NCBI GenBank assembly: GCA_020636645.1
Contig: JACJXO010000002.1
Location: 99,375 to 163,374, forward strand
Source of the DNA: Chitinophagales bacterium
GTDB taxonomy: Bacteria; Bacteroidota; Bacteroidia; Chitinophagales; BACL12
Reading direction: 5' to 3'
DNA: 64,000 nucleotides
The position numbers and the translations under genes were made by a program. Below, piece by piece: positions 1 to 64,000 of this stretch. Each line of letters starts with the position of its first letter. Positions within the stretch are counted from its first letter, which is position 1. The notes under the pieces are model-generated. The model was not told the origin of the DNA. It saw only the letters and a list, made by a program, of their open reading frames with translations, and made no database searches.

Positions 1-1506
1 TGCCGTGGTCGCATTGAGGAAACGGGCAATCATGGCCGATGTGTACTCCGGAAAAGACCGGGCAAGGGCTTCCCAGTTCTGAAAGATGTCACGCCAGTTT
101 CCTTCGTAGTCAAAAAGCTGCTCTCCGGTTTCTGTCTGGGTATGGATGTTGAATTCATTCCACGGGCGGCTCGGATCTCCATGTCTTCTGCTGAAGTACA
201 GAGGCAGGTATTCCATGGCCAGCCGGTAAAGAGAAGGATGGATACGGCAGGCATCCAGCAGATATCGGCGGGGGATGGTTCGTTTTCCGTTGTGCAACCG
301 GGTACGGTACACATGAGCTGCTTCTTTATTATGCTGTTCGAGATACTGCAGAAAATCTGCCGACCGCACCTCATATTGCTCTGTGAACACTCCACCCCTA
401 AGGATATTGAACAGCACGTTTGACTGATGTCTTGCTGTGCTCAGATGATCAGCAGAGTATTGAATACCATCTGCAGCTTGCAGCAGGGTGCGCAGCTGTT
501 CCTGTCCGTTTGCTGTATCATTCAGCACGGTTTGCCAAATATTCTGGTCGTTTCTGATGAGCTGTTGCAGGTTGATGACCTCGCCGGCACCCAGGCCAAT
601 GTCCAGCAGGATCAGCCATTCTTTCGTTTCACCGGGCTGTAATGTGACTCTGGTCTGCTTGATGAATGCACCGCGTTCTGCACGTATATCCTGCTCAGCA
701 TGAACCCGGCCTCCGGTAAGAAAACTGCGAATCTGACGACCGCATAACAGGGTGGTTGCATTTTCCAGCCCAAGGCTCCAGGCCACCGTAGCCCTCAGTG
801 ATTCACTGGGCTCAGGCTTATCAACGATCTGGGCACTCAGAGAAAACACAGCCATTTCCGGATCAGATAACAGCTCATTTTTCCGGTATGCATCCACCAG
901 ATTACTGCGCCAGGTCTGAAGTCTTTCGCCCACATTCGCAGGCAGAATATTCTGTACGCCATCCAGTATATCCAGAGAGATCTCCTGATCACCCCGGTTG
1001 ACCAAAGTGGCTGTTCTGACAATGCCAAAGCGATTGGAAAAAGACCATCCGTATTGAAAGCTGAGTTGGATGTCGTGATTCGTTTCTTCGAACAGGATCC
1101 TGTTTCCCAGTACACTTTTACTGATGCTGCGTTCTGAGTTGTAGCCTGGAAGGATATATCCTGCAAACGGCGACCATACATGCGTGTTGAAAGAAGAGTC
1201 GGTGTACCTGATATGGGTAACACTTCCGGTTACGGGTGCCAGATCTGTGATCTTGTCATCAGTATAGTAGGGAAAGATAGCTTGCTGTGAATTGATGCGT
1301 CCTGCAGTGATGCCGCCATTACTGGACAGGAACATCCAGAGGTTGTTGTCGCTTACCAGGTTCATGAAGAAGGGGCGCATCTCATCATAGTGCCTGATGC
1401 AATAGAATTCTTCACCCTGCACCAGGATCTTTTCCAGATGAGGTTCCGGTGTCCTGCGTGTTTCCTGCAATGTCATGGTTTCATTTCCTGCACTCTGCTC
1501 CTTCAT
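1..1506 (-). CDS. Large conserved hypothetical protein, partial (C-terminus runs off the window start). Co-oriented with the downstream glycoside hydrolase array. A carbohydrate-active role such as a glycoside phosphorylase or GH is possible but unverified.
   Basis: Hand translation of the minus strand gives one uninterrupted frame from the ATG at 1506-1504 (MKEQSAGNETMTLQETRRTPEP...) down to position 1. It is missing from the ORF track because its stop lies off-window. It ends 8 bp before the next minus-strand gene. Confidence 0.5.
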   Translation of the reverse strand, partial: MKEQSAGNETMTLQETRRTPEPHLEKILVQGEEFYCIRHYDEMRPFFMNLVSDNNLWMFLSSNGGITAGRINSQQAIFPYYTDDKITDLAPVTGSVTHIRYTDSSFNTHVWSPFAGYILPGYNSERSISKSVLGNRILFEETNHDIQLSFQYGWSFSNRFGIVRTATLVNRGDQEISLDILDGVQNILPANVGERLQTWRSNLVDAYRKNELLSDPEMAVFSLSAQIVDKPEPSESLRATVAWSLGLENATTLLCGRQIRSFLTGGRVHAEQDIRAERGAFIKQTRVTLQPGETKEWLILLDIGLGAGEVINLQQLIRNDQNIWQTVLNDTANGQEQLRTLLQAADGIQYSADHLSTARHQSNVLFNILRGGVFTEQYEVRSADFLQYLEQHNKEAAHVYRTRLHNGKRTIPRRYLLDACRIHPSLYRLAMEYLPLYFSRRHGDPSRPWNEFNIHTQTETGEQLFDYEGNWRDIFQNWEALARSFPEYTSAMIARFLNATTA

Positions 1507-1514
1507 GGATAGGG

Positions 1515-2810
1515 TCATTTAATATAGAAAGGAATATTGGCATGCGCAGCATGGTCGTGTCCATCAAAAGCATACAGAAACAAACGGTATGCTCCGGGCT
1601 GGTTCGGAACCACCAGTTGTGTGGTTGCCTGATCAGGTGTTGATATCCAGCTGGTAATGACAGGCGGAGTGGTTTCAAAATCACCGCCATCCCCCAGGTC
1701 TGTACTTTCCGGCATAATGATCCATTGGAATTGAAGCTGATCACCATCGGCATCTCTGATGGCAGAAAATGCTTCTGCCGTATCGCCCGGATGCAGAAAA
1801 ATATCACTGCCGGGGGCCATGCCGTTCAGTCTTACAGAATCTATTGCAGGACTGGTGTTTTCAGGCCAGGTGTTGTTCCATATGAAATGCATGGCATCTA
1901 TCGCTGCCGTTTCTTTTCCGTCTTCCATGTAGAGTCCGTACCAGGTGGGTGTGCGTTCCTGTTTTTGTCCCCACAAAAAAATGAATGCACCCAGACAACG
2001 GTCCAGTTCCGGAACGATACCGGTTTGGTAACGTTCCAGTATGTAGTTGGCTTTTACGGTACTGTTGTTCTCTACCGGTGCACCCCAGGAGGTTTCCTGC
2101 ACCTCCCAGTGACCGGTAGCTCCCCATTCAGTTACCAGATATGGTCCGGTCCAGCCGGATTCTCTGATGCGCTGCGGCAGGTTGATGATATCTGCATACA
2201 TCTGGATGCTGAGCAGATCCAGATCAGGCGCACGCTCGCGAATATCTTTGACCAGATCTGCGCTGATACCGGCCAGTGAGGTAGTGGTCAGGTGATTCGG
2301 ATCCACTTCATGTATCATGCGGCTGATATCGTTGACCGCATTCCAGACATTCGGATTGGTAGCACGCAGATTCAGTTCATTGCCTATGCCCCATATCAAC
2401 AGAGCGGGATGATCTTTGAGGGCGATGACCTGCTGCCTGACATCATTCAGCTGTTGCTGCACCACAACGGGGTCATTGTAATCAAACCCATGTCTCTCAC
2501 GGGCGATATCAATACCCATCACCACTTTGATGCCATATGAATGTGCTTCATCCAGGATGTCAATGGCTGACCGCACTCCGTTATCTGTACGCCAGGTGCG
2601 GAAAGTATTTCCTCCGTGTTCTGCCAGTTCAGCAATACTGCCAAATTCCAGACCTGCTCCTTTGATGGTATAGGGTGCCCCGTCCACCAAAAGTTCATAG
2701 CTGTTACCTTCCTGCCTGATGGATACCTGTTCAGGTAAACTCTGGGCATCTGTTTGCCGGCATGACATTAATACAGACAATGAAATAATATATAATGATC
2801 TTGATATCAT
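1515..2810 (-). CDS. Secreted clan GH-A (TIM-barrel) glycoside hydrolase with a C-terminal beta-sandwich domain. Candidate endo-beta-1,3-glucanase with GH158-like architecture. Paralog of 12700..14061.
   Basis: N-terminal signal peptide. WGIGNELNL catalytic-acid-like NE motif. A roughly 300-aa catalytic region followed by a roughly 120-aa C-terminal domain. Clear paralogy with the other GH. Family not verified. Confidence 0.6.
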   Translation of the reverse strand: MISRSLYIISLSVLMSCRQTDAQSLPEQVSIRQEGNSYELLVDGAPYTIKGAGLEFGSIAELAEHGGNTFRTWRTDNGVRSAIDILDEAHSYGIKVVMGIDIARERHGFDYNDPVVVQQQLNDVRQQVIALKDHPALLIWGIGNELNLRATNPNVWNAVNDISRMIHEVDPNHLTTTSLAGISADLVKDIRERAPDLDLLSIQMYADIINLPQRIRESGWTGPYLVTEWGATGHWEVQETSWGAPVENNSTVKANYILERYQTGIVPELDRCLGAFIFLWGQKQERTPTWYGLYMEDGKETAAIDAMHFIWNNTWPENTSPAIDSVRLNGMAPGSDIFLHPGDTAEAFSAIRDADGDQLQFQWIIMPESTDLGDGGDFETTPPVITSWISTPDQATTQLVVPNQPGAYRLFLYAFDGHDHAAHANIPFYIK

Positions 2811-4405
2811 GATCTCACCAGCTCTTTCTCCAGTGCTTCCAGGCTTTTGCCTTTGGTTTCAGGAACATAACGCCAGATGAACAGGAAACCCAGCAAAGCG
2901 AATACACCGTAAATGAAGAAGGTGGTTGCACTGCCCAGCTTTTCCAGCTCCCAGGGAAACACCAGTTGTACAATAAAACTCACAGCACTGTTGATCAGTC
3001 CTACAAAGGAAATAGCCAGCCCGCGAATTCGGTTGGGAAACAATTCAGAGAACAATACCCACATGACCGGTCCAATGGAAATAGCAAAGGATGCCACGAA
3101 GCCCAGAATACCTATCAGGATCAGAACCGGATTGATATGCAGGGCTGCATTGGAAAGTGTACTGCCATGTTCAGAGTAAAATGCAGTACCAAGCTGTTGT
3201 TCTGCTGCTTCCCGAAAAGCCTGTTCATCAGGGTAGGAATGATCATATAAAGCAGAGATGGATGCCTGATCTGCGGTAATGCCTGTTTTGGCAAACGCAG
3301 CTTCTGACAGGGAATATTCTGCAGCACGAAATCCGTAAGACAACAGGAACATGGACACCACAATTCCGGCCACACCCACGATGAGCAGCGGCTTGCGGCC
3401 AAACCTGTCTATGAACAGAATGGCCAGAACAGTGAATACCAGATTGGTTATACCTACCAGAATGGCCTGGACGAAAGAAGCATCTGTGCCGATGCCTGAT
3501 TGTTCAAATATCATGGGTGCATAAAAGAATACGGAATTGATACCTGTGATCTGTTGCAGTACAGCTACTACTATGCCGATGGTGATGACCAGGCGCAATG
3601 CCGGTTTGAACAGGTCAGCTACGCCTGCCTGTTTGCTGTGTTCTTTTTTACTTTCTTCTTCGATGCTCTGACGGATCTCTGCCATTTCGCGATCTGCTGT
3701 TTCGGCATTGGAGAATCGGGTCATGATCTTTTTGGCTTCTTCGAATCGACCCTTCAGGATAAGCCACCGCGGACTTTTCGGTACAAGAAATAGTCCGAAG
3801 AAGTACAGCACAGCAGGCAATGTTTCCAACCCGAGCATCCAGCGCCAGGGCTCGGTATCAATATGTGCCTTTTTTACCCATGCAGCATCAGACTGGCTGT
3901 AACGCAGAATCAGGTAATTGGTGAAGAATGCCAGGGAAATTCCGATCACGATATTGAGCTGGTTGAATGAGACCATGCGGCCACGCATTTCGGGCGGACT
4001 GATCTCTGCAATGTACATAGGTGCAATAATGAGCGAAGCACCCACACCAAAACCACCAATCATGCGGAAGATGACCAGCGACACAAAGTCAGGAGCCAGG
4101 GCAGAGCCGATGGCCGATATCGCATATAAAATAGCAGCATAGGTAAGCACCTTCTTCCTGCCGATGCGGTTACTCAAAGGTCCGCTTACCATCATGGCCA
4201 GCGTTGAGGTAAGGGTAAGTGAACTGACAGACCATCCTAGCTGGATCTTGGTCAGTTCAAATTTCGTTTCGATGAAACCCACCACACCGGAAATGACCGA
4301 TGCGTCGAATCCCATGAGCAGTCCGCCAAGGGCTACGATGAGGGCTATCAGCATCAGGCGATAGTTGCCTGTGCTGATGGGTTGTTCGTTCACAGGTGCT
4401 GCCAT
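2807..4405 (-). CDS. MFS sugar porter family transporter (sugar:H+ symporter) with an extended central cytoplasmic loop.
   Basis: Motifs GRKKVL, PKSPRWL and PETKGKSLE typical of sugar-porter MFS, about 12 TM helices. Its stop overlaps the start of the downstream GH by 4 bp. Confidence 0.85.
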   Translation of the reverse strand: MAAPVNEQPISTGNYRLMLIALIVALGGLLMGFDASVISGVVGFIETKFELTKIQLGWSVSSLTLTSTLAMMVSGPLSNRIGRKKVLTYAAILYAISAIGSALAPDFVSLVIFRMIGGFGVGASLIIAPMYIAEISPPEMRGRMVSFNQLNIVIGISLAFFTNYLILRYSQSDAAWVKKAHIDTEPWRWMLGLETLPAVLYFFGLFLVPKSPRWLILKGRFEEAKKIMTRFSNAETADREMAEIRQSIEEESKKEHSKQAGVADLFKPALRLVITIGIVVAVLQQITGINSVFFYAPMIFEQSGIGTDASFVQAILVGITNLVFTVLAILFIDRFGRKPLLIVGVAGIVVSMFLLSYGFRAAEYSLSEAAFAKTGITADQASISALYDHSYPDEQAFREAAEQQLGTAFYSEHGSTLSNAALHINPVLILIGILGFVASFAISIGPVMWVLFSELFPNRIRGLAISFVGLINSAVSFIVQLVFPWELEKLGSATTFFIYGVFALLGFLFIWRYVPETKGKSLEALEKELVRS

Positions 4406-4408
4406 AAG

Positions 4409-4453
4409 TAGCTTTTTGTAAAAATAACTATAAGTAGGAATTTTCCTACTTAT
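4409..4453. promoter_or_regulatory. Exact copy of the GTAGCTTTTTGTAAAAAT 18-mer (a half-site only), immediately followed by a 24-bp perfect palindrome ATAAGTAGGAA-TT-TTCCTACTTAT. It lies upstream of the MFS gene, in the gap after GH30.
   Basis: The 18-mer is identical to 14801-14818. The palindrome at 4430-4453 has 11-bp arms and a 2-nt centre. Located 25-48 bp upstream of the MFS start codon. Confidence 0.45.
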
Positions 4454-4464
4454 TGCACAAAAAA

Positions 4465-5892
4465 CTACCGGAGTATGCAGGTTTGAATGGCATGGGCGGG
4501 AATGGCCATTTTAGCAGATTCCTGACCGGTTTGAAGCTGGTAGGAGATCGGCAGATCGCTTTTGTTCATGACCACTACGGTAAGGCTGCCATCCGGATGC
4601 AGGTAAGCGGTGGTAAGCAGATCACTGTGATTGGTACCGGCTGCAACCCGTACTGCACCGGGTCTTATAAAACGGGAAAAATGCCCCAGGTAGTAATAGG
4701 CCGGGGTCAGCAGCAAGGTGTCTGATGCTACATCTGCGTGGATCGGAGCAAAGCAGTAATTGCCCACATGGTTAGGGCCGCCATACATATTGAGCATCAG
4801 GTTCCAGTCGGTCCAGGCAGTGGTACCATGGTTGAAGTCTTCTATGACAGCTTCGCCATATCGTTCGGCATGTGCCCAGCTACCCAGATATTCGCGTCTG
4901 AACAGCTCATTACATCCTTCAGTAAAGACCAATGCTTTATCGGAGAATGAGCTGTTCACCAGGCCCACATTCTCAAACATGGGCTCACCACCGGCCCAGG
5001 TCTCATACCAGTGAAAACCAACCCCCCACACATATGCAGAAGCTTCCGGATCGTTCAGGATGGTAGCAGCTCTTTGGAACAGCAGGTCACGGTTGTGATC
5101 CCACACGATCAGCTTCTTATCATCCATACCTGCTGCATGTAATGCCGGCCCCAGATGATCACGAACAAAATCACGTTCTTCTTCGGCGATATAGATACAG
5201 GATTCCCAGCGTTGCACAGCCATGGGTTCATTTTGTACCGTCAGACCCCATACCGGAAAGCCGGCTGCTTCATATTCCTGAATGAAACGTATATAATAAT
5301 TGGCCCAGGCAGTACGGTATTCAGGCAACAAACTTCCGCCGTGCAGCATATCCTTGTTCGTCTTCATGAAGGCCGGCGGACTCCAGGGGCTTGCGTACAG
5401 CAACAGGTCCTTACCTGCAACAGACTGTATATGCTGCAGCAGGGGAAAACGATAGGTCCGGTCATGATCAATGGAAAAGGTCTGCAGAGTACTGTCGCCT
5501 TCGGTAATGTAAGTATAACTTTCGGGCGAGAAATCACAGCTGTGTACAGGCACTCTGATCAGGTTGTATCCAAGCCCGTTTTTTTGATCAAAGCAGGCTT
5601 GTATGAATGCAGCACGTGTACTTTCACTGAGTGAATCATAGACCACAGCAACAGCGTCTGTTACAGCACCGCCCATACCGGTATGTACCTGAAAACGATG
5701 AGTAGTATCTGCAAAGACCACTCTTTCTGATTCGAGTGGCTGGACAGATCCTGCAGTGGGTATATCATCCAGCTGCTGCAACAGATGTTCGTTGCCCCTG
5801 GCGGTTTCATAGACCTGCCAGGTGTTCTTGTGCTGGGCGTGTACCTGAAGCACACACAGCCATACTACTGCAAGCAGGAAAAATTTTCTCAT
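4465..5892 (-). CDS. Glycoside hydrolase family 30 (glucosylceramidase-like), candidate beta-1,6-glucanase. Secreted.
   Basis: Signal peptide. GH30 hallmark ASPWSPPAFMK, plus LIRVPVHSCDFS. About 475 aa, typical GH30 length. Confidence 0.8.
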   Translation of the reverse strand: MRKFFLLAVVWLCVLQVHAQHKNTWQVYETARGNEHLLQQLDDIPTAGSVQPLESERVVFADTTHRFQVHTGMGGAVTDAVAVVYDSLSESTRAAFIQACFDQKNGLGYNLIRVPVHSCDFSPESYTYITEGDSTLQTFSIDHDRTYRFPLLQHIQSVAGKDLLLYASPWSPPAFMKTNKDMLHGGSLLPEYRTAWANYYIRFIQEYEAAGFPVWGLTVQNEPMAVQRWESCIYIAEEERDFVRDHLGPALHAAGMDDKKLIVWDHNRDLLFQRAATILNDPEASAYVWGVGFHWYETWAGGEPMFENVGLVNSSFSDKALVFTEGCNELFRREYLGSWAHAERYGEAVIEDFNHGTTAWTDWNLMLNMYGGPNHVGNYCFAPIHADVASDTLLLTPAYYYLGHFSRFIRPGAVRVAAGTNHSDLLTTAYLHPDGSLTVVVMNKSDLPISYQLQTGQESAKMAIPAHAIQTCILR

Positions 5893-6719
5893 TCTGCCTG
5901 ATAGCTGAAGGAACGTATCACGACCTCATGCTCCAGGCCATCAGACGGACCGGCACTTATCCAGGTCATGATCCAGAAATTGATACGTGCATTGGTGGTT
6001 TCGCCGGGTGCAGGAATGATGATGGGGTCTGAAGAGATACCGTTCTCATTCTTGACGCGAGGGGGATTGTCCAGATCAAAAAACCAGGAAGCAATGAGGT
6101 TATCAGGGTTGATACCTTCGCCGGAATAACTGTTCCAGACGATGATGCTATCGGTCCAAAGAAAAGAATGCGTACTCACACCTACCAGACTTCCGTCAGG
6201 TGTGTCAGCGTCGTAGGTACGTTCCGGATAATACGGTCCAAAGTTGAGGGGTTGAACAGAATAATGCAGTGTCTCTTCGGCCTCTGCATTTCCCCATTTG
6301 GCAAATTCAATATCGATCTCGCTGTTGCCATCGGTTTGAAAGGTATTGTTATCCCAGGTGAATAATCCCAATACAATGTTCTCCGGAATATTCTGAAGAT
6401 CTCCCTGCACCACCCAGGTATAAGTTCCGTAACCCATGGTATCACGGCTCACTACTTCAGAAGAATACCAGCGGCCGTCGTGCTCAGAAATGTGCATATG
6501 CAGATAACCATTTTCATCTACCCAGACATCTTCGTAACGACCGGAGAAATAGTTCGGGCCAGGACCCATGACACTGTTTTCAAAGATCTTGACATCCCAG
6601 AGGTAGCCTGAGAAATTCACTTCGTCGCCCTGACGTCCCAGCACATCTTCCGGATCAGATTGCGAACAGGACAGACTTAAGGAGATCAGGAACAGACCTG
6701 CTATATGTGTTGCTTTCAT
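5889..6719 (-). CDS. Glycoside hydrolase family 16 lipoprotein (laminarinase-type endo-beta-1,3(4)-glucanase).
   Basis: Lipoprotein signal (LSLSC). GH16 catalytic motif E-I-D-I-E (NSEIDIEFAKWGN). 276 aa. Confidence 0.8.
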   Translation of the reverse strand: MKATHIAGLFLISLSLSCSQSDPEDVLGRQGDEVNFSGYLWDVKIFENSVMGPGPNYFSGRYEDVWVDENGYLHMHISEHDGRWYSSEVVSRDTMGYGTYTWVVQGDLQNIPENIVLGLFTWDNNTFQTDGNSEIDIEFAKWGNAEAEETLHYSVQPLNFGPYYPERTYDADTPDGSLVGVSTHSFLWTDSIIVWNSYSGEGINPDNLIASWFFDLDNPPRVKNENGISSDPIIIPAPGETTNARINFWIMTWISAGPSDGLEHEVVIRSFSYQAE

Positions 6720-7915
6720 TTTGCTGATAGTTCTGAAGTCACATGAATGCTTCCCCAGGTAGAGGGGTTGCGTTCAAATGCCGGTTTGTCATCGCCGTTC
6801 CAACGATACCTGACCACCAGTTCTGATGACTGACGGTCCACTACGGCCACATCCAGCAGATAGTTTTCATCTTGTTCCCATTTGCTGATACCCAGCTCAC
6901 GGAATGACAGTTCTGCCGTTAAACGGTAACCGCTGGCGGTTTTTTCAAAAAGCACCGGACGTGCAAGGGTTTGCCGGTTCACGTCATCCCACACCAATCC
7001 GTTCTTCATGGCAGGCAGGAACAGCAACCGGTCGCTCAGAAACAGTTGTTTTCTGCTGTTATCCAGGTCCGGATTGGAAGAAAACGCCAGGATGAGTCCA
7101 TCGTTTTCCATTTTGGGCCATTCTTCAGAAGAGGTGCCAACATGTATGGCATCTTCTACTACCGCTGTCAGCACGATACTGCTGTCTGTCAAAGCCATCT
7201 GAACACCGGCACCGGGTTGGTCGAGCAGGGTCCGGCTACTACCGTTGTAACTGATATCAACTGAGCGATTGTTGTGCTCACCCAGGTCCACTACACGTAC
7301 ATCATCAATGTACACAACTCCATCTGCTTCCAGCTGGATGATGAGTTGTTTGACCATGCTGAGGTCTGCATGGAACATTTTCGTATCAAATGCTTTGAGG
7401 GGTACCTGTACCCTTGTCCATTGGCCGGTTATTTCCTGGTTGTCTATGAATTCAGGGAACACACCCGCCCATGCCTGTGCCCCGTTATAGTCTTCCAGTG
7501 CCATGGCCCAGGGCAGTCCTTTCAGGTTTCCGGAAGAGCTGCGTGCCATGAATTGTATAGCACCCCGGTCAACGATCTGACTCAGATTCTTGGAGGCCCA
7601 GCCATCCCATCCAAAACCGATTCCAAGCCAGCTGCAACCGGCCTGCTTATTCCATTGAAGCAACAGTGAACCGTTGCCATTGTCATTCAGATCAAATGCA
7701 TTGGTTACCTGCAGACAAGCTGCGGTATCAGGAGAGAACCAGAACTCATTGGTGATGTAATCGTTCCAGATATCAACGCTGTAGAAATTGCCAACATGAG
7801 ACAGTGTGTCTGCGGAAGCGGGCTGTTCATATACAGACATGGTCCGGAAGGAACAGGCGTGCAGGCTGCATACAAGCGGCAAAGTCAGCAACCAGATTCG
7901 TTCGTGATGGCTCAT
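6716..7915 (-). CDS. Secreted two-domain beta-sandwich protein, putative carbohydrate-binding or surface glycan-binding protein.
   Basis: Signal peptide. Trp/Gly-rich CBM-like N-terminal half (WLGIGFGWDGWASKN) and a second beta-rich domain. Embedded in the GH array with overlapping stop and start codons. Confidence 0.45.
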   Translation of the reverse strand: MSHHERIWLLTLPLVCSLHACSFRTMSVYEQPASADTLSHVGNFYSVDIWNDYITNEFWFSPDTAACLQVTNAFDLNDNGNGSLLLQWNKQAGCSWLGIGFGWDGWASKNLSQIVDRGAIQFMARSSSGNLKGLPWAMALEDYNGAQAWAGVFPEFIDNQEITGQWTRVQVPLKAFDTKMFHADLSMVKQLIIQLEADGVVYIDDVRVVDLGEHNNRSVDISYNGSSRTLLDQPGAGVQMALTDSSIVLTAVVEDAIHVGTSSEEWPKMENDGLILAFSSNPDLDNSRKQLFLSDRLLFLPAMKNGLVWDDVNRQTLARPVLFEKTASGYRLTAELSFRELGISKWEQDENYLLDVAVVDRQSSELVVRYRWNGDDKPAFERNPSTWGSIHVTSELSAK

Positions 7916-8916
7916 GGTTTCAGCGGACCGTTTTCGGTGAAGATGATGAGATCCATGAGTGCCTGCGCATAACCGGAAACCGGATTGGCCAGCATCAGTA
8001 TGCTCACCTGTATCAGTTTATCCGGTTCGTTCAGACCATTTCCAATTGGATCGGCGGGAGCGCCATTCACCAGCGTGACGAGATCAGCATAGCGTGCAGA
8101 GATCAGTTGCCAACCATCCTGATCATTCAATGCTACTTCCAGTGAGAACATATCTTCTTCTCCATCAGTATATACACCATCGCCATTATCATCTTCCCGG
8201 AACTGGAACAGCACCAGTGCATTGCTCAGGTCGGGCTGTTTGGACAGCAACACATTGAAATAGATATTATCCGGATTGGTTGCCAGGTCAAAGGTTGGAG
8301 CACCATAAGCACTTCCCGGAATATCGATCAGACCAATGAGCCAGTCCCAGCCCACTTCTCCTCCCATATCGTAGTAGGATCCGCCCTGTGCGGCATTTTC
8401 ATCGGTACGGATCACAAAGCTCATGTCAGCACCTGACTGAACGAAGCTTCCCCATCCAGGGTTCCAGCCGGCCTCAAAATCTTCCAGCAGAAGGCCTTCC
8501 ACAGGTCGGGCGGTCTCTACAGAAACGGAAGTTTCATATACTTCTTCTTCTGTTTCAAAAGTGAGTGATACGTCACATGCTTCTGGCCTGAACATGGGCA
8601 ACTGGGTGGTGGTGCCATCCCAGGTAGCGTTTGATGCATCCAGGGTCCTGGAAAATCCGGTTATTGTCTTCACAGCACCGGATTCCTGTCCGGTGATGGT
8701 CAGGGTCCAGTTTATGTTCTTCGAGAACTCTGCGGTGAAAACGGCTTTTTCACCAGCGGCGAAATCGATCTCTGAATCATTTACGGCAAGTGCCTGCAAC
8801 AGGTTGAATTCGCCATAGAGATCATTAAGATCCGGACCGTCAAACAGATCAGTTTCACGGGTACATCCTGCCAGAAGGAGGGTGCTTATTGCGGTTATAA
8901 GTGCTATTCTTTTCAT
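7912..8916 (-). CDS. Surface lipoprotein, SusE/F-like surface glycan-binding protein candidate.
   Basis: Lipobox MKRIALITAISTLLLAGC. CBM-like acidic Trp-rich domain (LLLEDFEAGWNPGWGSF...). Position in the locus. Confidence 0.45.
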   Translation of the reverse strand: MKRIALITAISTLLLAGCTRETDLFDGPDLNDLYGEFNLLQALAVNDSEIDFAAGEKAVFTAEFSKNINWTLTITGQESGAVKTITGFSRTLDASNATWDGTTTQLPMFRPEACDVSLTFETEEEVYETSVSVETARPVEGLLLEDFEAGWNPGWGSFVQSGADMSFVIRTDENAAQGGSYYDMGGEVGWDWLIGLIDIPGSAYGAPTFDLATNPDNIYFNVLLSKQPDLSNALVLFQFREDDNGDGVYTDGEEDMFSLEVALNDQDGWQLISARYADLVTLVNGAPADPIGNGLNEPDKLIQVSILMLANPVSGYAQALMDLIIFTENGPLKP

Positions 8917-8918
8917 AT

Positions 8919-10649
8919 TCAGAATTCCATTGAGAATAAGAGTGCTAACTGAGAAACGCCATAAGCAGGTAATGTGCCAATGACATTGCTAGTGCCAAAG
9001 TTGTTGTACTGCCCCATGACATACACCTGATCGCTGAAACGGTAACGGATACCTGCGCCACCCATCCACTGAGATCCATCTGCATTGAATTCATTAAAGT
9101 TGACAATATCTCCGTAGGCATCTGTCTGGTTCATGAATTCAAAACCACTGTATGAATGATATAACAATCCGGCTACCAGATCTGTTTTCTCCAGGATCTC
9201 TATTTCCAGTCCGGTGCCAGCTATCATCGTGCTGAGATCAACAGATGGAACGCCTTCCTGATCTGCCGGCCTGGAGGTGTTATCCATCCGTAAAGAAACG
9301 GAAGCCTTCAATGCTCTCGTTTTGTTTTTACTATAGCTTTCCTGCTCCCAGTTCAGACGTGCTTCAAGCCTGTTGAATTGCCTGTAACTGGTGGTTCCCT
9401 GACCCCTTACCTCAGTAAGCATAAGTCCATTCAGGTTGGCACTCAGCCGGTCATCCAGCAGTTTGCAGGTAGCGTTTGCCTGCAGCCCCTGTCTGTTGGG
9501 TGTGGCTGCACCGTAAGGAGTGATGTTATCATATCGTGGATCATAGACCATCAGACCTTCGCTGAGTTGCAGGTTGTACAATGATGATTCACGGATCAGG
9601 TCCAGCATGGTCAGAGAACGCACCAGCTGGTTATTGGTAAGACGATCAAAGGCTGCAGGATAGGCGTCAAACAACACACGCTTGGTCTGTGCACCCGGAC
9701 TTCTGAAATCCGGTCCTACCCATTTGTACCCTGCAGAGATGCTCAGTTTACCCCCGGCATCCTGCAGTTGAAACATCAGGTCAGAAAAGACATCAGACCG
9801 TTCAGGTGCCAGCGGATCTTCCAGGTAGCGGGTTTGCGACATACCTGCTTCCAGATCGCCGGAAAGGGTCCAGTTGCCAAAGCTTTTTTCGCTGCTCAAT
9901 GATGCGGTGTACACAGGGTTCTGCAACAGAATATCATTGCGTGAAGTACCCTTCAGGTCATACAGACTGGCGTAGGTAAATGCACCTGACAGATACGCTC
10001 CCTGCACCCATTCTATACTGGCTGAGCTGAACAGGCGGTCGCTTACCGTGGCAAAATTGGACGGCATGACCCTGCTGGTGAAGAGGTGCATATCTGCCGA
10101 TTCGATGACAGACCGGAAGTTGAATCCGAAGTCAACCGCGGCGCCCTGCTGCCTCCAGCTGTGATCCAGATTTTGGAAATTATCGTACATGACCTGATCG
10201 CTCAGATGTGCAAGCAGAACAGGCGACAGGTCATATAGTTCCTGATCGTTGTTGTAGAGGGTGTATTTGGTCAACTGATAATTGATATCGCCCAGCTGGT
10301 AGCGCACAACTTTGTTCAGCACACCTTTAAGGTAAAGCTGGCGTATATCGAATGTGACACCCGCACCCCAGAATCCACCAAAATCATTGCGGATGCGCAC
10401 CATTCCCTGGATCTCAAGATCTTCAGACGGACGGATATTCACACCGATATCAGCCAGCGCATGTCCGCTGTTCTGCCGGGGTGGAGTAACCGTGTCGGGC
10501 TCTGCCAGTTCCTGTTCCAGCACATCAGCAAAGTATATGGAACGGGCGGCACCATTCACGGTGAACTTGGGAGTTGTCTGTTGTGCCTGCACTGCGGTTG
10601 AAAGGCAGAGCAGCGTACAGAAGATTCCTGTGGTCAATTGTTTATGCAC
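8919..10649 (-). CDS. Outer-membrane beta-barrel protein (porin-like), candidate oligosaccharide channel. GTG start.
   Basis: Signal peptide ending AVQAQQ. Alternating-hydrophobicity beta-strand pattern throughout. C-terminal ...LLFSMEF with terminal Phe. 576 aa, too small for SusC. Its start overlaps the upstream stop by 1 nt (TAGTG). Confidence 0.55.
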   Translation of the reverse strand: MHKQLTTGIFCTLLCLSTAVQAQQTTPKFTVNGAARSIYFADVLEQELAEPDTVTPPRQNSGHALADIGVNIRPSEDLEIQGMVRIRNDFGGFWGAGVTFDIRQLYLKGVLNKVVRYQLGDINYQLTKYTLYNNDQELYDLSPVLLAHLSDQVMYDNFQNLDHSWRQQGAAVDFGFNFRSVIESADMHLFTSRVMPSNFATVSDRLFSSASIEWVQGAYLSGAFTYASLYDLKGTSRNDILLQNPVYTASLSSEKSFGNWTLSGDLEAGMSQTRYLEDPLAPERSDVFSDLMFQLQDAGGKLSISAGYKWVGPDFRSPGAQTKRVLFDAYPAAFDRLTNNQLVRSLTMLDLIRESSLYNLQLSEGLMVYDPRYDNITPYGAATPNRQGLQANATCKLLDDRLSANLNGLMLTEVRGQGTTSYRQFNRLEARLNWEQESYSKNKTRALKASVSLRMDNTSRPADQEGVPSVDLSTMIAGTGLEIEILEKTDLVAGLLYHSYSGFEFMNQTDAYGDIVNFNEFNADGSQWMGGAGIRYRFSDQVYVMGQYNNFGTSNVIGTLPAYGVSQLALLFSMEF

Positions 10650-12628
10650 TAGAAAAATATTTTAATTTCTACCATAGTTTCCTGGCCCTGAAATGCATCA
10701 TCGGCAAAACTGGCATCTTCAAATGCGAACCATCGGTGACGCAGATACAGGCGGGCATTAAATCCCAGATCGATATCCAGGCCGGCGCCATATCCTGTAC
10801 CGGTCTGATTTCGGGGTCTTCTGCTTTCTTCATCAATATCTGTCAGATAGTTGCCCAGGGTTCTTTCATAGCCTGCATAGCCAGAAATCAGTATCCGGTC
10901 GCCCAGTTCCAGATAGGCTTCCAGTTCATTGGCATATTGCCTGATGTAAGCTTCTTCGCTGGTAACCGTAAAGGCTGAGAACGATCGTTGTACTGAAGAA
11001 TAGTATCCCAGATAGAACAGGTAAATATTCTTGCCGAATACTTTGGAATGGTATTTTACCTGCGGTTCAAATACGCTGAAGAACTTCTTGTTGATGACCA
11101 CTCCGGAACTGTCGTCAAAGAGGTTTACGGTCTCATAGACATCGCGGTATATGACCGAATAACGCTGGTAAGGCCCCACTTCTGCAGGAAACAGCCAGCG
11201 CCACATGCGGCTTCTGGTCAGTTGATTGACAGGATGTCCATAAGTGATGACCGAAGAAATGGGTTCCAGTTCTGCCTGTGCAGCCAGACCGATATTGAAT
11301 TTAAAATCACCCAGGGTGTATTCCATATTCAGATCTGCTCCCTGTCGGTTATTAGACATCTGACCGATGCGCAGCATAGAACTGCCGAATGGCTGCAATA
11401 CCGCAGTGCTGCCTATTGTTCCGGCAGGTAATGCTGCAGGATTGTACTCTCGGATAGCAGTATTGAGAAAAATGGAATTGTCATTGATGACCTTCGGACT
11501 GATATAGAAATAGTGCAGGCTCCATCGGGGCAATGTCTTCTTCGCAGGTGTGGTCAGGGTAGCGGATATCAGCCCTCCGTTGCCGGCATCTTGCACCGGA
11601 CTGAAGTAATTTCCCAGTCCACCTTCGGCCAGCAATGAAAATCCTTTCATATGCACCATCCACTCCAGGGTGGTGAGGTGAAATCCTACCTTTTCTTCCG
11701 ACAGACTATCGGCCCAGGTGGTAGCATGCAAACTGTTGATGCTGATGTACTGTCCGGGTCCTGTTTTCTTTTGCAGTTTTCCCCCATAAGTATAACTTGG
11801 CCAGGGACTGAAGCCTCCGTTGAATTCAGATTTACCCACCAGGGCAGTAAAGGAAAGGTCTTTGGGAAGGCCGTTTCCATCCAGTATCAAACCCTTGAAT
11901 GCCCGGTTTCCCCAACGGGTATCCTGGTTGATACCACCTTCGTTGAAATAGGTCTCGTAGCGGGCCGGCAAAGAAGCTCCTGCCGGATCCCATGGATTGC
12001 GTTCAAACAGTGTAAAGCGATTATATCCCCTGAAAGAAGCCATGGTCAGGTCAGACAAACGCACCCAGTGAATGCCGCCTGCCCGCAAGGTAAATGTGCC
12101 GGAGCGGGTTTCCTGGATACCGGTAAAGTTCAGCCCGAGATTCAGGTTCATCTGTCCGCCAAGGCGTGTTCCGCTTAATGGATCCTGAAAAGAGGGACGA
12201 AGTGAATCCGGCACTTGTGCCCCATAGGTGGTGCCGATGGCACCATTGAGAAACTGAAAGGCAAACACATCAAATGAAAATGAAGTATGCGGAGCAGGTT
12301 TCCCGGAGATGGTGAGTTGCAGATTTGGAAGCTGGCTGTCATCACCAATGAAGAGACTGGCTGGCAATACAGTATCATTAATAACAGGATTCAGCACATA
12401 GGGAAGGTCATGTGTGGTATAGGTGGCAAAGAAGCGGTAAAATCCTGACACAGAGATCTTTCTGAGCGGCGATGGTTCTTCTGCAGGACGGATGCCCAAT
12501 GCAGTTTCCGTACTGTCTTCTACCTGTGCTACAGCTGTGTTGGCAGCCATCATACAGATCAGTATCAGCCACATGATAAAGCTGCCTGATACAAACATTT
12601 TCAGATTAGACGTACGGGTTCCTGACAT
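10649..12628 (-). CDS. Outer-membrane beta-barrel protein (porin-like), second copy. Not a TonB-dependent transporter.
   Basis: Probable true start at the internal Met (MFVSGSFIMWLILICMMAANTAVAQ, about 12598). Beta-strand periodicity. C-terminal VEIKIFF. No TonB box or plug. Confidence 0.55.
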   Translation of the reverse strand: MSGTRTSNLKMFVSGSFIMWLILICMMAANTAVAQVEDSTETALGIRPAEEPSPLRKISVSGFYRFFATYTTHDLPYVLNPVINDTVLPASLFIGDDSQLPNLQLTISGKPAPHTSFSFDVFAFQFLNGAIGTTYGAQVPDSLRPSFQDPLSGTRLGGQMNLNLGLNFTGIQETRSGTFTLRAGGIHWVRLSDLTMASFRGYNRFTLFERNPWDPAGASLPARYETYFNEGGINQDTRWGNRAFKGLILDGNGLPKDLSFTALVGKSEFNGGFSPWPSYTYGGKLQKKTGPGQYISINSLHATTWADSLSEEKVGFHLTTLEWMVHMKGFSLLAEGGLGNYFSPVQDAGNGGLISATLTTPAKKTLPRWSLHYFYISPKVINDNSIFLNTAIREYNPAALPAGTIGSTAVLQPFGSSMLRIGQMSNNRQGADLNMEYTLGDFKFNIGLAAQAELEPISSVITYGHPVNQLTRSRMWRWLFPAEVGPYQRYSVIYRDVYETVNLFDDSSGVVINKKFFSVFEPQVKYHSKVFGKNIYLFYLGYYSSVQRSFSAFTVTSEEAYIRQYANELEAYLELGDRILISGYAGYERTLGNYLTDIDEESRRPRNQTGTGYGAGLDIDLGFNARLYLRHRWFAFEDASFADDAFQGQETMVEIKIFF

Positions 12629-12666
12629 ACCGATCAGTTCTGTTGGAATGATAAATGTACTACTTT

Positions 12667-12681
12667 TTGTACTTTTTACAA
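12667..12681. promoter_or_regulatory. Second TTGTA-N5-TACAA palindrome (CTTTTTGTACTTTTTACAA) in the 71-bp gap between the GH at 12700 and the outer-membrane protein at 12628.
   Basis: Same half-sites and spacing as the site at 14809-14823. One of only two gaps wider than 4 bp in the 11-gene array. Confidence 0.45.
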
Positions 12682-12699
12682 TTAGTACCTGAATTTTTT

Positions 12700-14061
12700 T
12701 TAGAGCGACTGTTCCCGCAGCTGGATTGCCTTCTGGTATTGCTCACCTGAAGGATCGGGCAGGACATAAAAAGGTATGTTCAGGTATGCGTAATGATTGG
12801 CTGCATCATAGACATACAGGAACAGGCGGTAGGCACCTTCACTTTGCGGAGCTCGGAAACTTACCTGCTGGCTGTCTTTTCGCATGCCCAGACCTTTCAC
12901 GGAGGGCGGACGGGATTCTGCATCGCCACCGGCTTTTATATCCTGGCTTTCACTCACCACTTCCCAGATGAATTTCATCTGATCGCCGTCTGCATCTGTC
13001 ACAGTTGCCAGTGCCTGGCAGGGTTGCCCTGGTTGCAGAATGATGTCTGCACCTTTTGACTGTCCGTTTAGCGAAGCGGAAGCAATGGCAGGTGCCCTGT
13101 TGGCAGGTTCCTTTCCTGTCCAGGCTCTGATCAGCTCATCTATGGCTTCAGACTGGCGGCCGTCTTCAGAGAGCAGGCCATACCAGGTAGAGGTGGTTTC
13201 CTGTTTTTGTCCCCACAGGAAGACATAAGACCCCACGCATTTAACCCTGTCGCCGGCTATATAATTATTATATCTTGCTTTGTAGGAAGCGGCTTTTTCA
13301 CTGCTGCTCTGCTCTACAGGAGCATTCCATTTTGTCTTGCTGACCTCCCAGTGTCCGTTGGGCCCCCATTCACTGATGATGTATGGCCCTTGCCAGCCGG
13401 CAGACCGGATGGTATCAGGCACAATTCCAATGTCTCCGTATGTGTTTATACCGTATATATCAATAGAAGGAGCGTTGGCCATGATGAGTCTCACTTCAGC
13501 AGGATCCAGTCCTGCCGTAACGGTAGAAGTAGGATGGTTGGGATCAATCTGATGGATCATGGCAGCTATATCTTCAATGGCGTTCCAGACCTTTGTATTG
13601 CTGTAGAACAGATCCACTTCATTACCAACACCCCACAGCAAGAGGGCGGGGTGGTCTTTATAGGTCTTTACCACTTCTGTGAAATAGTCCAGCTGAGCCT
13701 TCACTTTGGATTCATTGTCATAGTCAAACCCATGTCTTTCATGCTGAACCCATAGGCCAAGCATGACCGTCATACCCAGGCGTTGTGCTTCATCAAGTAA
13801 TTCACCGGCATCATCCGGACTCCAGGTCCGGAAACTGTTGGCACCGCATGCTGCTGCCAGATCCAGGTGGTCTGTACCTCCAACACCGTTTATATAGTAT
13901 GGCTCACCATTGCGGTATAACTGCCACTGACCTTCGCTGTTCATGCCTACCGTAACAGGTATTGCCTGACCAGAAACAAGCACTGGGAGGAACAATAGTG
14001 AAGCCAGCAACCAGGACAAACGGCTATGATGCGATATGCGTTTCATGAATGGTATGATCAT
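12700..14061 (-). CDS. Secreted clan GH-A glycoside hydrolase with a C-terminal beta-sandwich (GH158-like architecture). Paralog of 1515..2810.
   Basis: Signal peptide. HERHGFDYD and WGVGNEVDL motifs shared with the paralog. C-terminal domain similarity (DADGDQ..F.WEVV). Overlaps the regulator's stop by 38 bp. Confidence 0.6.
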   Translation of the reverse strand: MIIPFMKRISHHSRLSWLLASLLFLPVLVSGQAIPVTVGMNSEGQWQLYRNGEPYYINGVGGTDHLDLAAACGANSFRTWSPDDAGELLDEAQRLGMTVMLGLWVQHERHGFDYDNESKVKAQLDYFTEVVKTYKDHPALLLWGVGNEVDLFYSNTKVWNAIEDIAAMIHQIDPNHPTSTVTAGLDPAEVRLIMANAPSIDIYGINTYGDIGIVPDTIRSAGWQGPYIISEWGPNGHWEVSKTKWNAPVEQSSSEKAASYKARYNNYIAGDRVKCVGSYVFLWGQKQETTSTWYGLLSEDGRQSEAIDELIRAWTGKEPANRAPAIASASLNGQSKGADIILQPGQPCQALATVTDADGDQMKFIWEVVSESQDIKAGGDAESRPPSVKGLGMRKDSQQVSFRAPQSEGAYRLFLYVYDAANHYAYLNIPFYVLPDPSGEQYQKAIQLREQSL

Positions 14062-14740
14062 ACGTGAATAATCGGGCAGGTCGATGCGATACGTCTTCCT
14101 GGAACAGCTCTGTTTCTACCAGGTAAGGCATCTCATGAAGCTTTTTTCTGAAATTCCCTTTGTCATAAGAACGGTTCAGTACTACCTCAAAGAACTGCTG
14201 CAATTCTGAAAGCGTGAAGAACTGAGGCAGCACAGCTTCCCACAGCGGCCTGCGCCGGGTGCTGTGCTGCGTGCGGTGTCTTAGTTTATCCAGGGCGTAG
14301 CGAATGATGTCTGCATGGTCAAAGGTCAGTTCCGGAATGTCATCAAGCGAAAACCATTGAGCTTTATTGGCCCAGTGTGACGGCTGCGGCTGCACATCCA
14401 GTTTGTTGACAATTGCGTAATATCCAATGGTTACCACCCGTCTTCCCGGCACCCTGTCAGCTTCTCCGAAGGCGTGTGCCTGCTGCAGAGGAATATGAGC
14501 AAGTCCGGTCAGGTCTCGCAGTACACGATGGGCTGCTTCATCAATGTCTTCCTGAGGATAGACAAGATCTCCCGGAAGTGCCCAGGACCCCTGAAGCTCT
14601 TCAGCACCTATTTCTATGAGCATGACCTCCAGTGACTGTACCCCGTAGCCAAACACTACACAGTCAATGGAAACCTCCATCATGCGGTCATTGTCCTGAG
14701 GCTTCTTCCTCCTGTTGGCATTATCGAAGTTGTTTTTCAT
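14024..14740 (-). CDS. NUDIX-domain transcriptional regulator of the NrtR family (AraR-like sugar-responsive type), with a C-terminal winged-helix domain.
   Basis: N-terminal NUDIX-like fold (GSWALPGDLVYPQEDIDEAAHRVLRDLTGL) and a C-terminal wHTH-like region. It is the first gene of the minus-strand array, divergent from the repeat-protein genes. An alternative start at MMEVSID is possible. Confidence 0.65.
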   Translation of the reverse strand: MKNNFDNANRRKKPQDNDRMMEVSIDCVVFGYGVQSLEVMLIEIGAEELQGSWALPGDLVYPQEDIDEAAHRVLRDLTGLAHIPLQQAHAFGEADRVPGRRVVTIGYYAIVNKLDVQPQPSHWANKAQWFSLDDIPELTFDHADIIRYALDKLRHRTQHSTRRRPLWEAVLPQFFTLSELQQFFEVVLNRSYDKGNFRKKLHEMPYLVETELFQEDVSHRPARLFTYDHTIHETHIAS

Positions 14741-14800
14741 CTGTTGTTGAATGAATCTTTCTACAAATGTGCTGCAGAAAGTCCTGTTTAGCTAAAATAG

Positions 14801-14823
14801 GTAGCTTTTTGTAAAAATTACAA
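14801..14823. promoter_or_regulatory. Candidate NrtR-type operator in the divergent promoter: 18-mer GTAGCTTTTTGTAAAAAT containing the palindrome TTTGTAA-AAA-TTACAAA (core GT-N7-AC).
   Basis: Perfect inverted repeat with 7-bp arms, between the regulator start (14740) and repeat-protein gene 1 (14911). The same 18-mer recurs at 4409-4426. Confidence 0.5.
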
Positions 14824-14910
14824 ATTCTTTTTCCAACTTTTTGTATTTTATACTAAAAGGGATATTTTTACTGAGTAAATAGCAGCTATAACCTTTTAAA
14901 ATTCCTACCA

Positions 14911-16506
14911 ATGAGATCCATTTTTACCTTCTTTGCAGCTGTTCTGCTCTCCACAGCCGCAATGGCTCAGACCTACAATGTCACCTTCCGGGTTGACATG
15001 AATGAAGTAGGTGACCCTTACACAACTCCTGAAGTAAACGGCAGCTGGGATGGCTGGTGTGGCGGTTGTACTCCGCTGGAAGATCCTGATGGTGATGGTG
15101 TGTGGACCATTACCAAAACACTGGATGCAGGCTTTTATGAGTATAAGTTTGCCTTTGACAGCTGGGCCGGATCTGAGACCCTGGCTCCGGGCTCATCCTG
15201 TACCATTACCACCGGTGGCTTTACCAACCGCTTTGTTGATGTGACCGGCGATGTTGCCCTCGATACCGTATGTTATGGTGCCTGTACTACCTGTTCAGAA
15301 GCCGTCACATATGACATCACTTTTTATGTGAACATGAATGAAGTAGGCGATCCTTATACCACTCCTGAAGTGAATGGTAACTGGGACGGCTGGTGCGGTG
15401 GTTGTACTCCGCTGGAAGATCCTGACGGAGATGGTATCTGGAGTATAACCAAGTCTCTCTCTCCCGGTACCTATGAATACAAGTTTGCCTATGACAGCTG
15501 GACAGGTTCAGAGAACCTCGCCCCCGGTACAGACTGTACCATCACCACCGGAGGCTTTACCAACCGGATTATAACTGTAGATGCAGATGCTGCCCTCCCG
15601 GTAGTATGCTGGGGAAGTTGCAGCAACTGCGGAGAGGCTGTACTGTATGATGTAACCTTCCAGGTCAACATGAATGAAGTGGCTGATCCGTTCACCACAC
15701 CAGAAGTGAATGGTACTTTCAATGGTTGGTGCGGCGGTTGTGCGCCTATGTCAGATGGCGATGGCGACGGTATCTGGGAGATCACCATTCCTCTGGAAGC
15801 CGGCACGTATGAATATAAATTTGCATATGATAGCTGGGCAGGACAGGAAACCCTGACTCCCGGCGATCCTTGTACTATGACCACTGATGTATTCACCAAC
15901 AGGGTGATCACCATCAGCGAAGAAACTGTGATAGGTGCAGTATGCTGGGGCAGCTGCGACAATTGTGTTGTGGCTACCTGCGAGCTTCCGTCTGATGTGA
16001 CCATTGACTATGTAGGAGGTACCGGCACGGAAGCAACCGTTACCTGGACCGCTGTACCTGGTGCTACCCAGTACGGACTCCGTTATCGTGAACTTGGTAC
16101 TCCTGAATGGCTTAAAAAAGCTACCACAGGTACCGGTGTTTTCCTGATCGGCCTGACCCCTGGTGCAACATATCAGTATCAGATGGTAAGCCGCTGCGGT
16201 GAAGACCGTGCAGGCCCCGGTTCCATTGCTACCTTCACTACTCCTACCAGAATGGGACAGTTTGGTTCTGATGACTGGATGGTATATCCTAATCCAAGCA
16301 ATGGTACCTTCCAGCTGGTTTCTTCAGGTCTGTCAGAACAAGCCATGCTGATGGTCATGAATGTGGCAGGTCAGCAGGTGTATGAGACCATGATCACCAA
16401 CGACAGCCAGACCATAACCCTGAATGGCCTTGCCGATGGCTTGTACACCCTGGTAATCGTTGCAGGTGAAAGTATGTCTGCAACTACCATTTCCATTCTG
16501 CAATAA
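14911..16506 (+). CDS. T9SS-secreted protein with 3 tandem copies of a roughly 112-aa six-cysteine repeat domain (CBM-like), then Fn3, then a T9SS C-terminal sorting domain.
   Basis: Signal peptide AAMAQ. The repeat (TF.VDMNEV.DP.TTPEVNG.WDGWCGGCTPLEDPDGDG.W...YEYKFA.DSW.G.E.L.PG..CT.TTG.FTNR.....VCWGSC) is seen three times. Fn3-like TVTWTAVPGATQY. CTD VYPNPSNGTFQL...ISILQ. Confidence 0.8.
   Translation: MRSIFTFFAAVLLSTAAMAQTYNVTFRVDMNEVGDPYTTPEVNGSWDGWCGGCTPLEDPDGDGVWTITKTLDAGFYEYKFAFDSWAGSETLAPGSSCTITTGGFTNRFVDVTGDVALDTVCYGACTTCSEAVTYDITFYVNMNEVGDPYTTPEVNGNWDGWCGGCTPLEDPDGDGIWSITKSLSPGTYEYKFAYDSWTGSENLAPGTDCTITTGGFTNRIITVDADAALPVVCWGSCSNCGEAVLYDVTFQVNMNEVADPFTTPEVNGTFNGWCGGCAPMSDGDGDGIWEITIPLEAGTYEYKFAYDSWAGQETLTPGDPCTMTTDVFTNRVITISEETVIGAVCWGSCDNCVVATCELPSDVTIDYVGGTGTEATVTWTAVPGATQYGLRYRELGTPEWLKKATTGTGVFLIGLTPGATYQYQMVSRCGEDRAGPGSIATFTTPTRMGQFGSDDWMVYPNPSNGTFQLVSSGLSEQAMLMVMNVAGQQVYETMITNDSQTITLNGLADGLYTLVIVAGESMSATTISILQ
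14968..15975 (+). repeat. 3 x 336-bp coding tandem repeat, one protein domain per unit.
   Basis: Units begin near 14968, 15304 and 15640. Nucleotide identity is high but with third-position divergence. Confidence 0.75.
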
Positions 16507-16515
16507 ATTTCATCC

Positions 16516-16541
16516 GGGGAGCTGACAATCAGCTCCCCTTT
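16516..16541 (+). terminator. Intrinsic terminator after repeat-protein gene 1 (GGGGAGCTG-acaat-CAGCTCCCC-TTT).
   Basis: 9-bp GC-rich stem and 5-nt loop, 10 bp after the stop codon. Short T run. Confidence 0.55.
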
Positions 16542-16554
16542 AAACACTACCCAA

Positions 16555-19014
16555 ATGAAACGTATTATTCAACTCGTGGTTATCGCACTGCTGATGTCTT
16601 CGGCAGCGATGGCCCAAACCTACAATATCACCTTCCGGGTGGATATGAATGAAGTAGGTGATGCTTTCACCACACCGGAGGTGAACGGCACCTTCAATGG
16701 CTGGTGCGGTGGCTGTGCGCCAATGTCTGACGGCGATGGCGACGGTATCTGGGAACTCACCATTCCACTCGCAGCCGGATTTTATGAATACAAATTTGCT
16801 TATGATTCCTGGGCAGGCTCTGAGTCTCTGATCCCGGGTAGTTCCTGTACCATCACCACAGGTGAATTCACCAACCGTGCACTGGACGTAACCGGCGATG
16901 CTACCCTCGATGCGGTTTGCTGGGGAAGCTGCCTGAGCTGTTCAGATATCATCACTTATGCGGTAACTTTTTCAGTAGATATGAACGAAGTGGCCGGCCC
17001 TTTCACTACACCTGAAGTGAACGGTAGCTGGGACGGATGGTGCGGTGGTTGTACCCCGCTGTCTGATCCTGATGGCGACGGTATCTGGTCCACTACCAAA
17101 ATGCTGGAACCCGGTTACTATGAATATAAGTTTGCATACGACAGCTGGTCTGGTGATGAGTCTCTGACCCCCGGCGATCCTTGTACAGTTACTACAGACA
17201 TTTTCACCAACAGATTCATCAACGTGTCTGATGATGCAGATCTGGGCGTGGTATGCTGGGCCAGCTGTGAGGCTTGTGAAACCATTGGCCTCGAACAAAT
17301 GGACCTTCCTGTAACATTCGAAGATGCTGGTGTAGATTACGGTGTCATCGGATTTGAAGGCGCTGAAGCTTCTTCCATTGTAACCGATCCTACCGATGCT
17401 TCCAACACAGTCGTGCAGGTCATCAAATCTGCTTCCGCTATGCCCTGGGCAGGTACTACCGTAACCAATGCCGCTGAAGAAGGATTCGCTACACCGATTC
17501 CTTTTACCGCAGAAAATACACAGATGACCGTTCGGGTCTGGAGTCCCGATGCAGGTATTCAGGTACGTCTGAAAGTGGAAGATCACCTGGATCCTACCCA
17601 CTCTGTAGAGACCGAAGCAACCAGCACCGTTGCCGGCGACTGGGAAACGCTGACCTTTAACTTCAGCAATGAAGCTCCCGGTACAGCAGAACTCAACCTG
17701 GCTTATACTTTTGACAAGGCTTCCATCTTCTTCAACTTTGGCGTAGATGGAGCTACTGCAGGTGAAAAGACCTACTATTTTGATGACATCTATTTTGCAG
17801 AAGGCGGTGGCGCTTCTTCCTATACTGTTACTTTCTGGGTGGATATGAATGAGGTGCTGGCACCTTTTACCACTCCTGAAGTGAACGGCAGCTGGGATGG
17901 CTGGTGTGGTGGTTGTACCCCGATGGAAGATCCTGACGGCGACAATATCTGGACCGCTACCAAGGTGCTGGATGCAGGTTATTATGAGTACAAGTTTGCC
18001 TATGACAGCTGGACAGGAAGTGAAACCCTGACTCCCGGCGATCCCTGTACCGTGACCACCGATATCTTTACCAACCGGTTTATCAATGTGTCAGAAGATA
18101 CCGAACTGGGCGTGGTTTGCTGGGAAAGCTGCGAAGCCTGTACCGGAGAAGAACCGGTCATGATCACCTTCTCTGTGAACATGAATACAGTGGCAGATCC
18201 TTTCACTACACCTGAAGTGAACGGCAGCTGGGATGGCTGGTGCGGCGGTTGTACCCCGATGGAAGATCCTGATGGCGACGGTATCTGGACCGCAACCAAA
18301 ATGCTTTCTCCCGGTTACTACGAATACAAGTTTGCTTATGACAGCTGGACAGGACAGGAAAACCTGACCCCCGGCGATCCCTGTACTGTGACCACAGATA
18401 TCTTCACCAACCGCTTCATTGATGCAGTTGCTGATGAAGTGCTGCCAGTGGTTTGCTGGGAAAGCTGTGAGAACTGTGCAGAAGATTGTAACGCACCGGT
18501 TGATGTAGTGGTAACAGATATCACCTCTTCAGGGGCTACCATTTCCTGGACCGGAACATCCGGTGCTGATCAGTACCTGATCACCCTGGCTGATTTTGCA
18601 GCTGGTACCAGCGGTAAACAACGCACAGGTCCTGCAACTACCTTTGTAATAGAGGATATGCTGGCTCCTTCCACTGAATATTCTATTCGTATCAAATCTA
18701 TCTGCTACGACCTCGGTTTGCGTTCAGAACCTTCAGAAACCGTGTATTTCACCACCGCACCTATGCGTTCAGGTGGCGAATTTCACTCTGCAGTGTATCC
18801 GAACCCTACTGCTGGAAATCTGCAGGTACAAACCAACCTCAGCGGCACTGTCATGCTGACCGTAACAGGAATGACCGGTCAGTTGCTGATGAGCACCATT
18901 ATCGAAGCCGGTAGCACTTCTCTTGATCTGAGCATGTTTGCAGATGGTCTGTATATGATCCGTCTGGATAACGGACAGTCTTCAGAGATCTTTACCGTTT
19001 CACTGAACAGATAA
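16555..19014 (+). CDS. T9SS-secreted protein: 2 Cys-repeat domains, then a CBM-like beta-sandwich insert, then 2 more Cys-repeat domains, then Fn3, then a T9SS CTD.
   Basis: Same six-cysteine repeat seen four times. Insert domain (about aa 246-420: DLPVTFEDAG...WAGTT...VWSPDAG...FNFG...YYFDDIYF) resembles galactose-binding-like CBMs. Fn3 (VVVTDITSSGATISWTG). CTD (AVYPNPTAGNLQVQ...). Confidence 0.8.
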   Translation: MKRIIQLVVIALLMSSAAMAQTYNITFRVDMNEVGDAFTTPEVNGTFNGWCGGCAPMSDGDGDGIWELTIPLAAGFYEYKFAYDSWAGSESLIPGSSCTITTGEFTNRALDVTGDATLDAVCWGSCLSCSDIITYAVTFSVDMNEVAGPFTTPEVNGSWDGWCGGCTPLSDPDGDGIWSTTKMLEPGYYEYKFAYDSWSGDESLTPGDPCTVTTDIFTNRFINVSDDADLGVVCWASCEACETIGLEQMDLPVTFEDAGVDYGVIGFEGAEASSIVTDPTDASNTVVQVIKSASAMPWAGTTVTNAAEEGFATPIPFTAENTQMTVRVWSPDAGIQVRLKVEDHLDPTHSVETEATSTVAGDWETLTFNFSNEAPGTAELNLAYTFDKASIFFNFGVDGATAGEKTYYFDDIYFAEGGGASSYTVTFWVDMNEVLAPFTTPEVNGSWDGWCGGCTPMEDPDGDNIWTATKVLDAGYYEYKFAYDSWTGSETLTPGDPCTVTTDIFTNRFINVSEDTELGVVCWESCEACTGEEPVMITFSVNMNTVADPFTTPEVNGSWDGWCGGCTPMEDPDGDGIWTATKMLSPGYYEYKFAYDSWTGQENLTPGDPCTVTTDIFTNRFIDAVADEVLPVVCWESCENCAEDCNAPVDVVVTDITSSGATISWTGTSGADQYLITLADFAAGTSGKQRTGPATTFVIEDMLAPSTEYSIRIKSICYDLGLRSEPSETVYFTTAPMRSGGEFHSAVYPNPTAGNLQVQTNLSGTVMLTVTGMTGQLLMSTIIEAGSTSLDLSMFADGLYMIRLDNGQSSEIFTVSLNR
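16612..17290 (+). repeat. 2 x roughly 340-bp coding repeat units (gene 2, repeats 1-2).
   Basis: Same repeat family as 14968-15975. Confidence 0.7.
17815..18490 (+). repeat. 2 x roughly 338-bp coding repeat units (gene 2, repeats 3-4).
   Basis: Same repeat family. Repeat 3 is nearly identical at protein level to repeat 2 across the insert. Confidence 0.7.
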
Positions 19015-19019
19015 GTAAA

Positions 19020-19049
19020 TTCGGGGGTGCCTGACACCCCCGAATTTTT
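19020..19049 (+). terminator. Intrinsic terminator after gene 2 (TTCGGGGGTG-cctga-CACCCCCGAA-TTTTT).
   Basis: 10-bp stem, 5-nt loop, T5 tail. Confidence 0.7.
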
Positions 19050-19061
19050 AAACACATATAT

Positions 19062-20051
19062 ATGAGAAAACTTAAAACATTATTTCTGGCAGGTCTGTGT
19101 TCTGTTGGCATATTGTCAGCACAGACCTATGATGTGCTCTTCATTGTTGATATGAATGAAGTAGCAGATCCGTTCACCACACCTGAAGTGAATGGCACTT
19201 TCAACGTCTGGTGTGGAGGTTGTGCTCCTATGAGTGATGATAACGGAGACAATATCTGGGAACTGACCATCCCCCTGGATGCAGGTACATATGAATATAA
19301 ATTCGCCTATGACACCTGGACCGGACAGGAATCACTTACACCCGGTGATGAGTGCACCCTGACCACAGATATCTTCACCAACCGATTGCTGGTTGTGTCT
19401 GAAGACATGGAACTGGATACTGTTTGCTGGGGAAGCTGCGATGCTTGTGAAGATGTACTGCCCTCCTATACGGTTACCTTCAGAGTAGATATGAGTCAGG
19501 TAACTGATACCTATACGACACCTGAGGTAAACGGAACATTCAATGACTGGTGCGGTGGTTGTGCTCCTATGGCAGACGATGATGCTGATGATATATGGGT
19601 GCTGGATATCGTGCTGGAGCAAGGCTCCTATGAGTACAAGTTTGCCTATGATGCATGGACAGGTCAGGAAGAACTGACTGAAGGCGATGCCTGTACCATC
19701 ACTACCGATGCATTCACGAACAGGGCGCTTGACGTCAGTTCTGATACGGTACTCACAGCGGTTTGCTGGGGATCATGCGATGAATGTGTGACAATACCTG
19801 AGGCCATTGAAAATGTTACGTCAAACTTGTCTGTATTTCCTAACCCGGCCAGTGAACAGATATTCATTAGTGGTTTGCCTGCTTCCGGAATTGTTCAGCT
19901 GTTTAACAGTCTGGGTCAGCCGGTCCGTTCAGAGCAAATTACATCAGTATCTGGCAGTATTTCTGTTGTAGGACTTTCCGCCGGGGTCTACACCATACAG
20001 GTGCAGGATCAGGACGGTCAAATACAGAGCAGCATTATATTGATACGGTAA
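19062..20051 (+). CDS. T9SS-secreted protein with 2 diverged copies of the six-cysteine repeat domain plus a T9SS CTD.
   Basis: Signal peptide. Two repeats (WCGGCAPMSDDNGDNIW..YEYKFAYD.WTGQE). CTD (LSVFPNPASEQIFISGL...IILIR). Confidence 0.8.
   Translation: MRKLKTLFLAGLCSVGILSAQTYDVLFIVDMNEVADPFTTPEVNGTFNVWCGGCAPMSDDNGDNIWELTIPLDAGTYEYKFAYDTWTGQESLTPGDECTLTTDIFTNRLLVVSEDMELDTVCWGSCDACEDVLPSYTVTFRVDMSQVTDTYTTPEVNGTFNDWCGGCAPMADDDADDIWVLDIVLEQGSYEYKFAYDAWTGQEELTEGDACTITTDAFTNRALDVSSDTVLTAVCWGSCDECVTIPEAIENVTSNLSVFPNPASEQIFISGLPASGIVQLFNSLGQPVRSEQITSVSGSISVVGLSAGVYTIQVQDQDGQIQSSIILIR
19122..19795 (+). repeat. 2 x roughly 337-bp coding repeat units (gene 3).
   Basis: Same family, more diverged. 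Confidence 0.65.
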
Positions 20052-20069
20052 TAACGTTCAGTTTGTTTG

Positions 20070-20097
20070 AAAGACGGCCGGAAGGCCGTCTTTGTTT
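20070..20097 (+). terminator. Intrinsic terminator after gene 3 (AAGACGGCC-ggaa-GGCCGTCTT-TGTTT).
   Basis: 9-bp stem, 4-nt loop, T-rich tail, about 20 bp past the stop. Confidence 0.65.
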
Positions 20098-20443
20098 GGC
20101 GACTATATACCTAATGGGAACAGCTTTGTAAGGCGTTAATATACAGCAATTTACACAGGTAATTAGCTGACCTGATTAGGTTTGTCTAAGAAATTTTTGA
20201 GAATAGCCTAAGTAATTTGTTCGGCTAAGACTGAATTTGAGGCGATTTCAGTTAATGGGGGTTAACTGATTGCGAGCTGTGAAACAATAGTTAACAAGTT
20301 CTAAATACAATTATTCTTGCATTATTGAAACAATCTAGTTTATTTGCAGTTAACTTTGTAAAACTAAGTGGACTTGGGGTCACTCTAAAACTGCCTTAAG
20401 TGGACCGCATGGAATTAATGGAAGAATTTATTGAGGGGCGAAG

Positions 20444-20515
20444 ACCGCATGGTGAGAATCGAACCCACATCTCCAGATTAGCAGTCTGGTGTTCTATCCG
20501 TTGAACTACATGCAG
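20444..20515 (-). tRNA. 72-nt class-I (short variable arm) tRNA whose anticodon loop CUGCUAA reads anticodon GCU. The isotype is anomalous: GCU is Ser, but there is no long variable arm and the acceptor pair is C1:G72.
   Basis: Hand fold of the reverse complement. Acceptor CTGCATG/CATGCGG (one G-U pair). D arm GTTC-AACGGATA-GAAC. Anticodon arm CCAGA-CTGCTAA-TCTGG. Variable loop AGAT. T arm GTGGG-TTCGATT-CTCAC. Discriminator T. Confidence 0.7.
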
Positions 20516-20703
20516 AATAGAAAGTAGGGGGGTCTAAATGATCCCCTTTTTTTCACCCCTTGCTTGTTGGGTGATCCATCTATTCAAATCTTCGCCTCAT
20601 CTTAAGGCACACAAATTTATCGAATTTTTTGTACCTAATCTCTTAAGATGTTTGTTGGAGGGCCCAATTTAAGTCGTGTTAATTCTTCACCAAATTCAAC
20701 TTA

Positions 20704-20913
20704 TTTATGATATTCTGGGGCTTCATACTGCTCCCTCCTGCCTACGGCTGCGCTGACTATGATGTAGTCTTTGCCCACTTCTAAGGCCTTGACGGTGCGC
20801 TCTCCCTTTTCCGGATGGTGTAGGCGTACTTCTGTGAGTTCTGGGTGCGGGGTGTTAAAGGCAGCGTCTATGACCTGCTCAAAGTCTCCGTGGATCTTCA
20901 GCTTCTTTTTCGT
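20704..20913 (-). pseudogene. Orphan 3' gene fragment (about 68 codons, no start codon), high GC, stranded between AT-rich segments. Remnant of a gene disrupted by island insertion.
   Basis: Minus-strand frame ...TKKKLKIHGDFEQVIDAAFNTPHPELTEVRLHHPEKGERTVKALEVGKDYIIVSAAVGRREQYEAPEYHK* bounded upstream by a stop with no ATG. GC is about 55%, against about 35% in the flanks. Confidence 0.45.
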
Positions 20914-20952
20914 ATTTCTTTGGTCGTTCTGCCATTATCTCCAACACTTGAT

Positions 20953-21615
20953 TTATTCAATGTATACCCATGATGGAGGGATTTCATAGCTAATTTCATC
21001 ATTTCCAATAATATTATCCATAATGGAACTGCGAAACTTACCCTCGTTATTCTCCAAACGTTTAGCTTTTTTCCGAACAAATCGATTCAGATCAAAACTG
21101 TTTCTTCTAGGTGGGAAAAAAATTTTTATTCTTTTATTAGGATAGTTTCTCCTTATAAACTCTAACGGTGGTACTAGGTCACTATCTGCAGAAATTAGTA
21201 CAATTAAATCAACATTGTCGAAAACACAGTCTTCAATTAGATTAACTGAAATATTAACATCAGTTCTTTTTTCCTCTCTTAAATCAAACTCCTGGTGGCA
21301 ACCTCCAATAGCATTACATTTAACCGTCTTAGTATAATACTTACCGTAAATCACCCTCAATAAATCGTTATTGACAAATCTGTTCGCATTAAAGAATGTT
21401 GTTTGCCTACTTGCTTTATTTGGATCAAGGGGCATGGCTGTGAAGTATTTCACACATACTAATTCATGAATATTTGGATCTAGAAATGATCTACAAAACC
21501 CCACTAAATCAATCCAATAGTACTGCTGCCAACGGGCATGTATTTTCGCCTTGGCTGTCCTTAAGCCATAGTAAAAATTGAATCCGTCAATATAGAATAT
21601 AGTTCTTAGTTGCAT
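20953..21615 (-). CDS. NYN-domain (PIN-like, LabA/DUF88-type) predicted ribonuclease.
   Basis: IDGFNFYYG...DVNISVNLIEDCVFDNVDLIVLISADSDLVPPLEF: acidic residues on an alternating beta/alpha pattern, typical of NYN. AT-rich codon usage. Confidence 0.6.
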   Translation of the reverse strand: MQLRTIFYIDGFNFYYGLRTAKAKIHARWQQYYWIDLVGFCRSFLDPNIHELVCVKYFTAMPLDPNKASRQTTFFNANRFVNNDLLRVIYGKYYTKTVKCNAIGGCHQEFDLREEKRTDVNISVNLIEDCVFDNVDLIVLISADSDLVPPLEFIRRNYPNKRIKIFFPPRRNSFDLNRFVRKKAKRLENNEGKFRSSIMDNIIGNDEISYEIPPSWVYIE

Positions 21616-21739
21616 AAAAAAACCGCCTGTATGTCGGCGGCAAACTAACCGAGTTACCAGTTAGCGAGGTTATACTGCAAATCTAACGTCCAACTAGACA
21701 AAAACGCAAAAATTTAACACTTATTTTCATACTATTTGC

Positions 21740-22600
21740 ATTTAACTTGCTAATTATCAAGTAATTAAATCAATATTTCTGAGCCGGGCATTGCCTACTC
21801 TCTCCAATACCTTGTCGAAGCGTTCGGTATCTGTGGCATTGCGGGTGTTGTACCTATATTCAAATTCATGGCAGTACTTCTGCAGGTGCTTCGGGCTGAC
21901 ATAATGGTAGATGCCAATAATACCCCTCTTCAACAGGCTGAACGCCCCCTCTATGGTGTTGATATGGACATTACCCCTGACATACTCTCCCCGACCATGT
22001 GCTACGCTGTCCACAAGATAGAGCCTGTGCGATGGCCGATAACCACTGTATTCGTCAGTATGTAGAATAGCCCCTGGCTTGACGTTGGCGAGGACAAACT
22101 CTCTCATATTCTTGGCCAATGCACGTTCTACCTGTAAATACCTGATCTCTCCCTTTCTCTCCAATGCACCCAATACATGCGTTTTCTTGTTCACCCATTT
22201 AGGGCCGTCAGTGTTCGGGTATTCTTTCGGAACTTGCCGTGCTTGTTGCTTTCTTTTCCTCCTATATAGGTTTCATCTAATTCCACGTCTTCGGTCAGGA
22301 GTTCGGCTGCATTTGTTCCTAACATAGTCCTGATGCGGTGCAGAATGAACCAAGCTGTTTTCTGAGTTACTCCCAGGTCACAGCTTAGCTGCAAACTGCT
22401 GATACCCGTCTAAGCCCCTGTCCTTAAACCTTGTCTTGGTCCGGTAATAGTGTTCACTCCCGCAATGCGGACACTCTGGCTTGCCATTCCATCGCTTCAG
22501 CTCCAAATACTCAAAACAAACCCGCTCATTGTGGAAGTGCTTTTGTAGCTGTAATAATGTCTTAAATTTAGTCATGGCTCAGGCTTTTAGTCACAAATAA
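21740..22600 (-). mobile_element. IS1595-family insertion sequence remnant. The transposase is split into three consecutive ORFs by frameshifts. Terminal inverted repeats not identified.
   Basis: ORFs 22378-22575 (Zn-finger CPHCGSEHYY), 22191-22394 (HTH-like) and 21757-22194 (DDE core ...HTDEYSGY...HINTIEGAFSLLKR...) together reconstitute an IS1595/ISXO2-like transposase. Confidence 0.65.
21757..22575 (-). pseudogene. IS1595-family transposase, frameshifted into 3 ORFs.
   Basis: See the mobile_element entry. Adjacent ORFs overlap by 4 and 17 bp in different frames. Confidence 0.6.
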
Positions 22601-22629
22601 ATCTATTCCCAATAAATACCTAAATTACA

Positions 22630-23142
22630 ATGAATGATTTTTACCACTTCATGAGTAGTGGCCATCCAAATGCAGTGCAAATCAATAGAATAATTGACTC
22701 TATCAGGGGTCGCTACATTAGTATTTTCACAATACTTGAAGGATCAATTGATAGAGTAATTGCAGGGTATTATGCTCCAACAAAAACAAAAAGAGATCAT
22801 CTTTTGACAAACCTTCTCGGACACCGATTCTGTTCCTTTGAATTAAAGTCATCTGTTCTAACAGAAATCCTTAAAGACTCAGGAATTGAAGGATATAAAG
22901 CCAAGCTGTCTGGTTTAGCTCAATTAAGAAATGCCCTTGCACATAGACCTATATATGCAATAGGGGAATTTACAGAAGACCCGAACGAACTATTTTACTA
23001 TATACCATCATATCAAATGAATTACGAACACAATTTAAGGTTAGAGTCAATCAAGTATGAGCTAACTGAAGAAAACTTTAATGAGTATAGCGAGAAAACA
23101 TTAGAAATAGCAAAAATGCTAGACCAGTTTGTTTCCAAATAA
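22630..23142 (+). CDS. HEPN-like / Abi-type (AbiD/AbiF-like) hypothetical protein.
   Basis: Helical 170-aa protein with an R-x4-H HEPN-type motif (LRNALAHRP). AT-rich. Lies in a mobile context. Confidence 0.4.
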   Translation: MNDFYHFMSSGHPNAVQINRIIDSIRGRYISIFTILEGSIDRVIAGYYAPTKTKRDHLLTNLLGHRFCSFELKSSVLTEILKDSGIEGYKAKLSGLAQLRNALAHRPIYAIGEFTEDPNELFYYIPSYQMNYEHNLRLESIKYELTEENFNEYSEKTLEIAKMLDQFVSK

Positions 23143-23475
23143 AAAACGGTATCACCTTGCCGCCTTTGGATTTGGTAATACCGTCTCGCTGAAAGCTGAA
23201 TATGCCTATTCCCTTTCAACTCCCCCACAGAGAAAACCTTCTGATAGCCCCCCTGTTCAGAACGAGGACAACAAATGTACCCATTATGTATATAGTTAAT
23301 AAATTATTAGGTGTTCTTCAAATATTTCTTAGATAGACTTAATCTGTTACGGTTGCAACCTCCGAGCATGCTGTATATAAATATCTTGTAAGGCTATTCC
23401 CAATAATGATATAGGTTCGTAAAAGAGAAGAATAAAATTAATATAGTATATTCGCAAAATCTAAATACAGTATAT

Positions 23476-26013
23476 ATGAAAACCAATTGGCTCTTGATAT
23501 TATTGACAATTTGCCATTCTGTTTATGGACAAACAAATTCAATATCAATTAGTGGAACAAACTATGATATTCAAGAGGATCTCTACGGAATCCATATTCA
23601 AAAATATTTTACCAATACATATACTAGCACAAGCTCAACAACATATGTTGGAATGGATCCAGAATTGGCAGAGGAGGGACTAATTGGACTTCAACCAGAA
23701 ATTGTTAGATTTCCTGGAGGCGGAAGTAGCAGATTTATGCATCCGCACCCGTCTTATGGTTCCAGCTACTCTTACGGTTGGAATCTAGTTGAGATATGTA
23801 ATTATTATGCGTATGTAATGGATGATTATTGTAGCTGTAATTGTGAGGAATTAGCTGCTACAGCTAGTGTTGACGGAACTTTTGACGATTTTGATGAGCT
23901 TGACGATTTTTTTTCAGAGATGGGAAGTGTAACTGATTGTTCAGATGCAGCAACTGATATGGAAAACAATGAAGGCGGTAGGTTAAGGGAAGTGATTAGC
24001 AATCAAAATGATGCCGCAAGTCCATATATTGATCAATTTATTACTCTAATTTTGAATATGGAGGATGAGCTTGAGAGAGATGTAGATGTTGTATACTGTG
24101 CAAACATACTTACGTCATCTGCCACGGAAATAGTTGAAACTTTAAATTATCTTATTACTTCGGGGGTTAATGTAGTAGCCGTTGAGCTTGGAAATGAAAC
24201 CTATTCTAACTTTAATGCTCCAGTTTTTAATGATGATATGAATTATAAAGGATTCGAAAATTATTGGGACTATATTAACGGAATTGGCTTGTCAGCGAGT
24301 TGCACTAAGTATGATGAATTAATTGCAAAGCCAAGAAATGGTAACACAGATCATGATTTTATTGATGCCATTAGAAGTACATATTCTTGGGGTATAAATA
24401 TAAAAATTGGAGTGCCAAGTATTGGACATGATGATTTTACCAATGTATTCAGATTTAGTGAGGAAGAGGAGGAGGAAGAGTTTACCCCCGGAACAATGCC
24501 AATGGGTTGCCCTGGAAGACATGGAGATTGGAATGCGGGTATACAGTCAAAAATGAGTGAAACAGTTGAAGTTTCAGGCATTGATTATCCTTCCTTTGAT
24601 GGCGTCGTAATTCACCCTTATTATGCTGACTATGACCTTTTTGATCGAATGGAGGCTATTGTATGTGCAGCTGGGGGTATTGAAGATGATGTACCAGACT
24701 GTGAGGATAATGAAATTCAGCAATTAACTGAGGAATATGATTTTTCGATGGTTGTAGAGGAACTTGATCCTGCATTCGACGGAAACTTGTTATTTACAAC
24801 TTACTTATTTTTAAAGAGAAATATGGAGTTGGCTGGTGTATCCAGTAACGATGGTTATTTTGAGCAGTTTATAAAAGCTATTCAAGATGATTATGGTTTT
24901 TTTGGAGGTGAATATGGAAAGGAACTTTGGACTACAGAATGGAATTATGCAAATCTTTCGGATGTGGTTCCATATGCTGGAGGTCCAAAAGATCTATTTA
25001 GCATATATGGTAATACTCTTTGGCAAGGTTATGTAGTATTTGAATATTTGATTAGGCAGATACAAGCAAATCTATTGTCTATTACAGATGATGATGGTCT
25101 AGGTTTTGATGCAGATTTTTATACTATTTCGACTATACATCATTTTTTGGGAGAATCAAATGTGCACCTTATATCCAATCGTAAGGATAATATTGGTGAT
25201 TATAATGCACCTGTCCTCGAAGATGATGAGTATGTTAGGAGGATTTCATTTTTGTCAATGGCAATGTTGGCACCTATTTTCAATCTTGATTTGAAATACA
25301 CTGCATGTTCATATGGAGGCGTTAACAAAAAGCTTTACTTAACTACATTTAATAAGTCTGGGGAATATTTTGTGTATTATGTTAACTTGAATAATACTGA
25401 TCAAGAAGTAACAATTTCAGGCTTAGATTCATATTATACTCCACCACCTATACCCATGGAATGTCCAACATGTTGGCGTCAACATTACCAGTTAAATTAT
25501 GTAGGTGGGGATGAATGTTATTTAGATAATTGCTATTTGTATAATACAATGGGATCATCATATTTGTTTGATACAGACTTCAACACATTTTATTCAGATC
25601 CTGCGGATATACCATTTACTATACAGCCTGACATAAATAAGGAGAATGTAATCTTGCCTTTGCCGGAGGAGGAAATGTCTGAGGATTTAAGTGTTATTCT
25701 ACCAAAAATGAGTTTCGGATATGTTTATATACCTGTTCATACCTGGGGCACTTTACGAGAAAGTGGTTATACCCAAAAGCTTATAGCATATCCAAATCCA
25801 ACAAGTTCCAATGTGCAAATTGAGTTATCAGATAGTATTTTTGGGGATATTGAAGTGTTTGATAATTTAGGCGCAATAGTTCTTCAATATAGCCCAAATA
25901 CATATGAAACACTCATTAACTTAGACTTGTCTAATTTGGCAAATGGCTTATATCATATTAAAATAGTTTTTAATGATATGGACGTTGAAATGATACCTAT
26001 AATAAAAAATTGA
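23476..26013 (+). CDS. Large AT-rich (horizontally acquired) T9SS-secreted protein. N-terminal region may be clan GH-A-like. Acidic, Cys-containing central region.
   Basis: Signal peptide. VAVELGNETYSNF (GNE motif). Poly-Glu stretch SEEEEEEEF. Canonical T9SS CTD (AYPNPTSSNVQIELSD...IPIIKN). GC is about 33%. Confidence 0.6.
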   Translation: MKTNWLLILLTICHSVYGQTNSISISGTNYDIQEDLYGIHIQKYFTNTYTSTSSTTYVGMDPELAEEGLIGLQPEIVRFPGGGSSRFMHPHPSYGSSYSYGWNLVEICNYYAYVMDDYCSCNCEELAATASVDGTFDDFDELDDFFSEMGSVTDCSDAATDMENNEGGRLREVISNQNDAASPYIDQFITLILNMEDELERDVDVVYCANILTSSATEIVETLNYLITSGVNVVAVELGNETYSNFNAPVFNDDMNYKGFENYWDYINGIGLSASCTKYDELIAKPRNGNTDHDFIDAIRSTYSWGINIKIGVPSIGHDDFTNVFRFSEEEEEEEFTPGTMPMGCPGRHGDWNAGIQSKMSETVEVSGIDYPSFDGVVIHPYYADYDLFDRMEAIVCAAGGIEDDVPDCEDNEIQQLTEEYDFSMVVEELDPAFDGNLLFTTYLFLKRNMELAGVSSNDGYFEQFIKAIQDDYGFFGGEYGKELWTTEWNYANLSDVVPYAGGPKDLFSIYGNTLWQGYVVFEYLIRQIQANLLSITDDDGLGFDADFYTISTIHHFLGESNVHLISNRKDNIGDYNAPVLEDDEYVRRISFLSMAMLAPIFNLDLKYTACSYGGVNKKLYLTTFNKSGEYFVYYVNLNNTDQEVTISGLDSYYTPPPIPMECPTCWRQHYQLNYVGGDECYLDNCYLYNTMGSSYLFDTDFNTFYSDPADIPFTIQPDINKENVILPLPEEEMSEDLSVILPKMSFGYVYIPVHTWGTLRESGYTQKLIAYPNPTSSNVQIELSDSIFGDIEVFDNLGAIVLQYSPNTYETLINLDLSNLANGLYHIKIVFNDMDVEMIPIIKN

Positions 26014-26114
26014 TCGTGCTTGTGATATGGTTCTCAGAGCGAATAAGATTATTTTTGTTAAATTGTAAATTACTCTTTTAATATCGTTATTTTCCTGCTG
26101 CTTACCTTTGCGGG

Positions 26115-27377
26115 ATGAATGTAATTGCGGGATACATGAGTCTGGATGAGGTGCGTGCCATGGATGCCACAGATCCGATGGCCTCCTTCAGATCACACTA
26201 CCATATACCTCAGCACGACGGAAAAGATGCCGTGTATCTGTGTGGCAACTCGCTTGGATTGCAACCTAAAAAGACACGACAGTATATAGAAGAAGAATTG
26301 AAAGACTGGGAGACACTTGGTGTGGAAGGTCATATGCACGGGCGTCATCCATGGTTCTATTACCACCATTTTCTGGAGGAATCCGTCGCCCGATTGGCGG
26401 GAGCATCTCCTCTGGAGGTAGTGATCATGAATACCCTCACGGTCAACCTCAATCTGCTGATGGTAAGCTTCTATCGTCCTACCAAATCACGCTATAAGAT
26501 CCTGATGGAATACATGGCTTTTCCGTCTGATCAGTATGCCATGGAAATGCAGGTGCGATACCACGGGTTCGATACGGCAGATGCCATCGTGGAAGTGAAA
26601 CCCAGAGAGGGTGAACACGCCCTGCGCACCGAAGACATCCTGCAGCTGATCGATGAACACCGGAATGAACTGGCCCTGGTTATGATGGGAGGGGTCAACT
26701 ATTATACCGGTCAGTTATATGACATGGCAACCATCACAAAAGCGGCGCATGATGCAGGTGCTCTTGCCGGTTTCGATCTGGCACATGCTGCCGGAAATGT
26801 ACCGCTGCACCTGCATGACTGGGGTGTTGATTTTGCCTGTTGGTGCACCTATAAGTATCTCAACAGCGGACCCGGTGGAGCAAGCGGCGTATTCATTCAT
26901 GAGCGGCATGCGCATGACGCCACGCTACCCAGATTTGCAGGCTGGTGGGGTAATGCAGAAGATACCCGCTTTCAGATGAAAAAAGGATTCCATCCGCAAC
27001 CCGGCGCTGCAGGCTGGCAGCAGAGCAATGCCCAGATCCTGCCCATGGCCGCCCATCGTGCCGCAATGGAATTGTTCGATCAGGCAGGTATGGATGCGCT
27101 GCGTACCAAAAGCCTGGCACTGACCGGACTGCTGGAGGAACTGTTGCAGATCCAGCCGGGAAAGTTCCACATCATTACCCCTGCAGATCCGGCACAACGC
27201 GGGTGCCAGCTGAGCATCCTTACAGGTGCGGGTGGCCGACAGTTGTTTGACAGACTGACGGCATCAGGTGTCATAGCAGACTGGCGTGAACCCAATGTGA
27301 TCCGGGTTGCCCCCGTACCAATGTATAACTCTTTTGAAGATGTATATCGGTTCGCAGAGCTGATGTATCAGGACTGA
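26115..27377 (+). CDS. kynU: Kynureninase.
   Basis: Class-V aminotransferase fold with a kynureninase-specific N-terminus (RAMDATDPMASFRSHYHIP...LCGNSLGLQPK) and PLP lysine region (CWCTYKYLNSGPGG). Confidence 0.85.
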   Translation: MNVIAGYMSLDEVRAMDATDPMASFRSHYHIPQHDGKDAVYLCGNSLGLQPKKTRQYIEEELKDWETLGVEGHMHGRHPWFYYHHFLEESVARLAGASPLEVVIMNTLTVNLNLLMVSFYRPTKSRYKILMEYMAFPSDQYAMEMQVRYHGFDTADAIVEVKPREGEHALRTEDILQLIDEHRNELALVMMGGVNYYTGQLYDMATITKAAHDAGALAGFDLAHAAGNVPLHLHDWGVDFACWCTYKYLNSGPGGASGVFIHERHAHDATLPRFAGWWGNAEDTRFQMKKGFHPQPGAAGWQQSNAQILPMAAHRAAMELFDQAGMDALRTKSLALTGLLEELLQIQPGKFHIITPADPAQRGCQLSILTGAGGRQLFDRLTASGVIADWREPNVIRVAPVPMYNSFEDVYRFAELMYQD

Positions 27378-27922
27378 GACTGTACTTCCTGCCAGGTTTC
27401 TTTTGCCTGGATCAGATGTCGCAGCTCATGTTGTGTCATGATGTCAATGGCCCCTCCAACGGTATAGGTAATGAATTTTCCTGCCGGAGAATGAATGATG
27501 ACATTCTGTTCCACCAGATCCTGAGCTTCGGTAATCCACCTTTTAAAGTCTTCCTGTTGCTGCAGAAACCGGTTTACGATACCAGGTTCTATTGAACTGG
27601 CAGATGGTTCCCAGATCGGGCGGGTCTTGTTCTTCTTCCGGTTATCAGGATGAATGGAACTATAAATGGTGCGATACCAGAAACGGGTCATGAAGGGACG
27701 GCTTCCCAACCAACCGGGTTTCCACTGACCGTTGCGAACAGTTCTGATCACTGGAATGTAGCTTTCGTTGATCAGGATCAGATGCTCCAACACCTGGGCC
27801 ACACTCCAGCGGTCTGGTGCAGGTTTTATGTTCAGTGAAAGGTCATCGGCAGTACCAAACAGTTCTTCCACCTGTTCAGAAACCTGGCTGATAACCTGCA
27901 TCCATTTCTCGTGGTTGTTCAT
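27368..27922 (-). CDS. DinB/YfiT-like (DinB_2) metal-dependent hydrolase family protein.
   Basis: WSVAQVLEHLI...HELRHL four-helix-bundle DinB_2 signature, about 180 aa. Confidence 0.6.
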   Translation of the reverse strand: MNNHEKWMQVISQVSEQVEELFGTADDLSLNIKPAPDRWSVAQVLEHLILINESYIPVIRTVRNGQWKPGWLGSRPFMTRFWYRTIYSSIHPDNRKKNKTRPIWEPSASSIEPGIVNRFLQQQEDFKRWITEAQDLVEQNVIIHSPAGKFITYTVGGAIDIMTQHELRHLIQAKETWQEVQSQS

Positions 27923-28009
27923 GGGTTAAAGGTAGTGGTTAGTCATCACCGGATGCTGCGTCCAACCAAAGTCACCTGTAAGTGATAACGCATTCCCTAC
28001 TTTTGTCTC

Positions 28010-29350
28010 ATGCAGGTTAAAAAGATCGCCATCATGGGAGCAGGTCTGGTAGGCTCCTTGCTCAGCATTTATCTGAAACGCCGTGGGTATGAAGTACAGG
28101 TGTATGAACGGCGTCCTGATCTTCGTTCTACCGGTGCTGCCGGCGGACGTTCCATCAACCTGGCCATCAGTGACCGGGGCTGGAAGGCACTGGCCGGTGC
28201 AGGGCTGGAAGAACAGATCAGAAAACTGGCCATACCCATGCATGGCAGGATGATGCACAGTGTGGAAGGTGGGCTCACCTTTCAGCCTTATGGTCAACCC
28301 GGGCAGTTCATCAATTCGGTATCACGCGGGCAACTGAACATAGATCTCATGAATGCCGCAGAATCTGCCGGAGTGCCCTTTCATTTTGAGCAACGGGTTT
28401 TGCGGATGGATGTGGAAGCAGGGAAAGCAACCCTGGAAAATCTTACAAACCAGGATCGCTATGAATTGGAGGCCGATCTCATCATTGGCGCAGATGGTGC
28501 CTATTCCATGGTGCGCAACAGCCTGATGAAGACCGATCAGTTCAACTACAGCCAGCTCTATGAATCTCATTGCTATAAAGAACTGAGTATTCCTCCTGCT
28601 CCGGATGGTGGATTCCTTATAGATAAGAATGCTTTACATATCTGGCCCAGGAAGAGCTTCATGCTCATAGCCCTGCCCAATCTGGATGGCAGTTTTACGG
28701 TAACCCTGTTTGCACCCACCAAAGGACCGGAATCATTTGAAACGATCACTACACCGGAATCACTGCAGGTATATTTTCAAAAATACTTTCCGGATGTGTT
28801 GCCCCTTATGCCAGACCTGGAAGCAGATTTCTTTGGCAATCCGACAGGCTCACTTATGACCGTGAAATGTTTCCCCTGGACTGTGGGAAATGGCATGCTC
28901 ATTGGCGATGCAGCCCATGCAGTAGTGCCATTCTATGGCCAGGGGATGAATTGCGGGTTTGAAGACTGTACCGTGCTGGATGAGTTGCTGAATACCCTGG
29001 ATGACAACTGGTCAAAGGTCTTACCTGCCTATCAGGAAAGCCGCAAGCCCAATGCCGATGGTATAGCAGATCTGGCCAGGTTGAATTTTATTGAAATGCG
29101 TGACCTGGTGGCTGACCCTGACTTTCTGTTCAAACGAAAGATAGCCGGAAAAGTAGCAGCCACACATCCTGACCGCTTCATACCAGTGTACAGTATGGTA
29201 AGCTTCAGTCATCTGCCCTATGCTGACGCATTAAAGGAGTACACCAGGCAGGATGAAGTGCTGTCTGATGTGATCACCTGGCCCCATATCGGGGAAAAAT
29301 GGGACAATGAGTACCTGCCCAGGATAACCGAATTGTTGCAGAATCAATAA
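28010..29350 (+). CDS. kmo: Kynurenine 3-monooxygenase (FAD-dependent).
   Basis: N-terminal Rossmann motif IAIMGAGLVGS. DG motif GADGAYS. GD motif IGDAAHAVVPFYGQGMN. 446 aa. Confidence 0.85.
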   Translation: MQVKKIAIMGAGLVGSLLSIYLKRRGYEVQVYERRPDLRSTGAAGGRSINLAISDRGWKALAGAGLEEQIRKLAIPMHGRMMHSVEGGLTFQPYGQPGQFINSVSRGQLNIDLMNAAESAGVPFHFEQRVLRMDVEAGKATLENLTNQDRYELEADLIIGADGAYSMVRNSLMKTDQFNYSQLYESHCYKELSIPPAPDGGFLIDKNALHIWPRKSFMLIALPNLDGSFTVTLFAPTKGPESFETITTPESLQVYFQKYFPDVLPLMPDLEADFFGNPTGSLMTVKCFPWTVGNGMLIGDAAHAVVPFYGQGMNCGFEDCTVLDELLNTLDDNWSKVLPAYQESRKPNADGIADLARLNFIEMRDLVADPDFLFKRKIAGKVAATHPDRFIPVYSMVSFSHLPYADALKEYTRQDEVLSDVITWPHIGEKWDNEYLPRITELLQNQ

Positions 29351-29380
29351 AAAAAGCCCGGCCTCAGGCCGGGCTTTTTG
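29351..29380. terminator. Bidirectional intrinsic terminator (AAAAAGCCCGGCC-tca-GGCCGGGCTTTTT) between convergent kmo and a lipoprotein gene.
   Basis: 13-bp GC stem flanked by an A-run and a T-run. Confidence 0.8.
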
Positions 29381-29397
29381 CTATATGAATAGGGTTA

Positions 29398-29790
29398 TCA
29401 GTTTCCGCCTCGCTTGTTGATATCCTTCTTGACGGTCTTTTCTGCATCTGAACCACCGCGGTCAGTTACCTTTTTCTCTACCTGGGTAGAACCACCACGA
29501 TCATTTACAGATTTGTCGTCGCTCTTGGTATCTGTTGTGGTTGTAGTGGTAGAAGTAGATGACTTGGTGCTGCCGCTGCTGGTCTTGTTGGCAGGAGCTG
29601 ACATTTCTTCCCACATCATGTGCAGGTTGGCAATAGAGTCCATCAACATGGCCTTGTCAGCCTGGCAGAGGCTGTCGGCGGCTGCCATGTCCATTTTCAG
29701 TTTTTCGATCTCTTCAGCTGCCTTTTTGTCGGTACATGAGGCAACAAGCAGGCCCAGAGAGAAAATGATAGCGAGATTCCTGATTTTCAT
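29398..29790 (-). CDS. Small Ser/Thr-rich lipoprotein, hypothetical.
   Basis: MKIRNLAIIFSLGLLVASC lipobox, then a poly-T/S low-complexity region. The true start is the internal Met at about 29790. Confidence 0.5.
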   Translation of the reverse strand: MKIRNLAIIFSLGLLVASCTDKKAAEEIEKLKMDMAAADSLCQADKAMLMDSIANLHMMWEEMSAPANKTSSGSTKSSTSTTTTTTDTKSDDKSVNDRGGSTQVEKKVTDRGGSDAEKTVKKDINKRGGN

Positions 29791-29888
29791 TGTTAAGATT
29801 TTAAAATTTGGAATAATATTTGACAACAAAAGTAAGAATAACCAAAATCCTAAGGTTAATTTTGCACCTAAATTTAAACGTTAACGTC

Positions 29889-30554
29889 ATGAAAAGAATG
29901 AAAATTTTAGTTCCAGCCCTGTTTTTGGGTGCCGGAGTACTGTTTATGACCGGTTGTGGTACCGATGATCTGGATGCCCCGGTGGTCACACTCAACGGCG
30001 ATAACCCACAGATCATCGATCTGGGCGATGCTTACACAGAAGCTGGCGCCATTGCTACCGATAACGAAGACGGAGATATCTCTGCTTCTATCGTTACTGA
30101 TGCTACAGGAGTAAATACCGCCATGGTTGGCAAGTACACTGTAACCTACACCGTAGTGGATGAAGCCGGCAACACCGGTACCGCAGAACGTGATGTATGG
30201 GTTCGTGCAACTGCAGATGACTATGTAGGTTTCTTCACCGTTACCGAAAACTGTATCGGCAGCATCGATCCTTATGAGATCAACATCGTTAAGATCAACG
30301 CCACTACTGTACGGGTATCTAACCTGGGCGATTTTGATGCCGGTGAGACCCTGTTTGACATGGAACTGAGCGGCGACCTGAACGACGTGGTTACCATCAA
30401 TGATTCTGATGATAATGATGCCACACTGTTCTGTACAGCTTCAGGTTCACTGGTTGACGGTATGAGCGGTGCTATGCACTTCAACGTCTCCTATACCTTT
30501 GACGATGGTACTGACTCCTTCACCTGTTCTGATGTAGATATCGAACAGAACTGA
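29889..30554 (+). CDS. Lipoprotein with a DUF5011/HYR-type Ig-like domain.
   Basis: MKRMKILVPALFLGAGVLFMTGC lipobox. VVTLNGDNPQIIDLGDAYTEAGAIATDNEDGDIS...YTVTYTVVDEAGN is typical of DUF5011. Terminator hairpin at 30578-30604. Confidence 0.6.
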   Translation: MKRMKILVPALFLGAGVLFMTGCGTDDLDAPVVTLNGDNPQIIDLGDAYTEAGAIATDNEDGDISASIVTDATGVNTAMVGKYTVTYTVVDEAGNTGTAERDVWVRATADDYVGFFTVTENCIGSIDPYEINIVKINATTVRVSNLGDFDAGETLFDMELSGDLNDVVTINDSDDNDATLFCTASGSLVDGMSGAMHFNVSYTFDDGTDSFTCSDVDIEQN

Positions 30555-30616
30555 TTCAGATCAAATCTTAGAGATGACCCCGGCCTTGTGCCGGGGTTTT
30601 CTTTTACCTTTAAGCC

Positions 30617-31240
30617 ATGCGCTGGTTTGTCCTTTCAGTCCTCCCTTTGATCTGGTCCTGTGAAAGACCTGATACCATCGCTCCGCGTATTACCCTCCTG
30701 CCGGACCCGCAGCCTGTTCATTATCTGGATGAACCGTATGTGGATCCGGGTGCTTCGGTGCTGGACAACCTCACCTGCAATACCGAAGGCATGCTGTACA
30801 CAGATTCGCAGGTGGACGTATCGCACTACGGATCTTACCAGGTCATCTATACAGCCACCGATGAGGCAGCTAACAGCCAGACCGCTGTTCGCGATGTAGA
30901 TATCGTGCTGGCCACCACGAACTACCACCACCTCTACTACCAGGCTACTGACACCTGTACCTCAGGCATCTATACTTATGTGGGTCTGATTCAGGATTGC
31001 GATTGCGAAGGGCAGGAAGTGACCGTAGCCAATATCAGCAACTTCGGTTTGTCAGCCACTTTTGATCTGCCTGTTACCGGCACTTATAATGAGATACTGG
31101 AACTGGATACACTCAAGACAGGCGTGTACTTCCTGGGTAATGCCACCATGTCATCAGGTGCAGATACCCTTTTCTGGACCTACACCATCACCGCCGATGG
31201 CGATGAAGATGTGTGTCATAGCCAGTGGGTGAAGGAGTGA
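30617..31240 (+). CDS. Second DUF5011/HYR-type Ig-like domain lipoprotein (paralog).
   Basis: LIWSC lipobox-like N-terminus. PRITLLPDPQPVHYLDEPYVDPGASVLDN...YQVIYTATDEAAN matches the same fold as the upstream gene. Confidence 0.55.
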   Translation: MRWFVLSVLPLIWSCERPDTIAPRITLLPDPQPVHYLDEPYVDPGASVLDNLTCNTEGMLYTDSQVDVSHYGSYQVIYTATDEAANSQTAVRDVDIVLATTNYHHLYYQATDTCTSGIYTYVGLIQDCDCEGQEVTVANISNFGLSATFDLPVTGTYNEILELDTLKTGVYFLGNATMSSGADTLFWTYTITADGDEDVCHSQWVKE

Positions 31241-31243
31241 TCT

Positions 31244-32758
31244 TTATTCCGTATCCTGAATTCCTGAATCAGCATCTCTTTTTTCATTCCCATCCCCCTT
31301 CAGATAACTGGGCAGATTCAGTCCGGCCATATCGAAGAGATCATTGAGTGGTGGCACCGTACGCATCAGCCCGGAAACAAAATTGGCAGTGGAACCCTGA
31401 CCACTTTCTTTATCATTACCAGAATCCCAGACAGTGATCTTGTCGATCTTGATATTCTTGATGGCTTCCACCTGTGTCTTAACCAGCTCGGGCAATTTCT
31501 CTATCAGCAATAAATGGAATGCTTTTGTAGGATCACCGCCAGCAGCAGCCACTACTTCACGGTAACCTTCGGCCTGTTTGGTCAGGATCTCATAAAGACC
31601 TTTTGCCTCGGCCTCCATTTTCGCATAGATGGCATCAGCTTCGCCCTTGGCATTTTCACGCACAGCTTCGGCAATGGCCTGAGCCTCAATGATCGCTTTT
31701 TGCTTGGAGATCTCAGCAGGTATCACCACGTTAGCCACCTGAGTAGAACGTTCCCGCTCACTTCGGGCTGTCTCCGCTTTTTGCTCTGCCTGGTAGGCAA
31801 GTTCCAGGGCTTTGGCCTGCTGAACTTTCTCAGCTGTGATGGCCACCCGTAAGGCCTCAGCCTCCTTTTCCCGCCTGTTTGCATCTGAATTGGCAATGGA
31901 GATCTTGGCGGTATTCTCTCCTTCAATTGCAAATGCATTCGCTTCAGATGTTTTGATACGGGTATCTCTGTCTGCTTCCGCTTTTCCGATAGCCTCATCT
32001 TTGTGCGCAGAGGCAATACTCACCTCCCGGTCTTTCTGTGTTATGGCGATCTTCACATCACGGTCTCGATGAGTTTCTGCTATCTGTACATCTTTCTCCC
32101 TGTCTGCAAGAGCCTTCCCGGTCTCCCCGATCTTTTCCTGTTCGGCCACACTGATCTTGGCATCGTTGATGGCTTTTGCGGCTGCTTCCTTTCCAAGTGC
32201 TTCAATGTAACCCGATTCATCTTTGATATCTGTTACGTTCACGTTGATGAGTTTCAGGCCGATCTTCTTCAGCTCTGAATCCACATTCTTCGAAATATTC
32301 TCCAGGAATTTATCGCGGTCTGAGTTGATCTCTTCGATCGTCATGGTAGCAATGACCAGACGCAGCTGACCGAACAGGATGTCTTTAGCCAGTTCCTGGA
32401 TCTGTTCTGAAGAAAGTCCCAGAAGACGTTCTGCAGCAGTGTTCATATTGTCAGCCTCAGTAGAGATGGCGATCGTGAACCGACAGGGCACATCGACCCG
32501 TATATTCTGCCGGCTCAGGGCGTTGGTGAGGTTGGCTTCAATAGACAAGGGCTTCAGGTCCAGGAATGCATAATCCTGTACTACAGGCCAGATAAATGCA
32601 CCACCACCATGTATACATTTGGCGGATGTACCACCCGTCCGGCCATAAATGACCAGGATCTTGTCTGAAGGGCAGCGCTTGTACCTTGATACCAGCACGG
32701 AAACGGTCACAAAGAATACGATCGCCGCTACAACAACGATGATAACAGGAGAAACCAT
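31244..32758 (-). CDS. Flotillin-family SPFH protein (YqiK/FloA-like).
   Basis: N-terminal TM helix, SPFH/band-7 domain, long Ala/Glu-rich coiled-coil (flotillin) repeats. Confidence 0.8.
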   Translation of the reverse strand: MVSPVIIVVVAAIVFFVTVSVLVSRYKRCPSDKILVIYGRTGGTSAKCIHGGGAFIWPVVQDYAFLDLKPLSIEANLTNALSRQNIRVDVPCRFTIAISTEADNMNTAAERLLGLSSEQIQELAKDILFGQLRLVIATMTIEEINSDRDKFLENISKNVDSELKKIGLKLINVNVTDIKDESGYIEALGKEAAAKAINDAKISVAEQEKIGETGKALADREKDVQIAETHRDRDVKIAITQKDREVSIASAHKDEAIGKAEADRDTRIKTSEANAFAIEGENTAKISIANSDANRREKEAEALRVAITAEKVQQAKALELAYQAEQKAETARSERERSTQVANVVIPAEISKQKAIIEAQAIAEAVRENAKGEADAIYAKMEAEAKGLYEILTKQAEGYREVVAAAGGDPTKAFHLLLIEKLPELVKTQVEAIKNIKIDKITVWDSGNDKESGQGSTANFVSGLMRTVPPLNDLFDMAGLNLPSYLKGDGNEKRDADSGIQDTE

Positions 32759-32769
32759 AGATATTTATT

Positions 32770-33339
32770 TTATATTTTTTCTACAATGAGAATTCTGTCG
32801 CTTTCCAGTCGCAGTACACGAACCGGGGTGCCTGATTCTATCCGGTCGCCGTCGGTCAGCGCTTCTAGTTCATGGGTGGAACCCTTGATGCTGATGAGAA
32901 CTTTTCCGATCCCCGCTTTCTGTCCCGGAATAGGTGTATAGGCTTCTCCAACTTTATCCAGTGTGTCCTGGTAGGTAAAGGAATTATTCTCCGCCAGTTT
33001 GATAAGTTGCTGCATCAGCCAGAGGAAGACCAGTACGAACAAGCCGCCGATCAGGGCAGACACCACGATCAGGAGCAAGGAATTGTGGATGGTACCAAAC
33101 AGAGAAATACCTGACCAGCTGAATCCAAGGAGGAAATGGATGAGGCTTCGGAAAGACAGGAGCTGAAATGGTGCATCGGCACCGTCCAGATCGCTGTCAA
33201 AATCTGCTGACATGCCGTCACCGCCGTCAGTCCCCATAAAGGTCATGATGGTCTGAATCAGAAAAATAATACTTACCGGAAGGGCAGTGTACCAGAAGAT
33301 CTTCAGTACCGGGTCCAGGTTTTCAAAGAAATGTATCAT
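32770..33339 (-). CDS. NfeD-family membrane protein (YqiJ-like) partner of flotillin.
   Basis: Multi-TM N-terminus plus a C-terminal OB-fold (GTPVRVLRLESDRILIV). Immediately upstream and co-oriented with flotillin. Confidence 0.7.
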   Translation of the reverse strand: MIHFFENLDPVLKIFWYTALPVSIIFLIQTIMTFMGTDGGDGMSADFDSDLDGADAPFQLLSFRSLIHFLLGFSWSGISLFGTIHNSLLLIVVSALIGGLFVLVFLWLMQQLIKLAENNSFTYQDTLDKVGEAYTPIPGQKAGIGKVLISIKGSTHELEALTDGDRIESGTPVRVLRLESDRILIVEKI

Positions 33340-33462
33340 GGGTGTTTGTCCGGTAAATATATTCTGTAGGGAAGTAAAATGAAAGCCATGAATGATATTA
33401 TGTGCAAACTGGTCTTACAATTCTCTGCCGGAAATATGGCCTTGCAACAAGTATGACCAGGG

Positions 33463-35136
33463 ATGAACGTTATAGCTCAACCTGTATTCTTCTTACCTTT
33501 AAGCGTGTTAATGAAGAAGTGGATCTGGATAATATGGTTTCTCCTGCCGGTGGTTACATCTGCCCAGGATAGCAACCGGGTGCCGGGACAACTGATCGTG
33601 GAGCTTTTCAGCGATGCCCGGCCGGAACAGCTGATCGCCGACCTGCAACAGGCAGGTTTTGATTGTCAATTGGCCTATGTCTGTGTGCAGGCACTGCACC
33701 TGTATGTCATTTCCATACCGGAAGAAGCTCATGAACAGGTATTCGCATATTGTCAGCAGCATCCTGATGTAAAGCAGCTGCAGTACAACCACTACCTCGA
33801 GATCAGGGGTTTTCCGGACGACAGCTCTTTTGACCTGCAGTGGGCTTTGTACAACGACGGTTCTACAGGTGGTACCGATGATGCAGACATCGATGCAGAT
33901 CTGGCCTGGGATCTCAGCACCGGTGGCTGGACCGCAGAAGGAGATACCATTGTGATAGCCATTGTGGACGATGGTTTCTACCTGCCCCACAATGACCTAG
34001 TGTTTCGCAAGAATTATTCTGAGATTCCCGGAAACGGATTAGATGACGACGACAACGGCTTTATTGATGATTTTGATGGCTGGAACAGCCTGGATAATTC
34101 TGATAACTTGCCTGAATTCAGTCACGGCACCCATGTGTCAGGCATTGCAGGTGCCCGCGGTGACAATGCACTCGGTGTGACCGGTGTCAACTGGAATGTA
34201 CAGATCCTGCCACTATCCATCGGTGCAGGTGCAGTGATAGAGAGTAATGTGCTGGAGTGTTACGGTTATGTCTATACAGAACGCAAACGCTATGATGACA
34301 GCAACGGAACAGAGGGGAGTTTCATTGTTGCCACCAATGCATCATTCGGTATCGACTTTGCAGACCCGAATGACTTTCCTTTGTGGTGCAGCATGTATGA
34401 CAGCCTGGGTACCCTGGGCATTCTCAGTGCAGGAGCAACGGCTAATTCCAATGTGAACATAGACCTGGTTGGTGATATGCCCACCGCATGCAGCAGTGAT
34501 TTTCTCATTACAGTGAACAGCACCAACAAGACCGATAATAAATCAACCTCCGGATATGGTTCAGTTTCTATTGATCTGGGCGCACCGGGTTCGCTGATAT
34601 ACTCTACCGTGGTAGGCAACTCCTGGAATTACCAGACAGGTACCTCCATGGCTGCTCCGCATGTGGCGGGTGCTGTGGCGCTGATGCTGAGTTATGGTTG
34701 TGAGAATTTTCTATATCAATATAAGCATGATCCGGAAACGGCTGCGCTGGCATTGAAGCAATTTATTCTGGATGGTGTGGATCCGCTGGAAGACCTGGAT
34801 ACCATTACCGTAAGTGGTGGCCGGCTGAACGTATATAATGCCATGCTGATGCTGGATGAATATTGTGATACCCTGACAGCCATCGCACAGGTGGACGAGG
34901 TGCAGTTCGGGCTGTATCCCAATCCCGCAACAGACTACCTGACCATACAAACCAATGGCGGGTATTTTCTTTATACTTTAGCAGACGTTTGGGGCAGGAC
35001 CTGCCGGTCGGGCGAAATATCCGGTCGTACAACTGCCCTGGTAGATATCCGGAACCTCCCCGCCGGCATCTATGTTTGTACACTACGCACTTCGGCAGGA
35101 AAGCCTGCCGGCTCTGCCAGGGTGGTAGTGGAGTAA
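33463..35136 (+). CDS. Subtilisin-like S8 serine peptidase with a T9SS C-terminal sorting domain.
   Basis: Catalytic triad motifs IAIVDDG (Asp), HGTHVSGIAG (His), GTSMAAPHVAGAVALM (Ser). CTD LYPNPATDYLTIQ...VVVE. Likely true start MKKWIWIIWFLL at about 33511. Confidence 0.85.
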   Translation: MNVIAQPVFFLPLSVLMKKWIWIIWFLLPVVTSAQDSNRVPGQLIVELFSDARPEQLIADLQQAGFDCQLAYVCVQALHLYVISIPEEAHEQVFAYCQQHPDVKQLQYNHYLEIRGFPDDSSFDLQWALYNDGSTGGTDDADIDADLAWDLSTGGWTAEGDTIVIAIVDDGFYLPHNDLVFRKNYSEIPGNGLDDDDNGFIDDFDGWNSLDNSDNLPEFSHGTHVSGIAGARGDNALGVTGVNWNVQILPLSIGAGAVIESNVLECYGYVYTERKRYDDSNGTEGSFIVATNASFGIDFADPNDFPLWCSMYDSLGTLGILSAGATANSNVNIDLVGDMPTACSSDFLITVNSTNKTDNKSTSGYGSVSIDLGAPGSLIYSTVVGNSWNYQTGTSMAAPHVAGAVALMLSYGCENFLYQYKHDPETAALALKQFILDGVDPLEDLDTITVSGGRLNVYNAMLMLDEYCDTLTAIAQVDEVQFGLYPNPATDYLTIQTNGGYFLYTLADVWGRTCRSGEISGRTTALVDIRNLPAGIYVCTLRTSAGKPAGSARVVVE

Positions 35137-35137
35137 G

Positions 35138-36847
35138 TTGACAACAATGGATAAACGCTGGGTGATCAGAGAGTCGGATGCCGGTGCCGTGCATATTTTG
35201 CAGGAGGCCCTGGGTATCCATCCCGTACTGTGCAAGCTGCTGGTGGACAGGGGTATCGACACATACGATAAAGCCAAACAATTCTTTCGTCCGCAACTGA
35301 GCGATCTGCACAATCCCTTTGAGATGAAGGGCATGCGGGAAGCCGTCAACCGTATCCTTCGGGCATCGGAACAGGGTGAACGCATTCTGGTGTACGGCGA
35401 CTATGATGTGGACGGCACCACTTCAGTGGCGCTGATGTTCTCCTTCCTCAACCGCTTCTATCCTAATATAGATTACTACATACCCGACCGCTACAAAGAA
35501 GGGTATGGCATTTCCTTTCAGGGGATAGATTATGCAGAAGACAACAACTGTGCACTCATCATTGCACTGGATTGTGGTATCAAGGCAGTGGAACAGGTAG
35601 CCTATGCCAATAGCAAGGGCATTGACATGATCATCTGCGACCACCACCTTCCCGGCGATGAACTGCCTGCTGCGGTGGCCATCCTCGATCCGCATCAGCC
35701 GGATTGCAACTATCCCTATAAATACCTGAGCGGTTGTGGCATCGGTTTCAAACTGGCACAGGCCATCACCCTGGAGGCAGGACTGGACGAAGACCGTGCC
35801 CTTGACCTCCTGGATCTTGTGGCAGTGAGTATTGCAAGTGACATTGTTCCCATCACAGGAGAGAACAGAGTGCTTGCGTTTTATGGACTGCGGAAGATGG
35901 ATACCAACCCTACCAAAGGTCTGAAAGCCCTGATGGAGATCAGCGATGTGCGCCCACCCCTGAGCATCAGCAAGATCGTGTTCGGTCTCGGTCCACGCAT
36001 CAATGCTGCCGGCCGGCTGGATGATGCCCGGAAGGCTGTGCGCATGCTCATCAGCAGTACTGATCAGTTTGCCCGCAACCATGCCGGCGATCTGCAGGGG
36101 CACAACATGGACAGAAAAGAAATTGACCGCAGCATCACTGCAGAAGCCCTGGAGATGCTGGACAATGATCCGCTTACTCCCGAACGGGTCACGAACGTGC
36201 TGTTCAATCCTGCCTGGCATAAAGGGGTCATTGGTATTGTGGCCAGTCGCATCATGGACCACTATTACAAACCCACCATCATGCTGACCGAGAGCAACGG
36301 TGTGGTTGCCGGATCGGCACGGTCAGTAAAAGGCTATGATGTGTATGAGGCCATCAGTGCATGTGGCGATCTCCTGGAGCAGTTCGGCGGACATATGTAC
36401 GCAGCCGGACTCACCATGAAGCCGGAAAATGTAGAGGCATTCAAAGACAGATTTGAGAAGGTGGTCAAGTCAACCATCAGACCTGAACAGCTGATACCAG
36501 AGATCGAGATAGACGCGGTACTGAACCTGAAAGACATCACACCCGGTTTTTACAAGATACTTCGTCAGTTCGCCCCGTTCGGTCCGGAAAACCTGCCGCC
36601 CGTTTTCATCACGGAAGAGCTGACCTGCAACGGCAGGAGCAAGGTGGTGGGCAACGGTCATCTCAAACTCGATGTGCGAGACAGAAACCGCTTCCGGGCA
36701 AGCGGCATCGCCTTCCAGCAGGGAGATCATTATCCCTATGTATCTTCGGGCTATCCGTTCGACCTGGCCTATTACCTCGAAGAGAATGAGTTCAACGGCC
36801 AGACGAATCTGCAACTAAACGTCAAAGACATCCGCGTACACGCATGA
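35138..36847 (+). CDS. recJ: Single-stranded-DNA-specific exonuclease RecJ.
   Basis: DHH ([17 protein letters not shown]) and DHHA1 motifs. 569 aa. Confidence 0.85.
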
Positions 36848-37593
36848 TACTCCGCTCAGAAGGACTGGTCAAGAAATACAAACGCCGCACCGTGGTGAAC
36901 GAGGTCAGTGTGCAGGTGGAACAGGGTGAGATCGTCGGGCTGCTGGGCCCCAACGGCGCCGGCAAGACCACCAGTTTCTATATGATCGTAGGGCTCATCA
37001 AGGCTGATGCAGGAGAAGTCTATCTGGACAACAAGCCCATCACCAAACTGCCCATGTACAAACGGGCTCAGCTGGGAGTGGGCTATCTGCCGCAGGAAGC
37101 CAGTGTATTCCGGAAGATGAGCGTGGAAGATAATATTGCCGCTGTATTGCAGATGACGAAACTGAGCAGGAAGGAACAGGCACACAAACTGGAAGAACTC
37201 ATAGATGAATTCGGTCTTGGACACGTGCGAAAAAGCAACGGCGATGTACTGTCAGGCGGTGAAAGAAGACGCACGGAAATAGCCAGGGCTCTGGCCGTGA
37301 ATCCCAAATTCATCCTGCTCGACGAACCCTTTGCCGGCATCGACCCCATTGCGGTAGAAGACATACAGGGCATCGTGGAAACACTGAAGTTCAAAAAGAT
37401 CGGTGTGCTCATCACTGACCACAACGTGCAGGAGACCCTGAGTATCACAGACCGTGCTTATCTGTTGTTTGAAGGGAAGATCCTGAAACAGGGCAGTGCA
37501 GAAGAACTGGCAGAGGATCCGCAGGTGCGAAAGGTCTATCTGGGCCAGAGCTTTGAGCTGCGCCGCAAGGTGCGGAACGGAAGTAGTAATTAG
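36844..37593 (+). CDS. lptB: LPS export ABC transporter ATP-binding protein LptB.
   Basis: Walker [10 protein letters not shown], signature LSGGERRR, Walker [10 protein letters not shown]. 249 aa. Confidence 0.8.
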
Positions 37594-37648
37594 CTGATCA
37601 GAGAATGAGCTGACCGGTCAATCAGATCTCTACCTGTATTCTCTTTCC

Positions 37649-38896
37649 TCACACATTCTCCAGCGCCTGTCTGATATCATCGATCAGATCTTCGTGGTGT
37701 TCCACACCGATCGATATACGCACCAGACTTTCAGATATATGATGTTTCAGTTTATCTGCAGGTGATACATCGGCATGTGTCATCGTAGCAGGATGTTCTG
37801 CCAGCGATTCGGTACTTCCCAGGGAAACCGCCAGGCGTATCAGCTTCAGTCCGTTCAGGAATCGGAAAGCTTCAGCCTCTCCACCCTTTACATCGAAGCT
37901 CAGCATGGCACCGGATGAGCTGTATTGTTTTTCGCGTATGCGGTACTGTTCACTGCCTTCTTCCAGATGCCCCAGGTAATACAGTTTCTCCACTTTAGGA
38001 TGATCCTTCAGAAAATCTGCCACCTGCCTGGCATTGGCTGCCTGGGTCTCCATGCGTGGTTTCAGGGTTTCCAGACTGCGCATCATGAGCCAGCCGGTAA
38101 AGGGACTGCACATGTTTCCCAGAAAAGTGCGCAATCCACGAACCCGGGTCATCAGCTCTCTGTTGCCCAGCACGGCACCTGCTATGAGGTCACTGTGACC
38201 TCCAATGTATTTGGTAGCGCTGTACACCACCAGATCGGCACCGAGCTGGAGCGGGTGGCTCCACAATGGTCCCATGTAGGTATTATCGACCACAACAAGC
38301 ACCTTTCGTTCATCAGTGGAAAAATGATCGGCGATCTCGCGGCACATTTCCAGATCGATCAGGGCATTGGTGGGGTTGGCCGGTGTTTCCACATAGATCA
38401 TCGCCAGTTTGCCACCTTGTTCCTGTTCCACTTTTTGGATGATCTCTTCCTTGCGCATGGAGGCATTGAATTCCACATGACCTACACTCCACTTGGGCAG
38501 CACATGGTTGATGCTGTGATCGGTTCCGCCATAAACCGGAGAGGAATACAACAGCACATCTCCGGGCTGCAGGAATTCCAGCATGACCGTGGTGATAGCA
38601 CCCATACCGGAAGCGAACACAGCGCAGTCTTCAGCCTTATCCCATAAACAAAGACGGTTCTCCAGGATCTCCAGGTCGGGGTTGTTCAGGCGGCTGTAGA
38701 TCAGTCCGGGCACTTCATTCACTTCTGCCTGCTGCAATCCATAGGCCAGCTCAAAGAAACGTTTGCCTTCTTCTGCAGTTTTGAAAACAAAGGTGGAGGT
38801 CTGAAAGATCGGGCATTTCACGGCCCCTTCACTGAGTTCCGGCTTATAGCCAAAGCCCATCATCAGGCTTTCCGGGTGGAGATTCTTGTTGTCCAT
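37649..38896 (-). CDS. Cys/Met-metabolism PLP-dependent enzyme (cystathionine gamma-synthase / beta-lyase / methionine gamma-lyase family).
   Basis: SATKYIGGHSDLIAGAV PLP-lysine motif and overall trans-sulfuration fold. Confidence 0.7.
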   Translation of the reverse strand: MDNKNLHPESLMMGFGYKPELSEGAVKCPIFQTSTFVFKTAEEGKRFFELAYGLQQAEVNEVPGLIYSRLNNPDLEILENRLCLWDKAEDCAVFASGMGAITTVMLEFLQPGDVLLYSSPVYGGTDHSINHVLPKWSVGHVEFNASMRKEEIIQKVEQEQGGKLAMIYVETPANPTNALIDLEMCREIADHFSTDERKVLVVVDNTYMGPLWSHPLQLGADLVVYSATKYIGGHSDLIAGAVLGNRELMTRVRGLRTFLGNMCSPFTGWLMMRSLETLKPRMETQAANARQVADFLKDHPKVEKLYYLGHLEEGSEQYRIREKQYSSSGAMLSFDVKGGEAEAFRFLNGLKLIRLAVSLGSTESLAEHPATMTHADVSPADKLKHHISESLVRISIGVEHHEDLIDDIRQALENV

Positions 38897-38968
38897 GATG
38901 CAAAGGTAGAATTACCCCTGACCGGAGACAGGGTGATTTTTATCAGCATAGATAAATGAACCGGATGT

Positions 38969-40066
38969 TTAGTTGTTATATACCCGTTTCATCCATCTGG
39001 GAAGAAAGAAAATTCCCATTAGCAGATAAGGGTAAAAGGAGATCATGCGCCAGAGCAAAGCCATGATTGGTACCAGTGCCGGACTGGTGATATCGCACAT
39101 CAAAGCACTGAAACTGATCTCAGCTACTCCGGCACCTCCGGGTGTGGCAGGTATCAGGGTGATCATCCAGACCACTGTTTGCCGGGCCATGACCACCAGG
39201 TATTCCAGTGTTGCAGGATCAAAAAATGCCATGAAAATAAATACGCTGATGAGAAAGAGAGATAACCAGGCCAACAGGGTGCTGCCAACGGCTTTCAACC
39301 AGAAGCGCAGGTTCTTTCCTTTCAGCATGTGAGAGGTGGCTACAATATCATCGCCGGTGCGAAGGGCCTCTGCTTTCCAGCGTTTCAGGAACGGGAGAGA
39401 AAACAATCTGCCCAGAAAGGATTTGAATGCGCCGGCATTGACAAAAAGTCCCCAGGCCAGTCCGATCACCACCAGCAGGTAAAAGATGTAGGCCACATAA
39501 TACAGGGTCTCTACATTGTGGAAGAGACGCATCATGGGCAGTTCACTCTGGGTGCGACAGCCCATGTCTTTGGCGAACATCTCTTCACTGCCTACAAGCA
39601 GGGTGAACAGAGGTGCGATGACCGCGAATACTGCCTGATCCAGAAAGACAGTGAGCATACTGGTGGTGGCACTTTGTCCTACACTCAGCTTTTCTTTTTT
39701 AAGAAGATAAACCGCCACAGCAGCACCACCTACAGTAGAAGGGGTCACGGCAGAGCTGAATAACCAAAGTGTGATGACCTCGAAACTTTGTCGCCAGCTC
39801 AGGTGCTTGTTGGTCAGATGGCGGATGCGGTACATGTATGCCAGGTGTCTGATACCCAGCAGGATATAGCCCAGAAAGAGGAGAAGCAGGCTGTTGGCAG
39901 TCCAGGAGATGAGCCGGAAGGCATCTACGTCAAAAGAGACAAATATGAGGTAGCCTGACAGGACCAGACTGAGTGCAATGACCCAGAGGACCTTACGATA
40001 ACTGAACTGTTTATTCAGTTGTTCGGCCTGATCTGAAACCGGTATGTCCGGTTCAGGCTGCGTCAT
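38969..40066 (-). CDS. Integral membrane protein, lysylphosphatidylglycerol-synthase-TM / flippase-like (UPF0104) family.
   Basis: 8-10 predicted TM helices with a basic C-terminus. 365 aa. Confidence 0.5.
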   Translation of the reverse strand: MTQPEPDIPVSDQAEQLNKQFSYRKVLWVIALSLVLSGYLIFVSFDVDAFRLISWTANSLLLLFLGYILLGIRHLAYMYRIRHLTNKHLSWRQSFEVITLWLFSSAVTPSTVGGAAVAVYLLKKEKLSVGQSATTSMLTVFLDQAVFAVIAPLFTLLVGSEEMFAKDMGCRTQSELPMMRLFHNVETLYYVAYIFYLLVVIGLAWGLFVNAGAFKSFLGRLFSLPFLKRWKAEALRTGDDIVATSHMLKGKNLRFWLKAVGSTLLAWLSLFLISVFIFMAFFDPATLEYLVVMARQTVVWMITLIPATPGGAGVAEISFSALMCDITSPALVPIMALLWRMISFYPYLLMGIFFLPRWMKRVYNN

Positions 40067-40820
40067 CTTCGCGGAACTGGTTGTAGCTTACCCAGAACTG
40101 ATTGAAACCTTCGCCAATGAGCAGATCGATTCGCTGCAGCTGGATCAGGTCGAGCACAGAGAGGAAACGGAATATGGCCTGGTGACGATCTGCGCAGGTG
40201 GAGAATAATTCCTCGAAGTCCACCCGGTCTTTCGACTTGCAGAAACTGATCACATTGTCTGCTTCTTCTTCGATGGTGTAGTTGTACTGAAACACTACGT
40301 GTTCTACCTCTTCCGGCTGATGCCGATAGCGTTCCATCACCTTTTCAAAAACCTTCAGCAGGGTGAACAGATTGACAGCGCTCAGCTCCATCTCATTGCT
40401 GAACTGTTTGGCCAGCACAGAATGTTCGGCCTGGATATTGCCACGCTGCATCTTGAAGCGGCGCTGGTCTTCCAGGTTGCCCAGTTCTTCCAGTACGTCT
40501 TTGTAGCGTTTGTATTCCACCAGACGATCCACGAGTTCTTTCCGCGGATCGATCTCATTGCCAAATTCATCCAGTTCTTTTCTGGGCAGCAGCATTTTGG
40601 CTTTGATGCGCATCAGGGTGGCTGCCACCAGGATGAACTCACTGGCCACCTCGATGTTGAGCTGGTTCATCTGGTGGATATAATCCAGAAAATCGTTGGT
40701 GATGCGGGAGATGGGAATATCATAGATATCCAGCTCATCCCGCTCAATGAAGAAGAGCAGCAGGTCGAACGGCCCCTCGAACTGGGGCAGTTTGATCTCA
40801 AAGGTCTCGTTAGACGCCAT
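40053..40820 (-). CDS. scpA: Segregation and condensation protein A.
   Basis: FEGPFDLLLFFIERDELDIYDIPISRIT kleisin N-terminal signature. Confidence 0.8.
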   Translation of the reverse strand: MASNETFEIKLPQFEGPFDLLLFFIERDELDIYDIPISRITNDFLDYIHQMNQLNIEVASEFILVAATLMRIKAKMLLPRKELDEFGNEIDPRKELVDRLVEYKRYKDVLEELGNLEDQRRFKMQRGNIQAEHSVLAKQFSNEMELSAVNLFTLLKVFEKVMERYRHQPEEVEHVVFQYNYTIEEEADNVISFCKSKDRVDFEELFSTCADRHQAIFRFLSVLDLIQLQRIDLLIGEGFNQFWVSYNQFREDDAA

Positions 40821-40847
40821 CGGGTTCGAAGTTAAGGAGTCTGCTGA

Positions 40848-43049
40848 TTAGTTGGCCACCTCACTCATGAACTTGATGTGGAGTAACTGGACCTCTTCGT
40901 AGCTCAATCCTTCATCCTTGAGTTCATTGAACGCTTCTTTCAGATCGCCGCTTTCCATCTCGCGGAAGAAATCCATGACCTCATCCTGCAGATCCTCTTC
41001 TATGATGTCATTGAGGTAATAGTCGAGGTTGAGTTTGGTGCCACTGGTTACGATGCTGCTGATCTCATCGATCAGCTCGATCATCTTCATCCCACGGTTG
41101 CGGGCGATCTCATCCAGCGGCAGCTTCTTGTCGATGTTCTGGATGATGTGGATCTTGTGCACGCTCTTGTTGGCCACCTGCTTCATGGTGTTGAAGTCGC
41201 CCGGGCGCTCGATCTCATTTTCCTCTACATACTTCTTGATAGCAGCTGCGAATTTGACGCCGTATTTGTTCGCCTTACCGGCACTCACCCCGCCTATCTT
41301 GCTCAGCTCTTCCAGATTGCAGGGATAGGTAGTAGCCATCTCTTCCAAAGAGCTTTCGCTGAAGATGACATAAGGTGGCAGCTTTTGTTCTTTCGCCACA
41401 CTTTCGCGGATCTTCACCAGCATACTGAACAGGGTTTGGTCGAGCACACTCTTTCCACCACTTCCTTCCACCTGCACATCGGCAGCTTCTGCCTCGTAAT
41501 CATGGTTGATGGAGAGCTTGATGTTCTTCGGCTTGTCGTTGAATTTTCGTCCTGCATCGGTAAGCCTGATGAGACCGTACTGTTCAATGTCTTTATACAC
41601 CAGTGATTCCAGCAAACACTGACGCAATACCGAATGCCAGAAATGGTCGTCCTTCTCTTTGCCGCTGCCGAATATTTCCAGCTGGTCGTGCCGGTAATTC
41701 CCGATCTCCGTGGTACGCTTGCCCATGAGCAGGTCCACCAGATAAGGAATGCCATAATTCTCGTTGACAGCCTGCACCACTTTCAGGGCGGTTTGCACGA
41801 AGGTCTTGCCTTCTATCTTTTCTTTCGGGTTGAGACAATTGTCGCAGTGCCCGCAGTTATCCTGGTCATATCCTTCGCCGAAATAGTGCAGCAGGAAGCG
41901 GCGGCGGCAGACAGAAGTCTCTGCGTAAGCAGCAGTTTCGGCGAGCAGCTGAGCGCCCATCTCCCGTTCAGCCAAAGGTTTATCACGCATGAACTTCTCC
42001 AGCTTCTCGATATCCTTATAGCTGTAGAAGGCGATGCATTTTCCCTCCAGTCCGTCACGACCTGCACGACCCGTTTCCTGGTAGTAGTTCTCGATGGATT
42101 TGGGAATATCGAAGTGGATGACAAAACGCACGTCCGGCTTGTCGATACCCATTCCGAAGGCGATGGTGGCCACGATCACATGCATCTCTTCCATCAGGAA
42201 CTGGTCCTGCACCTGGGTTCTGGTAGCAGCTTCCATACCGGCGTGGTAGGGCACCGCCTTGATGCCATTCACGTTCAGCAGTTCTGCGATCTCTTCCGTG
42301 CTCTTGCGGTTCAGACAATATACAATACCCGATTTATTGGGATGCTCCTGTATGTACTTGACGATCTGCTTGATGGCCTGCTCGCGGCTGCGTTTGGGGC
42401 GGATCTCATAGTAGAGGTTAGGGCGGTTGAACGACGACAGGAAGACGTTGGGGTCTTCGAGGTCGAGGTTCTTTTTGATATCGCTCTGCACCTTAGGGGT
42501 GGCAGTTGCGGTAAGGGCGATGATCGGGATCTTCGCATCGATCTGCCCGATCATGGTCTTGATCTGGCGGTACTCCGGGCGGAAGTCATGGCCCCATTCT
42601 GAGATACAATGGGCCTCGTCCACAGCGATGAAAGAAACCTTGATGCCCCGGAAGAATTCCAGGTTCTCTTCCTTCTTCAGGGTTTCGGGAGCTACATACA
42701 GCATCTTGGTCTTGCCTGAGGTAATGTCGGCCTTCACCTTTTTGATGGTGGTGCGACTGAGGGTCGAGTTCAGGAAATGGGCAATGTTGTCATTACTGCT
42801 GTAGCTGCGCACCAGGTCCACCTGGTTCTTCATCAGGGCGATCAGCGGAGAGATGATGATGGCAGTGCCCTCCAGCATGACAGCGGGCAGCTGATAGCAC
42901 AGCGATTTGCCGCCACCGGTGGGCATGATGACAAAGGTGTCACGTCCATCCAGCATACTTTGGATGATGGCCTCCTGATTTCCCTTAAATGTGTTAAAGC
43001 CGAAGTACTCCTGCAGGGCTTCTTTCAATGATAATTCACTGGTTAGCAT
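40848..43049 (-). CDS. recQ: ATP-dependent DNA helicase RecQ.
   Basis: DEAD/DEAH helicase motifs (MPTGGGKSLCYQLPA, DEAH), RQC zinc-binding Cys cluster, C-terminal HRDC domain. 733 aa. Confidence 0.9.
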   Translation of the reverse strand: MLTSELSLKEALQEYFGFNTFKGNQEAIIQSMLDGRDTFVIMPTGGGKSLCYQLPAVMLEGTAIIISPLIALMKNQVDLVRSYSSNDNIAHFLNSTLSRTTIKKVKADITSGKTKMLYVAPETLKKEENLEFFRGIKVSFIAVDEAHCISEWGHDFRPEYRQIKTMIGQIDAKIPIIALTATATPKVQSDIKKNLDLEDPNVFLSSFNRPNLYYEIRPKRSREQAIKQIVKYIQEHPNKSGIVYCLNRKSTEEIAELLNVNGIKAVPYHAGMEAATRTQVQDQFLMEEMHVIVATIAFGMGIDKPDVRFVIHFDIPKSIENYYQETGRAGRDGLEGKCIAFYSYKDIEKLEKFMRDKPLAEREMGAQLLAETAAYAETSVCRRRFLLHYFGEGYDQDNCGHCDNCLNPKEKIEGKTFVQTALKVVQAVNENYGIPYLVDLLMGKRTTEIGNYRHDQLEIFGSGKEKDDHFWHSVLRQCLLESLVYKDIEQYGLIRLTDAGRKFNDKPKNIKLSINHDYEAEAADVQVEGSGGKSVLDQTLFSMLVKIRESVAKEQKLPPYVIFSESSLEEMATTYPCNLEELSKIGGVSAGKANKYGVKFAAAIKKYVEENEIERPGDFNTMKQVANKSVHKIHIIQNIDKKLPLDEIARNRGMKMIELIDEISSIVTSGTKLNLDYYLNDIIEEDLQDEVMDFFREMESGDLKEAFNELKDEGLSYEEVQLLHIKFMSEVAN

Positions 43050-43204
43050 ACGTCACTAATTCTAAAACGGTCAATTTCACTCTTGCAGAACGGATATTTA
43101 TGCAACTTTGCATTGCAATTCCGCTCTCACAGGGCTACCGGTGTGCGTGTTTAAATATACTGAATAACAAACAGAACCGGAGTACAAAAATTACATAGGC
43201 AGGG

Positions 43205-44284
43205 ATGGATAACGTTTATGTGGCGATCATGGCCGGGGGTATCGGCAGCAGGTTCTGGCCAGAAAGCAGGGCGAGCAAACCAAAGCAATTCCTCGACATC
43301 CTGAACACGGGGGAGACCCTGATACAGACCACCTTCCGGCGGTTTTTGAAAATAGTTGCCAAAGATAACATTTTCATTGTTACCAATGAAGACTATGTAG
43401 GACTGATATTAGAGCAGATACCGGATGTGAATCCGGCCAATATCCTGGCCGAGCCGGCACGCCGTAACACTGCTCCCTGTGTTGCCTACGTGAGCCATAA
43501 GATCGCTGCCATCAACCCGGATGCCAGGGTTGTCGTGGCACCTTCTGATCATCTGATACTCAATGAGCCTAAGTTCCTGGAATTCATAGGCAAAGCACTC
43601 CAGCATACGGAGACCCACGACCACCTGGTCACCCTGGGTATTCACCCTACCAGGCCCGATACCGGTTATGGTTATATCCAGTTCACCGACCGCGAAGCAG
43701 CACCGGGCATCTTCAAGGTGAAGACCTTCACGGAAAAGCCCAACCTCGAACTGGCGGTCACCTTCCTGCGCTCCGGCGATTTCCTTTGGAATGCCGGTAT
43801 CTTCATATGGAAGGTAGAGGCCATTCTTGATGCATTTGACCACCATCTGCAGGATATGCACCAGGCTTTCTGGCAGGCGAGGAAGATGTTCGGTCACCCG
43901 GAAGAAAAGGCTGCAATAGAAAAAGCTTATTCCCTTTGTACCAATATATCCATTGACTACGGCATCATGGAAAAGGCCGATAATGTCTTCGTCATTCCCG
44001 CCAGTTTCGGCTGGAGCGACCTGGGTACCTGGGCATCGCTGTGGAACAACTACAACCGCGACTACTGGGGCAATGCCGTGAAAGGCAAGAAAGTCATGAT
44101 CTACGACAGCAAGGATTGTATGGTTATGGCACCCGACGATAAACTGGTCATCCTCCAGGGTCTGGATGAATACATCATCATAGATCAGGGCGATGTGCTG
44201 CTGATCTGTAAAAAGGAGCACGAACAGGAGATCAAGAACATCACCGCTGATGTGAAGCGCAGACTGGGCGACAGATTCCTGTAA
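43205..44284 (+). CDS. manC: Mannose-1-phosphate guanylyltransferase.
   Basis: AIMAGGIGSRFWPESRASKPKQF nucleotidyltransferase N-terminus. 359 aa. Confidence 0.8.
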   Translation: MDNVYVAIMAGGIGSRFWPESRASKPKQFLDILNTGETLIQTTFRRFLKIVAKDNIFIVTNEDYVGLILEQIPDVNPANILAEPARRNTAPCVAYVSHKIAAINPDARVVVAPSDHLILNEPKFLEFIGKALQHTETHDHLVTLGIHPTRPDTGYGYIQFTDREAAPGIFKVKTFTEKPNLELAVTFLRSGDFLWNAGIFIWKVEAILDAFDHHLQDMHQAFWQARKMFGHPEEKAAIEKAYSLCTNISIDYGIMEKADNVFVIPASFGWSDLGTWASLWNNYNRDYWGNAVKGKKVMIYDSKDCMVMAPDDKLVILQGLDEYIIIDQGDVLLICKKEHEQEIKNITADVKRRLGDRFL

Positions 44285-44471
44285 GGAGGGAAAGGAATTT
44301 AGGAAAATTATCTCCCTACCCGATTCAAAACATAGCAACCTGTCTCAGCCATGTCACAGGCCACAGGACATGGCGAGATACCAGAATATATCAGATGCCT
44401 GGTCTAGTTCTGCTGACCCGGCCGGGACGGTAGGGTCTAGAGGAGAAAAGAGCTGAACCCCAATACAAACC

Positions 44472-45980
44472 CTACTGTATCACCATCAGTTTCGTATCCA
44501 CCACTTTTCCATCCACCAGCAATGTATAGCTATAAGTACCTGCTGCCAATTGTGTAGCATCTACTTCTAAAACACCATTGCCCAGTTTTACATCAGCCAT
44601 GAACAGGCTTACCCCGGCAGCATCGGCTATTTTTATAATTGCCTGTTCGGCAGTTTCGGGTACAAAATAGCGTATGGAGGTACTACCGGTAAAAGGGTTG
44701 GGTCTGTTCTGAGAAAGGGTGGCCTGCGTTTGGTTTGAGGCTACAAAGATCCGTTGTACCTCATCCGTTGTTGACTCATTCATCTGAATACCTTGTTGAC
44801 CAAGCAGGGCTTCCAGTCTGGAAATGCGATCTTCCAGATTTGTATTCTCTGCATCCAGTTCCTGCACTGCTTTTACCAGCGGTACCACAAAGGTGGCATA
44901 GCGCAGGCCCAGGAGGCGACCGCTGGCATCTACGCCGCTGAACTCATACCCCAGGTCTTCTGCCGCAGCAGCCACTTCCTGGGCTATGAATCCGGAAAAG
45001 GCCTGTTCTTCAATGTCGTATTTGCCGGTCCACGTAGCGGTATCTACTCTGCCCATCAGCTGGTTCTGGGTAGTGATGTTGTAGTGGTAGGTAACCGGCC
45101 GCAGCTGATTGATGAAATCCAGCCCCGGCACATTCTCTTCCACCTGCTCTTTGATGCGGGCATCGCTGTACACGGTCCAGTCCACCTCACCACCGATGCT
45201 GGAGACGCTGGAGTTGCCGATTAGAACTTTATTGGAAGCATCTACTACAGCTATATATCCAACAGCTATTGAGTTCTCAAAATCATTACCAGTTGTAGTA
45301 GCATTGTAGCCAATTCCAATATTATAATTACCTGTTTTATTGACATTTAGAGCCAATGCTCCTATTGCTGTATTACTATTCCCCAGTGTATTATTTGATA
45401 AACTTGCACGACCTATCGCAGTATTTTCATTCCCCTTTGTATTATCACTCATTGCACTGGAACCTATCGCAGTATTCTCGTTTCCTATCTTATTGCTCAG
45501 CATAGCATTAGAACCGATGGAAACGTTATTATCACCACTCTTATTAGAAAAAAGCGAATAATTTCCAATAGCTACATTGCTTTCTCCAAAGTAGTTGTAT
45601 TTAAGAGACAAGTATCCAACGGCAACATTTTGTGATCCGGACTTGTTGTACCGCATAGCCTCTGCTCCAATGGCTGTGTTATATGATCCAATTAAGTTGT
45701 CAGTCAAAACAAGCCATCCAATAGCAGTATTGTAATCACCATCAAGATTGCTGGTAAGTACTCCTTCCCCAAACCCGATCCCGGCAGGTCCATTGTAAAT
45801 AGTTGAGGTTCCTAACCCAATACTGGCATGCCCATCAGGAGAATTGATGTCCAGCAGAAGTTCCGGTGTTGTGGTACCAATACCCACAAATCCGGAGTCG
45901 GGAAAGATATTCTGTGCGCTGGCCGGGTTAATGACAGCTGCCAGAAACGCCATGCAGATCAGTTGAATAAGGTTTTTCAT
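44472..45980 (-). CDS. Tail-fibre-like secreted protein: YadA-head-like NTAIG repeats, then a peptidase-S74-type intramolecular chaperone (autoprocessing) domain, then a T9SS CTD.
   Basis: About 12 copies of a 14-aa repeat (N[TV]AIG..A....G). SDARIKEQVEENVPGLDFINQLRPVTYHYN matches the endosialidase-chaperone/S74 motif. C-terminal ...TYSYTLLVDGKVVDTKLMVIQ. Confidence 0.7.
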   Translation of the reverse strand: MKNLIQLICMAFLAAVINPASAQNIFPDSGFVGIGTTTPELLLDINSPDGHASIGLGTSTIYNGPAGIGFGEGVLTSNLDGDYNTAIGWLVLTDNLIGSYNTAIGAEAMRYNKSGSQNVAVGYLSLKYNYFGESNVAIGNYSLFSNKSGDNNVSIGSNAMLSNKIGNENTAIGSSAMSDNTKGNENTAIGRASLSNNTLGNSNTAIGALALNVNKTGNYNIGIGYNATTTGNDFENSIAVGYIAVVDASNKVLIGNSSVSSIGGEVDWTVYSDARIKEQVEENVPGLDFINQLRPVTYHYNITTQNQLMGRVDTATWTGKYDIEEQAFSGFIAQEVAAAAEDLGYEFSGVDASGRLLGLRYATFVVPLVKAVQELDAENTNLEDRISRLEALLGQQGIQMNESTTDEVQRIFVASNQTQATLSQNRPNPFTGSTSIRYFVPETAEQAIIKIADAAGVSLFMADVKLGNGVLEVDATQLAAGTYSYTLLVDGKVVDTKLMVIQ

Positions 45981-46002
45981 TTTGCTTGATTTATAAGAAT
46001 AT

Positions 46003-47931
46003 TTAAAAATAAGTTATCACGATGACGACCCCGTTGGCGCCATCACCCCCGGCACCACTGGTATGTCCTGAGCCGGCAGCACCACCACCGCCACCTCCTG
46101 CGCCGTAGCTGGCTCCGTTGCCCCCGCTTCCGGCTGTTGCGGAAGCACTGGCAGCGCCCCCACCACCACCGGAGCCCAGGTAATTACCGCTCTCTGCTGT
46201 TCCATTACCACCACTGCCCCCGGAAGTACCTCCGCTGCCTGCTGCCGGAGAACTATTCATGAACTGGATATTGCCCCCGCCGTCACCACCCGAATAGGCG
46301 GTTCCGCCACTGCTGATACCACCTCCGGCTCCTCCACCCAGGCTAGCGTAGTTGCTGTTGCCCGCATCATCGCCCTGGTCTGCCGGGTCAGCACTGGCAC
46401 CAGAGCCTCCCTGAGACTTCAGCCCCGGACCACCTGACCCTCCGGCTGCCCCTGTCGAGGAGCCCCCGTTCCCACCGTTGCCTCCGCTTGCCTTCAGGTA
46501 ATCGCCAAAAAAGGATTTGGTGCCATTGCCACCGTCCTTTCCGTCGCCGGAACTTACGGCAGCTCCTCCTGTTCCACCGGCACCCGCATAGGCCAGTACA
46601 TTGGCATCCAGGTTGGCAGCGTTGAAGGTCATTTCACTCATGCCTCCGGCGCCTCCTCCCGATCCTCCGGACATGTCACCGGTAACCCCACCACTGCCTC
46701 CGCCACCACCACCGCCAATACAGATGACTGTCACCGAAACAGCCCCGGTAGGTTTAGCCCACAGAGTAGTTGTTCCTGTAAACACCTGTACGTCGGTTAC
46801 CACAGTCTCCCAGTCTAAGTTGCCTGACCCATCGGTCTGCAATACCTGGTTGGCATCGCCATCATCATCCGGCCAGGTGTAGCCAACGTCATTGATACGT
46901 ACCAGGTCGCCGGTGGAACTGACCTGAAATTCATCTCCGGATCCTACATTGAATGTATTTGACAATGTTGAACCGCTATTGCCGACACTGAATTTACCAG
47001 AACTCAAATCGCCATATAATAGATTTCCAATATTTAGCCTGTTGCTTAAATCCAAACCGGTTGATGGATTTACTGAAATATTGTTACCGATTACAATATT
47101 ATTATTACCTGATTGGCTTGGAAAGCTACCTTTCCCAGATTCCGAGCCAACAAAAATGTTATTGCTCCCGTCGCTAATAGATGAGCCAGCTGAATATCCA
47201 ATTACTGTATTTTCAACACCTTCTGTTAGGCCTATAACTGAATTATAACCTATTGCAACATTATAATCACCTGAAGTTACATTACCCAACACACCAGTAG
47301 TAGTTGAAGTACCGCCGATAGCAATGTTGCCATCACCGGTCACCTGCGGGCTATCTGAATTATTATAGTAGGTATTTTGGCCAATTCCAATATTTGATGA
47401 TCCGGTTGTAATCAACTCACCAGCTCTGCTACCGATCATTGTATTCTTGCCGCCGCTGGTAATATTGCTGGATGAGTACCATCCAACCGAAGTATTGTGC
47501 CCTGCAGAACCAGTGACTGTTTCTAAGGCTTTATATCCGATACCCACCGTTCCATGATTGGAGCTCGAAGCTGCATCCCCTGCATATTCACCAAGAAATA
47601 AACCATCATACGAACCTCCTGTAACGTGCAGAAATTTATTGCTGTTTAGTTTCAGCATATCTACATTGCTGTATCCTTCTGCTTCATCAAAGTGAATGAC
47701 CTTTTCCAGATAAATTTCTGACCAGCTGGAATCTTCAGACCCTAAATTCCGATCTGCATCAGGCAAAAGATGTGAATTGATATTAGTTGTTACGTCCAGA
47801 TTGCTCAGGTCTTCACAGGCGGGATCACATGTCTGTGCAAACATGCGGTTACCACACATGGATGTGAGCAACAAACAAACGATCAGTTTGTAAAATGGGG
47901 GGGGGGGGCTTAACAGGAAATTAACCTTCAT
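46003..47931 (-). CDS. Surface protein with N(T/I/V)xIG beta-helix-like repeats and a C-terminal roughly 250-aa glycine-rich low-complexity domain ending ...VVIVITYF. Contains a 5' C12 tract.
   Basis: Repeat motifs NTMIG/NIGIG/NIAIG/NVAIG/NTVIG. Long GGxGG stretch. A homopolymer encodes SPPPP at codons 9-12. Confidence 0.65.
   Translation of the reverse strand: MKVNFLLSPPPPFYKLIVCLLLTSMCGNRMFAQTCDPACEDLSNLDVTTNINSHLLPDADRNLGSEDSSWSEIYLEKVIHFDEAEGYSNVDMLKLNSNKFLHVTGGSYDGLFLGEYAGDAASSSNHGTVGIGYKALETVTGSAGHNTSVGWYSSSNITSGGKNTMIGSRAGELITTGSSNIGIGQNTYYNNSDSPQVTGDGNIAIGGTSTTTGVLGNVTSGDYNVAIGYNSVIGLTEGVENTVIGYSAGSSISDGSNNIFVGSESGKGSFPSQSGNNNIVIGNNISVNPSTGLDLSNRLNIGNLLYGDLSSGKFSVGNSGSTLSNTFNVGSGDEFQVSSTGDLVRINDVGYTWPDDDGDANQVLQTDGSGNLDWETVVTDVQVFTGTTTLWAKPTGAVSVTVICIGGGGGGGSGGVTGDMSGGSGGGAGGMSEMTFNAANLDANVLAYAGAGGTGGAAVSSGDGKDGGNGTKSFFGDYLKASGGNGGNGGSSTGAAGGSGGPGLKSQGGSGASADPADQGDDAGNSNYASLGGGAGGGISSGGTAYSGGDGGGNIQFMNSSPAAGSGGTSGGSGGNGTAESGNYLGSGGGGGAASASATAGSGGNGASYGAGGGGGGAAGSGHTSGAGGDGANGVVIVITYF
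47897..47908. repeat. G12 (coding-strand C12) homopolymeric tract inside codons 9-12 of the gene 46003..47931. Candidate slipped-strand phase-variation switch.
   Basis: aaaatGGGGGGGGGGGGcttaacagg is the only homopolymer longer than 10 nt in the window. It lies within the 5' coding region. Confidence 0.8.
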
Positions 47932-48318
47932 GGTCTGATTTTTTGATGTGGAACAATGAAGGCAGAATGGGGCATGTAGGGAAGTTACAAGTTGTTTTTG
48001 GAAAGTACAAATTACTTAGATACAGCACTTGGACTATGTCAAGTATGAGAGCTCTTCTTATGGCGGGGTTATTTTGTTTCAGCGTTGTTACTGGCCACAG
48101 GACGTGGCGTGATGCAGGAGATTCCTGTTATCAGTCTGCAGTCATTAATCCTGAGTCGGCTTCAGGAATAACGTGTTCTTTAGAAGGTGTTGTTCGACTA
48201 TCGGGAAGTCATGCCAACCGCCAGGAAACTAAGTCTCATTACCCAATACTCCCTACTCAATACCCGATACTAACCATCGTCCTTCCTCCTTTCACAATTT
48301 CCTCCTTACTTTACCCAT

Positions 48319-49476
48319 ATGCAATCGCCGATCATCATTCGTTCCAAATTACCCAACACAGGCATCAGCATTTTCGCCAGAATGACCGCTCTGGCCAATC
48401 AGCACGGAGCCATCAACCTGGCCCAGGGGTTTCCAGATTTTCCCCCGCCAAAAAGACTCGTTTCACTCGTGGCTGATGCCATGCGAAAAGGCCACAACCA
48501 GTATGCACCCATGCCGGGTGTGCCCGATCTGCGGGAAGCCATTGCAGACAAGACTAAAGACACTTATAAGTGCAAAGTGGATGCAGAAAAGGAAGTGACC
48601 GTAACAGCAGGGGCCACTTACGGACTGTTCGCTGCATTCCAGGCCTTGCTGCATGAAGGCGATGAGGTACTGGTGTTCGAACCGGCCTACGATTCATATG
48701 TGCCCGGTATCCAGCTGGCAGGCGCAGAACCTGTTTTTGTGGAACTGCATGCACCGGATTATAGCATCGACTGGGAAGGCGTCAAGAAAAAGATCAATGC
48801 CAGAACAAGGGCCATTCTGATCAACACCCCCCACAATCCGTCCGGAACCTGCTGGACGAAAAATGATCTCCTTCAGCTTGAAAAGATCGTGGTGGGAACC
48901 GACATCATCGTCATCAGCGATGAAGTGTATGAACACATCACCTTCGATGATGGCCGGCATGAAAGCGTGCTGCGCTATCCGAAGCTGGCACAGCAGAGCA
49001 TCGTCATATCCTCCTTCGGCAAAACCTATCACAACACAGGTTGGAAGATGGGTTATGTGATCGCCAATGAATCCATCACCAAAGAGTTCAGGGCAGTGCA
49101 TCAGTTCCTGGTCTTCAGTGTGAACACACCTATGCAGTATGCGGTGGCGCAGTTCATCCGCGAAGCGCCGGAACATTTTCAGGATCTGCCACAATTCTAT
49201 CAGCGCAAACGGGATTTTTTCCTGGAAGCCGTAAAAGATTCCCGGTTCTCCTTCACGCCCGCATCAGGCACCTATTTTCAACTGCTCGACTACAGTGCCA
49301 TCTCAGATGAACAGGATACGGTCTTTGCAGAACGGATCACCGCAGAGTTTGGCGTAGCTGCCATACCTTTGAGTCCGTTCTACCGCGGCCCGGTAGGCGA
49401 CAGGGTGCTGCGTTTCTGTTTTGCCAAAAGCGAAAAGACCCTGGAAAAAGCGGCCGCTATCTTATGCAGGATCTGA
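48319..49476 (+). CDS. Class I/II PLP aminotransferase, methionine aminotransferase (YbdL)-like.
   Basis: SFGKTYHNTGWKMGY PLP-lysine motif. 385 aa. Followed by an omega-amidase-like gene, as in ybdL-yafV pairs. Confidence 0.75.
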   Translation: MQSPIIIRSKLPNTGISIFARMTALANQHGAINLAQGFPDFPPPKRLVSLVADAMRKGHNQYAPMPGVPDLREAIADKTKDTYKCKVDAEKEVTVTAGATYGLFAAFQALLHEGDEVLVFEPAYDSYVPGIQLAGAEPVFVELHAPDYSIDWEGVKKKINARTRAILINTPHNPSGTCWTKNDLLQLEKIVVGTDIIVISDEVYEHITFDDGRHESVLRYPKLAQQSIVISSFGKTYHNTGWKMGYVIANESITKEFRAVHQFLVFSVNTPMQYAVAQFIREAPEHFQDLPQFYQRKRDFFLEAVKDSRFSFTPASGTYFQLLDYSAISDEQDTVFAERITAEFGVAAIPLSPFYRGPVGDRVLRFCFAKSEKTLEKAAAILCRI

Positions 49477-50237
49477 GAATTACACTGATACAATCTGACC
49501 TGGCCTGGGAAGACCCTGCCCGCAACCTCTCTTTGTTCGGCAAGCTGGTACAGTCAGCCGGCGAGACCGATATCATCGTCCTTCCCGAAATGTTCTCTAC
49601 CGGATTCAGCATGAATGCAGCTGACCTGGCCGAAGCACCAGACGGATCCACCGTGCAGTGGATGCACGAGATGGCAGAGAAGAAACAATGTTGTGTGGTG
49701 GGCTCGGTCATCATGGAGGAAGGCGATCAGTATTTCAACAGACTGGTCTGGATGTTCCCCGACGGGCATTATGAAAAGTATGACAAACGCCACCTGTTTT
49801 CACTTGCCGGCGAAGAGAATACCTATACTCCCGGTCACGAACGACTGCTGGTGGAAGTGAACGGCTGGACCATTTGTCCGCTCATCTGCTATGACCTGCG
49901 TTTTCCGGTCTGGTCACGTTTTAAAAACGATTACGATGTGCTGCTCTACGTGGCCAACTGGCCGGAAAAAAGAGTACACGCCTGGCGACAATTACTTATG
50001 GCCCGTGCCATCGAGAACCAGTGCTATGTGCTGGGAGTGAACCGCATCGGTGTGGATGGGAACACCGTTTATCACAGTGGCAACAGTGCGGTCATCGACC
50101 CCATGGGCGAACGTATCTGGGAGCTGGAACATGAAAGAGCGGTCTTTACCACTACTCTGAAATACGGGTATCTGGAAGAGATCCGCACCCGCCTGCCATT
50201 CCAGAACGACCGCGACATGTTCAGCGTGAACGACTGA
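49464..50237 (+). CDS. Carbon-nitrogen hydrolase (nitrilase superfamily), omega-amidase/YafV-like.
   Basis: Catalytic E-K-C region (VLPEMF...; CYDLRFP). 257 aa. Overlaps the aminotransferase stop. Confidence 0.75.
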   Translation: MQDLRITLIQSDLAWEDPARNLSLFGKLVQSAGETDIIVLPEMFSTGFSMNAADLAEAPDGSTVQWMHEMAEKKQCCVVGSVIMEEGDQYFNRLVWMFPDGHYEKYDKRHLFSLAGEENTYTPGHERLLVEVNGWTICPLICYDLRFPVWSRFKNDYDVLLYVANWPEKRVHAWRQLLMARAIENQCYVLGVNRIGVDGNTVYHSGNSAVIDPMGERIWELEHERAVFTTTLKYGYLEEIRTRLPFQNDRDMFSVND

Positions 50238-50246
50238 GTGCCGGTT

Positions 50247-50639
50247 CTAATTCCTGGAAGGAAAGATCCCGGATGTGCATATGATATAGTGCATTCCCAA
50301 TCCCTTGACACCATTGGCGTCTCTGCCCAGCTTCACGGATTCACCCACATCAAGGGTGTTGGCTCCATTGGATAGACCTACACCTACCGGAACCGCACCA
50401 CGCAGGTCAGGTAGCGCAAACGTGGTTCGTCCATCGCCGCCATAATAGGTACCGATGATGGAGAATAAAGCGGAGTATTCTGAGATGTTCAGTATCTGAC
50501 CATCGCAGAATGCCCAGCCGCGTGGGGCAAAACTTCCTGCAAATAAACGAACCTCGCCCAGCATGGCGTCCTGGGCCTTTGCACCACCTACGAAAAGTGT
50601 GGTGACCAGTGCCATGAGTAACAGATGTTTTTTCATCAT
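50247..50639 (-). CDS. Secreted phage-tail-collar-domain protein (MdpB/rhizobiocin-like).
   Basis: Signal peptide. GEVRLFAGSFAPRGWAFCDGQILNISEYSALFSIIGTYYGGDGRTTFALPDLRG is the tail-collar domain signature. Confidence 0.7.
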   Translation of the reverse strand: MMKKHLLLMALVTTLFVGGAKAQDAMLGEVRLFAGSFAPRGWAFCDGQILNISEYSALFSIIGTYYGGDGRTTFALPDLRGAVPVGVGLSNGANTLDVGESVKLGRDANGVKGLGMHYIICTSGIFPSRN

Positions 50640-50753
50640 TAGGTTTTATAGGTGGAAATAAAGATAAGATAAACCAGATTTCAGGTAAATGATCGGTAGT
50701 AGGGTGCATCTGCTTTACAGAGTCCTGCCTATATTCGTATTCAAACAAGCAAT

Positions 50754-51371
50754 ATGCGCATCACCATTCTCGGAGCAGGAAACATTGGCATGGCTGCTGC
50801 CATGAAGTGGCGTGAAGCCGGGCATACCATCACTTTTGGTGTGCGTGATGTGCAAAGCCAGAAAGCCTACGATGCTGTGGGGGAAGGATTCACAGTGTTG
50901 CCTTTCCAGGAGGCGATGGTTGATCCGGAAGTGGTGTTGTTCGCAGTACCGTTCGCCATTGCCGATGAAGTGGTCAAAGCCATCCGTTCTGACTGGGAAA
51001 ATATGATCATCATTGACGCCACCAATCCTGTCAATACGCCCACAGAACCATTTGATTCTGCAGCTGAAGCAATCAGCGCCTGGACCGGCGGAGAAGTGGT
51101 GAAGGCCTTCAATACCACCGGGGTAGCCAACATGCGCAACCCCAATTATGGTGATAAGACCATAGAGACCTTTATCTGTGGCGATGATGAAGCCGCTAAA
51201 AAAGTGGTGACCCAACTGGCAGAAGAACTGGGTTTTATTCCAGTTGATGCCGGCAGCCTGGAACATGCAGCCATGCTGGAGAACCTGGCCAAACTATGGA
51301 TCACCCTGGCTTACAAGCAAGGGAAAGGCCCGCATTTTGCCTTCACCCTGCTGCACAGACAGAAGAGCTGA
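50754..51371 (+). CDS. NADP-binding oxidoreductase, F420-dependent NADP reductase / P5C-reductase-like Rossmann family.
   Basis: ILGAGNIGMAAA dinucleotide-binding motif. 205 aa. Confidence 0.6.
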   Translation: MRITILGAGNIGMAAAMKWREAGHTITFGVRDVQSQKAYDAVGEGFTVLPFQEAMVDPEVVLFAVPFAIADEVVKAIRSDWENMIIIDATNPVNTPTEPFDSAAEAISAWTGGEVVKAFNTTGVANMRNPNYGDKTIETFICGDDEAAKKVVTQLAEELGFIPVDAGSLEHAAMLENLAKLWITLAYKQGKGPHFAFTLLHRQKS

Positions 51372-51505
51372 GCACATCCATACCATAATATTGGAATGTA
51401 GATCACGACCTTTCGGGGTTGCAGGTGCTGCTATGTGTTAAAAATCTTTAAGCCTCTTGTTTGTAAATCCAAAATGATATAATTTTGATATCAAATTGAA
51501 TTACC

Positions 51506-52357
51506 ATGATGACTGACAAGATCGTTAAACCAGGATCAGGATATCTCTGGCTTATTTTATTTTTTTTGACCCTGGCAGGCTCCATATACGGCATGGCGGC
51601 CGTACATCCTGCCTTTGCCATAGGCCTGCTTGTGCCGGTACTCATCATTTCAGGACTGTTTGTGGTCAATCCGAACGACAGTAAGGTACTGGTGCTTTTT
51701 GGAGCATATGTGGGTACTGTAAAGACCAATGGATTTTATTTTGCAAACCCTTTCTATTCAAAAAAGAAGGTCACCCTGCGTGTTCGCAACATTGAGGGTG
51801 ACAAGATCAAAGTGAACGACAAGGAAGGAAACCCCATCATTATAGGTACGGTCATCGTTTGGCAGGTTACAGATTCAGCCAAAGCCTCATTTGAAGTAGA
51901 TAATTATGAGCATTATGTGAAGCTGCAGAGCGATGCTGCGGTTCGTCACCTGGCTGGCACTTATTCCTATGACCATTTTGACGATGAACAGAAAGACATC
52001 ACCCTGCGTGCCGGCGGCGATCAGATCAATGCAGAACTTGTCAAAGAGCTGGAAGAGCGCCTCGGTCTGGCCGGTGTGCGGGTACTGGAAGCCCGTATAA
52101 CCCACCTGGCCTATGCAGAAGAGATAGCCGGTGCCATGTTGCAACGCCAGCAGGCAACGGCAGTGGTTGCTGCACGTACCAAGATCGTGGAGGGTGCTGT
52201 TGGTATGGTAGAAATGGCTCTCCAGATGCTGAGCAAACAGCAGATAGTAGAACTGGATGAAGAAAAGAAGGCAGCCATGGTCAGCAATCTGCTCGTGGTC
52301 TTGTGTTCTGATAAGGCAGCCAACCCGGTGGTCAATACCGGCACCTTACATCATTAA
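51506..52357 (+). CDS. SPFH/band-7 domain membrane protein.
   Basis: N-terminal TM helices, then an SPFH core (VLVLFGAYVGTVKTNGFYF...). Confidence 0.65.
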   Translation: MMTDKIVKPGSGYLWLILFFLTLAGSIYGMAAVHPAFAIGLLVPVLIISGLFVVNPNDSKVLVLFGAYVGTVKTNGFYFANPFYSKKKVTLRVRNIEGDKIKVNDKEGNPIIIGTVIVWQVTDSAKASFEVDNYEHYVKLQSDAAVRHLAGTYSYDHFDDEQKDITLRAGGDQINAELVKELEERLGLAGVRVLEARITHLAYAEEIAGAMLQRQQATAVVAARTKIVEGAVGMVEMALQMLSKQQIVELDEEKKAAMVSNLLVVLCSDKAANPVVNTGTLHH

Positions 52358-52366
52358 CAGGTAGTA

Positions 52367-52897
52367 TTGCAACTGATGGCATACAGTGAATACAATGAAC
52401 GATCAACCATTACAGACCTTGGCCTGAAGGTACTACTGGCATCTTCTGCCATCATGTCAACGGGAATCATGCTGGCTGTTTACATACAGGCCGACAGAAA
52501 TGGTGAAGATACCACTGAGCTGCTATGGGCTCTTGCACTGGTGCTGGTCATGGAAGTGGTATTATTCTTCCTGATTTTTCGCTCTCCAATGATCATAGAC
52601 GGCAGCCATGAGGGCATACAGGTTCGGTACAGGCCTTTTATGATCAGGAACCGTGTGTTTTTATGGAAGGAAGTGTCTGCCTGGCAGATCAGAAAAGTAA
52701 GCCCCTTTGGCGAGTTTGGAGGCTGGGGTCTTCGAAGATCATTCAGAAAGAAAAAAACCGGATTGATAACCGGAGGCGGCAAGGCACTGGAATTGCAACT
52801 TCAAAGCGGGCATACCTGGGTAGTCAGTACCGGTAATCCGGAAATGCTTGCTATGTTCTGCAGAAAATATGCCGCAGATAAGGAGGTACAGGTATGA
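52367..52897 (+). CDS. Hypothetical membrane-anchored protein.
   Basis: Two N-terminal TM helices and a basic C-terminal domain. No recognisable family. Confidence 0.35.
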   Translation: MQLMAYSEYNERSTITDLGLKVLLASSAIMSTGIMLAVYIQADRNGEDTTELLWALALVLVMEVVLFFLIFRSPMIIDGSHEGIQVRYRPFMIRNRVFLWKEVSAWQIRKVSPFGEFGGWGLRRSFRKKKTGLITGGGKALELQLQSGHTWVVSTGNPEMLAMFCRKYAADKEVQV

Positions 52898-53091
52898 GTG
52901 CTCCTAAGAAGCCATTTGCCCTGCGCCTGGGCTCAGATATAATGGAGGCTCTTGAAAAATGGGCTTCCGATGAATTCCGTTCTACCAATGGCCAGATCGA
53001 GTACCTGCTCCATGATGCCCTGAAAAGGGCAGGCAGGCTGCCGGGAAAGTCACAGGATAACAAAGATAGGAGCAGCTCTAAAAGCAGCTAG
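52894..53091 (+). CDS. Arc-like ribbon-helix-helix DNA-binding protein.
   Basis: PFALRLGSDIMEALEKWASDEFRSTNGQIEYLLHDAL matches the Arc/MetJ RHH pattern. 65 aa. Confidence 0.5.
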   Translation: MSAPKKPFALRLGSDIMEALEKWASDEFRSTNGQIEYLLHDALKRAGRLPGKSQDNKDRSSSKSS

Positions 53092-53180
53092 TACAGGAAT
53101 TTGGTTTATACCAAAGACTCCGTATCTTTGTGACAACTTCGAAAGAGGGGGCATTTTGTCCCCTCTTTTCTTTCTGTGGC

Positions 53181-53651
53181 ATGGAAAACCTGACAGCACG
53201 AATCGAACAATGGCTGGCTCCTAAACTGGAGGAGCTGGATTGCTTTCTGGTGGATATCAAAGTGAAACCATCGGGCAGCAAGATCGAGGTCTATATTGAC
53301 CGCGACAAAGGCCTGCAGATCGAGACCTGTGAACAGGTGAGTCGTTTTCTGGAATTCCATCTCGACAATGAAGCCGATGTGCCTTCCAACTATAACCTCG
53401 AAGTGTCATCGCCGGGCATGGACAATCCTTTCCGCGTAGAACGGCAGTACAGAAAGAACATCGGTAAAACGGTGGAAGTACTGCTTCACAGCGGAGTGAA
53501 ATACGAAGGCGTGCTGGATGCTTATGACGGAGAACAGCTTACACTGGGTATCCACCTGCCACCGAAGAAAAAGGGACAACAACCCGAAGTGCGATCGGAA
53601 ATGTTTTTGTTGAAGGATATTAAATATACAAAAAAGAAAATTTCATTCTAA
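53181..53651 (+). CDS. rimP: Ribosome maturation factor RimP.
   Basis: MENLTARIEQWLAP...CFLVDI.. typical RimP N-terminus. Located upstream of nusA-infB. The start is an internal Met of the track ORF. Confidence 0.8.
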   Translation: MENLTARIEQWLAPKLEELDCFLVDIKVKPSGSKIEVYIDRDKGLQIETCEQVSRFLEFHLDNEADVPSNYNLEVSSPGMDNPFRVERQYRKNIGKTVEVLLHSGVKYEGVLDAYDGEQLTLGIHLPPKKKGQQPEVRSEMFLLKDIKYTKKKISF

Positions 53652-53662
53652 AACCATCAGCC

Positions 53663-54904
53663 ATGAACAGTTTAGAACTGGTTGAAAGCTTCAGTGAATT
53701 TAAGGACGTCAAGAATATAGACCGTCCCACACTGATGAAAGTGCTGGAAGACATCTTCCGCAGTGTCATTCGTAAGAAGTACGAAACGGATGAGAATTTT
53801 GATGTGATCGTCAACACCGAAAAGGGTGACCTGGAGATCTGGCACAGACGGGAGATCGTTCCCGATGGTGAAGTGGAGAATCCCGCCACCCAGATCGCCC
53901 TCAGCGAAGCCCTCCTGCAGGAGCCGGACTTTCAGGTGGGTGAAGAGACCTATGAGGCGGTCAGCATTGAAAGCTTTGGACGACGTGCCATTCTTACCAT
54001 CCGTCAGACCCTGGTTCAGAAGATCCTCGAACTGGAAAAAGATGAGATCTTTAAGAAATACAATGACCGTGTTGGAGACATCGTGACCGGCGAGGTGTAT
54101 CAGGTTTGGAAAAAAGAAGTTCTCCTGCTTGATGATGATGGAAATGAACTGATCCTGCCCAAAGGAGAAATGATCCCTTCAGATATTTATAAAAAGGGAG
54201 ATACCCTGCGTGCTGTGGTCAAGTCTGTAGAATTCAGAAATAACAGTCCGCTGGTCATCATGAGCCGTACCTCACCGCTTTTCCTGGCCAAGCTGCTGGA
54301 ACAGGAAGTGCCGGAAGTGTTTGATGGTATCATCGTGATACGCAAGATCGTTCGTGCACCCGGCGAACGTGCCAAAGTGGCTGTAGAAAGCTATGATGAC
54401 CGGATCGATCCGGTAGGCGCCTGCGTAGGTATGAAAGGAAGCCGCATACATGGTATTGTGCGTGAACTGCGTAACGAGAATATCGATATCATCAATTTTA
54501 CCAATAACAATTCACTCCTGATACAACGTGCCCTGAGTCCTGCCAGGATCAACAGCATTGAATTGTACAATGATGTCATGAAGGCAGCCGTTTTTCTGGC
54601 CCCTGATCAGGTGTCGCTGGCAATTGGTAAGGGCGGTCTTAACATCAAACTGGCTTGTCAGCTGACCGGGTATGATATTGATGTGTTCCGCGATACAGAT
54701 GAGGAAGAATACGATGTGGATCTGGATGAATTTGCAGATGAAATTGAAGGATGGATCATTGATGAACTTAAGAGCATAGGCTGCGACACCGCCAAAAGCG
54801 TGCTGGAGCTGAGTGTAGATGACCTGGTGAGAAGGGCAGACCTGGAAGAGGAGACCATCCGTGAGGTGATCAAGATCCTGAAAGAGGAGTTTGAAGAAGA
54901 CTGA
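53663..54904 (+). CDS. nusA: Transcription termination/antitermination factor NusA.
   Basis: N-terminal domain, S1 and two KH domains (GACVGMKGSRI). 413 aa. Confidence 0.9.
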   Translation: MNSLELVESFSEFKDVKNIDRPTLMKVLEDIFRSVIRKKYETDENFDVIVNTEKGDLEIWHRREIVPDGEVENPATQIALSEALLQEPDFQVGEETYEAVSIESFGRRAILTIRQTLVQKILELEKDEIFKKYNDRVGDIVTGEVYQVWKKEVLLLDDDGNELILPKGEMIPSDIYKKGDTLRAVVKSVEFRNNSPLVIMSRTSPLFLAKLLEQEVPEVFDGIIVIRKIVRAPGERAKVAVESYDDRIDPVGACVGMKGSRIHGIVRELRNENIDIINFTNNNSLLIQRALSPARINSIELYNDVMKAAVFLAPDQVSLAIGKGGLNIKLACQLTGYDIDVFRDTDEEEYDVDLDEFADEIEGWIIDELKSIGCDTAKSVLELSVDDLVRRADLEEETIREVIKILKEEFEED

Positions 54905-54981
54905 TGATGATCCGCCCGGCACATCATGCTCCACATGATTGCTGAACGGATAATCTTAACTTTGTAACCAATGACCGGGCG

Positions 54982-57711
54982 ATGGTTTCGTGTAATCCAT
55001 CTCCCAAAGTGAATATGCCGGAAGAAAAGACCATAAGAATTGCCGCCGCCTCCCGTGAGTTTAACGTGGGTGTTCAGCACATTGTCGAGTTCCTTCAGGA
55101 GAAGGGATTCGAGGTGGATGCCAAACCCAATACCAAACTCACCCAGGAGATGTACACCCTGCTCATCAAGGAATACTCCAAAGACAAGGTGCTCAAGGAG
55201 AAAGCAGACCAGGTGAACATTGGTGTGGCCAGGCAGTTGGATAAGGAGGAAGCTGAAAAAGTGGAAACGGTAACTGAAGTGCCTCAGGTGGAAGTACCGG
55301 TTGAAGTAATAGCTGAAAAGAAAACGGAAGAAGAGGCACCTAAGCAAACCGAAAAGAAAGAAGAAGAACCTCCGGTTCAGGAAGAACAGCCGGCAGAAGA
55401 AGAGGTCATCAAGGCCCGAAAAGAGAAAGTAGAGATGAAGGTGCTGGGTAAGATTGACCTGGAAAGCACCAGGAAGAAACCAGCCAAAAAGACCACCACC
55501 AAGAAAGAAGAGCCTCCTGTAGTGGAAGAGAAACCGGTAGAAGAACCGGTTGTGAAGAAAGAAGAGCCTGTTGTTGCTAAAAAAGAGACTCCCCCCGAAC
55601 CGGAGATGATCGAGACCAAACGGGTCAAACTGGAAGGTCCGAAGGTGATGGGCAAGATCATCATCAAGGAAGAAAAGAAACCGGAGAAAAAGGCAGACGG
55701 CGACGATAAGAAAAAACGCAAGCGCATACGGAAACCGGAGCGGATCAATGTAGATCGCCACCGCGATACGAATGATCGCCGCGATAACCGCAACAAACCA
55801 CCACTCGATCCGGAAGAGCACCAGCGCCAGATTCAGGAACAGATCCGCAGTACACTGGCCAAACTGGGCACCGGTAAAGGCAAGTCGCAGAAGAGCAAAA
55901 TAAGAAAGCACAAACGGGAAGTTGCCAGAGAAGAACAGGACGGAATGCAGCCTGATTCCAGCATCCTGCAGGTGGCTGAATTCACCTCGCTGTCAGAACT
56001 GGCCAGCCTGATGAACATTGCTCCTACAGAACTTGTACAGAAATGTTTCGACTTGGGTACCATGGTGTCCATCAACCAGCGTCTGGATGCTGAGATCATA
56101 GAGCTGCTGGCTGAAGAATTCGGCTTCCAGGTCAAGTTCATCAACGTACTGGAAGACGACGAAGAAGCGGAAGAAATAGCAGATGCCCCTGAAAGCCTGT
56201 TAACCAGACCGCCCATCGTGACCATCATGGGTCATGTGGACCACGGTAAAACATCTTTGCTGGATTACATTCGTGAGTCTAACGTGGTGGCAGGCGAAAA
56301 AGGTGGTATCACCCAGCACATCGGTGCTTATGAAGTACAGACAGAAGCCGGTCGCCGCATTGCATTCCTGGATACTCCGGGTCACGAAGCCTTCACCGCC
56401 ATGCGGGCAAGGGGTGCCAAACTGACCGATATTGCCATCATTGTGGTAGCAGCTGATGACCAGGTGATGCCGCAAACCAGGGAAGCCATCAGCCACGCAC
56501 AGGCTGCCGGTGTGCCGATGGTCTTTGCCATCAATAAGATAGATAAGCCTACTGCCAATCCTGATAAGATCAAGGAGCAACTGTCGCAATTGAATATTCT
56601 GGTAGAAGACTGGGGCGGAAAGTTCCAGAGTCAGGAGATCTCTGCCAAGAGCGGACTCAACGTAGATGTACTGCTGGAAAAAGTATTGCTGGAAGCAGAC
56701 CTGCTTGACCTGAAGGCCAATCCAGACAAGGAAGCCATAGGTACCATCATTGAAGCATCTCTGGATAAAGGCCGTGGTTACGTGAGCAATATCATGGTGC
56801 AGGAAGGCACACTCAAAGTGGGCGATATGGTTGTGGCAGGTCCATACTTCGGACGTGTCAAAGCCATGTTCAATGAAAGAAACCAAAAGATCGATAAGGC
56901 CGGACCTTCTACACCTTTATTGTTACTCGGTCTGAACGGCGCACCACAGGCGGGCGAACGTTTCAAGATCTATGAAGATGAAGACGAAGCGAAGACTGTT
57001 GCCAACAGAAGGATGCAGATCGTTCGTGAACAGGGTATCCGAACCAAGAAACATATCACTCTGGAAGAGATCGGCCGACGCAAGGCACTGGGTACCTTCC
57101 GTGAACTGAATATCATCATCAAAGCCGATGTGGACGGTTCTGCAGAAGCACTGACAGACAGCCTGATGAAGCTGAGTACACCTGAAGTCCAGGTGAACGT
57201 CATCTTCAAGGGTGTGGGTCAGATCACCGAAAGTGATATCATGCTGGCTTCTGCCTCAGATGCGGTGATCGTGGGCTTCCAGGTGAGACCCTCCAGTGCA
57301 GTGCGTACCCTGGCCGATAAGGAAGGTGTAGAGATCAGGTTGTACTCCATCATCTACAAAGCCATCGAAGAAGTGAAGGATGCCATGGAAGGTCTCCTGG
57401 CACCGAAGGTGGAAGAAAAAGTGACCTGTACAGTGGAGATCCGAGAGACCTTCAAGATCAGCAAGGTGGGTACCATCGCCGGTTGTTATGTGCAGGATGG
57501 CAAGATCACCCGGAATACCCAGGTGCGCATCATCCGCGATGGCATCGTAGTGCATACCGGTACCCTGGCATCCCTCAAACGCTACAAAGACGACGCGAAA
57601 GAAGTCACTGCAGGTATGGAGTGCGGGCTGAACATCAACAACTTCAACGACATCCAGGTAGGTGATATCATCGAAGGATTCGAAGAAGTGGAAGTGAAGC
57701 GGAAGCTCTGA
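54982..57711 (+). CDS. infB: Translation initiation factor IF-2.
   Basis: Lys/Glu-rich N-terminal region and a G domain ([24 protein letters not shown]). 909 aa. The start may be the Met at 55015 (MPEEKT). Confidence 0.9.
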
Positions 57712-57866
57712 TAATCAGCGTACCAGCTGATGCAAAACGCCGCACAAGTTGGGCTGGTCATATTGCTGTCTGCCAGAATCTGCCGGACGTAATGAGGTGA
57801 GCGGAATAGTAAGTGGATTTCTGAATGTTCCTGGTATAAGTGTCTGCTGTTCGCTAATTACCGAAT

Positions 57867-57958
57867 TTTCTCATTCTCTCATTTTCACATTTCCCCATTC
57901 TCACATTTCCCCATTTCCCCATTTTCACATTTCTCACATTCTCACATTTTCTCATTTC
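57867..57958. repeat. Degenerate 8-bp microsatellite (ATTTYCMC) x about 11 in the convergent intergenic region between infB and the SDR gene.
   Basis: ttctcattctctcattttcacatttccccattctcacatttccccatttccccattttcacatttctcacattctcacattttctcatttcaag. Confidence 0.75.
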
Positions 57959-58632
57959 AAGTCCCGTCTTTCTGCCAGCACCAGTATGTCTGCCGGTGTG
58001 ATGATCGGTTTGTCATAGCCGTTCGCCGTTACTTCTGCCATGGCCTTACCGATCTGATCCGTATCTACCACTGATTTCGGCGACAGCCACTTGATCAGGT
58101 GTATGAGCCAGGTGAAGTATCTGACAAAAAAGCGATACAGTTTGCTGCTGGGTAGTATGCCACGACGGGGAATGATAGCTCCGGGCCGGAACATGAAAGC
58201 CTGGCGGAATCCCATTTTCAACAGGTCATTTTCGGTCTTCCCTTTTACCCTGGCCCACATGATACGGCCCTGTTCCGTGCTGTCTGTTCCCTGCCCCGAC
58301 ACATAGGTGAAAGTGGCCTGCGGGTTGTGGCGGTGTACTTCTTTTGCCAGCGCCATACTCATATCATAAGTGAACTTTTTGAAATCGGCTTCCTGCATAC
58401 CTGCTGAACTTACACCCATGCAGTGGAAGCAGGCATCATAACCGGCAAGCTGTGCTGATACCGGTGCAAAGTCCAGGAAATTGTCGTGCAGCAGCTCCTT
58501 GAGTTTGGGGTGTTGAATGCCGGCAGATCTTCTGGATACAGAAAGAACTTCTGTGACCATCGGGTCATCAAGACATTCCAGCAATACACCTTTTCCTACC
58601 ATGCCGGTAGCTCCAGTTACAATGATTTTCAT
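57952..58632 (-). CDS. NAD(P)H-binding SDR-family oxidoreductase (atypical SDR).
   Basis: MKIIVTGATGMVGKGV Rossmann motif. 226 aa. Confidence 0.7.
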   Translation of the reverse strand: MKIIVTGATGMVGKGVLLECLDDPMVTEVLSVSRRSAGIQHPKLKELLHDNFLDFAPVSAQLAGYDACFHCMGVSSAGMQEADFKKFTYDMSMALAKEVHRHNPQATFTYVSGQGTDSTEQGRIMWARVKGKTENDLLKMGFRQAFMFRPGAIIPRRGILPSSKLYRFFVRYFTWLIHLIKWLSPKSVVDTDQIGKAMAEVTANGYDKPIITPADILVLAERRDLK

Positions 58633-58637
58633 AGTTC

Positions 58638-60155
58638 TTATTTATGTACAATGACGAGTAGCTCTTCCAGGTATTTCCTGTCGTTGCTAAGTCGGGGCAC
58701 CTTGTGTTGTCCGCCCAGTTTTCCGCGGCTGCGCATCCATTCATAAAAAGTGCCTGTGGGTGCTATATGTACCAGCGGCATGACCAGTGCCATGTCTTTG
58801 TGCCGCTTGGCTTCATAGTCGCTGTTGAGGCTCTTCAGGGTACTGTCCAGTACTTCAGTGAACCTGCTCAGATCGTCCGGTTCCTGTTCGAATTCGATGA
58901 TCCATTCATGACCGCCCTTACCATCGCCGCCTGCCATATAAACTGGTCCGGCAGTGTATTCCTTCATGACAGCATGTGTGGCACTGCAGGCTTCGTCGAT
59001 GGCCTTGTCTGAATTGTCAACTATGACCTCTTCGCCAAAGGCATTGATGAAATGTTTGACTCGTCCGGATATCTGGATGCGGTGCGGGAAGAGCGTAGTG
59101 AAACGAACGGTATCGCCCAGTTTGTATCGCCATAAACCGCAGTTGGTTGAAATGACCACTGCATAATTTTTTCCGGCTTCCACGTCCTGCCATCCTACGG
59201 TTTGCGGGTCTTCCTGCTCAAATTCTTCTGCGGGAATGAACTCATAATAAATGCCATAGTCAGGCATGAGGAGCATGTCATCAGCATCAGCCCGGTCCTG
59301 GAAGGCAAAGAAACCTTCGCTGGCATTATAGGTCTCCATGTAGTGCATGCCTTCGCCGCGAATGAGCTGGTGGAACTGTTCGCGATAGGGGCGGAAGCTC
59401 ACGCCGCCGTGTATATATAACTCCAGATTAGGCCAGATATCACGCAGGTTGTCTGTGCCTTTCATCTCGAACAGGCGACGGATAAGTACGATGGTCCAGG
59501 TGGGTACACCGGCAATATGGGTGACGTTCTGGTTGACCGTATGTTCGGCCATCTTCTCGATCTTTTCTTCCCATTCGCTCATCAGGGCGATAGAGAGTTT
59601 CGGGGTCTTTACCAGTTGGCCGAAGATGGGCATGTTCTGCATCATGACCGCACTCACATCGCCGTATTTGGAATGCTCATTGAGTTGATTCACCTGGTGG
59701 CTGCCACCCATGATGAGTCCTTTTCCGGAAAACAGTTTGGATTCCGGATGCAGGTTCAGGTAGGTGGCCAGCAGATCGCGACCACCCTGGTAATGGCAAC
59801 TGTCCAGAGCTTCCTTGCTTACAGGAATGAATTTGCTCTTATCACTGGTGGTACCACTTGATTTCGCGAACCAGGAAATGGTGGATGGCCAGAGCAGATT
59901 CTGTTCGCCGTTCATGACCCGTTCTATCCACGGTTTCAGCGTGTCATAGTCCTGCACCGGCAGTCGTTTTTTCAGGTCTTCCGGTTGCTGGACACCTGCA
60001 AAGTCATGGGTCTTGCCGAACTCAGTATCACGGGCTTCCTGCATCAGATAGCGGAACACGGCCTCCTGGGTTTCCACCGGCCGGGTGGTTACCTGTTCTA
60101 TGCGGCTGATCTCTCGTTTGAAATACCAGCTGGCAACGGAATGTAGCAGGTTCAT
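58638..60155 (-). CDS. GH3 auxin-responsive-promoter family protein (acyl-acid amido synthetase-like, ANL superfamily).
   Basis: FAKSSGTTSDKSKFIPVS adenylation motif. About 505 aa, typical of bacterial GH3-family proteins. Confidence 0.7.
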   Translation of the reverse strand: MNLLHSVASWYFKREISRIEQVTTRPVETQEAVFRYLMQEARDTEFGKTHDFAGVQQPEDLKKRLPVQDYDTLKPWIERVMNGEQNLLWPSTISWFAKSSGTTSDKSKFIPVSKEALDSCHYQGGRDLLATYLNLHPESKLFSGKGLIMGGSHQVNQLNEHSKYGDVSAVMMQNMPIFGQLVKTPKLSIALMSEWEEKIEKMAEHTVNQNVTHIAGVPTWTIVLIRRLFEMKGTDNLRDIWPNLELYIHGGVSFRPYREQFHQLIRGEGMHYMETYNASEGFFAFQDRADADDMLLMPDYGIYYEFIPAEEFEQEDPQTVGWQDVEAGKNYAVVISTNCGLWRYKLGDTVRFTTLFPHRIQISGRVKHFINAFGEEVIVDNSDKAIDEACSATHAVMKEYTAGPVYMAGGDGKGGHEWIIEFEQEPDDLSRFTEVLDSTLKSLNSDYEAKRHKDMALVMPLVHIAPTGTFYEWMRSRGKLGGQHKVPRLSNDRKYLEELLVIVHK

Positions 60156-60186
60156 AGAGTGGCTGCAATAGGTTGAGGCAATGTGC

Positions 60187-60876
60187 TTATTTGTTGAACC
60201 GGGTCAGCACGGTTGATCCCTGCAGCTTACCCTTATCATCGTAGCTTTCGGTTTTTACAACCCCTACTCCGGGTGCATACCAGCTTACACTCCTGGCACG
60301 TATCCTGAAGATCATCTTAACTTCGGTTGACTCAGAATACCGCATACATTCAAAAGTACCTGCCGGAGTGGTAACGGATTCAAATCCTTCTATCAGTCTG
60401 TCTGTTACCAGTAATGTGATCGTCATCATAGGAGTGCCGTTCACCAGTGCAGCGATCTGCATATTACCATCGGGCAATTGCTGGCCGGCTTTCGGATTCC
60501 GGGGGAACTCCATGAATTCGCCGGTTATTTCTGCTTCCATTTCGCTGATGGATTCGACGACATCAGGAGGTATCATATTAGACATATCCACATAAAAACC
60601 TTCCTCTTTGCATTGCAGCAAGTAATCTCCGGTCATGGCTTCCTTGTCTTTATCGTCAAAAAGCTTTGTAGCGAAGATCGCTTCCAGACCGCCGTCTATA
60701 TCGTGTATCTCTGTAATGGTTTGTTCCTGTCTGCCTGTCAGCTTTCCTTTTTTGTCATAATTGGTGTATTCCATGCTGGTACCTTCCCTGAAAGGGAAAT
60801 ACCCGTCGCAGTCCATTTGTGCAAACAGCGTTGCGGCAGACAATAGTATGGTAGCAAACAAAATGAATCTTCTCAT
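60187..60876 (-). CDS. Secreted hypothetical protein (paralog pair A).
   Basis: Signal peptide. Lys/Asp-rich beta-rich sequence. Similar length and composition to 60888..61547. Confidence 0.45.
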   Translation of the reverse strand: MRRFILFATILLSAATLFAQMDCDGYFPFREGTSMEYTNYDKKGKLTGRQEQTITEIHDIDGGLEAIFATKLFDDKDKEAMTGDYLLQCKEEGFYVDMSNMIPPDVVESISEMEAEITGEFMEFPRNPKAGQQLPDGNMQIAALVNGTPMMTITLLVTDRLIEGFESVTTPAGTFECMRYSESTEVKMIFRIRARSVSWYAPGVGVVKTESYDDKGKLQGSTVLTRFNK

Positions 60877-60887
60877 GATACGGATTT

Positions 60888-61547
60888 TCAGGGTTTGTTA
60901 TAGCTGGTCATCATGCCGGTAAAGGCAAGTTTTCCTTTCTTATCGTAGATCTCTCTTTTTACAGTTCGCAGATCAGCATCTATCCAGTCTTTGTAGGTAA
61001 ATTCCTGCAGGTCCAGGCTGACCGTATAGTTCAGCACAATGCAATCAAGTTCTCCCAGTGGTGTAGTGATGGTTTCCCGGTTACCGTATTTGCCATCGGT
61101 AATATTGATCTTGTTGGATATATAGCTTTTCTGCCCGAGGTTTTCCACGGTATAGGTGCTTACCTTGCGCACATCACCTACTGCATCGCCGGGATTGGGG
61201 CTGCACGGAAGGCTTATGTTAGTGGGTTTGTCACTCTTATAATCAGGGATCATTGTTTCTGCATTCACAAGATACAGATCGCCGGCAGTGATGATGTTTC
61301 TGTTTCCCTTGTCTTCTTCTTTGCCTTTTTTATTAAGGGTCACATACCTGATGGCATACACCATACGCTCTTCTTCATCGTATATTTCATCTACTTTATA
61401 CTGATAGGTCTTGTACATGGCACCTTTGTCATCGTTCACCACGAACTCCCAGGTCACTCCTTCTGCATAGGTAGAAGCAATGATATCACAAGCCTGAGGT
61501 TGCGGGTTACAAAGCAATCCCATCATAAGTAAGAATGTTTGCAGCAT
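60888..61547 (-). CDS. Secreted hypothetical protein (paralog pair B).
   Basis: Signal peptide. YDKKGKL motif shared with the upstream paralog. Confidence 0.45.
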   Translation of the reverse strand: MLQTFLLMMGLLCNPQPQACDIIASTYAEGVTWEFVVNDDKGAMYKTYQYKVDEIYDEEERMVYAIRYVTLNKKGKEEDKGNRNIITAGDLYLVNAETMIPDYKSDKPTNISLPCSPNPGDAVGDVRKVSTYTVENLGQKSYISNKINITDGKYGNRETITTPLGELDCIVLNYTVSLDLQEFTYKDWIDADLRTVKREIYDKKGKLAFTGMMTSYNKP

Positions 61548-61572
61548 ACTGGTTGTTTGTTGTTAAAGGTAA

Positions 61573-64000
61573 TCAATTTCGGAGGTCCAGCCTGATCTTT
61601 TCCAGCAGTTTGCGGGCGTGTTCCATGCCATGAACCTGGTCCATGGCCAGGAGCAGGTGCCTGCTTGTCTGTTTCATATGCAGGGTAGCTTTCTGGCTGG
61701 CAATGTATTGCAGGAAGCGCTGAAAGAAAGCTGTTTCATAGTAAGCAGCATCCTGATTTTCGGGGAAATAGCAACGCAGTTTGCGCAGCTTGAAGATGAT
61801 GCGTTCAAAACCAAGGTCTTTTGCCACCCAACGCAGCCTGATGGCCTGAAACAGTTCATCTACCTGCGGTGGTATCCTGCCAAAACGATCCTGCAGCTCC
61901 TGCCTGAATGCCTCCAGTTCCTGTTCGTTGCGCACATTGTCAAGACGGGTGTACATGGCCATGCGTTCGGCAATATTGTTGATATAATCATCAGGTATCA
62001 GCATCTCCAGATCAGAATCGATCTGTACATCCTGAACAAAATCCATCTGTTCTTCTATTTCTTCCCTGAAGACCTCACGGAATTCATTTTGCTTGAGTTC
62101 GCGGATGGCTTCGTCCAGGATCTTGTGGTAAGTATCATACCCGATGTCTGTAATGAAGCCACTCTGTTCTGCGCCCAGCAGGTTGCCGGCACCACGGATA
62201 TCGAGATCACGCATGGCAATATGAAAACCGCTGCCCAGTTCTGCGAATTGTTCGATGGTGCGCAAACGCTTTTTGGAATCATCCGGCAGGGTGTATAAGG
62301 CCGGTGCTATCAGATAACAGTATGCTTTCCTGTTTGATCTGCCCACTCTGCCACGTAGCTGGTGCAGGTCGCTCAGACCGAAAAAATGGGCGTTGTTGAT
62401 GATGATGGTATTGGCATTGGGAATGTCCAGTCCGCTTTCTACAATATTGGTACATACCAGCACATCATATTCTTTATCAATGAAGCGCAGCATGTGTTCT
62501 TCCAGTTCTTCGCCTTCCATTTGCCCATGTGCTACACCTACACTAACATCCGGACATACCTGACGTATCAGCCTGGCTATCTCTTCAATATCACGCACAC
62601 GATTGTGTATAAAATACACCTGTCCGTTGCGATAGATCTCAAAGTAGATGGCATCGCGGATGAACTCTGCATCGAAGGTCTTGAGTTCTGTGGTGACCGG
62701 TTGTCTGTTAGGTGGTGGTGTATTGATGATGCTGAGGTCGCGGGCACCCATCAGCGAGAACTGCAGGGTGCGGGGGATGGGAGTGGCGGTCAGCGTCAGC
62801 GTATCTACCTGAGCCTTCAGGTTGCGCAGTTTTTCTTTGGCAGCCACTCCGAATTTCTGTTCTTCATCCAGAATGAGCAGACCCAGTTCCTTGTACTGCA
62901 CCGACTTCCCGATGATGGAATGGGTGCCGATGATGATATCAGTTCTTCCATCTTTCAATGCCTCCAGTGTGGCCTTTTTTTCTTTGGCAGATTTGAAGCG
63001 ATTGAGGTAATCAATGTTGCAGGGAAAATCTTTCAGTCGTTCAGAGAATGTGCGGTAGTGTTGTGAAGCAAGGATAGTGGTAGGTACAAGCACTGCTACC
63101 TGTTTGCCATCGGTCACTGCCTTGAATGCAGCACGTATGGCTATTTCCGTTTTGCCGAAGCCTACATCGCCGCACACGAGTCTGTCCATCGGATAAGATT
63201 TTTCCATATCCTTCTTTACATCAGCAGTGGCCTTTTCCTGATCGGGTGTGTCTTCATAAATGAAAGACGCTTCCAGTTCATTCTGGAGATAACTATCGGC
63301 AGAAAATGCAAAACCTTTTGAGGCCCGGCGCTTGGCATACAGTGCTATCAGATCTTTGGCAATGTCTTTGACCTGCTTGCGTGTTTTCCGCTTCAGATTT
63401 TCCCACGCATCACTTCCCAGCTTGTTGAGTTTGGGTGGCGTGCCATCCTTCCCGCTGAACTTGCTGATCTTATGCAGGCTGTTGATGTTTACATACAACA
63501 GATCTCCGTCTTTGTATTTTAACCTCACCGCTTCCTGTATCTTGCCACCCACATCCAGTTTTTCCAGGCCTGCATAAACGCCCACACCATGATCGATGTG
63601 TGTAACATAATCTCCCGGCTGTAGCTGCAGCAGCTCTTTGATGCTGATGGCTTCTTTGCGGGCAAAGCCGCTGCGCACCTGCGATTTATGGAAACGTTCA
63701 AAGATCTGATGGTCTGTGTAGCAAAGCAGTTTGTTTTGCCTGTCAATAAAACCGCCGCTCAGGCTTCCCAGCAGAACCACATACGGAAAGGTGGCTTTCA
63801 GGTCGCCGAAGATCTGATAGAACCGTTCTGCCTGCCGGGCATGTGATACAAAGATGACGATATCGAGACCCTGCCGGTGATGGTCTTCCAGGTCTTTCAG
63901 CAACAGGTTGAAATTCTTGTTGAATACCGGTTGGGGTGTGGCATCGCTGTCTATAGAGATGGCATGCTGCAGATGACTGTGCAGACCAAATTCCAGCAGA
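61573..64000 (-). CDS. mfd: Transcription-repair coupling factor Mfd, partial (N-terminus runs off the window end).
   Basis: SF2 helicase motifs (GDVGFGKTE, DEEQKFG), a CarD/TRCF domain and a TRG motif. The frame continues open beyond 63903 to the window edge. Confidence 0.85.
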   Translation of the reverse strand, partial: LLEFGLHSHLQHAISIDSDATPQPVFNKNFNLLLKDLEDHHRQGLDIVIFVSHARQAERFYQIFGDLKATFPYVVLLGSLSGGFIDRQNKLLCYTDHQIFERFHKSQVRSGFARKEAISIKELLQLQPGDYVTHIDHGVGVYAGLEKLDVGGKIQEAVRLKYKDGDLLYVNINSLHKISKFSGKDGTPPKLNKLGSDAWENLKRKTRKQVKDIAKDLIALYAKRRASKGFAFSADSYLQNELEASFIYEDTPDQEKATADVKKDMEKSYPMDRLVCGDVGFGKTEIAIRAAFKAVTDGKQVAVLVPTTILASQHYRTFSERLKDFPCNIDYLNRFKSAKEKKATLEALKDGRTDIIIGTHSIIGKSVQYKELGLLILDEEQKFGVAAKEKLRNLKAQVDTLTLTATPIPRTLQFSLMGARDLSIINTPPPNRQPVTTELKTFDAEFIRDAIYFEIYRNGQVYFIHNRVRDIEEIARLIRQVCPDVSVGVAHGQMEGEELEEHMLRFIDKEYDVLVCTNIVESGLDIPNANTIIINNAHFFGLSDLHQLRGRVGRSNRKAYCYLIAPALYTLPDDSKKRLRTIEQFAELGSGFHIAMRDLDIRGAGNLLGAEQSGFITDIGYDTYHKILDEAIRELKQNEFREVFREEIEEQMDFVQDVQIDSDLEMLIPDDYINNIAERMAMYTRLDNVRNEQELEAFRQELQDRFGRIPPQVDELFQAIRLRWVAKDLGFERIIFKLRKLRCYFPENQDAAYYETAFFQRFLQYIASQKATLHMKQTSRHLLLAMDQVHGMEHARKLLEKIRLDLRN

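Follow-up and report, generated by a model that had tools for sequence, protein, structure and literature searches.

Gene content and regulation

The window, that is, the whole 64-kb stretch of DNA analysed here, comes from an uncultured Chitinophagales bacterium. Positions 1-14740 are filled by eleven co-directional genes on the minus strand, accompanied by two palindromes and three divergent genes:

1..1518, minus: GH149 beta-1,3-glucan phosphorylase (NCBIfam NF058639), N-terminal 506 aa, without signal peptide, cytoplasmic; cut by the left edge
1515..2810, minus: GH158 paralogue b, 431 aa, lipoprotein signal LMSC (from paralogue identity and motifs)
2807..4405, minus: inner-membrane MFS sugar porter, 532 aa (Pfam Sugar_tr)
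4465..5892, minus: GH30, 475 aa, SPI signal peptide (Pfam Glyco_hydro_30, E=1.4e-73, and Glyco_hydro_30C)
5889..6719, minus: GH16-like lipoprotein, 276 aa, candidate surface endo-glucanase (invariant ExDxE motif)
6716..7915, minus: CBM30-like/CBM9-like lipoprotein, 399 aa, SGBP-like, fourth gene of the cassette (Pfam CBM30)
7912..8916, minus: surface lipoprotein, 334 aa, LAGC, CHU_1278-like, third member of the outer-membrane core (homology to other cassettes)
8919..10649, minus: OMP-B, 576 aa, predicted 22-stranded plug-less outer-membrane barrel, CHU_1277-like
10649..12628, minus: OMP-A, 659 aa, predicted ~22-stranded plug-less outer-membrane barrel, CHU_1276-like
12667..12681, no strand: palindrome TTGTACTTTTTACAA (TTGTA-N5-TACAA) upstream of OMP-A, candidate operator
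12700..14061, minus: GH158 paralogue a, 453 aa (448 aa in the called gene), SPI signal peptide (phmmer against the PDB)
14024..14740, minus: NrtR/AraR-family Nudix-related transcriptional regulator, 238 aa (Pfam)
14809..14823, no strand: palindrome again, as TTGTAAAAATTACAA, in the spacer that separates the regulator from the divergent T9SS CBM genes
14911..20051, plus: three T9SS-sorted CBM-repeat proteins of 531, 819 and 329 aa, divergent from the operon

The first-pass annotation had counted eleven co-directional genes with two gaps wider than 4 bp, and the ORF listing bears this out. Five junctions are 4-bp overlaps, and overlaps of 1 bp and 38 bp and a 2-bp gap occur once each, besides the gaps of 59 bp (4406-4464) and 71 bp (12629-12699). 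The inner-membrane sugar porter of that annotation is equally confirmed (Pfam Sugar_tr, E=1.8e-110). Among its glycoside hydrolases, GH30 stands by its Pfam match and the two paralogous hydrolases prove to be GH158, paralogue a by its PDB match; the GH16 is matched by no family model. The leftmost gene, missed in that reading, encodes the GH149 phosphorylase, and the rightmost the NrtR-type regulator (Pfam/NCBIfam).

The regulator matches Pfam NrtR_WHD (8e-19), AraR_C (2.7e-9) and NUDIX (1.8e-8); against NCBIfam NF050029 it reaches 112 bits, under the cut-off of 400. It has the features of the NrtR/AraR Nudix-related class: a Nudix domain, a C-terminal winged-helix and palindromes near the genes it would regulate. 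TTGTA-N5-TACAA occurs twice in the window (0.08 expected), once in each promoter region, and 87 times in 81 related loci (~2.5 expected), where it is kept at equivalent positions; 57 of the 87 fall in the 300 bp ahead of the genes for the regulator, GH158 or OMP-A. The palindrome is thus a candidate operator, through which the regulator would govern the two promoters. The divergent T9SS proteins consist of repeats of a ~110-aa Cys-containing CBM48/X25-like module and match Por_Secre_tail, X25_BaPul_like, AMPK1_CBM and CBM_48. Where a related locus has enough flanking sequence, it nearly always shows their homologues beside the regulator, in divergent orientation. We regard the three proteins as candidates for glucan capture at the cell surface.

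Enzymes and target glucan

GH158 paralogue a retrieves the GH158 structure 9oro (8.3e-102) and BuGH158 (6pal, 4e-79) from the PDB with phmmer; paralogue b is 44% identical to it, and its Pfam GH2_C TIM match is weak. Both carry the clan GH-A catalytic motifs, with the NE acid/base in VGNEVD and GIGNELN and the nucleophile in SEWG and TEWG (paralogues a and b, respectively); the catalytic residues of the family were defined in Bacteroides uniformis (PMC7157763). [quoted passage not shown]

The GH149 fragment aligns with positions 6-486 of the 1134 in NCBIfam NF058639 (GH149_beta_1_3) at E=1.9e-180. Its 602 bits fall below the cut-off of 1150 because only 506 of 1136 aa lie inside the window; the full-length copy on the same contig (L001:11305-14715, 1136 aa) scores 1071.8 bits against 6hq6, a beta-1,3-oligosaccharide phosphorylase. 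The closest solved structures to the GH30 are SrfJ (2wnw, 4e-82) and human glucosylceramidase, with 5ngk farther off (7.7e-45), and we predict a periplasmic beta-glucosidase or beta-1,6 debranching enzyme.

The 276-aa lipoprotein has no Pfam, NCBIfam or PDB match, even by profile: the one built from 29 homologues recovers no GH16 structure. Four of these 29 weakly match Pfam GH16 (PF00722; best E=0.0087). The motif E134-I-D136-I-E138 is invariant in the family; hhalign sets this ExDxE on the EIDIME of true GH16 at a probability below 4%, without statistical support. The N-terminus is acidic and resembles an export signal (CSQSDPED). We treat the protein as a candidate surface endo-glucanase, GH16-like and very divergent.

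Two GH158, the GH30, the GH16-like protein and GH149 thus co-localise the CAZymes for one glycan in one operon with shared candidate operators. That this glycan is another one, such as an alpha-glucan or a mixed-linkage glucan, would be suggested by the starch-type CBM models (X25, AMPK1_CBM, CBM48) matched by the T9SS proteins and by the ExDxE of the 276-aa protein, which is of the lichenase type and lacks the laminarinase bulge. We find this improbable: the endo-glucanase family GH158 has so far been strictly specific for beta-1,3 bonds (PMC7157763), GH149 is a beta-1,3-glucan phosphorylase, GH30 and GH3 are usual partners in laminarin loci, and GH13, GH31, GH65 and GH97 are absent from the locus.

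A beta-1,3-glucan is also the target of the 1,3GUL of B. uniformis (Dejean 2020, PMC7157763), whose enzyme logic is similar: a GH158 endo-beta-1,3-glucanase is accompanied by a GH16-type enzyme and by an exo-glucosidase, with two surface glycan-binding proteins in addition. The exo-glucosidase is a GH30 in the window, whereas it is a GH3 in 1,3GUL and in most relatives of the window locus. Unlike the window locus, 1,3GUL imports through a SusC-like TBDT and the SusD-like SGBP-A and senses through a hybrid two-component system (PMC7157763). Its glycoside hydrolases are described as active at the cell surface, whereas most orthologues of the window's GH158 have an SPI signal and would be periplasmic; the cytoplasmic GH149 phosphorylase is extra in the window.

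The outer-membrane module

Neither the 64-kb window nor the adjoining 10 kb past its left edge encodes a SusC/SusD pair or a TonB-dependent transporter. TonB_dep_Rec and Plug match no ORF of the locus or window; SusD/RagB models match nothing in the window, in those 10 kb or in the other related contexts with Pfam annotation, and SusC, SusD and TBDT are likewise absent from these contexts. The first-pass annotation had described a Sus-less locus with barrels in place of SusC/SusD, one that a pair just outside the window would have contradicted; the Pfam and NCBIfam negatives uphold it within the window, and so do the 10 kb at its left. As a canonical SusC/SusD PUL the locus is rejected: it has neither a SusC-like TBDT nor an adjacent SusD-like lipoprotein and shares only the co-localised, co-regulated CAZymes.

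In their place stand the 576- and 659-aa proteins, OMP-B and OMP-A. Both have a signal peptide and a C-terminal Phe, invariant across 40 and 44 homologues, and both models show ~22 strands (pLDDT 73-77, moderate; counted from DSSP strings, not coordinates), in line with the outer-membrane beta-barrels proposed initially. Strand 1 begins only ~6 and ~24 residues after the signal peptides, too short a stretch to hold a ~150-aa plug or a TonB box. Loops L3 and L7 of OMP-B are predicted to be long and are conserved; such extracellular loops probably line or gate the barrel lumen. The pair matches no characterised family: the sole Pfam match is a sub-threshold OMP_b-brl, and fold matches are to generic barrels. 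The ~22 strands of the models and the absence of a porin Pfam match do not fit a classical trimeric porin or glycoporin (16-18 strands).

The third member, the 334-aa lipoprotein, has no Pfam or NCBIfam family match; its orthologues start CK[VT]DDEF. It is related to the third gene of cassettes for other substrates: by hhalign at 99.5% for chitin and 98.4% for xylan (N-terminal 200 aa), and by BLASTP over its full length for cellulose (L103:9792-10934, E=1e-19). The 399-aa protein matches Pfam CBM30 (E=7.4e-10), with CBM9_1 additionally in orthologues, and is not homologous to the protein encoded fourth in the cassettes for xylan, chitin or cellulose. By these comparisons the fourth gene is substrate-specific, replaced between cassettes.

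The order regulator, GH158, OMP-A, OMP-B, lipoprotein, CBM protein, (GH3), GH16-like protein recurs in ~80 independent genomes with OMP-B 37-58% identical to the window protein, so the arrangement is not due to chance. The triad itself is conserved across Flavobacteriales, Chitinophagales and Cytophagales, in 180 species or more. It recurs with different CAZyme sets (GH9, GH10 and GH3, GH18 and NagB, GH18 and MFS, GH97 and GH13, GH5, sulfatases), that is, beside enzymes for cellulose, xylan, chitin and starch in many Bacteroidota. The generic fold matches would also suit general-purpose porins or unrelated housekeeping barrels residing in a CAZyme cluster by chance. We consider this hardly credible, as it is contradicted by the synteny, by the translational coupling of the pair (a 1-nt overlap of OMP-A stop and OMP-B start, with stop/start overlap also in the related loci read), by its travelling with different CAZyme sets, by the operon's own candidate operator preceding it, and by a family size (585 representatives at 50% identity among 1.8 billion) that is small for a housekeeping porin.

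Possible roles of the barrel pair

It is fairly probable, in our judgement, that the locus is a beta-1,3-glucan (laminarin/chrysolaminarin) utilisation operon whose outer-membrane part is a three-protein module instead of SusC/SusD. We see in it a real system, the beta-glucan variant of a little-known outer-membrane module with a much wider distribution than published: the chu_1276-type cluster has been reported only from three cellulolytic Cytophagales.

That cluster, the chu_1276-chu_1280 'atypical PUL' of Cytophaga hutchinsonii (Zhou 2016, Ji 2014, Zhang 2025; PMC12016534), shares its gene order with the window locus, all co-directional: two outer-membrane proteins, a beta-sandwich protein, a CBM-like binding protein and glycoside hydrolase(s). 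For CHU_1276, too, a beta-barrel is predicted, with TBDT matches retrieved, and growth of C. hutchinsonii on cellulose requires chu_1276, chu_1277 and chu_1279 (PMC12016534). Homology was judged only through two metagenomic proxy loci, L100 and L103; these loci were called CHU-type by a 375/376-aa fourth protein with Y253, F256 and F343, the residues published for CHU_1279 (PMC12016534), followed by GH9. Against L103, BLASTP gives 3e-76 for OMP-B and 1e-59 for OMP-A, besides the lipoprotein match above, and by these proxies the triad appears homologous to CHU_1276, CHU_1277 and the bimodular CHU_1278. No counterpart of the fourth gene was matched (CBM30/CBM9 family against the L100 375-aa protein, hhalign probability 9%): the binding protein is unrelated to CHU_1279, which is bimodular and binds cellulose. 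The enzymes differ too, with GH158, GH16-like, GH30 and GH149 in the window versus a GH9 endoglucanase; the regulator is of the NrtR/AraR type with a palindromic operator versus an ECF sigma factor (PMC12016534), and the MFS porter and phosphorylase belong to the operon only in the window. An endo-glucanase is reported to be periplasmic in C. hutchinsonii and is predicted to be so in the window.

An import role of OMP-A and OMP-B is what we infer from these data. The glucan would be captured at the cell surface by the T9SS-anchored CBM-repeat proteins and the 334-aa and CBM30/CBM9 lipoproteins, and cleaved there by the GH16-like lipoprotein with its acidic N-terminus. OMP-A and OMP-B would pass oligosaccharides across the outer membrane without TonB energy, as they are barrels with neither a plug domain nor space for a TonB box. 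The oligosaccharides may then be shortened and debranched in the periplasm by the SPI-type GH158 and GH30; the laminari-oligosaccharides would then reach the cytoplasm through the MFS porter, where GH149 phosphorolysis would yield glucose-1-phosphate.

Alternatively, the barrels may form an assembly or anchoring platform that exports and holds surface lipoproteins and enzymes, with oligosaccharides entering by a distal SusC/D or general porins; a review documents distal pairs that serve a 'non-canonical PUL' (PMC13543919). A plug-less 22-strand barrel must be occluded, and the occluder could equally be the lipoprotein, as in LptD/LptE or MtrAB; a lipoprotein filling the lumen would make the barrels a display scaffold, not a channel. 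The barrel-plus-lipoprotein arrangement would resemble LptD/LptE, Slam or MtrAB. Every variant conserves the third-gene lipoprotein together with the barrels, and from one substrate type to another it is the N-terminal ~200 residues of this lipoprotein that are kept, as expected of a docking domain. Cell-associated beta-glucosidase activity falls in C. hutchinsonii mutants that lack CHU_1276/1277, which would suit a scaffold. We nonetheless think such a platform unlikely. Both SusC/D pairs of C. hutchinsonii are dispensable for cellulose use (PMC12016534), and CHU_1276 is reportedly involved in glucose uptake at low concentration (Zhou 2016; PMC12016534). SusC/D is absent near all Pfam-annotated cassettes read, and the combination of periplasmic endo-glucanase, MFS porter and cytoplasmic phosphorylase calls for an oligosaccharide entry route of its own, for which the locus encodes no other candidate.

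An importing pair would have functional parallels in the diffusion channels of Proteobacteria (OprD/Occ, maltoporin LamB, chitoporin ChiP, CymA), which are TonB-independent and encoded with catabolic genes. The long conserved loops are L3 and L7, as in OprD/Occ, and these two narrow the Occ pores in OprD structures. The sequences are unrelated, however, and the strands number ~22 versus 14-18; unlike those channels, two different barrels are always paired here, with a dedicated lipoprotein and in Bacteroidota.

Bacteroidetes clusters described by Kuhaudomlarp 2018 (PMC5827456) resemble the window locus in combining GH149 with GH16/GH17, GH30_1/GH3 and a sugar transporter, and the susCD pair was explicitly noted to be missing from some of them. 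The outer-membrane component of these susCD-less clusters was not identified there (PMC5827456), whereas a conserved barrel pair is identified here.

Layout and gene content of the glucan locus

Eleven co-directional genes occupy positions 1-14740 in the ORF map, all on the minus strand, as the first-pass annotation had described; the leftmost continues past the window edge. Only two gaps are wider than 4 bp, at 4406-4464 (59 bp) and 12629-12699 (71 bp), again as first described; elsewhere neighbouring genes overlap by 1, 4 or 38 bp or, at one junction, lie 2 bp apart. This stretch is also present on many metagenome contigs.

Genes of the locus, listed from right to left.
14024-14740, minus: NrtR/AraR-type, Nudix-related transcriptional regulator (Pfam NrtR_WHD 8e-19, AraR_C, NUDIX)
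12700-14061, minus: GH158, first copy (phmmer against PDB: 9oro, 'GH158', 8.3e-102; 6pal, BuGH158, 4e-79)
10649-12628, minus: OMP-A, outer-membrane protein of 659 aa
8919-10649, minus: OMP-B, outer-membrane protein of 576 aa
7912-8916, minus: 334-aa lipoprotein, no family match
6716-7915, minus: CBM30-like lipoprotein (CBM30 7.4e-10; CBM9 additionally in orthologues)
5889-6719, minus: 276-aa lipoprotein, GH16-like, matching no family model
4465-5892, minus: GH30 (Pfam 1.4e-73, plus GH30 C-terminal domain)
2807-4405, minus: MFS sugar porter (1.8e-110)
1515-2810, minus: GH158, second copy, with lipobox (44% identity to the first copy)
1-1518, minus: GH149 beta-1,3-glucan phosphorylase, of which the 506 N-terminal residues fall in the window (NCBIfam 1.9e-180)

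The family matches bear out the GH30 and the MFS porter expected from the sequence; the GH30 is nearest to SrfJ and glucosylceramidase, with 5ngk more remote. The two hydrolases previously described as GH-A paralogs are both present and can now be identified as GH158, the first copy displaying the clan GH-A NE and E motifs in its sequence. Nearly all orthologues of the core GH158 carry SPI signal peptides, not lipoboxes. The complete GH149 gene, found on the same contig, encodes 1136 residues and scores 1071.8 bits against PDB 6hq6.

The 276-aa lipoprotein had been taken for a laminarinase-type GH16, an assignment that the models do not bear out: none of those tried (Pfam, NCBIfam, PDB, homologue profile) places it in this family, and PF00722 is matched weakly by 4 of its 29 homologues. 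An E-x-D-I-E motif is invariant in the family, and its hhalign alignment to the GH16 catalytic motif is without statistical support. As family-model, structure and profile comparisons all fail to support it, we dropped the formal assignment and, judging by sequence, name the protein 'GH16-like' only. PDB and Pfam searches place the 334-aa lipoprotein in no family, with a weak CBM11 match in 3 of 30 family members. Orthologue N-termini, CKQSDPED for the 276-aa lipoprotein and CK[VT]DDEF for the 334-aa one, resemble the Bacteroidota signal for lipoprotein surface export.

No ORF of the 64-kb window matches TonB_dep_Rec, Plug or SusD. A SusC/SusD pair is likewise absent from the 10 kb past the left edge, in line with the Sus-less character ascribed to the locus; these 10 kb complete the GH149 gene and also encode a T9SS-tailed peptidyl-arginine deiminase, a CarboxypepD_reg protein and a PIF1 helicase. 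SusC/D are also missing from every Pfam-annotated context of related cassettes.

Two predicted outer-membrane barrels

OMP-A and OMP-B both have signal peptides of SPI type and the C-terminal Phe first noticed in the sequence, which is invariant in 40 and 44 homologues. From input alignments of 40 sequences for OMP-B and 44 for OMP-A, AlphaFold2 models each of them as a barrel with moderate confidence (pLDDT 76.7 and pTM 0.75 for OMP-B; 73.2 and 0.73 for OMP-A), consistent with the porin-like fold proposed for them. Read from DSSP strings rather than coordinates, and with the N-terminus set in the periplasm, each barrel has about 22 strands; its turns on the periplasmic side span 2-8 residues, and a few of its extracellular loops are long. 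The long loops of OMP-B are L3 (~49 aa) and L7 (~74 aa), the latter containing 23 of the 84 invariant residues. Strand 1 begins ~6 residues past the signal peptide in OMP-B and ~24 residues past it in OMP-A, so neither protein has a TonB-dependent plug.

Pfam, NCBIfam and PDB sequence searches with both barrels, in which all family members were scanned, return only sub-threshold OMP_b-brl. Homology between OMP-A and OMP-B is undetectable by hhalign. They have in common a (T/N)NRQG motif (residues 384-388 of OMP-B and 426-430 of OMP-A) at the same topological place, the end of loop 7, just before or at the start of predicted strand 14. The two may be very old paralogues, issued from an ancient duplication. 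The OMP-B sequence is identical to the entry 'MAG: hypothetical protein H6548_03205'.

We rejected T9SS barrels of the PorV/PorP/SprF type and BamA/TamA, as well as exopolysaccharide exporters: the sizes are unsuitable, family matches are lacking, and the loci are catabolic.

Spread of the cassette and its likely role

In a scan of one genome per species, OMP-B is encoded in at least 180 species, nearly all of them MAGs of Flavobacteriales (labelled Crocinitomicaceae, Cryomorphaceae, Salibacteraceae and similar) and Chitinophagales; the sole isolate is Phaeocystidibacter luteus LMG 25704, whose locus lies at NZ_WBVO01000011.1:65662-87305. When all window proteins are compared with these loci by tblastn, the gene order is kept wherever the flank suffices: a divergent T9SS CBM-repeat protein, the regulator, GH158, OMP-A, OMP-B, the lipoprotein, the CBM protein, usually a GH3, and the 276-aa protein. 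Some loci, that of P. luteus among them, have MFS, GH30 and GH149 in addition. In the window and the loci read, the OMP-A stop overlaps the OMP-B start, which suggests translational coupling. P. luteus, the only cultured carrier found, has a sodium:solute symporter gene between GH158 and OMP-A (L085:6341-7975) and a true Pfam GH16 besides the 276-aa GH16-like protein.

A profile search over 1.8 billion representatives yields 585 relatives of OMP-B. Distant members keep the same order: OMP-B stands between an OMP-A-like protein of ~680 aa and a homologue of the 334-aa lipoprotein, and the fourth protein varies. Across variant cassettes the first three genes are homologous by hhalign or BLASTP, and the fourth is not conserved.

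Enzymes neighbouring the cassette in related loci.
L089: GH10 and GH3
L088: GH18 and glucosamine-6-phosphate deaminases
L094: GH18, MFS and HGSNAT
Cytophagales loci, including complete genome CP133159.1: GH3
L100 and L103: GH9
L112 and L133: GH97 and T9SS GH13
L119: GH5 with GH31
Large marine (Tara Oceans) lineage: GH158, with flanking sulfatases

With at least six enzyme contexts in three orders (Flavobacteriales, Chitinophagales, Cytophagales), from soil to open ocean, this distribution shows that the two-barrel module is a portable platform, tied here to laminarin.

In a metagenome scan with an alignment of the Cytophagales subset, marine contigs (L117-L175, from Tara Oceans and other marine sources) carry OMP-A (631 aa), OMP-B (585 aa), lipoprotein, CBM protein and GH158 in this order, for example at L127:2471-16073. 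Several S1-type sulfatases lie on both sides of the cassette, which hints at a sulfated beta-glucan-like substrate. In Cytophagales-type cassettes an extra conserved protein of ~697 aa, Pfam-negative, is encoded directly upstream of OMP-A (L092:5443-7536, L098, L099, L114 and a contig of JGI 3300071358), sometimes followed by a sodium:solute symporter.

In the cellulose degrader Cytophaga hutchinsonii, the cluster chu_1276-chu_1280 combines an endoglucanase gene with genes for two outer-membrane and two beta-sandwich proteins, and is termed an 'atypical PUL' by the authors and reported elsewhere only in two more cellulolytic species (PMC12016534). That study describes CHU_1276 as a predicted barrel with TBDT-like matches, involved in glucose uptake, and CHU_1277 as required for the use of cellulose and cello-oligosaccharides. 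The binding protein CHU_1279 has 375 residues, with Y253, F256 and F343 as the key ones (PMC12016534). The soil-metagenome locus L100 has an OMP-A/OMP-B/380-aa triad, then a protein of 375 aa in which precisely Y253, F256 and F343 recur, then a GH9. Since we estimate the chance of this match at ~1e-4 from typical residue frequencies, L100 and L103 serve as proxies for C. hutchinsonii. Against L103, OMP-A has 27% identity (E=1e-59), OMP-B 33% (E=3e-76) and the 334-aa lipoprotein 26% (E=1e-19). Judged through these proxies, the triad of the window is homologous to the C. hutchinsonii-type module. This kind of system has been published before, as a peculiarity seen in the genetics of a single cellulose degrader; compared with chu_1276-1280, the window locus is a beta-1,3-glucan variant whose regulator, fourth protein and enzymes all differ.

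A far-reaching reading, which we rate at slightly under even odds, is that OMP-A, OMP-B and the 334-aa lipoprotein could form a second outer-membrane glycan-uptake architecture of Bacteroidota, TonB-independent and parallel to SusC/SusD. Its carriers would be Flavobacteriales, Chitinophagales and Cytophagales living in soil, fresh water, wastewater and the open ocean, where a large Tara Oceans lineage has it; the barrels and the docking lipoprotein would stay constant, and the CAZymes and fourth binding protein would be exchanged for beta-1,3-glucan, cellulose, xylan, chitin, alpha-glucan or sulfated glycans. For the window locus itself, in the mechanism that we prefer with moderate confidence, the T9SS CBM proteins together with the two lipoproteins would capture glucan at the surface, where the GH16-like protein would cut it. 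Oligosaccharides would then pass through OMP-A/OMP-B independently of TonB, be trimmed in the periplasm by GH158 and GH30, and be taken up by the MFS porter for phosphorolysis by GH149.

In the main rival explanation, the barrels are a display scaffold for lipoproteins and import takes place elsewhere. We consider it improbable; it keeps some weight for two reasons: a plug-less 22-strand barrel needs something filling it, and cell-associated beta-glucosidase activity is among what C. hutchinsonii mutants lose.

Laminarin, to which the module is tied here, ranks among the largest flows of carbon in aquatic environments. Prediction of PULs in Bacteroidota depends on SusC/SusD pairs. Clusters devoid of SusC/SusD are classed as 'CAZyme clusters', their entry route being not known (PMC5827456; PMC13543919). 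A September 2026 review of glycoside transporters has TonB-dependent transporters as the sole outer-membrane class of four, names a porin only for maltodextrin uptake by E. coli, and does not mention the two-barrel system (PMC13543919). Our literature search, of limited coverage, retrieved no porin or TonB-independent route in Bacteroidota PULs, no GH158 with porins, and no description of the breadth found here. The module, known earlier from C. hutchinsonii genetics and two relatives, extends to abundant freshwater and marine lineages. If uptake through the barrels is true, the presence of both barrel genes would mark a whole class of PULs invisible to SusCD-based predictors such as PULDB, and import by 'CAZyme clusters without susCD' would be explained. 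The locus offers a concrete, testable answer to two questions, the uptake of cellulose products by C. hutchinsonii and the working of clusters devoid of SusCD; the cultured P. luteus LMG 25704 and a soluble substrate allow such testing.

Candidate operator and neighbourhood of the locus

The 64-kb window contains two copies of the palindrome TTGTA-N5-TACAA, where 0.08 would be expected; one, at 14809-14823, is upstream of the regulator, and the other, at 12667-12681, is upstream of OMP-A. These copies occupy the two non-coding gaps able to hold promoters. Across 81 related loci there are 87 palindromes, against ~2.5 expected; for 57 of them, the gene for the regulator, GH158 or OMP-A follows within 300 bp. 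The palindrome is likely the operator of the NrtR/AraR-type protein, and this candidate pair is usable for regulon prediction. Two loci with full flanks, L012 and L052 (~5900-8000), are without the regulator and GH158 upstream of OMP-A by tblastn, and the palindrome is still found directly upstream of OMP-A.

Beyond the regulator, a module of ~110 aa is repeated in the products of three tandem genes on the plus strand (14911-20051), 2-5 times in each; it has conserved Cys pairs and the pattern …NGxWDGWCGGC…YEYKFA.D.W…. The module matches starch-type CBM models (X25, CBM48) despite the beta-1,3-glucan locus, and may be an unclassified beta-glucan-binding module. A tRNA-Ser(GCT) gene (20443-20515, minus) lies exactly where G+C falls from ~49% to 35-39%, over ~6 kb (20000-26000). 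This stretch, which holds an 845-aa T9SS-sorted protein (23476-26013), looks like a tRNA-flanked island of foreign composition adjoining the glucan locus. Further along, at 44472-47931 on the minus strand, two adjacent genes combine Peptidase_S74 (endosialidase chaperone) and glycine-rich domains, typical of phage tail-fibre-like or cell-surface fibre proteins.

Follow-up and report, generated by a model that had tools for sequence, protein, structure and literature searches.

A Nudix-type regulator of the NrtR/AraR family and its candidate operators at a putative beta-glucan locus of Bacteroidota

Genes of the locus

The gene array on the minus strand of the window (the whole 64-kb stretch of DNA that was analysed) is headed by a gene encoding a 238-aa regulator of the NrtR/AraR family (14024–14740), in which Pfam and PDB matches identified a degenerate Nudix domain and a C-terminal winged helix. 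The initial annotation had assigned a NUDIX fold and a C-terminal wHTH, the NrtR architecture, to this protein, in agreement with the Pfam matches to NUDIX (1.8e-8), NrtR_WHD (8e-19) and AraR_C (2.7e-9). The NUDIX match lies above the gathering score and the N-terminal region aligns with the Nudix domains of 5bs6 and 3gz5; the NrtR-type winged helix-turn-helix scored 68 bits against a cut-off of 27. The closest solved relative is AraR of Bacteroides thetaiotaomicron (BtAraR, 5bs6, E=4.5e-41, residues 18–228); Shewanella oneidensis NrtR (SoNrtR, 3gz5) matched with E=3.8e-16. The Nudix box REUXEE reads RVLRDL in the regulator, and its recognition helix is DKGNFRKK, compared to DKRNFRKR in BtAraR. 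According to the alignment with BtAraR, the DNA-contact residues K179, N181, R183 and K184, the wing residue R205 and the dimer-interface residue Val92 (here V102) are retained.

Three narrower assignments were considered for the regulator. An ADP-ribose-responsive NrtR proper was rejected, since the NCBIfam model NF050029 (NtrR equivalog) scored 112 bits (cut-off 400) and the locus holds no NAD genes. Orthology to AraR was likewise rejected: the triad Arg34/Arg86/His131 aligns to Ile44, Arg96 and His142, Phe36 and Phe49 are replaced by Ala46 and Leu59, and there are 0 ara genes among the ten genes of the array and the three divergent genes. Comparison with XylR (BT0791-type) was by gene content only; the locus contains no xylA/xylB, and the best equivalog of the MFS gene, XylE, stayed below its cut-off (369 against 608).

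The regulator gene overlaps by 38 nt with the gene for a GH158 glycoside hydrolase (GH158a, 12700–14061, minus strand), and the two are probably co-transcribed. GH158a displays full-length similarity to solved enzymes of this family (PDB 9oro, 'Glycoside hydrolase family 158', E=8.3e-102, residues 32–432; 6pal, E=4e-79), and the last gene of the array (GH158b, 1515–2810, minus strand) encodes a predicted paralog with 44% identity to it (E=4e-130). These matches correct the earlier gene annotation, as does the absence of a SusC/SusD pair from the locus: no TonB-receptor, Plug or SusD family match was obtained for any array gene.

Between the two GH158 genes, all on the minus strand, lies first a gene for an outer-membrane beta-barrel of 659 aa that belongs to no named family (10649–12628), predicted from its signal peptide, its C-terminus (..KIFF) and a structure model. 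It had no sequence match in Pfam, NCBIfam or the PDB. The AF2 model (pLDDT 73.6) resembles porins at the level of the fold only, with porins as top Foldseek matches (5ldt, 8.5e-10) at TM values of 0.3–0.47. The adjacent gene (8919–10649) encodes a secreted protein of 576 aa ending in ..SMEF that is co-conserved in 54 loci; no family match was found in Pfam, NCBIfam and further searches, and its N- and C-termini suggest that it is probably a second outer-membrane barrel. Three lipoproteins are predicted from their N-termini: one of 334 aa (LLAGC; 7912–8916) with no assigned family, co-conserved in 47 loci, one of 399 aa with a CBM30-like domain (6716–7915; Pfam CBM30, 7.4e-10), and one of 276 aa with no assigned family (5889–6719). 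They are followed by a GH30 glycoside hydrolase (4465–5892; Pfam Glyco_hydro_30, 1.4e-73), whose best NCBIfam match is an endo-1,6-beta-glucanase of the BT3312 type (224 bits, under the 700-bit cut-off), and by an MFS sugar porter (2807–4405; Sugar_tr, 1.8e-110; TIGR00879 sugar porter above cut-off).

Divergent from the array, three genes on the plus strand (14911–20051; individually 14911–16506, 16555–19014 and 19062–20051) encode T9SS-secreted proteins with CBM48/X25-type modules. Their Pfam domains are X25_BaPul_like, AMPK1_CBM, CBM_48 and Por_Secre_tail, and homologs occur in 70–74 of 83 related loci. Taken together, the two GH158 enzymes, the GH30 enzyme, the sugar porter and the novel outer-membrane proteins point to a locus for beta-glucan degradation. 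Judging from the GH158 and GH30 set and from a variant locus (L055) in which GH16 and GH30 are found under a related regulator, the substrate is most likely beta-1,3/1,6-glucan.

A 23-bp palindrome in three intergenic gaps

The motif TTGTA-N5-TACAA had been noted in two gaps of the locus. This core was confirmed, but the full motif is longer, a 23-bp palindrome CTTwTTGTA-N5-TACAAwAAG with a symmetry that reaches 9+9 bp and with the arm TACAAwAAG as its best conserved part in the window and in other loci. In the 64-kb window the exact core occurs only twice, both times within the locus. To score whole sites, a matrix was built from 61 sites of other genomes only. The training sites were picked by a regular expression for the core from loci that had themselves been found via the regulator, which makes site counts there partly circular; the window and the simulated nulls are independent of this. 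The matrix gave exactly four matches in the window (18.8–31.1 bits, next best 4.2), all located in three intergenic gaps of the locus. Among the 37 intergenic regions of the window, scores of at least 10 bits were restricted to these three gaps, and 2000 simulated 300-bp sequences of intergenic composition did not exceed 9.3 bits. The sites in the window are not explained by chance. As the initial annotation had pointed out, GT-N7-AC is the published operator core of NrtR regulators; this core and a 21-bp palindrome are stated for the family (PMC2330246), and GT-N7-AC is present in all four sites, near the regulator's own gene and its candidate targets. The motif also shares the half-site spacing and the TGTA/TACA core with the validated BtAraR operators, GTGTA-N5-TACAC (PMC4666351).

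Two of the sites lie in the 170-bp divergent region (14741–14910). Candidate operator A (14805–14827; minus strand GAATTTGTA-ATTTT-TACAAAAAG; 28.8 bits) is placed on the presumed regulator/GH158a promoter and encloses the perfect palindrome TTTGTAA-AAA-TTACAAA that had been noted before and that was located at 14807–14823. A candidate -7 box (TATTTTAG, 14792–14799, minus strand) can be read from the sequence in a TTG-N21-TAnnTTTG-like arrangement, as in other loci. The second site, candidate operator B (14837–14859; plus strand CTTTTTGTA-TTTTA-TACTAAAAG; 24.7 bits), had been overlooked. It would cover the promoter from which the divergent T9SS genes are read, and a candidate -7 box (TATTTTTA, 14863–14870, plus strand) is suggested there by the spacing TTG-N19-TA. 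The two operators are 32 bp apart, and 19 related loci likewise have paired sites ahead of the regulator, mostly at a distance of 34–36 bp.

Candidate operator C (12663–12685; minus strand CTAATTGTA-AAAAG-TACAAAAAG) is the best match of the window with 31.1 bits. Its core TTGTACTTTTTACAA (12667–12681) is the TTGTA-N5-TACAA copy reported earlier for the 71-bp gap (12629–12699) upstream of the outer-membrane genes. A candidate -7 box (TACATTTA, 12652–12659, minus strand) was read from the sequence 3 nt past the operator; exact TAnnTTTG boxes occupy the equivalent place in many orthologous gaps. Sites also occur upstream of homologs of the 659-aa barrel in 22 loci. This arrangement supports operator C as the mark of an internal promoter of a putative outer-membrane/lipoprotein/GH30 operon.

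In the 59-bp gap upstream of the MFS gene (4406–4464), the initial annotation had seen an exact recurrence of an 18-mer with only one half-site. The 18-mer GTAGCTTTTTGTAAAAAT does occur twice only, at 14801–14818 and at 4408–4425 (originally placed at 4409), with an expected number of matches, allowing up to 3 mismatches, of 0.06. The gap, however, contains a full, degenerate site, candidate operator D (4412–4434; minus strand CTTATAGTT-ATTTT-TACAAAAAG; 18.8 bits), that agrees with the extended palindrome at 16 of its 18 arm positions, keeps GT-N7-AC and is conserved in an ortholog, where TTGTT-ACATT-TACAAAAAG lies upstream of the MFS gene (locus L004). By analogy with other loci, a candidate -7 box (TACTTATG, 4403–4410, minus strand) would include the annotated MFS ATG (4405–4403). 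Because of this promoter geometry and the alignment with L004, the true MFS start is probably Met18 (ATG 4354–4352). Operator D has a poor -33 element (TAG), and its gap to the -7 candidate is atypically short (1 nt).

The same gap is predicted to fold at the RNA level. A terminator-like hairpin (AAGTAGGAA-AA-TTCCTACTT, 4432–4451, minus strand), followed by a U-rich run, lies past the GH30 stop codon, and the RNA fold of the entire gap reached -26.1 kcal/mol. Inverted repeats might thus act in RNA, as hairpins, terminators or attenuators instead of DNA operators, a reading favored by the nested hairpin of this gap (z = -5.4) and by the pairing of the operator arm ACAAAAAGCTAC with an inverted near-copy at 4456–4467. 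We regard it as exceedingly improbable: the N5 palindromes form A/U stems of just 5 bp, too weak to be relevant, the sites are positioned upstream of the presumed transcription starts, and no Rfam RNA family was found at them. Across genomes, moreover, the arms are conserved by sequence, without compensatory change, next to a variable loop.

The position of the sites relative to promoter elements is recurrent. The TTG of the upstream arm is followed after 19–21 nt by a TAnnTTTG-like box, and in many genomes a -7 box of the TAnnTTTG type lies 2–5 nt past the palindrome, which supports the internal promoters suggested initially. The Bacteroidota promoter consensus is TTTG/TAnnTTTG, as cited in PMC2483708. 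Since the TTG/TTTG of the upstream arm fits a -33 element at this distance, the motif could be a mere AT-rich promoter feature and not specific to the regulator. This, too, is very improbable, as the window's remaining 34 intergenic regions scored -0.8 bits or less, the best conserved arm TACAAwAAG is not a promoter element, and the symmetry extends over both 9-bp arms.

Conservation and co-occurrence with the regulator

A total of 189 sites was found in 82 related loci (1.2 Mb), compared to 0–2 in simulations, and 72 of these loci carry at least one site; in 13 of the 82 no site of at least 12 bits lies upstream of the regulator. By place, 78 sites fall into the divergent region between regulator and T9SS genes, 32 are upstream of further T9SS genes, 27 upstream of GH158 genes and 22 upstream of the gene for the porin-like protein. 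The regulator gene adjoins GH158 in 65 of 83 related loci, and conservation of the module extends over Flavobacteriales, Chitinophagales and Sphingobacteriales. In orthologous loci with 65–71% regulator identity, the palindrome arms are kept in the corresponding gaps while the 5-bp spacer varies. Three of them (L001, L003 and L004) retain the arms, among them those of operator C, with variable spacers at the equivalent three positions.

We also performed a reverse search, yielding 120 metagenome stretches that contain the palindrome in perfect form. NrtR-linked contexts comprised ten of the regulon type and two of canonical NrtR, in which nrtR lies beside an operon of pncA, a nucleotidyltransferase-like gene and pnuC. 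In 110 of the 120 no homolog of the locus was present in the fetched stretch, and half of those matches fall inside ORFs; perfect copies of the palindrome also occur outside the regulon. A four-locus phage-integrase group was also recurrent among the 120 stretches.

The many metagenome contigs that have a perfect palindrome, but in which no NrtR gene was detected within the stretch retrieved, would fit operators of another transcription factor with its gene elsewhere, such as a global catabolite regulator; the Nudix-wHTH protein would then bind something else or nothing. We consider this quite unlikely. Motif and regulator gene co-occur in 72 of 82 loci from several orders, and the motif fits both the family-typical GT-N7-AC palindrome of 21 bp (PMC2330246) and the geometry of the validated BtAraR operators. 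The NrtR-linked contexts of the reverse search are NrtR-family regulons, and the cluster has no second conserved regulator gene. As the arrangement of regulator and palindrome is repeated in dozens of further genomes of Bacteroidota, the palindromes are very probably operators of the adjacent Nudix-type regulator. The operator status first proposed for two of the sites is supported by their conserved arms, and comparative genomics likewise favors the suggestion that a single regulator governs the hydrolase array as well as the divergent T9SS genes.

Proposed regulation and comparison with known systems

The regulator is likely an AraR-like, catalytically dead, sugar-sensing repressor that controls four units from four operators over core promoters and is released by sugar. 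A regulator dimer would bind the four 23-bp operators, each placed on a Bacteroidota sigma-A core promoter such that the promoter-upstream arm supplies its TTG as the -33 element and a TAnnTTTG-like -7 box follows 1–5 nt past the other arm. As the operators would span the -33/-7 promoter, the bound repressor is expected to occlude RNA polymerase. Operator A would control regulator and GH158a, and thereby the regulator itself; operator B the three divergent T9SS carbohydrate-binding proteins; operator C the porin-like barrel, the second barrel, the three lipoproteins and GH30; and operator D the MFS sugar porter and GH158b. A substrate-derived sugar entering the Nudix pocket may rotate the wHTH domains and free the DNA, as L-arabinose does in BtAraR. 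We infer the direction of regulation, and the weak -33 element (TAG) at operator D could mean dependence on a bound factor, as expected if the protein were an activator or a dual regulator and not a simple repressor. Such a role is unlikely, since the sites extend from -33 nearly to the -7 box, a placement classically associated with occlusion, and the characterised NrtR and BtAraR proteins are repressors released by ligand (PMC4666351).

The closest known system is BtAraR (BT0354), the L-arabinose-responsive NrtR-family repressor of B. thetaiotaomicron (PMC4666351; PDB 5bs6, 5dd4, 5ddg, 5deq). Both proteins have two domains, a degenerate Nudix box and a near-identical recognition helix; the operators share the geometry xTGTA-N5-TACAx within a palindrome of ~21–25 bp, with multiple or tandem sites per promoter region, and control of a sugar-utilisation locus together with the regulator's own gene is proposed here as well. 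In contrast to BtAraR, the outer half-site base is T (TTGTA) and not G (GTGTA), and the intercalating Arg180 is replaced by Gly. Lys179 of BtAraR contacts the outer G of GTGT; here this base is T despite the retained lysine, and base-level recognition by AraR is thus not simply transferable. The arabinose ligands Arg34, Phe36 and Phe49 are exchanged for Ile, Ala and Leu, with Arg86 and His131 kept; therefore, the ligand cannot be read from AraR. In place of ara genes, the candidate targets are GH158, GH30, the MFS porter, porin-like proteins and T9SS glycan-binding proteins.

Xylose genes are the predicted targets of BtXylR (BT0791) and the Bacteroidetes-1a/1c NrtR groups (PMC2330246, PMC3878776). 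These are likewise sugar-locus NrtR paralogs of Bacteroidetes, in which the regulator heads the regulated operon and a XylE-related MFS porter belongs to the regulon. By gene content they differ from the present locus, which lacks xylA/xylB and belongs to a group with GH158 commonly beside the regulator. Canonical NrtR (S. oneidensis, PDB 3gz5/3gz6; NAD-salvage regulons) shares the fold and the GT-N7-AC palindrome, and the exact 23-bp palindrome CTTTTTGTA-N5-TACAAAAAG precedes the operon of pncA, a nucleotidyltransferase-like gene and pnuC beside nrtR in metagenome stretches L140 and L174. The sub-threshold equivalog score and the gene content set the present regulator apart from it, and its best alignment is to the compact, sugar-binding AraR type. 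Compared to the laminarin/beta(1,3)-glucan loci of Bacteroidota (GH158, GH16 and GH30 PULs, PMC7157763), the enzyme set is similar (GH158 and GH30 here, GH16 in L055), but two unnamed barrels and three lipoproteins take the place of the SusC/SusD pair. BguR of marine laminarin loci (bioRxiv 10.64898/2026.01.10.698779) is membrane-spanning, whereas the regulator described here is a cytoplasmic Nudix-wHTH protein.

We tentatively suggest, as a possibility falling somewhat short of probable, that the regulator represents a third specificity branch of Bacteroidota NrtR/AraR proteins that senses a hexose or oligosaccharide originating from glucan (glucose, laminaribiose or gentiobiose), with one 23-bp operator co-ordinating a SusC/SusD-independent uptake apparatus, T9SS proteins and GH158/GH30. 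If so, the sensed ligand would be neither a pentose nor ADP-ribose, and the two novel outer-membrane barrels and three lipoproteins would form a previously undescribed uptake apparatus. The regulon is new; the regulator is of an already known kind.

Gene content and conservation of the locus

The regulator, a protein of 238 aa with matches to the Pfam families NrtR_WHD (8e-19), AraR_C (2.7e-9) and NUDIX (1.8e-8), is encoded by the first gene (14024-14740, minus strand) of an array on the minus strand. The following genes encode a 453-aa hydrolase (12700-14061), two large proteins of 659 and 576 aa, predicted lipoproteins of 334, 399 (with a CBM30-like domain) and 276 aa, and, at the end of the array, a GH30 enzyme (4465-5892), an MFS sugar porter (2807-4405) and a paralog of the first hydrolase (1515-2810). 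A weak Pfam match to Glyco_hydro_2_C had suggested a GH2-type enzyme for the first hydrolase; this assignment was replaced by GH158 after a sequence search of the PDB (9oro, E=8.3e-102; 6pal, E=4e-79). The GH158 paralog closing the array shares 44% identity with it. Characterized GH158 members are endo-beta-1,3-glucanases. The top NCBIfam match of the GH30 enzyme was the BT3312-type endo-1,6-beta-glucanase, under the equivalog cut-off.

Divergently from the array, three tandem paralogs (14911-20051, plus strand) encode proteins with CBM48/X25/AMPK1_CBM modules, a C-terminal T9SS sorting domain and a near-identical N-terminal module, QTYN[VI]TFRVDMNEVGD..TPEVNG..GWCGGC. Their matches are to modules of the starch/glycogen type, although beta-glucan is what the enzymes in the regulon suggest. 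Beyond the last T9SS gene lie a tRNA gene (20444-20515, minus strand), a gene for a NYN-domain protein (20953-21615) and an open reading frame (22630-23142) with a weak match to an integrase Arm DNA-binding domain; this stretch (20444-23142) may represent the edge of a mobile element.

Sequence searches against Pfam, NCBIfam and the PDB returned no family for the 659-, 576-, 334- and 276-aa proteins and none for the 399-aa protein beyond its CBM30-like domain. The 659- and 576-aa proteins, encoded by adjacent genes (8919-12628, minus strand) with homologs in the related loci L001 and L004-L083, both carry a signal peptide and both end in an aromatic residue (..KIFF and ..SMEF, respectively). 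An AlphaFold model of the 659-aa protein (41-sequence alignment, pLDDT 73.6, pTM 0.72) consisted almost entirely of long antiparallel strands and matched the outer-membrane porins MOMP, Occ, ScrY, chitoporin and AlgE in Foldseek with a probability of 1.0, but with TM scores of only 0.3-0.47, that is, with no close structural relative. The protein models as a large porin-like beta-barrel of an unnamed family, and with the signal peptides on both proteins, the label "outer-membrane genes" used in the initial annotation is reasonable. No SusC/SusD pair occurs in the locus; the barrel/lipoprotein block, which comprises both large proteins and the three lipoproteins and is kept in 42-63 of 83 loci, seems to take its place in this glycan locus.

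Scans of genome and metagenome contigs with the single regulator protein yielded no close relatives, and an alignment of the regulator clade was needed as query to recover them. In species-representative genomes, the alignment query confirmed 547 relatives of the regulator and gave 80 further loci; in 52 of these a strict TGTA-N5-TACA lies upstream of the regulator gene, at most 400 bp away. The closest orthologous loci, L001, L003 and L004 (the latter from Bacteroidetes bacterium UBA3022; regulator identities of 71%, 65% and 70%), share the gene order of the window and carry TTGTA-N5-TACAAAAAG at matching intergenic positions with different 5-bp spacers. By tblastn with the window proteins, the module is conserved in metagenome-assembled genomes labelled Flavobacteriales, Chitinophagales, Sphingobacteriaceae and others: homologs of the regulator were detected in all 83 loci, of the T9SS CBM proteins in 70-74, GH158-like homologs in 65, and of the 659-aa, 576-aa, 334-aa and CBM30-like proteins in 63, 54, 47 and 42 loci, respectively. 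A variant regulon with a related regulator was observed in Flavobacteriales genomes, namely in L055 (Croceimicrobium; 8075-20004) and L078. In L055, the order is regulator, SSF transporter, MFS porter (67% identical to that of the window), GH16, GH30 and a protein of 1148 aa that has no assigned family; a T9SS CBM48 gene is divergent, and the site reads TTGTA-N5-TACAC.

Four palindromic sites in three intergenic gaps

The initial annotation had placed a perfect palindrome in the 170-bp divergent region, a TTGTA-N5-TACAA copy in the 71-bp gap upstream of the outer-membrane genes, and an exact 18-mer repeat of the first site in the gap upstream of the MFS gene. All three are present, at 14807-14823, at 12667-12681 (TTGTACTTTTTACAA), and at 14801-14818 and 4408-4425, respectively. 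In the collected sites the flanks are palindromic as well, giving a 23-bp consensus of CTTwTTGTA-N5-TACAAwAAG. A weight matrix was derived from 61 unique sites of other loci; neither the window nor L002, which is nearly identical to it, contributed sites. With this matrix, exactly four places in the 64-kb window scored as sites: operator C (12663-12685, read on the minus strand, 31.1 bits), operator A (14805-14827, minus, 28.8 bits), operator B (14837-14859, plus, 24.7 bits) and operator D (4412-4434, minus, 18.8 bits). The next best match (24085-24107) reached 4.2 bits. The inventory of two and a half sites thus becomes four. Operator B had not been listed, and operator D, previously taken as a half-site only, matches 16 of 18 arm positions with the GT-N7-AC core intact; along transcription it reads CTTATAGTT-ATTTT-TACAAAAAG, and an equivalent, TTGTT-ACATT-TACAAAAAG, lies upstream of the MFS gene of L004. 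Since operator D is a full site, the 18-mer combines a single 9-bp arm with an identical, AT-rich spacer and four bases of flank.

The palindrome might be a general feature of promoters, as which it would occur at comparable density in AT-rich promoters elsewhere; within the sequence available it did not. Among the 37 intergenic regions of the window (~7 kb, 44.5% GC), scores of at least 10 bits were obtained only in the three gaps of the locus and all remaining regions scored at or below -0.8 bits, and no score above 9.3 bits arose in 2000 sequences of 300 bp simulated with the dinucleotide statistics of intergenic DNA. On these scores, a general promoter feature was rejected as the explanation. 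An RNA structure was likewise rejected as an explanation of the N5 palindromes.

In 82 related loci (1.2 Mb), 189 sites of at least 15 bits were found compared to 0-2 in Markov-simulated copies, a count that is partly circular because the matrix was derived from the same loci; this circularity affects neither the result for the window nor the simulated null. At least one site occurred in 72 of the 82 loci, and a site upstream of the regulator in 69. By placement, 78 sites lie in the regulator/T9SS divergent region, 32 upstream of further T9SS genes, 27 upstream of GH158 and 22 upstream of the 659-aa gene. Two sites precede the regulator in 19 loci, mostly 34-36 bp apart, the spacing in the window being 32 bp.

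A reverse search of metagenome contigs for the perfect 18-base palindrome returned 120 stretches, 10 of them with homologs of this locus, and the T9SS CBM protein was the biggest gene family flanking the sites (7 members). On two further stretches, L140 (6670-6700, 8950-9813) and L174 (1607, ~4678), an identical 23-bp palindrome, CTTTTTGTAAAAAATACAAAAAG, occurs 2-3 kb from a canonical nrtR gene (287 aa), with cdaA and ybbR also on the contig. There the site heads an operon for a pncA-type isochorismatase, an enzyme similar to cytidylyltransferases and a PnuC-type transporter, so that one operator sequence seems to be shared by distant branches of NrtR whose regulons differ. Where a regulator gene lies close by, the two recurrent contexts are both NrtR-family regulons. 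In a group of four (L085, L103, L115 and L191) the perfect palindrome adjoins a 399-aa phage-integrase-family gene, 55-60 bp upstream of it, and no homolog of this locus was detected on these stretches. The other matches were heterogeneous, with half inside open reading frames and GC contents of 0.15-0.69. As most matches were either unrelated or within open reading frames, the palindrome also occurs outside this regulon and is not specific to it; the reverse search supports enrichment rather than exclusivity, and yields no clean regulon.

Predicted operators on candidate core promoters

In 23 aligned loci, the sites upstream of the 659-aa gene read CTTATTGTA-N5-TACAAAAAG; TAnnTTTG comes 2-5 nt later, often as an exact match (TATGTTTG, TACATTTG, TACTTTTG). 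The housekeeping promoter motifs of Bacteroidetes are TTTG at -33 and TAnnTTTG at -7 (as cited in PMC2483708). As 19 nt separate the TTG in the upstream arm from the TA in the -7 box, the operator would span -33 to just short of -7, and bound regulator would exclude RNA polymerase from the promoter. The candidate promoters of the window are TTG-N21-TATTTTAG for operator A (minus strand, -7 box 14792-14799), TTG-N19-TATTTTTA for operator B (plus, 14863-14870), TTG-N19-TACATTTA for operator C (minus, 12652-12659) and, with TAG for TTG, TACTTATG for operator D (minus, 4403-4410). Operators A and B would each serve one of two back-to-back promoters in the divergent region.

The annotated start codon of the MFS gene (4405-4403) falls inside the candidate -7 box of operator D, and Met18 (ATG 4354-4352) corresponds in the alignment to the second Met of the protein from L004. 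If this promoter is real, Met18 is probably the true translation start. The 59-bp gap between the GH30 and MFS genes also forms a nested inverted repeat (4403-4470; RNA fold -26.1 kcal/mol, z = -5.4), in whose outer stem the operator arm ACAAAAAGCTACT pairs with an inverted near-copy, GGTAGTTTTTTGT (4456-4467), beginning at the GH30 stop codon; in L004, too, an orphan TTTTTGTA arm directly follows the stop codon of its own GH30 gene. The repeat may be a terminator or an auxiliary half-site, or it may be the scar of a duplication.

Where genes overlap or are separated by short gaps, the arrangement points to four transcription units, which would comprise the regulator and the first GH158 gene, the three T9SS genes, the stretch from the 659-aa gene to GH30, and the MFS gene with the second GH158 gene. 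The initial proposal that one regulator controls both the array and the divergent genes from such sites is supported, corrected to four sites, a 23-bp motif and predicted operators that lie on candidate core promoters.

Comparison with NrtR and AraR

The regulon, comprising GH158/GH30, novel outer-membrane proteins and T9SS glycan-binding proteins, appears undescribed in the literature searched, in which no regulator of the Nudix type was found linked to GH158 or to loci of the laminarin type. It provides a regulatory argument for the function of the unnamed, conserved block that apparently replaces SusC/SusD, and bears on the control of beta-glucan use in freshwater and soil Bacteroidota. With four predicted operators, one predicted repressor and few candidate sugars, the system is simple and testable, and since four sites stand without background in 64 kb, the motif can serve to map out the regulon across hundreds of genomes of environmental Bacteroidota.

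The nearest solved protein is BtAraR of B. thetaiotaomicron (5bs6, E=4.5e-41), with Shewanella NrtR next (3gz5, E=3.8e-16). BtAraR acts as a repressor until L-arabinose releases it; the dimer spans 25 bp, and its validated operators, AGTGTATTTGATACAC, AGTGTTACTTTTACAC and AGTGTAAAAAAGACACT, are of the form GTGTA-N5-TACAC and occur in tandem (PMC4666351). For NrtR, a 21-bp palindrome with a GT-N7-AC core was described, and for the Bacteroidetes branches only pentose (Ara, Xyl) loci are listed (PMC2330246). An arabinose or xylose locus of the AraR/XylR type was rejected, as ara/xyl genes are absent and the arabinose-binding Arg34 is lost; for BtXylR (BT0791) the comparison covered locus content, and the regulator may form a separate branch or be XylR-like. 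Two of the arabinose ligands of BtAraR, Arg86 and His131, are kept (R96 and H142), whereas Arg34, Phe36 and Phe49 are replaced by Ile, Ala and Leu. From these residues, the effector is probably a sugar other than L-arabinose; a probable non-pentose effector, too, appears undescribed in the literature searched. The Nudix signature REUXEE reads RVLRDL, which makes hydrolase activity unlikely, as in NrtR and AraR.

The motif described here shares its geometry and its TGTA/TACA core with the BtAraR operators. The recognition helix reads DKGNFRKK compared to DKRNFRKR in BtAraR: the DNA contacts Lys179, Asn181, Arg183, Lys184 and the wing Arg205 are conserved, whereas the intercalating Arg180 is replaced by Gly. 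This type of regulator, this type of operator and the likely mechanism all have precedents in NrtR and BtAraR; regulator and mechanism belong to a known kind, and the main result is therefore an extension rather than a surprise.

Follow-up and report, generated by a model that had tools for sequence, protein, structure and literature searches.

Three adjacent genes of a Chitinophagales bacterium, here called A, B and C, encode exported proteins assembled from copies of a six-cysteine repeat, and are situated next to an operon of β-glucan hydrolases that is transcribed in the opposite direction. The role of these proteins at this locus, and the sugar that their repeats would bind, if any, were addressed by computational analysis of the window (the whole 64-kb stretch of DNA that was analysed) and of related loci in other species. 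An earlier sequence-only reading had proposed glycan capture at the cell surface by a module matching no known CBM family. Its account of the repeats, the cysteines, T9SS sorting and the locus was confirmed, its proposed glycan-capture role was supported, and its statement on CBM families was not.

Results

Genes A, B and C carry nine repeats and T9SS sorting domains

Three plus-strand open reading frames are present (Table 1), with exactly the boundaries previously given for them, and the nine repeats are distributed as claimed (three in A, four in B and two in C). Each protein starts with an N-terminal Sec signal peptide, read from its translation (aa 1-20 in A, ending ...AMA before QTY). 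The T9SS sorting domains reported for all three proteins were recovered above curated cut-offs: the type-A CTD (aa 458-524 of A and 747-813 of B) scored 39.0, 35.0 and 38.8 bits with PF18962 (Por_Secre_tail; cut-off 27) and 40.1, 40.4 and 44.5 bits with TIGR04183 (cut-off 23) for A, B and C, respectively. An fn3 domain precedes the CTD in A (aa 360-443) and B (aa 647-729); this domain, a 180-aa extra domain in B and the Pfam CBM matches described below were absent from the sequence-only reading. A GC-rich hairpin with a T run was read 3′ of each gene, and due to the terminator-like hairpins upstream of B and C, co-transcription with A is not assured. A sigma-70 promoter scan (8 found, 8.1 expected) was uninformative; Bacteroidota promoters are outside its scope.

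Table 1 Features of the repeat-protein genes and the divergent operon (positions in the window)
Feature	Position	Strand	Description	Basis
Gene A	14911-16506	+	531 aa: signal peptide, three six-Cys CBM48/X25-like repeats, fn3, T9SS type-A CTD	ORF, Pfam, NCBIfam
Repeats A1-A3	14971-15294, 15307-15630, 15643-15966 (span 14971-15966)	+		Repeat alignment
Hairpin 3′ of A	16516-16538	+	GC-rich, then TTTAAAC	Read from sequence
Gene B	16555-19014	+	819 aa: signal peptide, two repeats, CBMxx-like laminarin-binding-type domain, two repeats, fn3, T9SS CTD
Repeats B1-B2	16618-16941, 16954-17277 (span 16618-17277)	+		Repeat alignment
B insert domain	17278-17817 (aa 242-421)	+	180 aa, between repeats 2 and 3; β-sandwich
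Repeats B3-B4	17818-18141, 18154-18477 (span 17818-18477)	+		Repeat alignment
Hairpin 3′ of B	19017-19047		GC-rich	Read from sequence; terminator scan
Gene C	19062-20051	+	329 aa: signal peptide, two repeats, T9SS CTD aa 258-326
Repeats C1-C2	19125-19448, 19464-19787	+		Repeat alignment
Hairpin 3′ of C	20070-20093		GC-rich	Read from sequence
Candidate operator	14808-14824, 14840-14856	.	Two TTGTA-N5-TACAA palindromes in the 170-bp intergenic region between regulator and gene A
Regulator	14024-14740	-	NrtR/AraR-like Nudix + winged helix; first gene of divergent operon, overlaps next gene by 38 bp
GH158	12700-14061	-	Secreted endo-β-1,3-glucanase	PDB 9oro, GH158(Pro), E 8e-102; 6pal, BuGH158, E 4e-79
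Conserved genes of no recognised family	5889-12628	-	659, 576, 334, 399, 276 aa
GH30	4465-5892	-	Divergent operon
MFS sugar transporter	2807-4405	-	Divergent operon
Second GH158	1515-2810	-	Lipoprotein	9oro, E 2e-84; 6pal, E 1e-65

The nine 108-aa repeats aligned without any gap, with a start-to-start spacing of 336 bp (339 in C) and a period of 336 given independently by TRF. Pairwise identity was 56-81% at the amino acid level and 60-77% at the nucleotide level. All six cysteines (C30, C33, C77, C101, C105 and C108) are invariant in 9/9 repeats, as had been noted, and are among 46 invariant columns that also include the motifs quoted previously (TTPEVNG, WCGGC, YEYKFA, FTNR and VCW.SC..C). 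Repeats differed at 23%, 22% and 51% of first, second and third codon positions, respectively, and the saturation of synonymous sites (median dS about 1.6) together with a median dN/dS of about 0.16 indicates an old duplication under purifying selection, in line with the original suggestion.

Among 1002 unique domains of the family, C30 and C33 (the WCGGC pair) were both missing in about 31%, with the rest of the domain conserved; judged from these sequences, the pair is dispensable in the family. C101/C108 and C77/C105 were also lost as pairs, which is the pattern expected for disulfides, and the co-loss statistics suggest up to three disulfides per module (C30-C33, C77-C105 and C101-C108).

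The module is related to starch- and glycogen-binding domains

The WCGGC module had been said to match no CBM family. In Pfam, however, all nine single repeats matched X25_BaPul_like (PF22058) and AMPK1_CBM (PF16561), and three of the nine matched CBM_48 (PF02922) at E≤0.01. X25_BaPul_like was the best-scoring model, with a best single-repeat score of 31.2 bits over only model positions about 14-60 of 87, and whole-protein scores of 72.7, 77.2 and 43.6 bits for A, B and C (gathering cut-off 27). The corresponding whole-protein scores were 63.3, 71.7 and 35.8 bits for AMPK1_CBM (cut-off 26.8; single repeat 23.4) and 47.0, 50.6 and 35.9 bits for CBM_48 (cut-off 22.4), these two cut-offs being exceeded because the scores of the repeats add up. 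With Pfam CBM_20 (PF00686), A scored 17.2 bits, under the 23.3 cut-off, and B and C had no match. The AF2 model of repeat B2 (pLDDT 96.3) has the CBM20/CBM48 starch-binding β-sandwich fold, and all of its top fold matches were starch or glycogen binders; CE1 esterase CBM48s (8bbp, 6rzn, 7b5v) were also among the matches. The Pfam matches and the fold make the module a subfamily of a known superfamily rather than a new fold, and as this superfamily is classically α-glucan-binding, a β-glucan assignment is not a given. The best reading of the module is a widespread six-cysteine offshoot of the CBM20/48/X25 superfamily.

Homologues were collected with a full-length query and an exhaustive profile search; querying a word index with one 108-aa repeat gave only 20 short fragments. 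The family has about 1500 members and comprises 575 clusters at 50% identity (E≤1e-30), found mostly in uncultured environmental Bacteroidota, with up to 18 repeats per protein and many arrays consisting of repeats and CTD and nothing more. CBM_20, CBM53 and GlgB_N were considered as co-occurring starch domains in homologues and rejected as independent domains, since their coordinates overlap the repeat. The literature on CBM48 with T9SS or GH158, X584 and CBM102 yielded no description of the module or of its linkage.

The candidate sugar site is conserved and B contains a laminarin-binding-type domain

The module retains the canonical Trp/Lys/Trp(/Asn) residues of carbohydrate-binding site 1. 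W29, K59 and W65 align by HMMER with the FNNW, YKF and GQW positions of the AMPK β1 CBM, which we take to be W100, K126 and W133, and with the SEX4 equivalents; from the motifs TNRFINV and VNNIIQV, N86 would correspond to AMPK β1 N150. Conservation across the 1002 unique domains was 93% for W29, 92% for K59, 82% for W65, 92% for N86 and 98% for R87. Every sequence or structure relative with a known ligand is an α-glucan binder (CBM20, CBM48, X25), and intact starch-site residues would fit an unchanged α-glucan specificity equally well.

The insert domain of B is homologous, in both sequence and fold, to the CBM with which the Christiangramia forsetii SGBP binds laminarin (‘CBMxx’, PDB 8QX6), and a CBMxx-like domain was present in 32 of 146 family representatives. 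When 42 large family members were scanned, a fusion to GH16 was found in one and a fusion to GH13 or another α-glucan enzyme in none.

The divergent operon encodes β-1,3-glucanases without SusC/D

Pfam and PDB matches of the operon genes substantiated the description of A as divergent from the NrtR-like regulator of a β-glucan hydrolase operon lacking SusC/D. Both GH158 genes have GH158(Pro) as their closest structure, an enzyme with its highest efficiency on laminarin (PMC13195107). There were no Plug, TonB_dep_Rec or SusD Pfam matches among the ten operon genes, and the locus is not a canonical Bacteroidota PUL. The 659-aa and 576-aa proteins have a signal peptide and a C-terminal Phe and are outer-membrane-barrel-like, and the 334-aa, 399-aa (CBM30-like) and 276-aa proteins are lipoproteins; in Pfam, NCBIfam and PDB sequence searches the 399-aa protein had a weak CBM30 match alone and the other four had no match. 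The regulator scored 68 bits with NrtR_WHD, 34.9 with NUDIX and 37.6 with AraR_C, and its score of 112 with the NCBIfam NtrR equivalog (cut-off 400) sets it apart from the ADP-ribose NtrR equivalog.

The two TTGTA-N5-TACAA palindromes between the regulator and gene A are the only matches in the window (0.02 expected) and represent a candidate operator of the NrtR-like regulator. An exact-palindrome scan of other loci gave few matches; a relaxed TGTA-N3-9-TACA pattern, applied to NrtR-upstream regions, exposed the conserved motif. Of 47 other species, 29-30 have TTGTA-N5-TACAA 5′ of their NrtR-like gene (background 0.076 per 290 bp).

The repeat genes co-occur with β-glucanase genes in other species

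Synteny was examined at 75 loci from distinct species, the best-scoring 75 of at least 549 matches, and frequencies in the family at large may differ from those in this subset. Within it, an NrtR-like gene was present at 47 loci, GH158 at 39-40, GH16+PKD at 18, MFS at 15, GH3 at 12 and a thioredoxin-fold or Redoxin gene at 7. The linkage to β-glucanase genes recurred in other species of Bacteroidota, with GH158 at 36 of the 45 informative loci (those of the best-scoring 75 with ≥2.5 kb upstream); GH16 and GH3 were often present too. One related species (locus L071) has a classical SusC/SusD/PKD/GH16 PUL with GH158, NrtR and a repeat gene. Some genomes have extra repeat-protein genes outside any glucanase locus (e.g. 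L028, L050, L065, L079). Neither the window operon nor the conserved neighbours at the 75 loci included GH13, GH31, GH77 or other α-glucan genes.

Discussion

A, B and C probably catch sugars at the cell surface, and their sugar preference may have changed. The reading that we favour, with a confidence slightly above even, is that they are exported by Sec, sorted by the T9SS and act as non-catalytic, multivalent glycan binders of a β-1,3-glucan (laminarin/chrysolaminarin type) utilisation system. Each protein would be a string of 2-4 rigid β-sandwich modules, stapled by up to three disulfides and each presenting a sugar platform of Trp29, Lys59, Trp65 and Asn86, and protein B would add a cleft-type laminarin-binding CBM. 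After T9SS-mediated display on the cell or release from it, they would enrich soluble helical glucan around GH158 and GH30 (GH16 and GH3 in relatives) and the outer-membrane uptake proteins of the divergent operon, with the NrtR-like regulator probably co-controlling both sides via TTGTA-N5-TACAA in the shared intergenic region. Glycan capture for this locus, as originally proposed, is strengthened by the synteny, the fusion to a laminarin-binding CBM and the operator-like palindrome.

The repeats could instead have kept the ancestral specificity and bind α-glucan (starch, glycogen) at the surface, with only the CBMxx-like domain of B addressing β-glucan; the proteins would then capture α-glucan storage polymers that algae or bacterial necromass release along with laminarin, or attach cells to particles containing starch. 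The X25, AMPK1_CBM and CBM_48 matches, the starch and glycogen binders that make up the top fold matches and the conserved W/K/W(/N) residues all point this way. We nevertheless consider it unlikely, though deserving of serious weight, as no α-glucan gene accompanies the repeats in the operon or its conserved counterparts, no α-glucan enzyme is fused to the large family members (the apparent starch domains overlapping the repeat itself), and linkage and fusion are consistently to β-glucan components.

Arrays of up to 18 repeats, many with only a CTD added, are also what would be seen if the repeats were a rigid, protease-resistant, disulfide-stapled stalk that keeps partner proteins, or the CBMxx-like domain, at a distance from the cell, or if they served adhesion or aggregation, in either case without specific sugar binding. 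In agreement with such a role, CE1 esterase CBM48s lacked affinity for the glycans tried (PMC8040265) and elongated multi-CBM SGBPs are thought to extend from the surface (bioRxiv 10.1101/2023.09.07.556657). However, A and C lack any further functional domain that a stalk could present, conservation is strongest at the sugar-site residues of the relatives (W29, K59, W65, N86) and not at core residues only, and dN/dS is about 0.16 across the nine copies, which together make a purely structural role improbable. Far less probable again is a redox or metal function, in which WCGGC (cf. thioredoxin WCGPC) would be a redox-active CxxC and C77 with Cx3Cx2C a metal or cluster site. This is suggested by motif resemblance and by the thioredoxin-fold or Redoxin gene at seven related loci, but was rejected on the fold, which is a CBM β-sandwich and not thioredoxin, and on the paired cysteine losses, including the joint absence of C30 and C33 from about 31% of the 1002 domains, which are otherwise conserved; the proteins are moreover exported to an oxidising compartment.

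Building on the favoured role in β-1,3-glucan capture, a wider proposal is offered tentatively, as one that we hold somewhat less likely to be right than wrong: the six-cysteine module would represent a new lineage at the rank of a CBM family, in which the starch-binding CBM20/48 scaffold with its Trp-Lys-Trp platform was retargeted from helical α-1,4- to helical β-1,3-glucan. Together with the conserved 659-, 576- and 334-aa outer-membrane proteins, it would make up a system for capturing and importing laminarin that depends on the T9SS but not on SusC/D. Such a system would be common among Flavobacteriales and Chitinophagales of freshwater and wastewater, its present annotation as ‘1,4-alpha-glucan branching enzyme’ being wrong. 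Public annotation of these proteins as branching enzymes or CBM48 would cause them to be counted as starch or glycogen genes in CAZyme surveys, whereas their context points to the β-1,3-glucan pathway; if this is true, carbon-cycle studies of freshwater and wastewater over-call α-glucan potential and under-call laminarin capture. A switch from α- to β-glucan on the CBM20/48 scaffold would, if demonstrated, be a clean example of how specificity can evolve while the aromatic platform is kept, and would probably lead to a new CBM family. The outer-membrane proteins of the linked operon offer a testable alternative to SusC/D-based uptake.

Comparison with known systems

The module shares with CBM48, the AMPK β glycogen-binding domain and the SEX4 CBM the signature G-x-F-N-x-W ... 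G-x-Y-E-Y-K-F-x-x-D-x-W and the aligned Trp/Lys/Trp. It differs in having only about 20-25% identity to them, with single repeats at or just under Pfam cut-offs over the N-terminal 50-70 residues only, and in its own C-terminal third (C77, FTNR, VCWxSCxxC), WCGxC loop and six cysteines. It also occurs in tandem on T9SS cargo, without a GH13, kinase or phosphatase partner, and in a β-1,3-glucan rather than an α-glucan genomic context. X25 of pullulanases (PF22058), the best Pfam model for the repeats, is found in amylolytic enzymes and starch-adherence proteins, whereas the modules here form free-standing arrays beside β-glucanases. From CBM20 (STBD1, GDE5, glucoamylase, laforin) the repeats are set apart by scores under the Pfam CBM_20 cut-off, and no evidence of the second CBM20 binding site was obtained in them.

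The CBM48s of CE1 feruloyl/acetyl esterases (wtsFae1A/B, DmCE1B) likewise have the CBM48 fold outside a starch setting, and as they do not bind starch (PMC8040265), CBM48 membership is no guarantee of starch binding. They are packed on the catalytic domain and have no aromatic platform, in contrast to the free-standing modules of A, B and C with their conserved platform. The C. forsetii laminarin SGBP (four CBMxx, PDB 8QX6) is, as A, B and C would be, a non-catalytic, elongated, multi-CBM surface protein from a laminarin locus. Its unit is the cleft-type CBMxx, and it is anchored as a lipoprotein and belongs to a SusC/D PUL, in contrast to the CBM20/48-like fold of the repeat and the T9SS CTD at the window locus, which lacks SusC/D. 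Proteins made up of CBMs alone, with as many as 8 repeats, have been described beside GH16, GH17 and GH30 (bioRxiv 10.1101/2023.09.07.556657).

Anatomy, age and selection of the repeat proteins

Genes A, B and C were recovered as plus-strand open reading frames at the same coordinates as in the sequence-only reading (Table). All three translations have an N-terminal Sec signal peptide with the cleavage region ...A(M/S)AQ and, as that reading had claimed, a C-terminal T9SS sorting domain (CTD); it is of type A and clears the curated thresholds of Pfam and NCBIfam alike. Two features absent from it are an fn3 domain preceding the CTD in A and B, and a 180-aa domain of B (aa 242-421) that separates repeats 2 and 3.

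Extraction of the repeat units by regex/HMM gave nine 108-aa units, 3 + 4 + 2 across A-C, that align without gaps at a start-to-start distance of 336 bp (339 bp in C); Tandem Repeats Finder independently reported a 336-bp period, and no tenth copy was found anywhere in the 64-kb window. Pairwise identity is 56-81% (amino acid) and 60-77% (nucleotide), and 46 columns are invariant, including C30, C33, C77, C101, C105 and C108 (repeat numbering) and the motifs quoted in the sequence-only reading, whose copy number and six conserved cysteines this alignment upholds. Pairwise mismatches at codon positions 1, 2 and 3 amount to 23%, 22% and 51%, synonymous sites are saturated (median dS ~1.6, with 8 of 36 pairs too divergent to correct) and dN/dS has a median of ~0.16, indicating that the copies are old and under purifying selection, as had been proposed.

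A GC-rich hairpin with a T run follows each gene, and an identical 9-mer, TTTAAACAC, lies 3′ of the A and B hairpins, 7-8 nt ahead of the B and C start codons, where it may be a common translation-initiation or processing element. Directly downstream of gene C is a low-GC island (0.35-0.39 vs ~0.49), probably horizontally acquired, which also includes a 170-aa ORF.

Table. Features of the repeat-protein locus and its surroundings (window coordinates)
Feature	Position	Strand	Remarks
Second GH158, lipoprotein	1515-2810	-	E 2e-84 to PDB 9ORO, 1e-65 to 6PAL
MFS sugar transporter	2807-4405	-	
GH30, glucosylceramidase-like	4465-5892	-	
276-aa lipoprotein	5889-6719	-	
399-aa CBM30-like lipoprotein	6716-7915	-	
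334-aa lipoprotein	7912-8916	-	
576-aa protein	8919-10649	-	signal peptide, C-terminal Phe
659-aa protein	10649-12628	-	signal peptide, C-terminal Phe
GH158	12700-14061	-	E 8e-102 to PDB 9ORO, 4e-79 to 6PAL
NrtR/AraR-like regulator	14024-14740	-	38-bp overlap with GH158 (14024-14061)
TTGTA-N5-TACAA copies	14808-14824, 14840-14856		170-bp regulator/gene A intergenic region
Gene A	14911-16506	+	531 aa
Hairpin + T run after A	16516-16538		
9-mer	16539-16547, 19048-19056		
Gene B	16555-19014	+	819 aa
Hairpin + T run after B	19017-19047		
Gene C	19062-20051	+	329 aa
Hairpin + T run after C	20070-20093		
Low-GC island	20100-26050		probably acquired horizontally
NYN-domain gene	20953-21615		in island
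IS1595 transposase remnant	21757-22194		in island
845-aa T9SS cargo protein	23476-26013		in island; no further recognisable domain

Family membership and conservation of the repeat

The module had been placed in no known CBM family, a claim that fails. Pfam X25_BaPul_like, AMPK1_CBM and CBM_48 score 36-77 bits over whole proteins A-C; in single-repeat scans all nine repeats match X25_BaPul_like (best 31.2 bits, cut-off 27) and AMPK1_CBM (23.4 bits for the repeat reported, slightly below the cut-off of 26.8), and three of nine match CBM_48, with matches confined to the N-terminal 50-70 residues. By sequence and fold the module is a member of the CBM20/CBM48/X25 superfamily, nearest to X25 and AMPK-type CBM48. 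In HMMER alignments W29, K59 and W65 fall on the Trp, Lys and Trp of the sugar-binding site of AMPK beta1 (1Z0N) and SEX4, which we take to be W100/K126/W133 and W278/K307/W314, respectively; from the common motifs T-N-R-F-I-N-V and V-N-N-I-I-Q-V we infer that N86 corresponds to AMPK N150.

A profile was run exhaustively against 1.84 billion representatives, yielding 575 clusters at E<=1e-30 and, at the looser E<=1e-10, 1535. Member proteins contain 2-18 repeats, and the most frequent architecture consists of repeats plus an 85-95-aa CTD. Where a source is named, it is nearly always an uncultured member of the Flavobacteriales, Chitinophagales or another Bacteroidota group, sampled from a lake, river, pond or wastewater. 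Members often carry the JGI name '1,4-alpha-glucan branching enzyme' (P0003, P0035, P0040 and P0042, among others), likely a systematic mis-annotation of non-catalytic repeats due to their CBM48-like match.

Across 1002 unique full-length family domains, W29 is kept in 93%, K59 in 92%, W65 in 82%, N86 in 92%, E69 in 93% and R87 in 98%. All six cysteines are present in 62%; C30 and C33 are jointly missing in ~31% and singly in ~2%, so the WCGGC loop is dispensable. Among the last four cysteines the only double losses are C101+C108 (29 domains) and C77+C105 (4), and predicted disulfides C30-C33, C77-C105 and C101-C108 would give this pattern. WCGGC (repeat residues 29-33, e.g. 15055-15069) resembles the thioredoxin active-site WCGPC, found exactly in some homologues, and C101-x3-C105-x2-C108 echoes radical-SAM CX3CX2C spacing; both likenesses were put down to chance, given that the module folds as a CBM beta-sandwich and its cysteines vanish pairwise.

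A divergent beta-glucan operon and its conserved linkage

Upstream of and divergent from gene A lies a ten-gene minus-strand operon, with two strong homology-based GH158 assignments; 9ORO is a GH158(Pro) endo-processive beta-1,3-glucanase that prefers Laminaria laminarin (PMC13195107). SusC and SusD were looked for in the operon and neither was found, making this a non-canonical beta-1,3-glucan degradation cluster and upholding the earlier description of a beta-glucan hydrolase locus without SusD. The 659-, 576- and 334-aa proteins (7912-12628) match nothing in Pfam, NCBIfam or PDB; the signal peptide and C-terminal Phe of the first two resemble outer-membrane beta-barrels, and the order of the trio beside GH158 is maintained in 24-37 other species. 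Together the three may form an apparatus for glycan uptake that works without SusC/D.

Overlapping GH158, the NrtR-like gene heads the glucanase operon as its first cistron, an arrangement suggestive of autoregulation. The two TTGTA-N5-TACAA copies are the only matches in the 64-kb window (0.02 expected), and 29-30 of 47 other species have the palindrome 5′ of their NrtR-like gene (background 0.076 per 290 bp). It is a probable operator common to the operon and gene A, and a candidate for recognition by a sugar-responsive NrtR/AraR-type regulator.

A survey of one genome per GTDB species confirmed at least 549 hits; the 75 distinct loci that scored best were analysed by BLAST with the window's proteins and by independent clustering of flanking ORFs. 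Neighbours were the NrtR-like gene (47 of 75), GH158 (40; 39 by clustering), the 659-aa (37), 576-aa (28) and 334-aa (24) proteins and the CBM30-like protein (19; 18 by clustering), followed by PKD-GH16 (18), MFS transporter (15) and GH3 (12). When only the 45 loci whose sequence extends 2.5 kb or more upstream of the first repeat gene are counted, 36 have GH158. The typical order is CBM30-like, 334, 576, 659 and GH158, all on the minus strand, then the regulator, flanked on one or both sides by a repeat gene. Orthologues share 45-60% identity across two orders, so the linkage has been retained and does not reflect recent common descent. In a Flavobacteriales MAG (L071:1-8609), GH158 and the NrtR-like gene adjoin a classical SusC/SusD/PKD-protein/GH16 PUL terminating in a repeat-protein gene; repeat proteins thus serve SusC/D-type laminarin loci too. 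Several genomes have extra repeat genes in unrelated contexts. A Redoxin/AhpC-TSA thioredoxin-fold protein (~394 aa) recurs in seven related loci, directly 3′ of a repeat gene and GH16 in L034, L038, L039, L041, L042 and L045, and could bear on oxidative folding of the Cys-rich modules.

Proposed function and comparison with known modules

The B insert is homologous to PDB 8QX6, which appears to be the CBM ('CBMxx') of a Christiangramia forsetii laminarin SGBP. CBMxx has a laminaritriose co-crystal structure, and its Ka for laminarin is ~1e5 per M; the same study reports that proteins made up of CBMxx alone, in up to eight copies, are often encoded beside GH16, GH17 and GH30, and that the domain extends beyond Bacteroidota (bioRxiv 10.1101/2023.09.07.556657). 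The sources of the homologues found here are consistent with this. Of 146 representative repeat proteins, 32 carry a B-type insert.

Judged by family, fold and binding residues, the repeats would still be alpha-glucan specific, a reading we consider unlikely though worth serious weight; synteny, fusion and co-regulation instead favour beta-1,3-glucan. No alpha-glucan enzyme was among the conserved neighbours in the best-scoring 75 of at least 549 hits, nor fused in any of 42 large family members, one of which has a GH16 domain. CBM_20, CBM53 and GlgB_N matches in homologues were dropped as independent starch evidence because they overlap the repeat itself, and the CBM48 modules of CE1 esterases show that CBM48 is not uniformly starch-binding (PMC8040265). 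A mainly structural stalk is improbable, and a redox or metal role for the repeats very much more so.

We lean, by a modest measure, towards capture of beta-1,3-glucan as the predicted repeat ligand. A-C would be exported by Sec, form their repeat disulfides in the periplasm and be translocated by the T9SS with removal of the CTD, followed by surface attachment or release. Each chain would display 2-4 rigid sugar platforms, to which B would add a cleft-type laminarin CBM, and soluble helical glucan would be caught by avidity near GH158, GH30 and the operon's outer-membrane proteins, in relatives also near GH16 and GH3 enzymes. The glycan capture proposed from sequence survives, considerably strengthened.

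A search of the available literature library found no published description of the six-Cys repeat module; what we count as novel is this subfamily, together with its apparent retargeting and its connection to a locus that lacks SusC/D. Compared with X25 and AMPK-type CBM48, the repeats described here have a unique C-terminal third, six cysteines and a WCGxC loop, occur in free-standing tandem arrays on T9SS cargo, and stand in a beta-glucan genomic setting.
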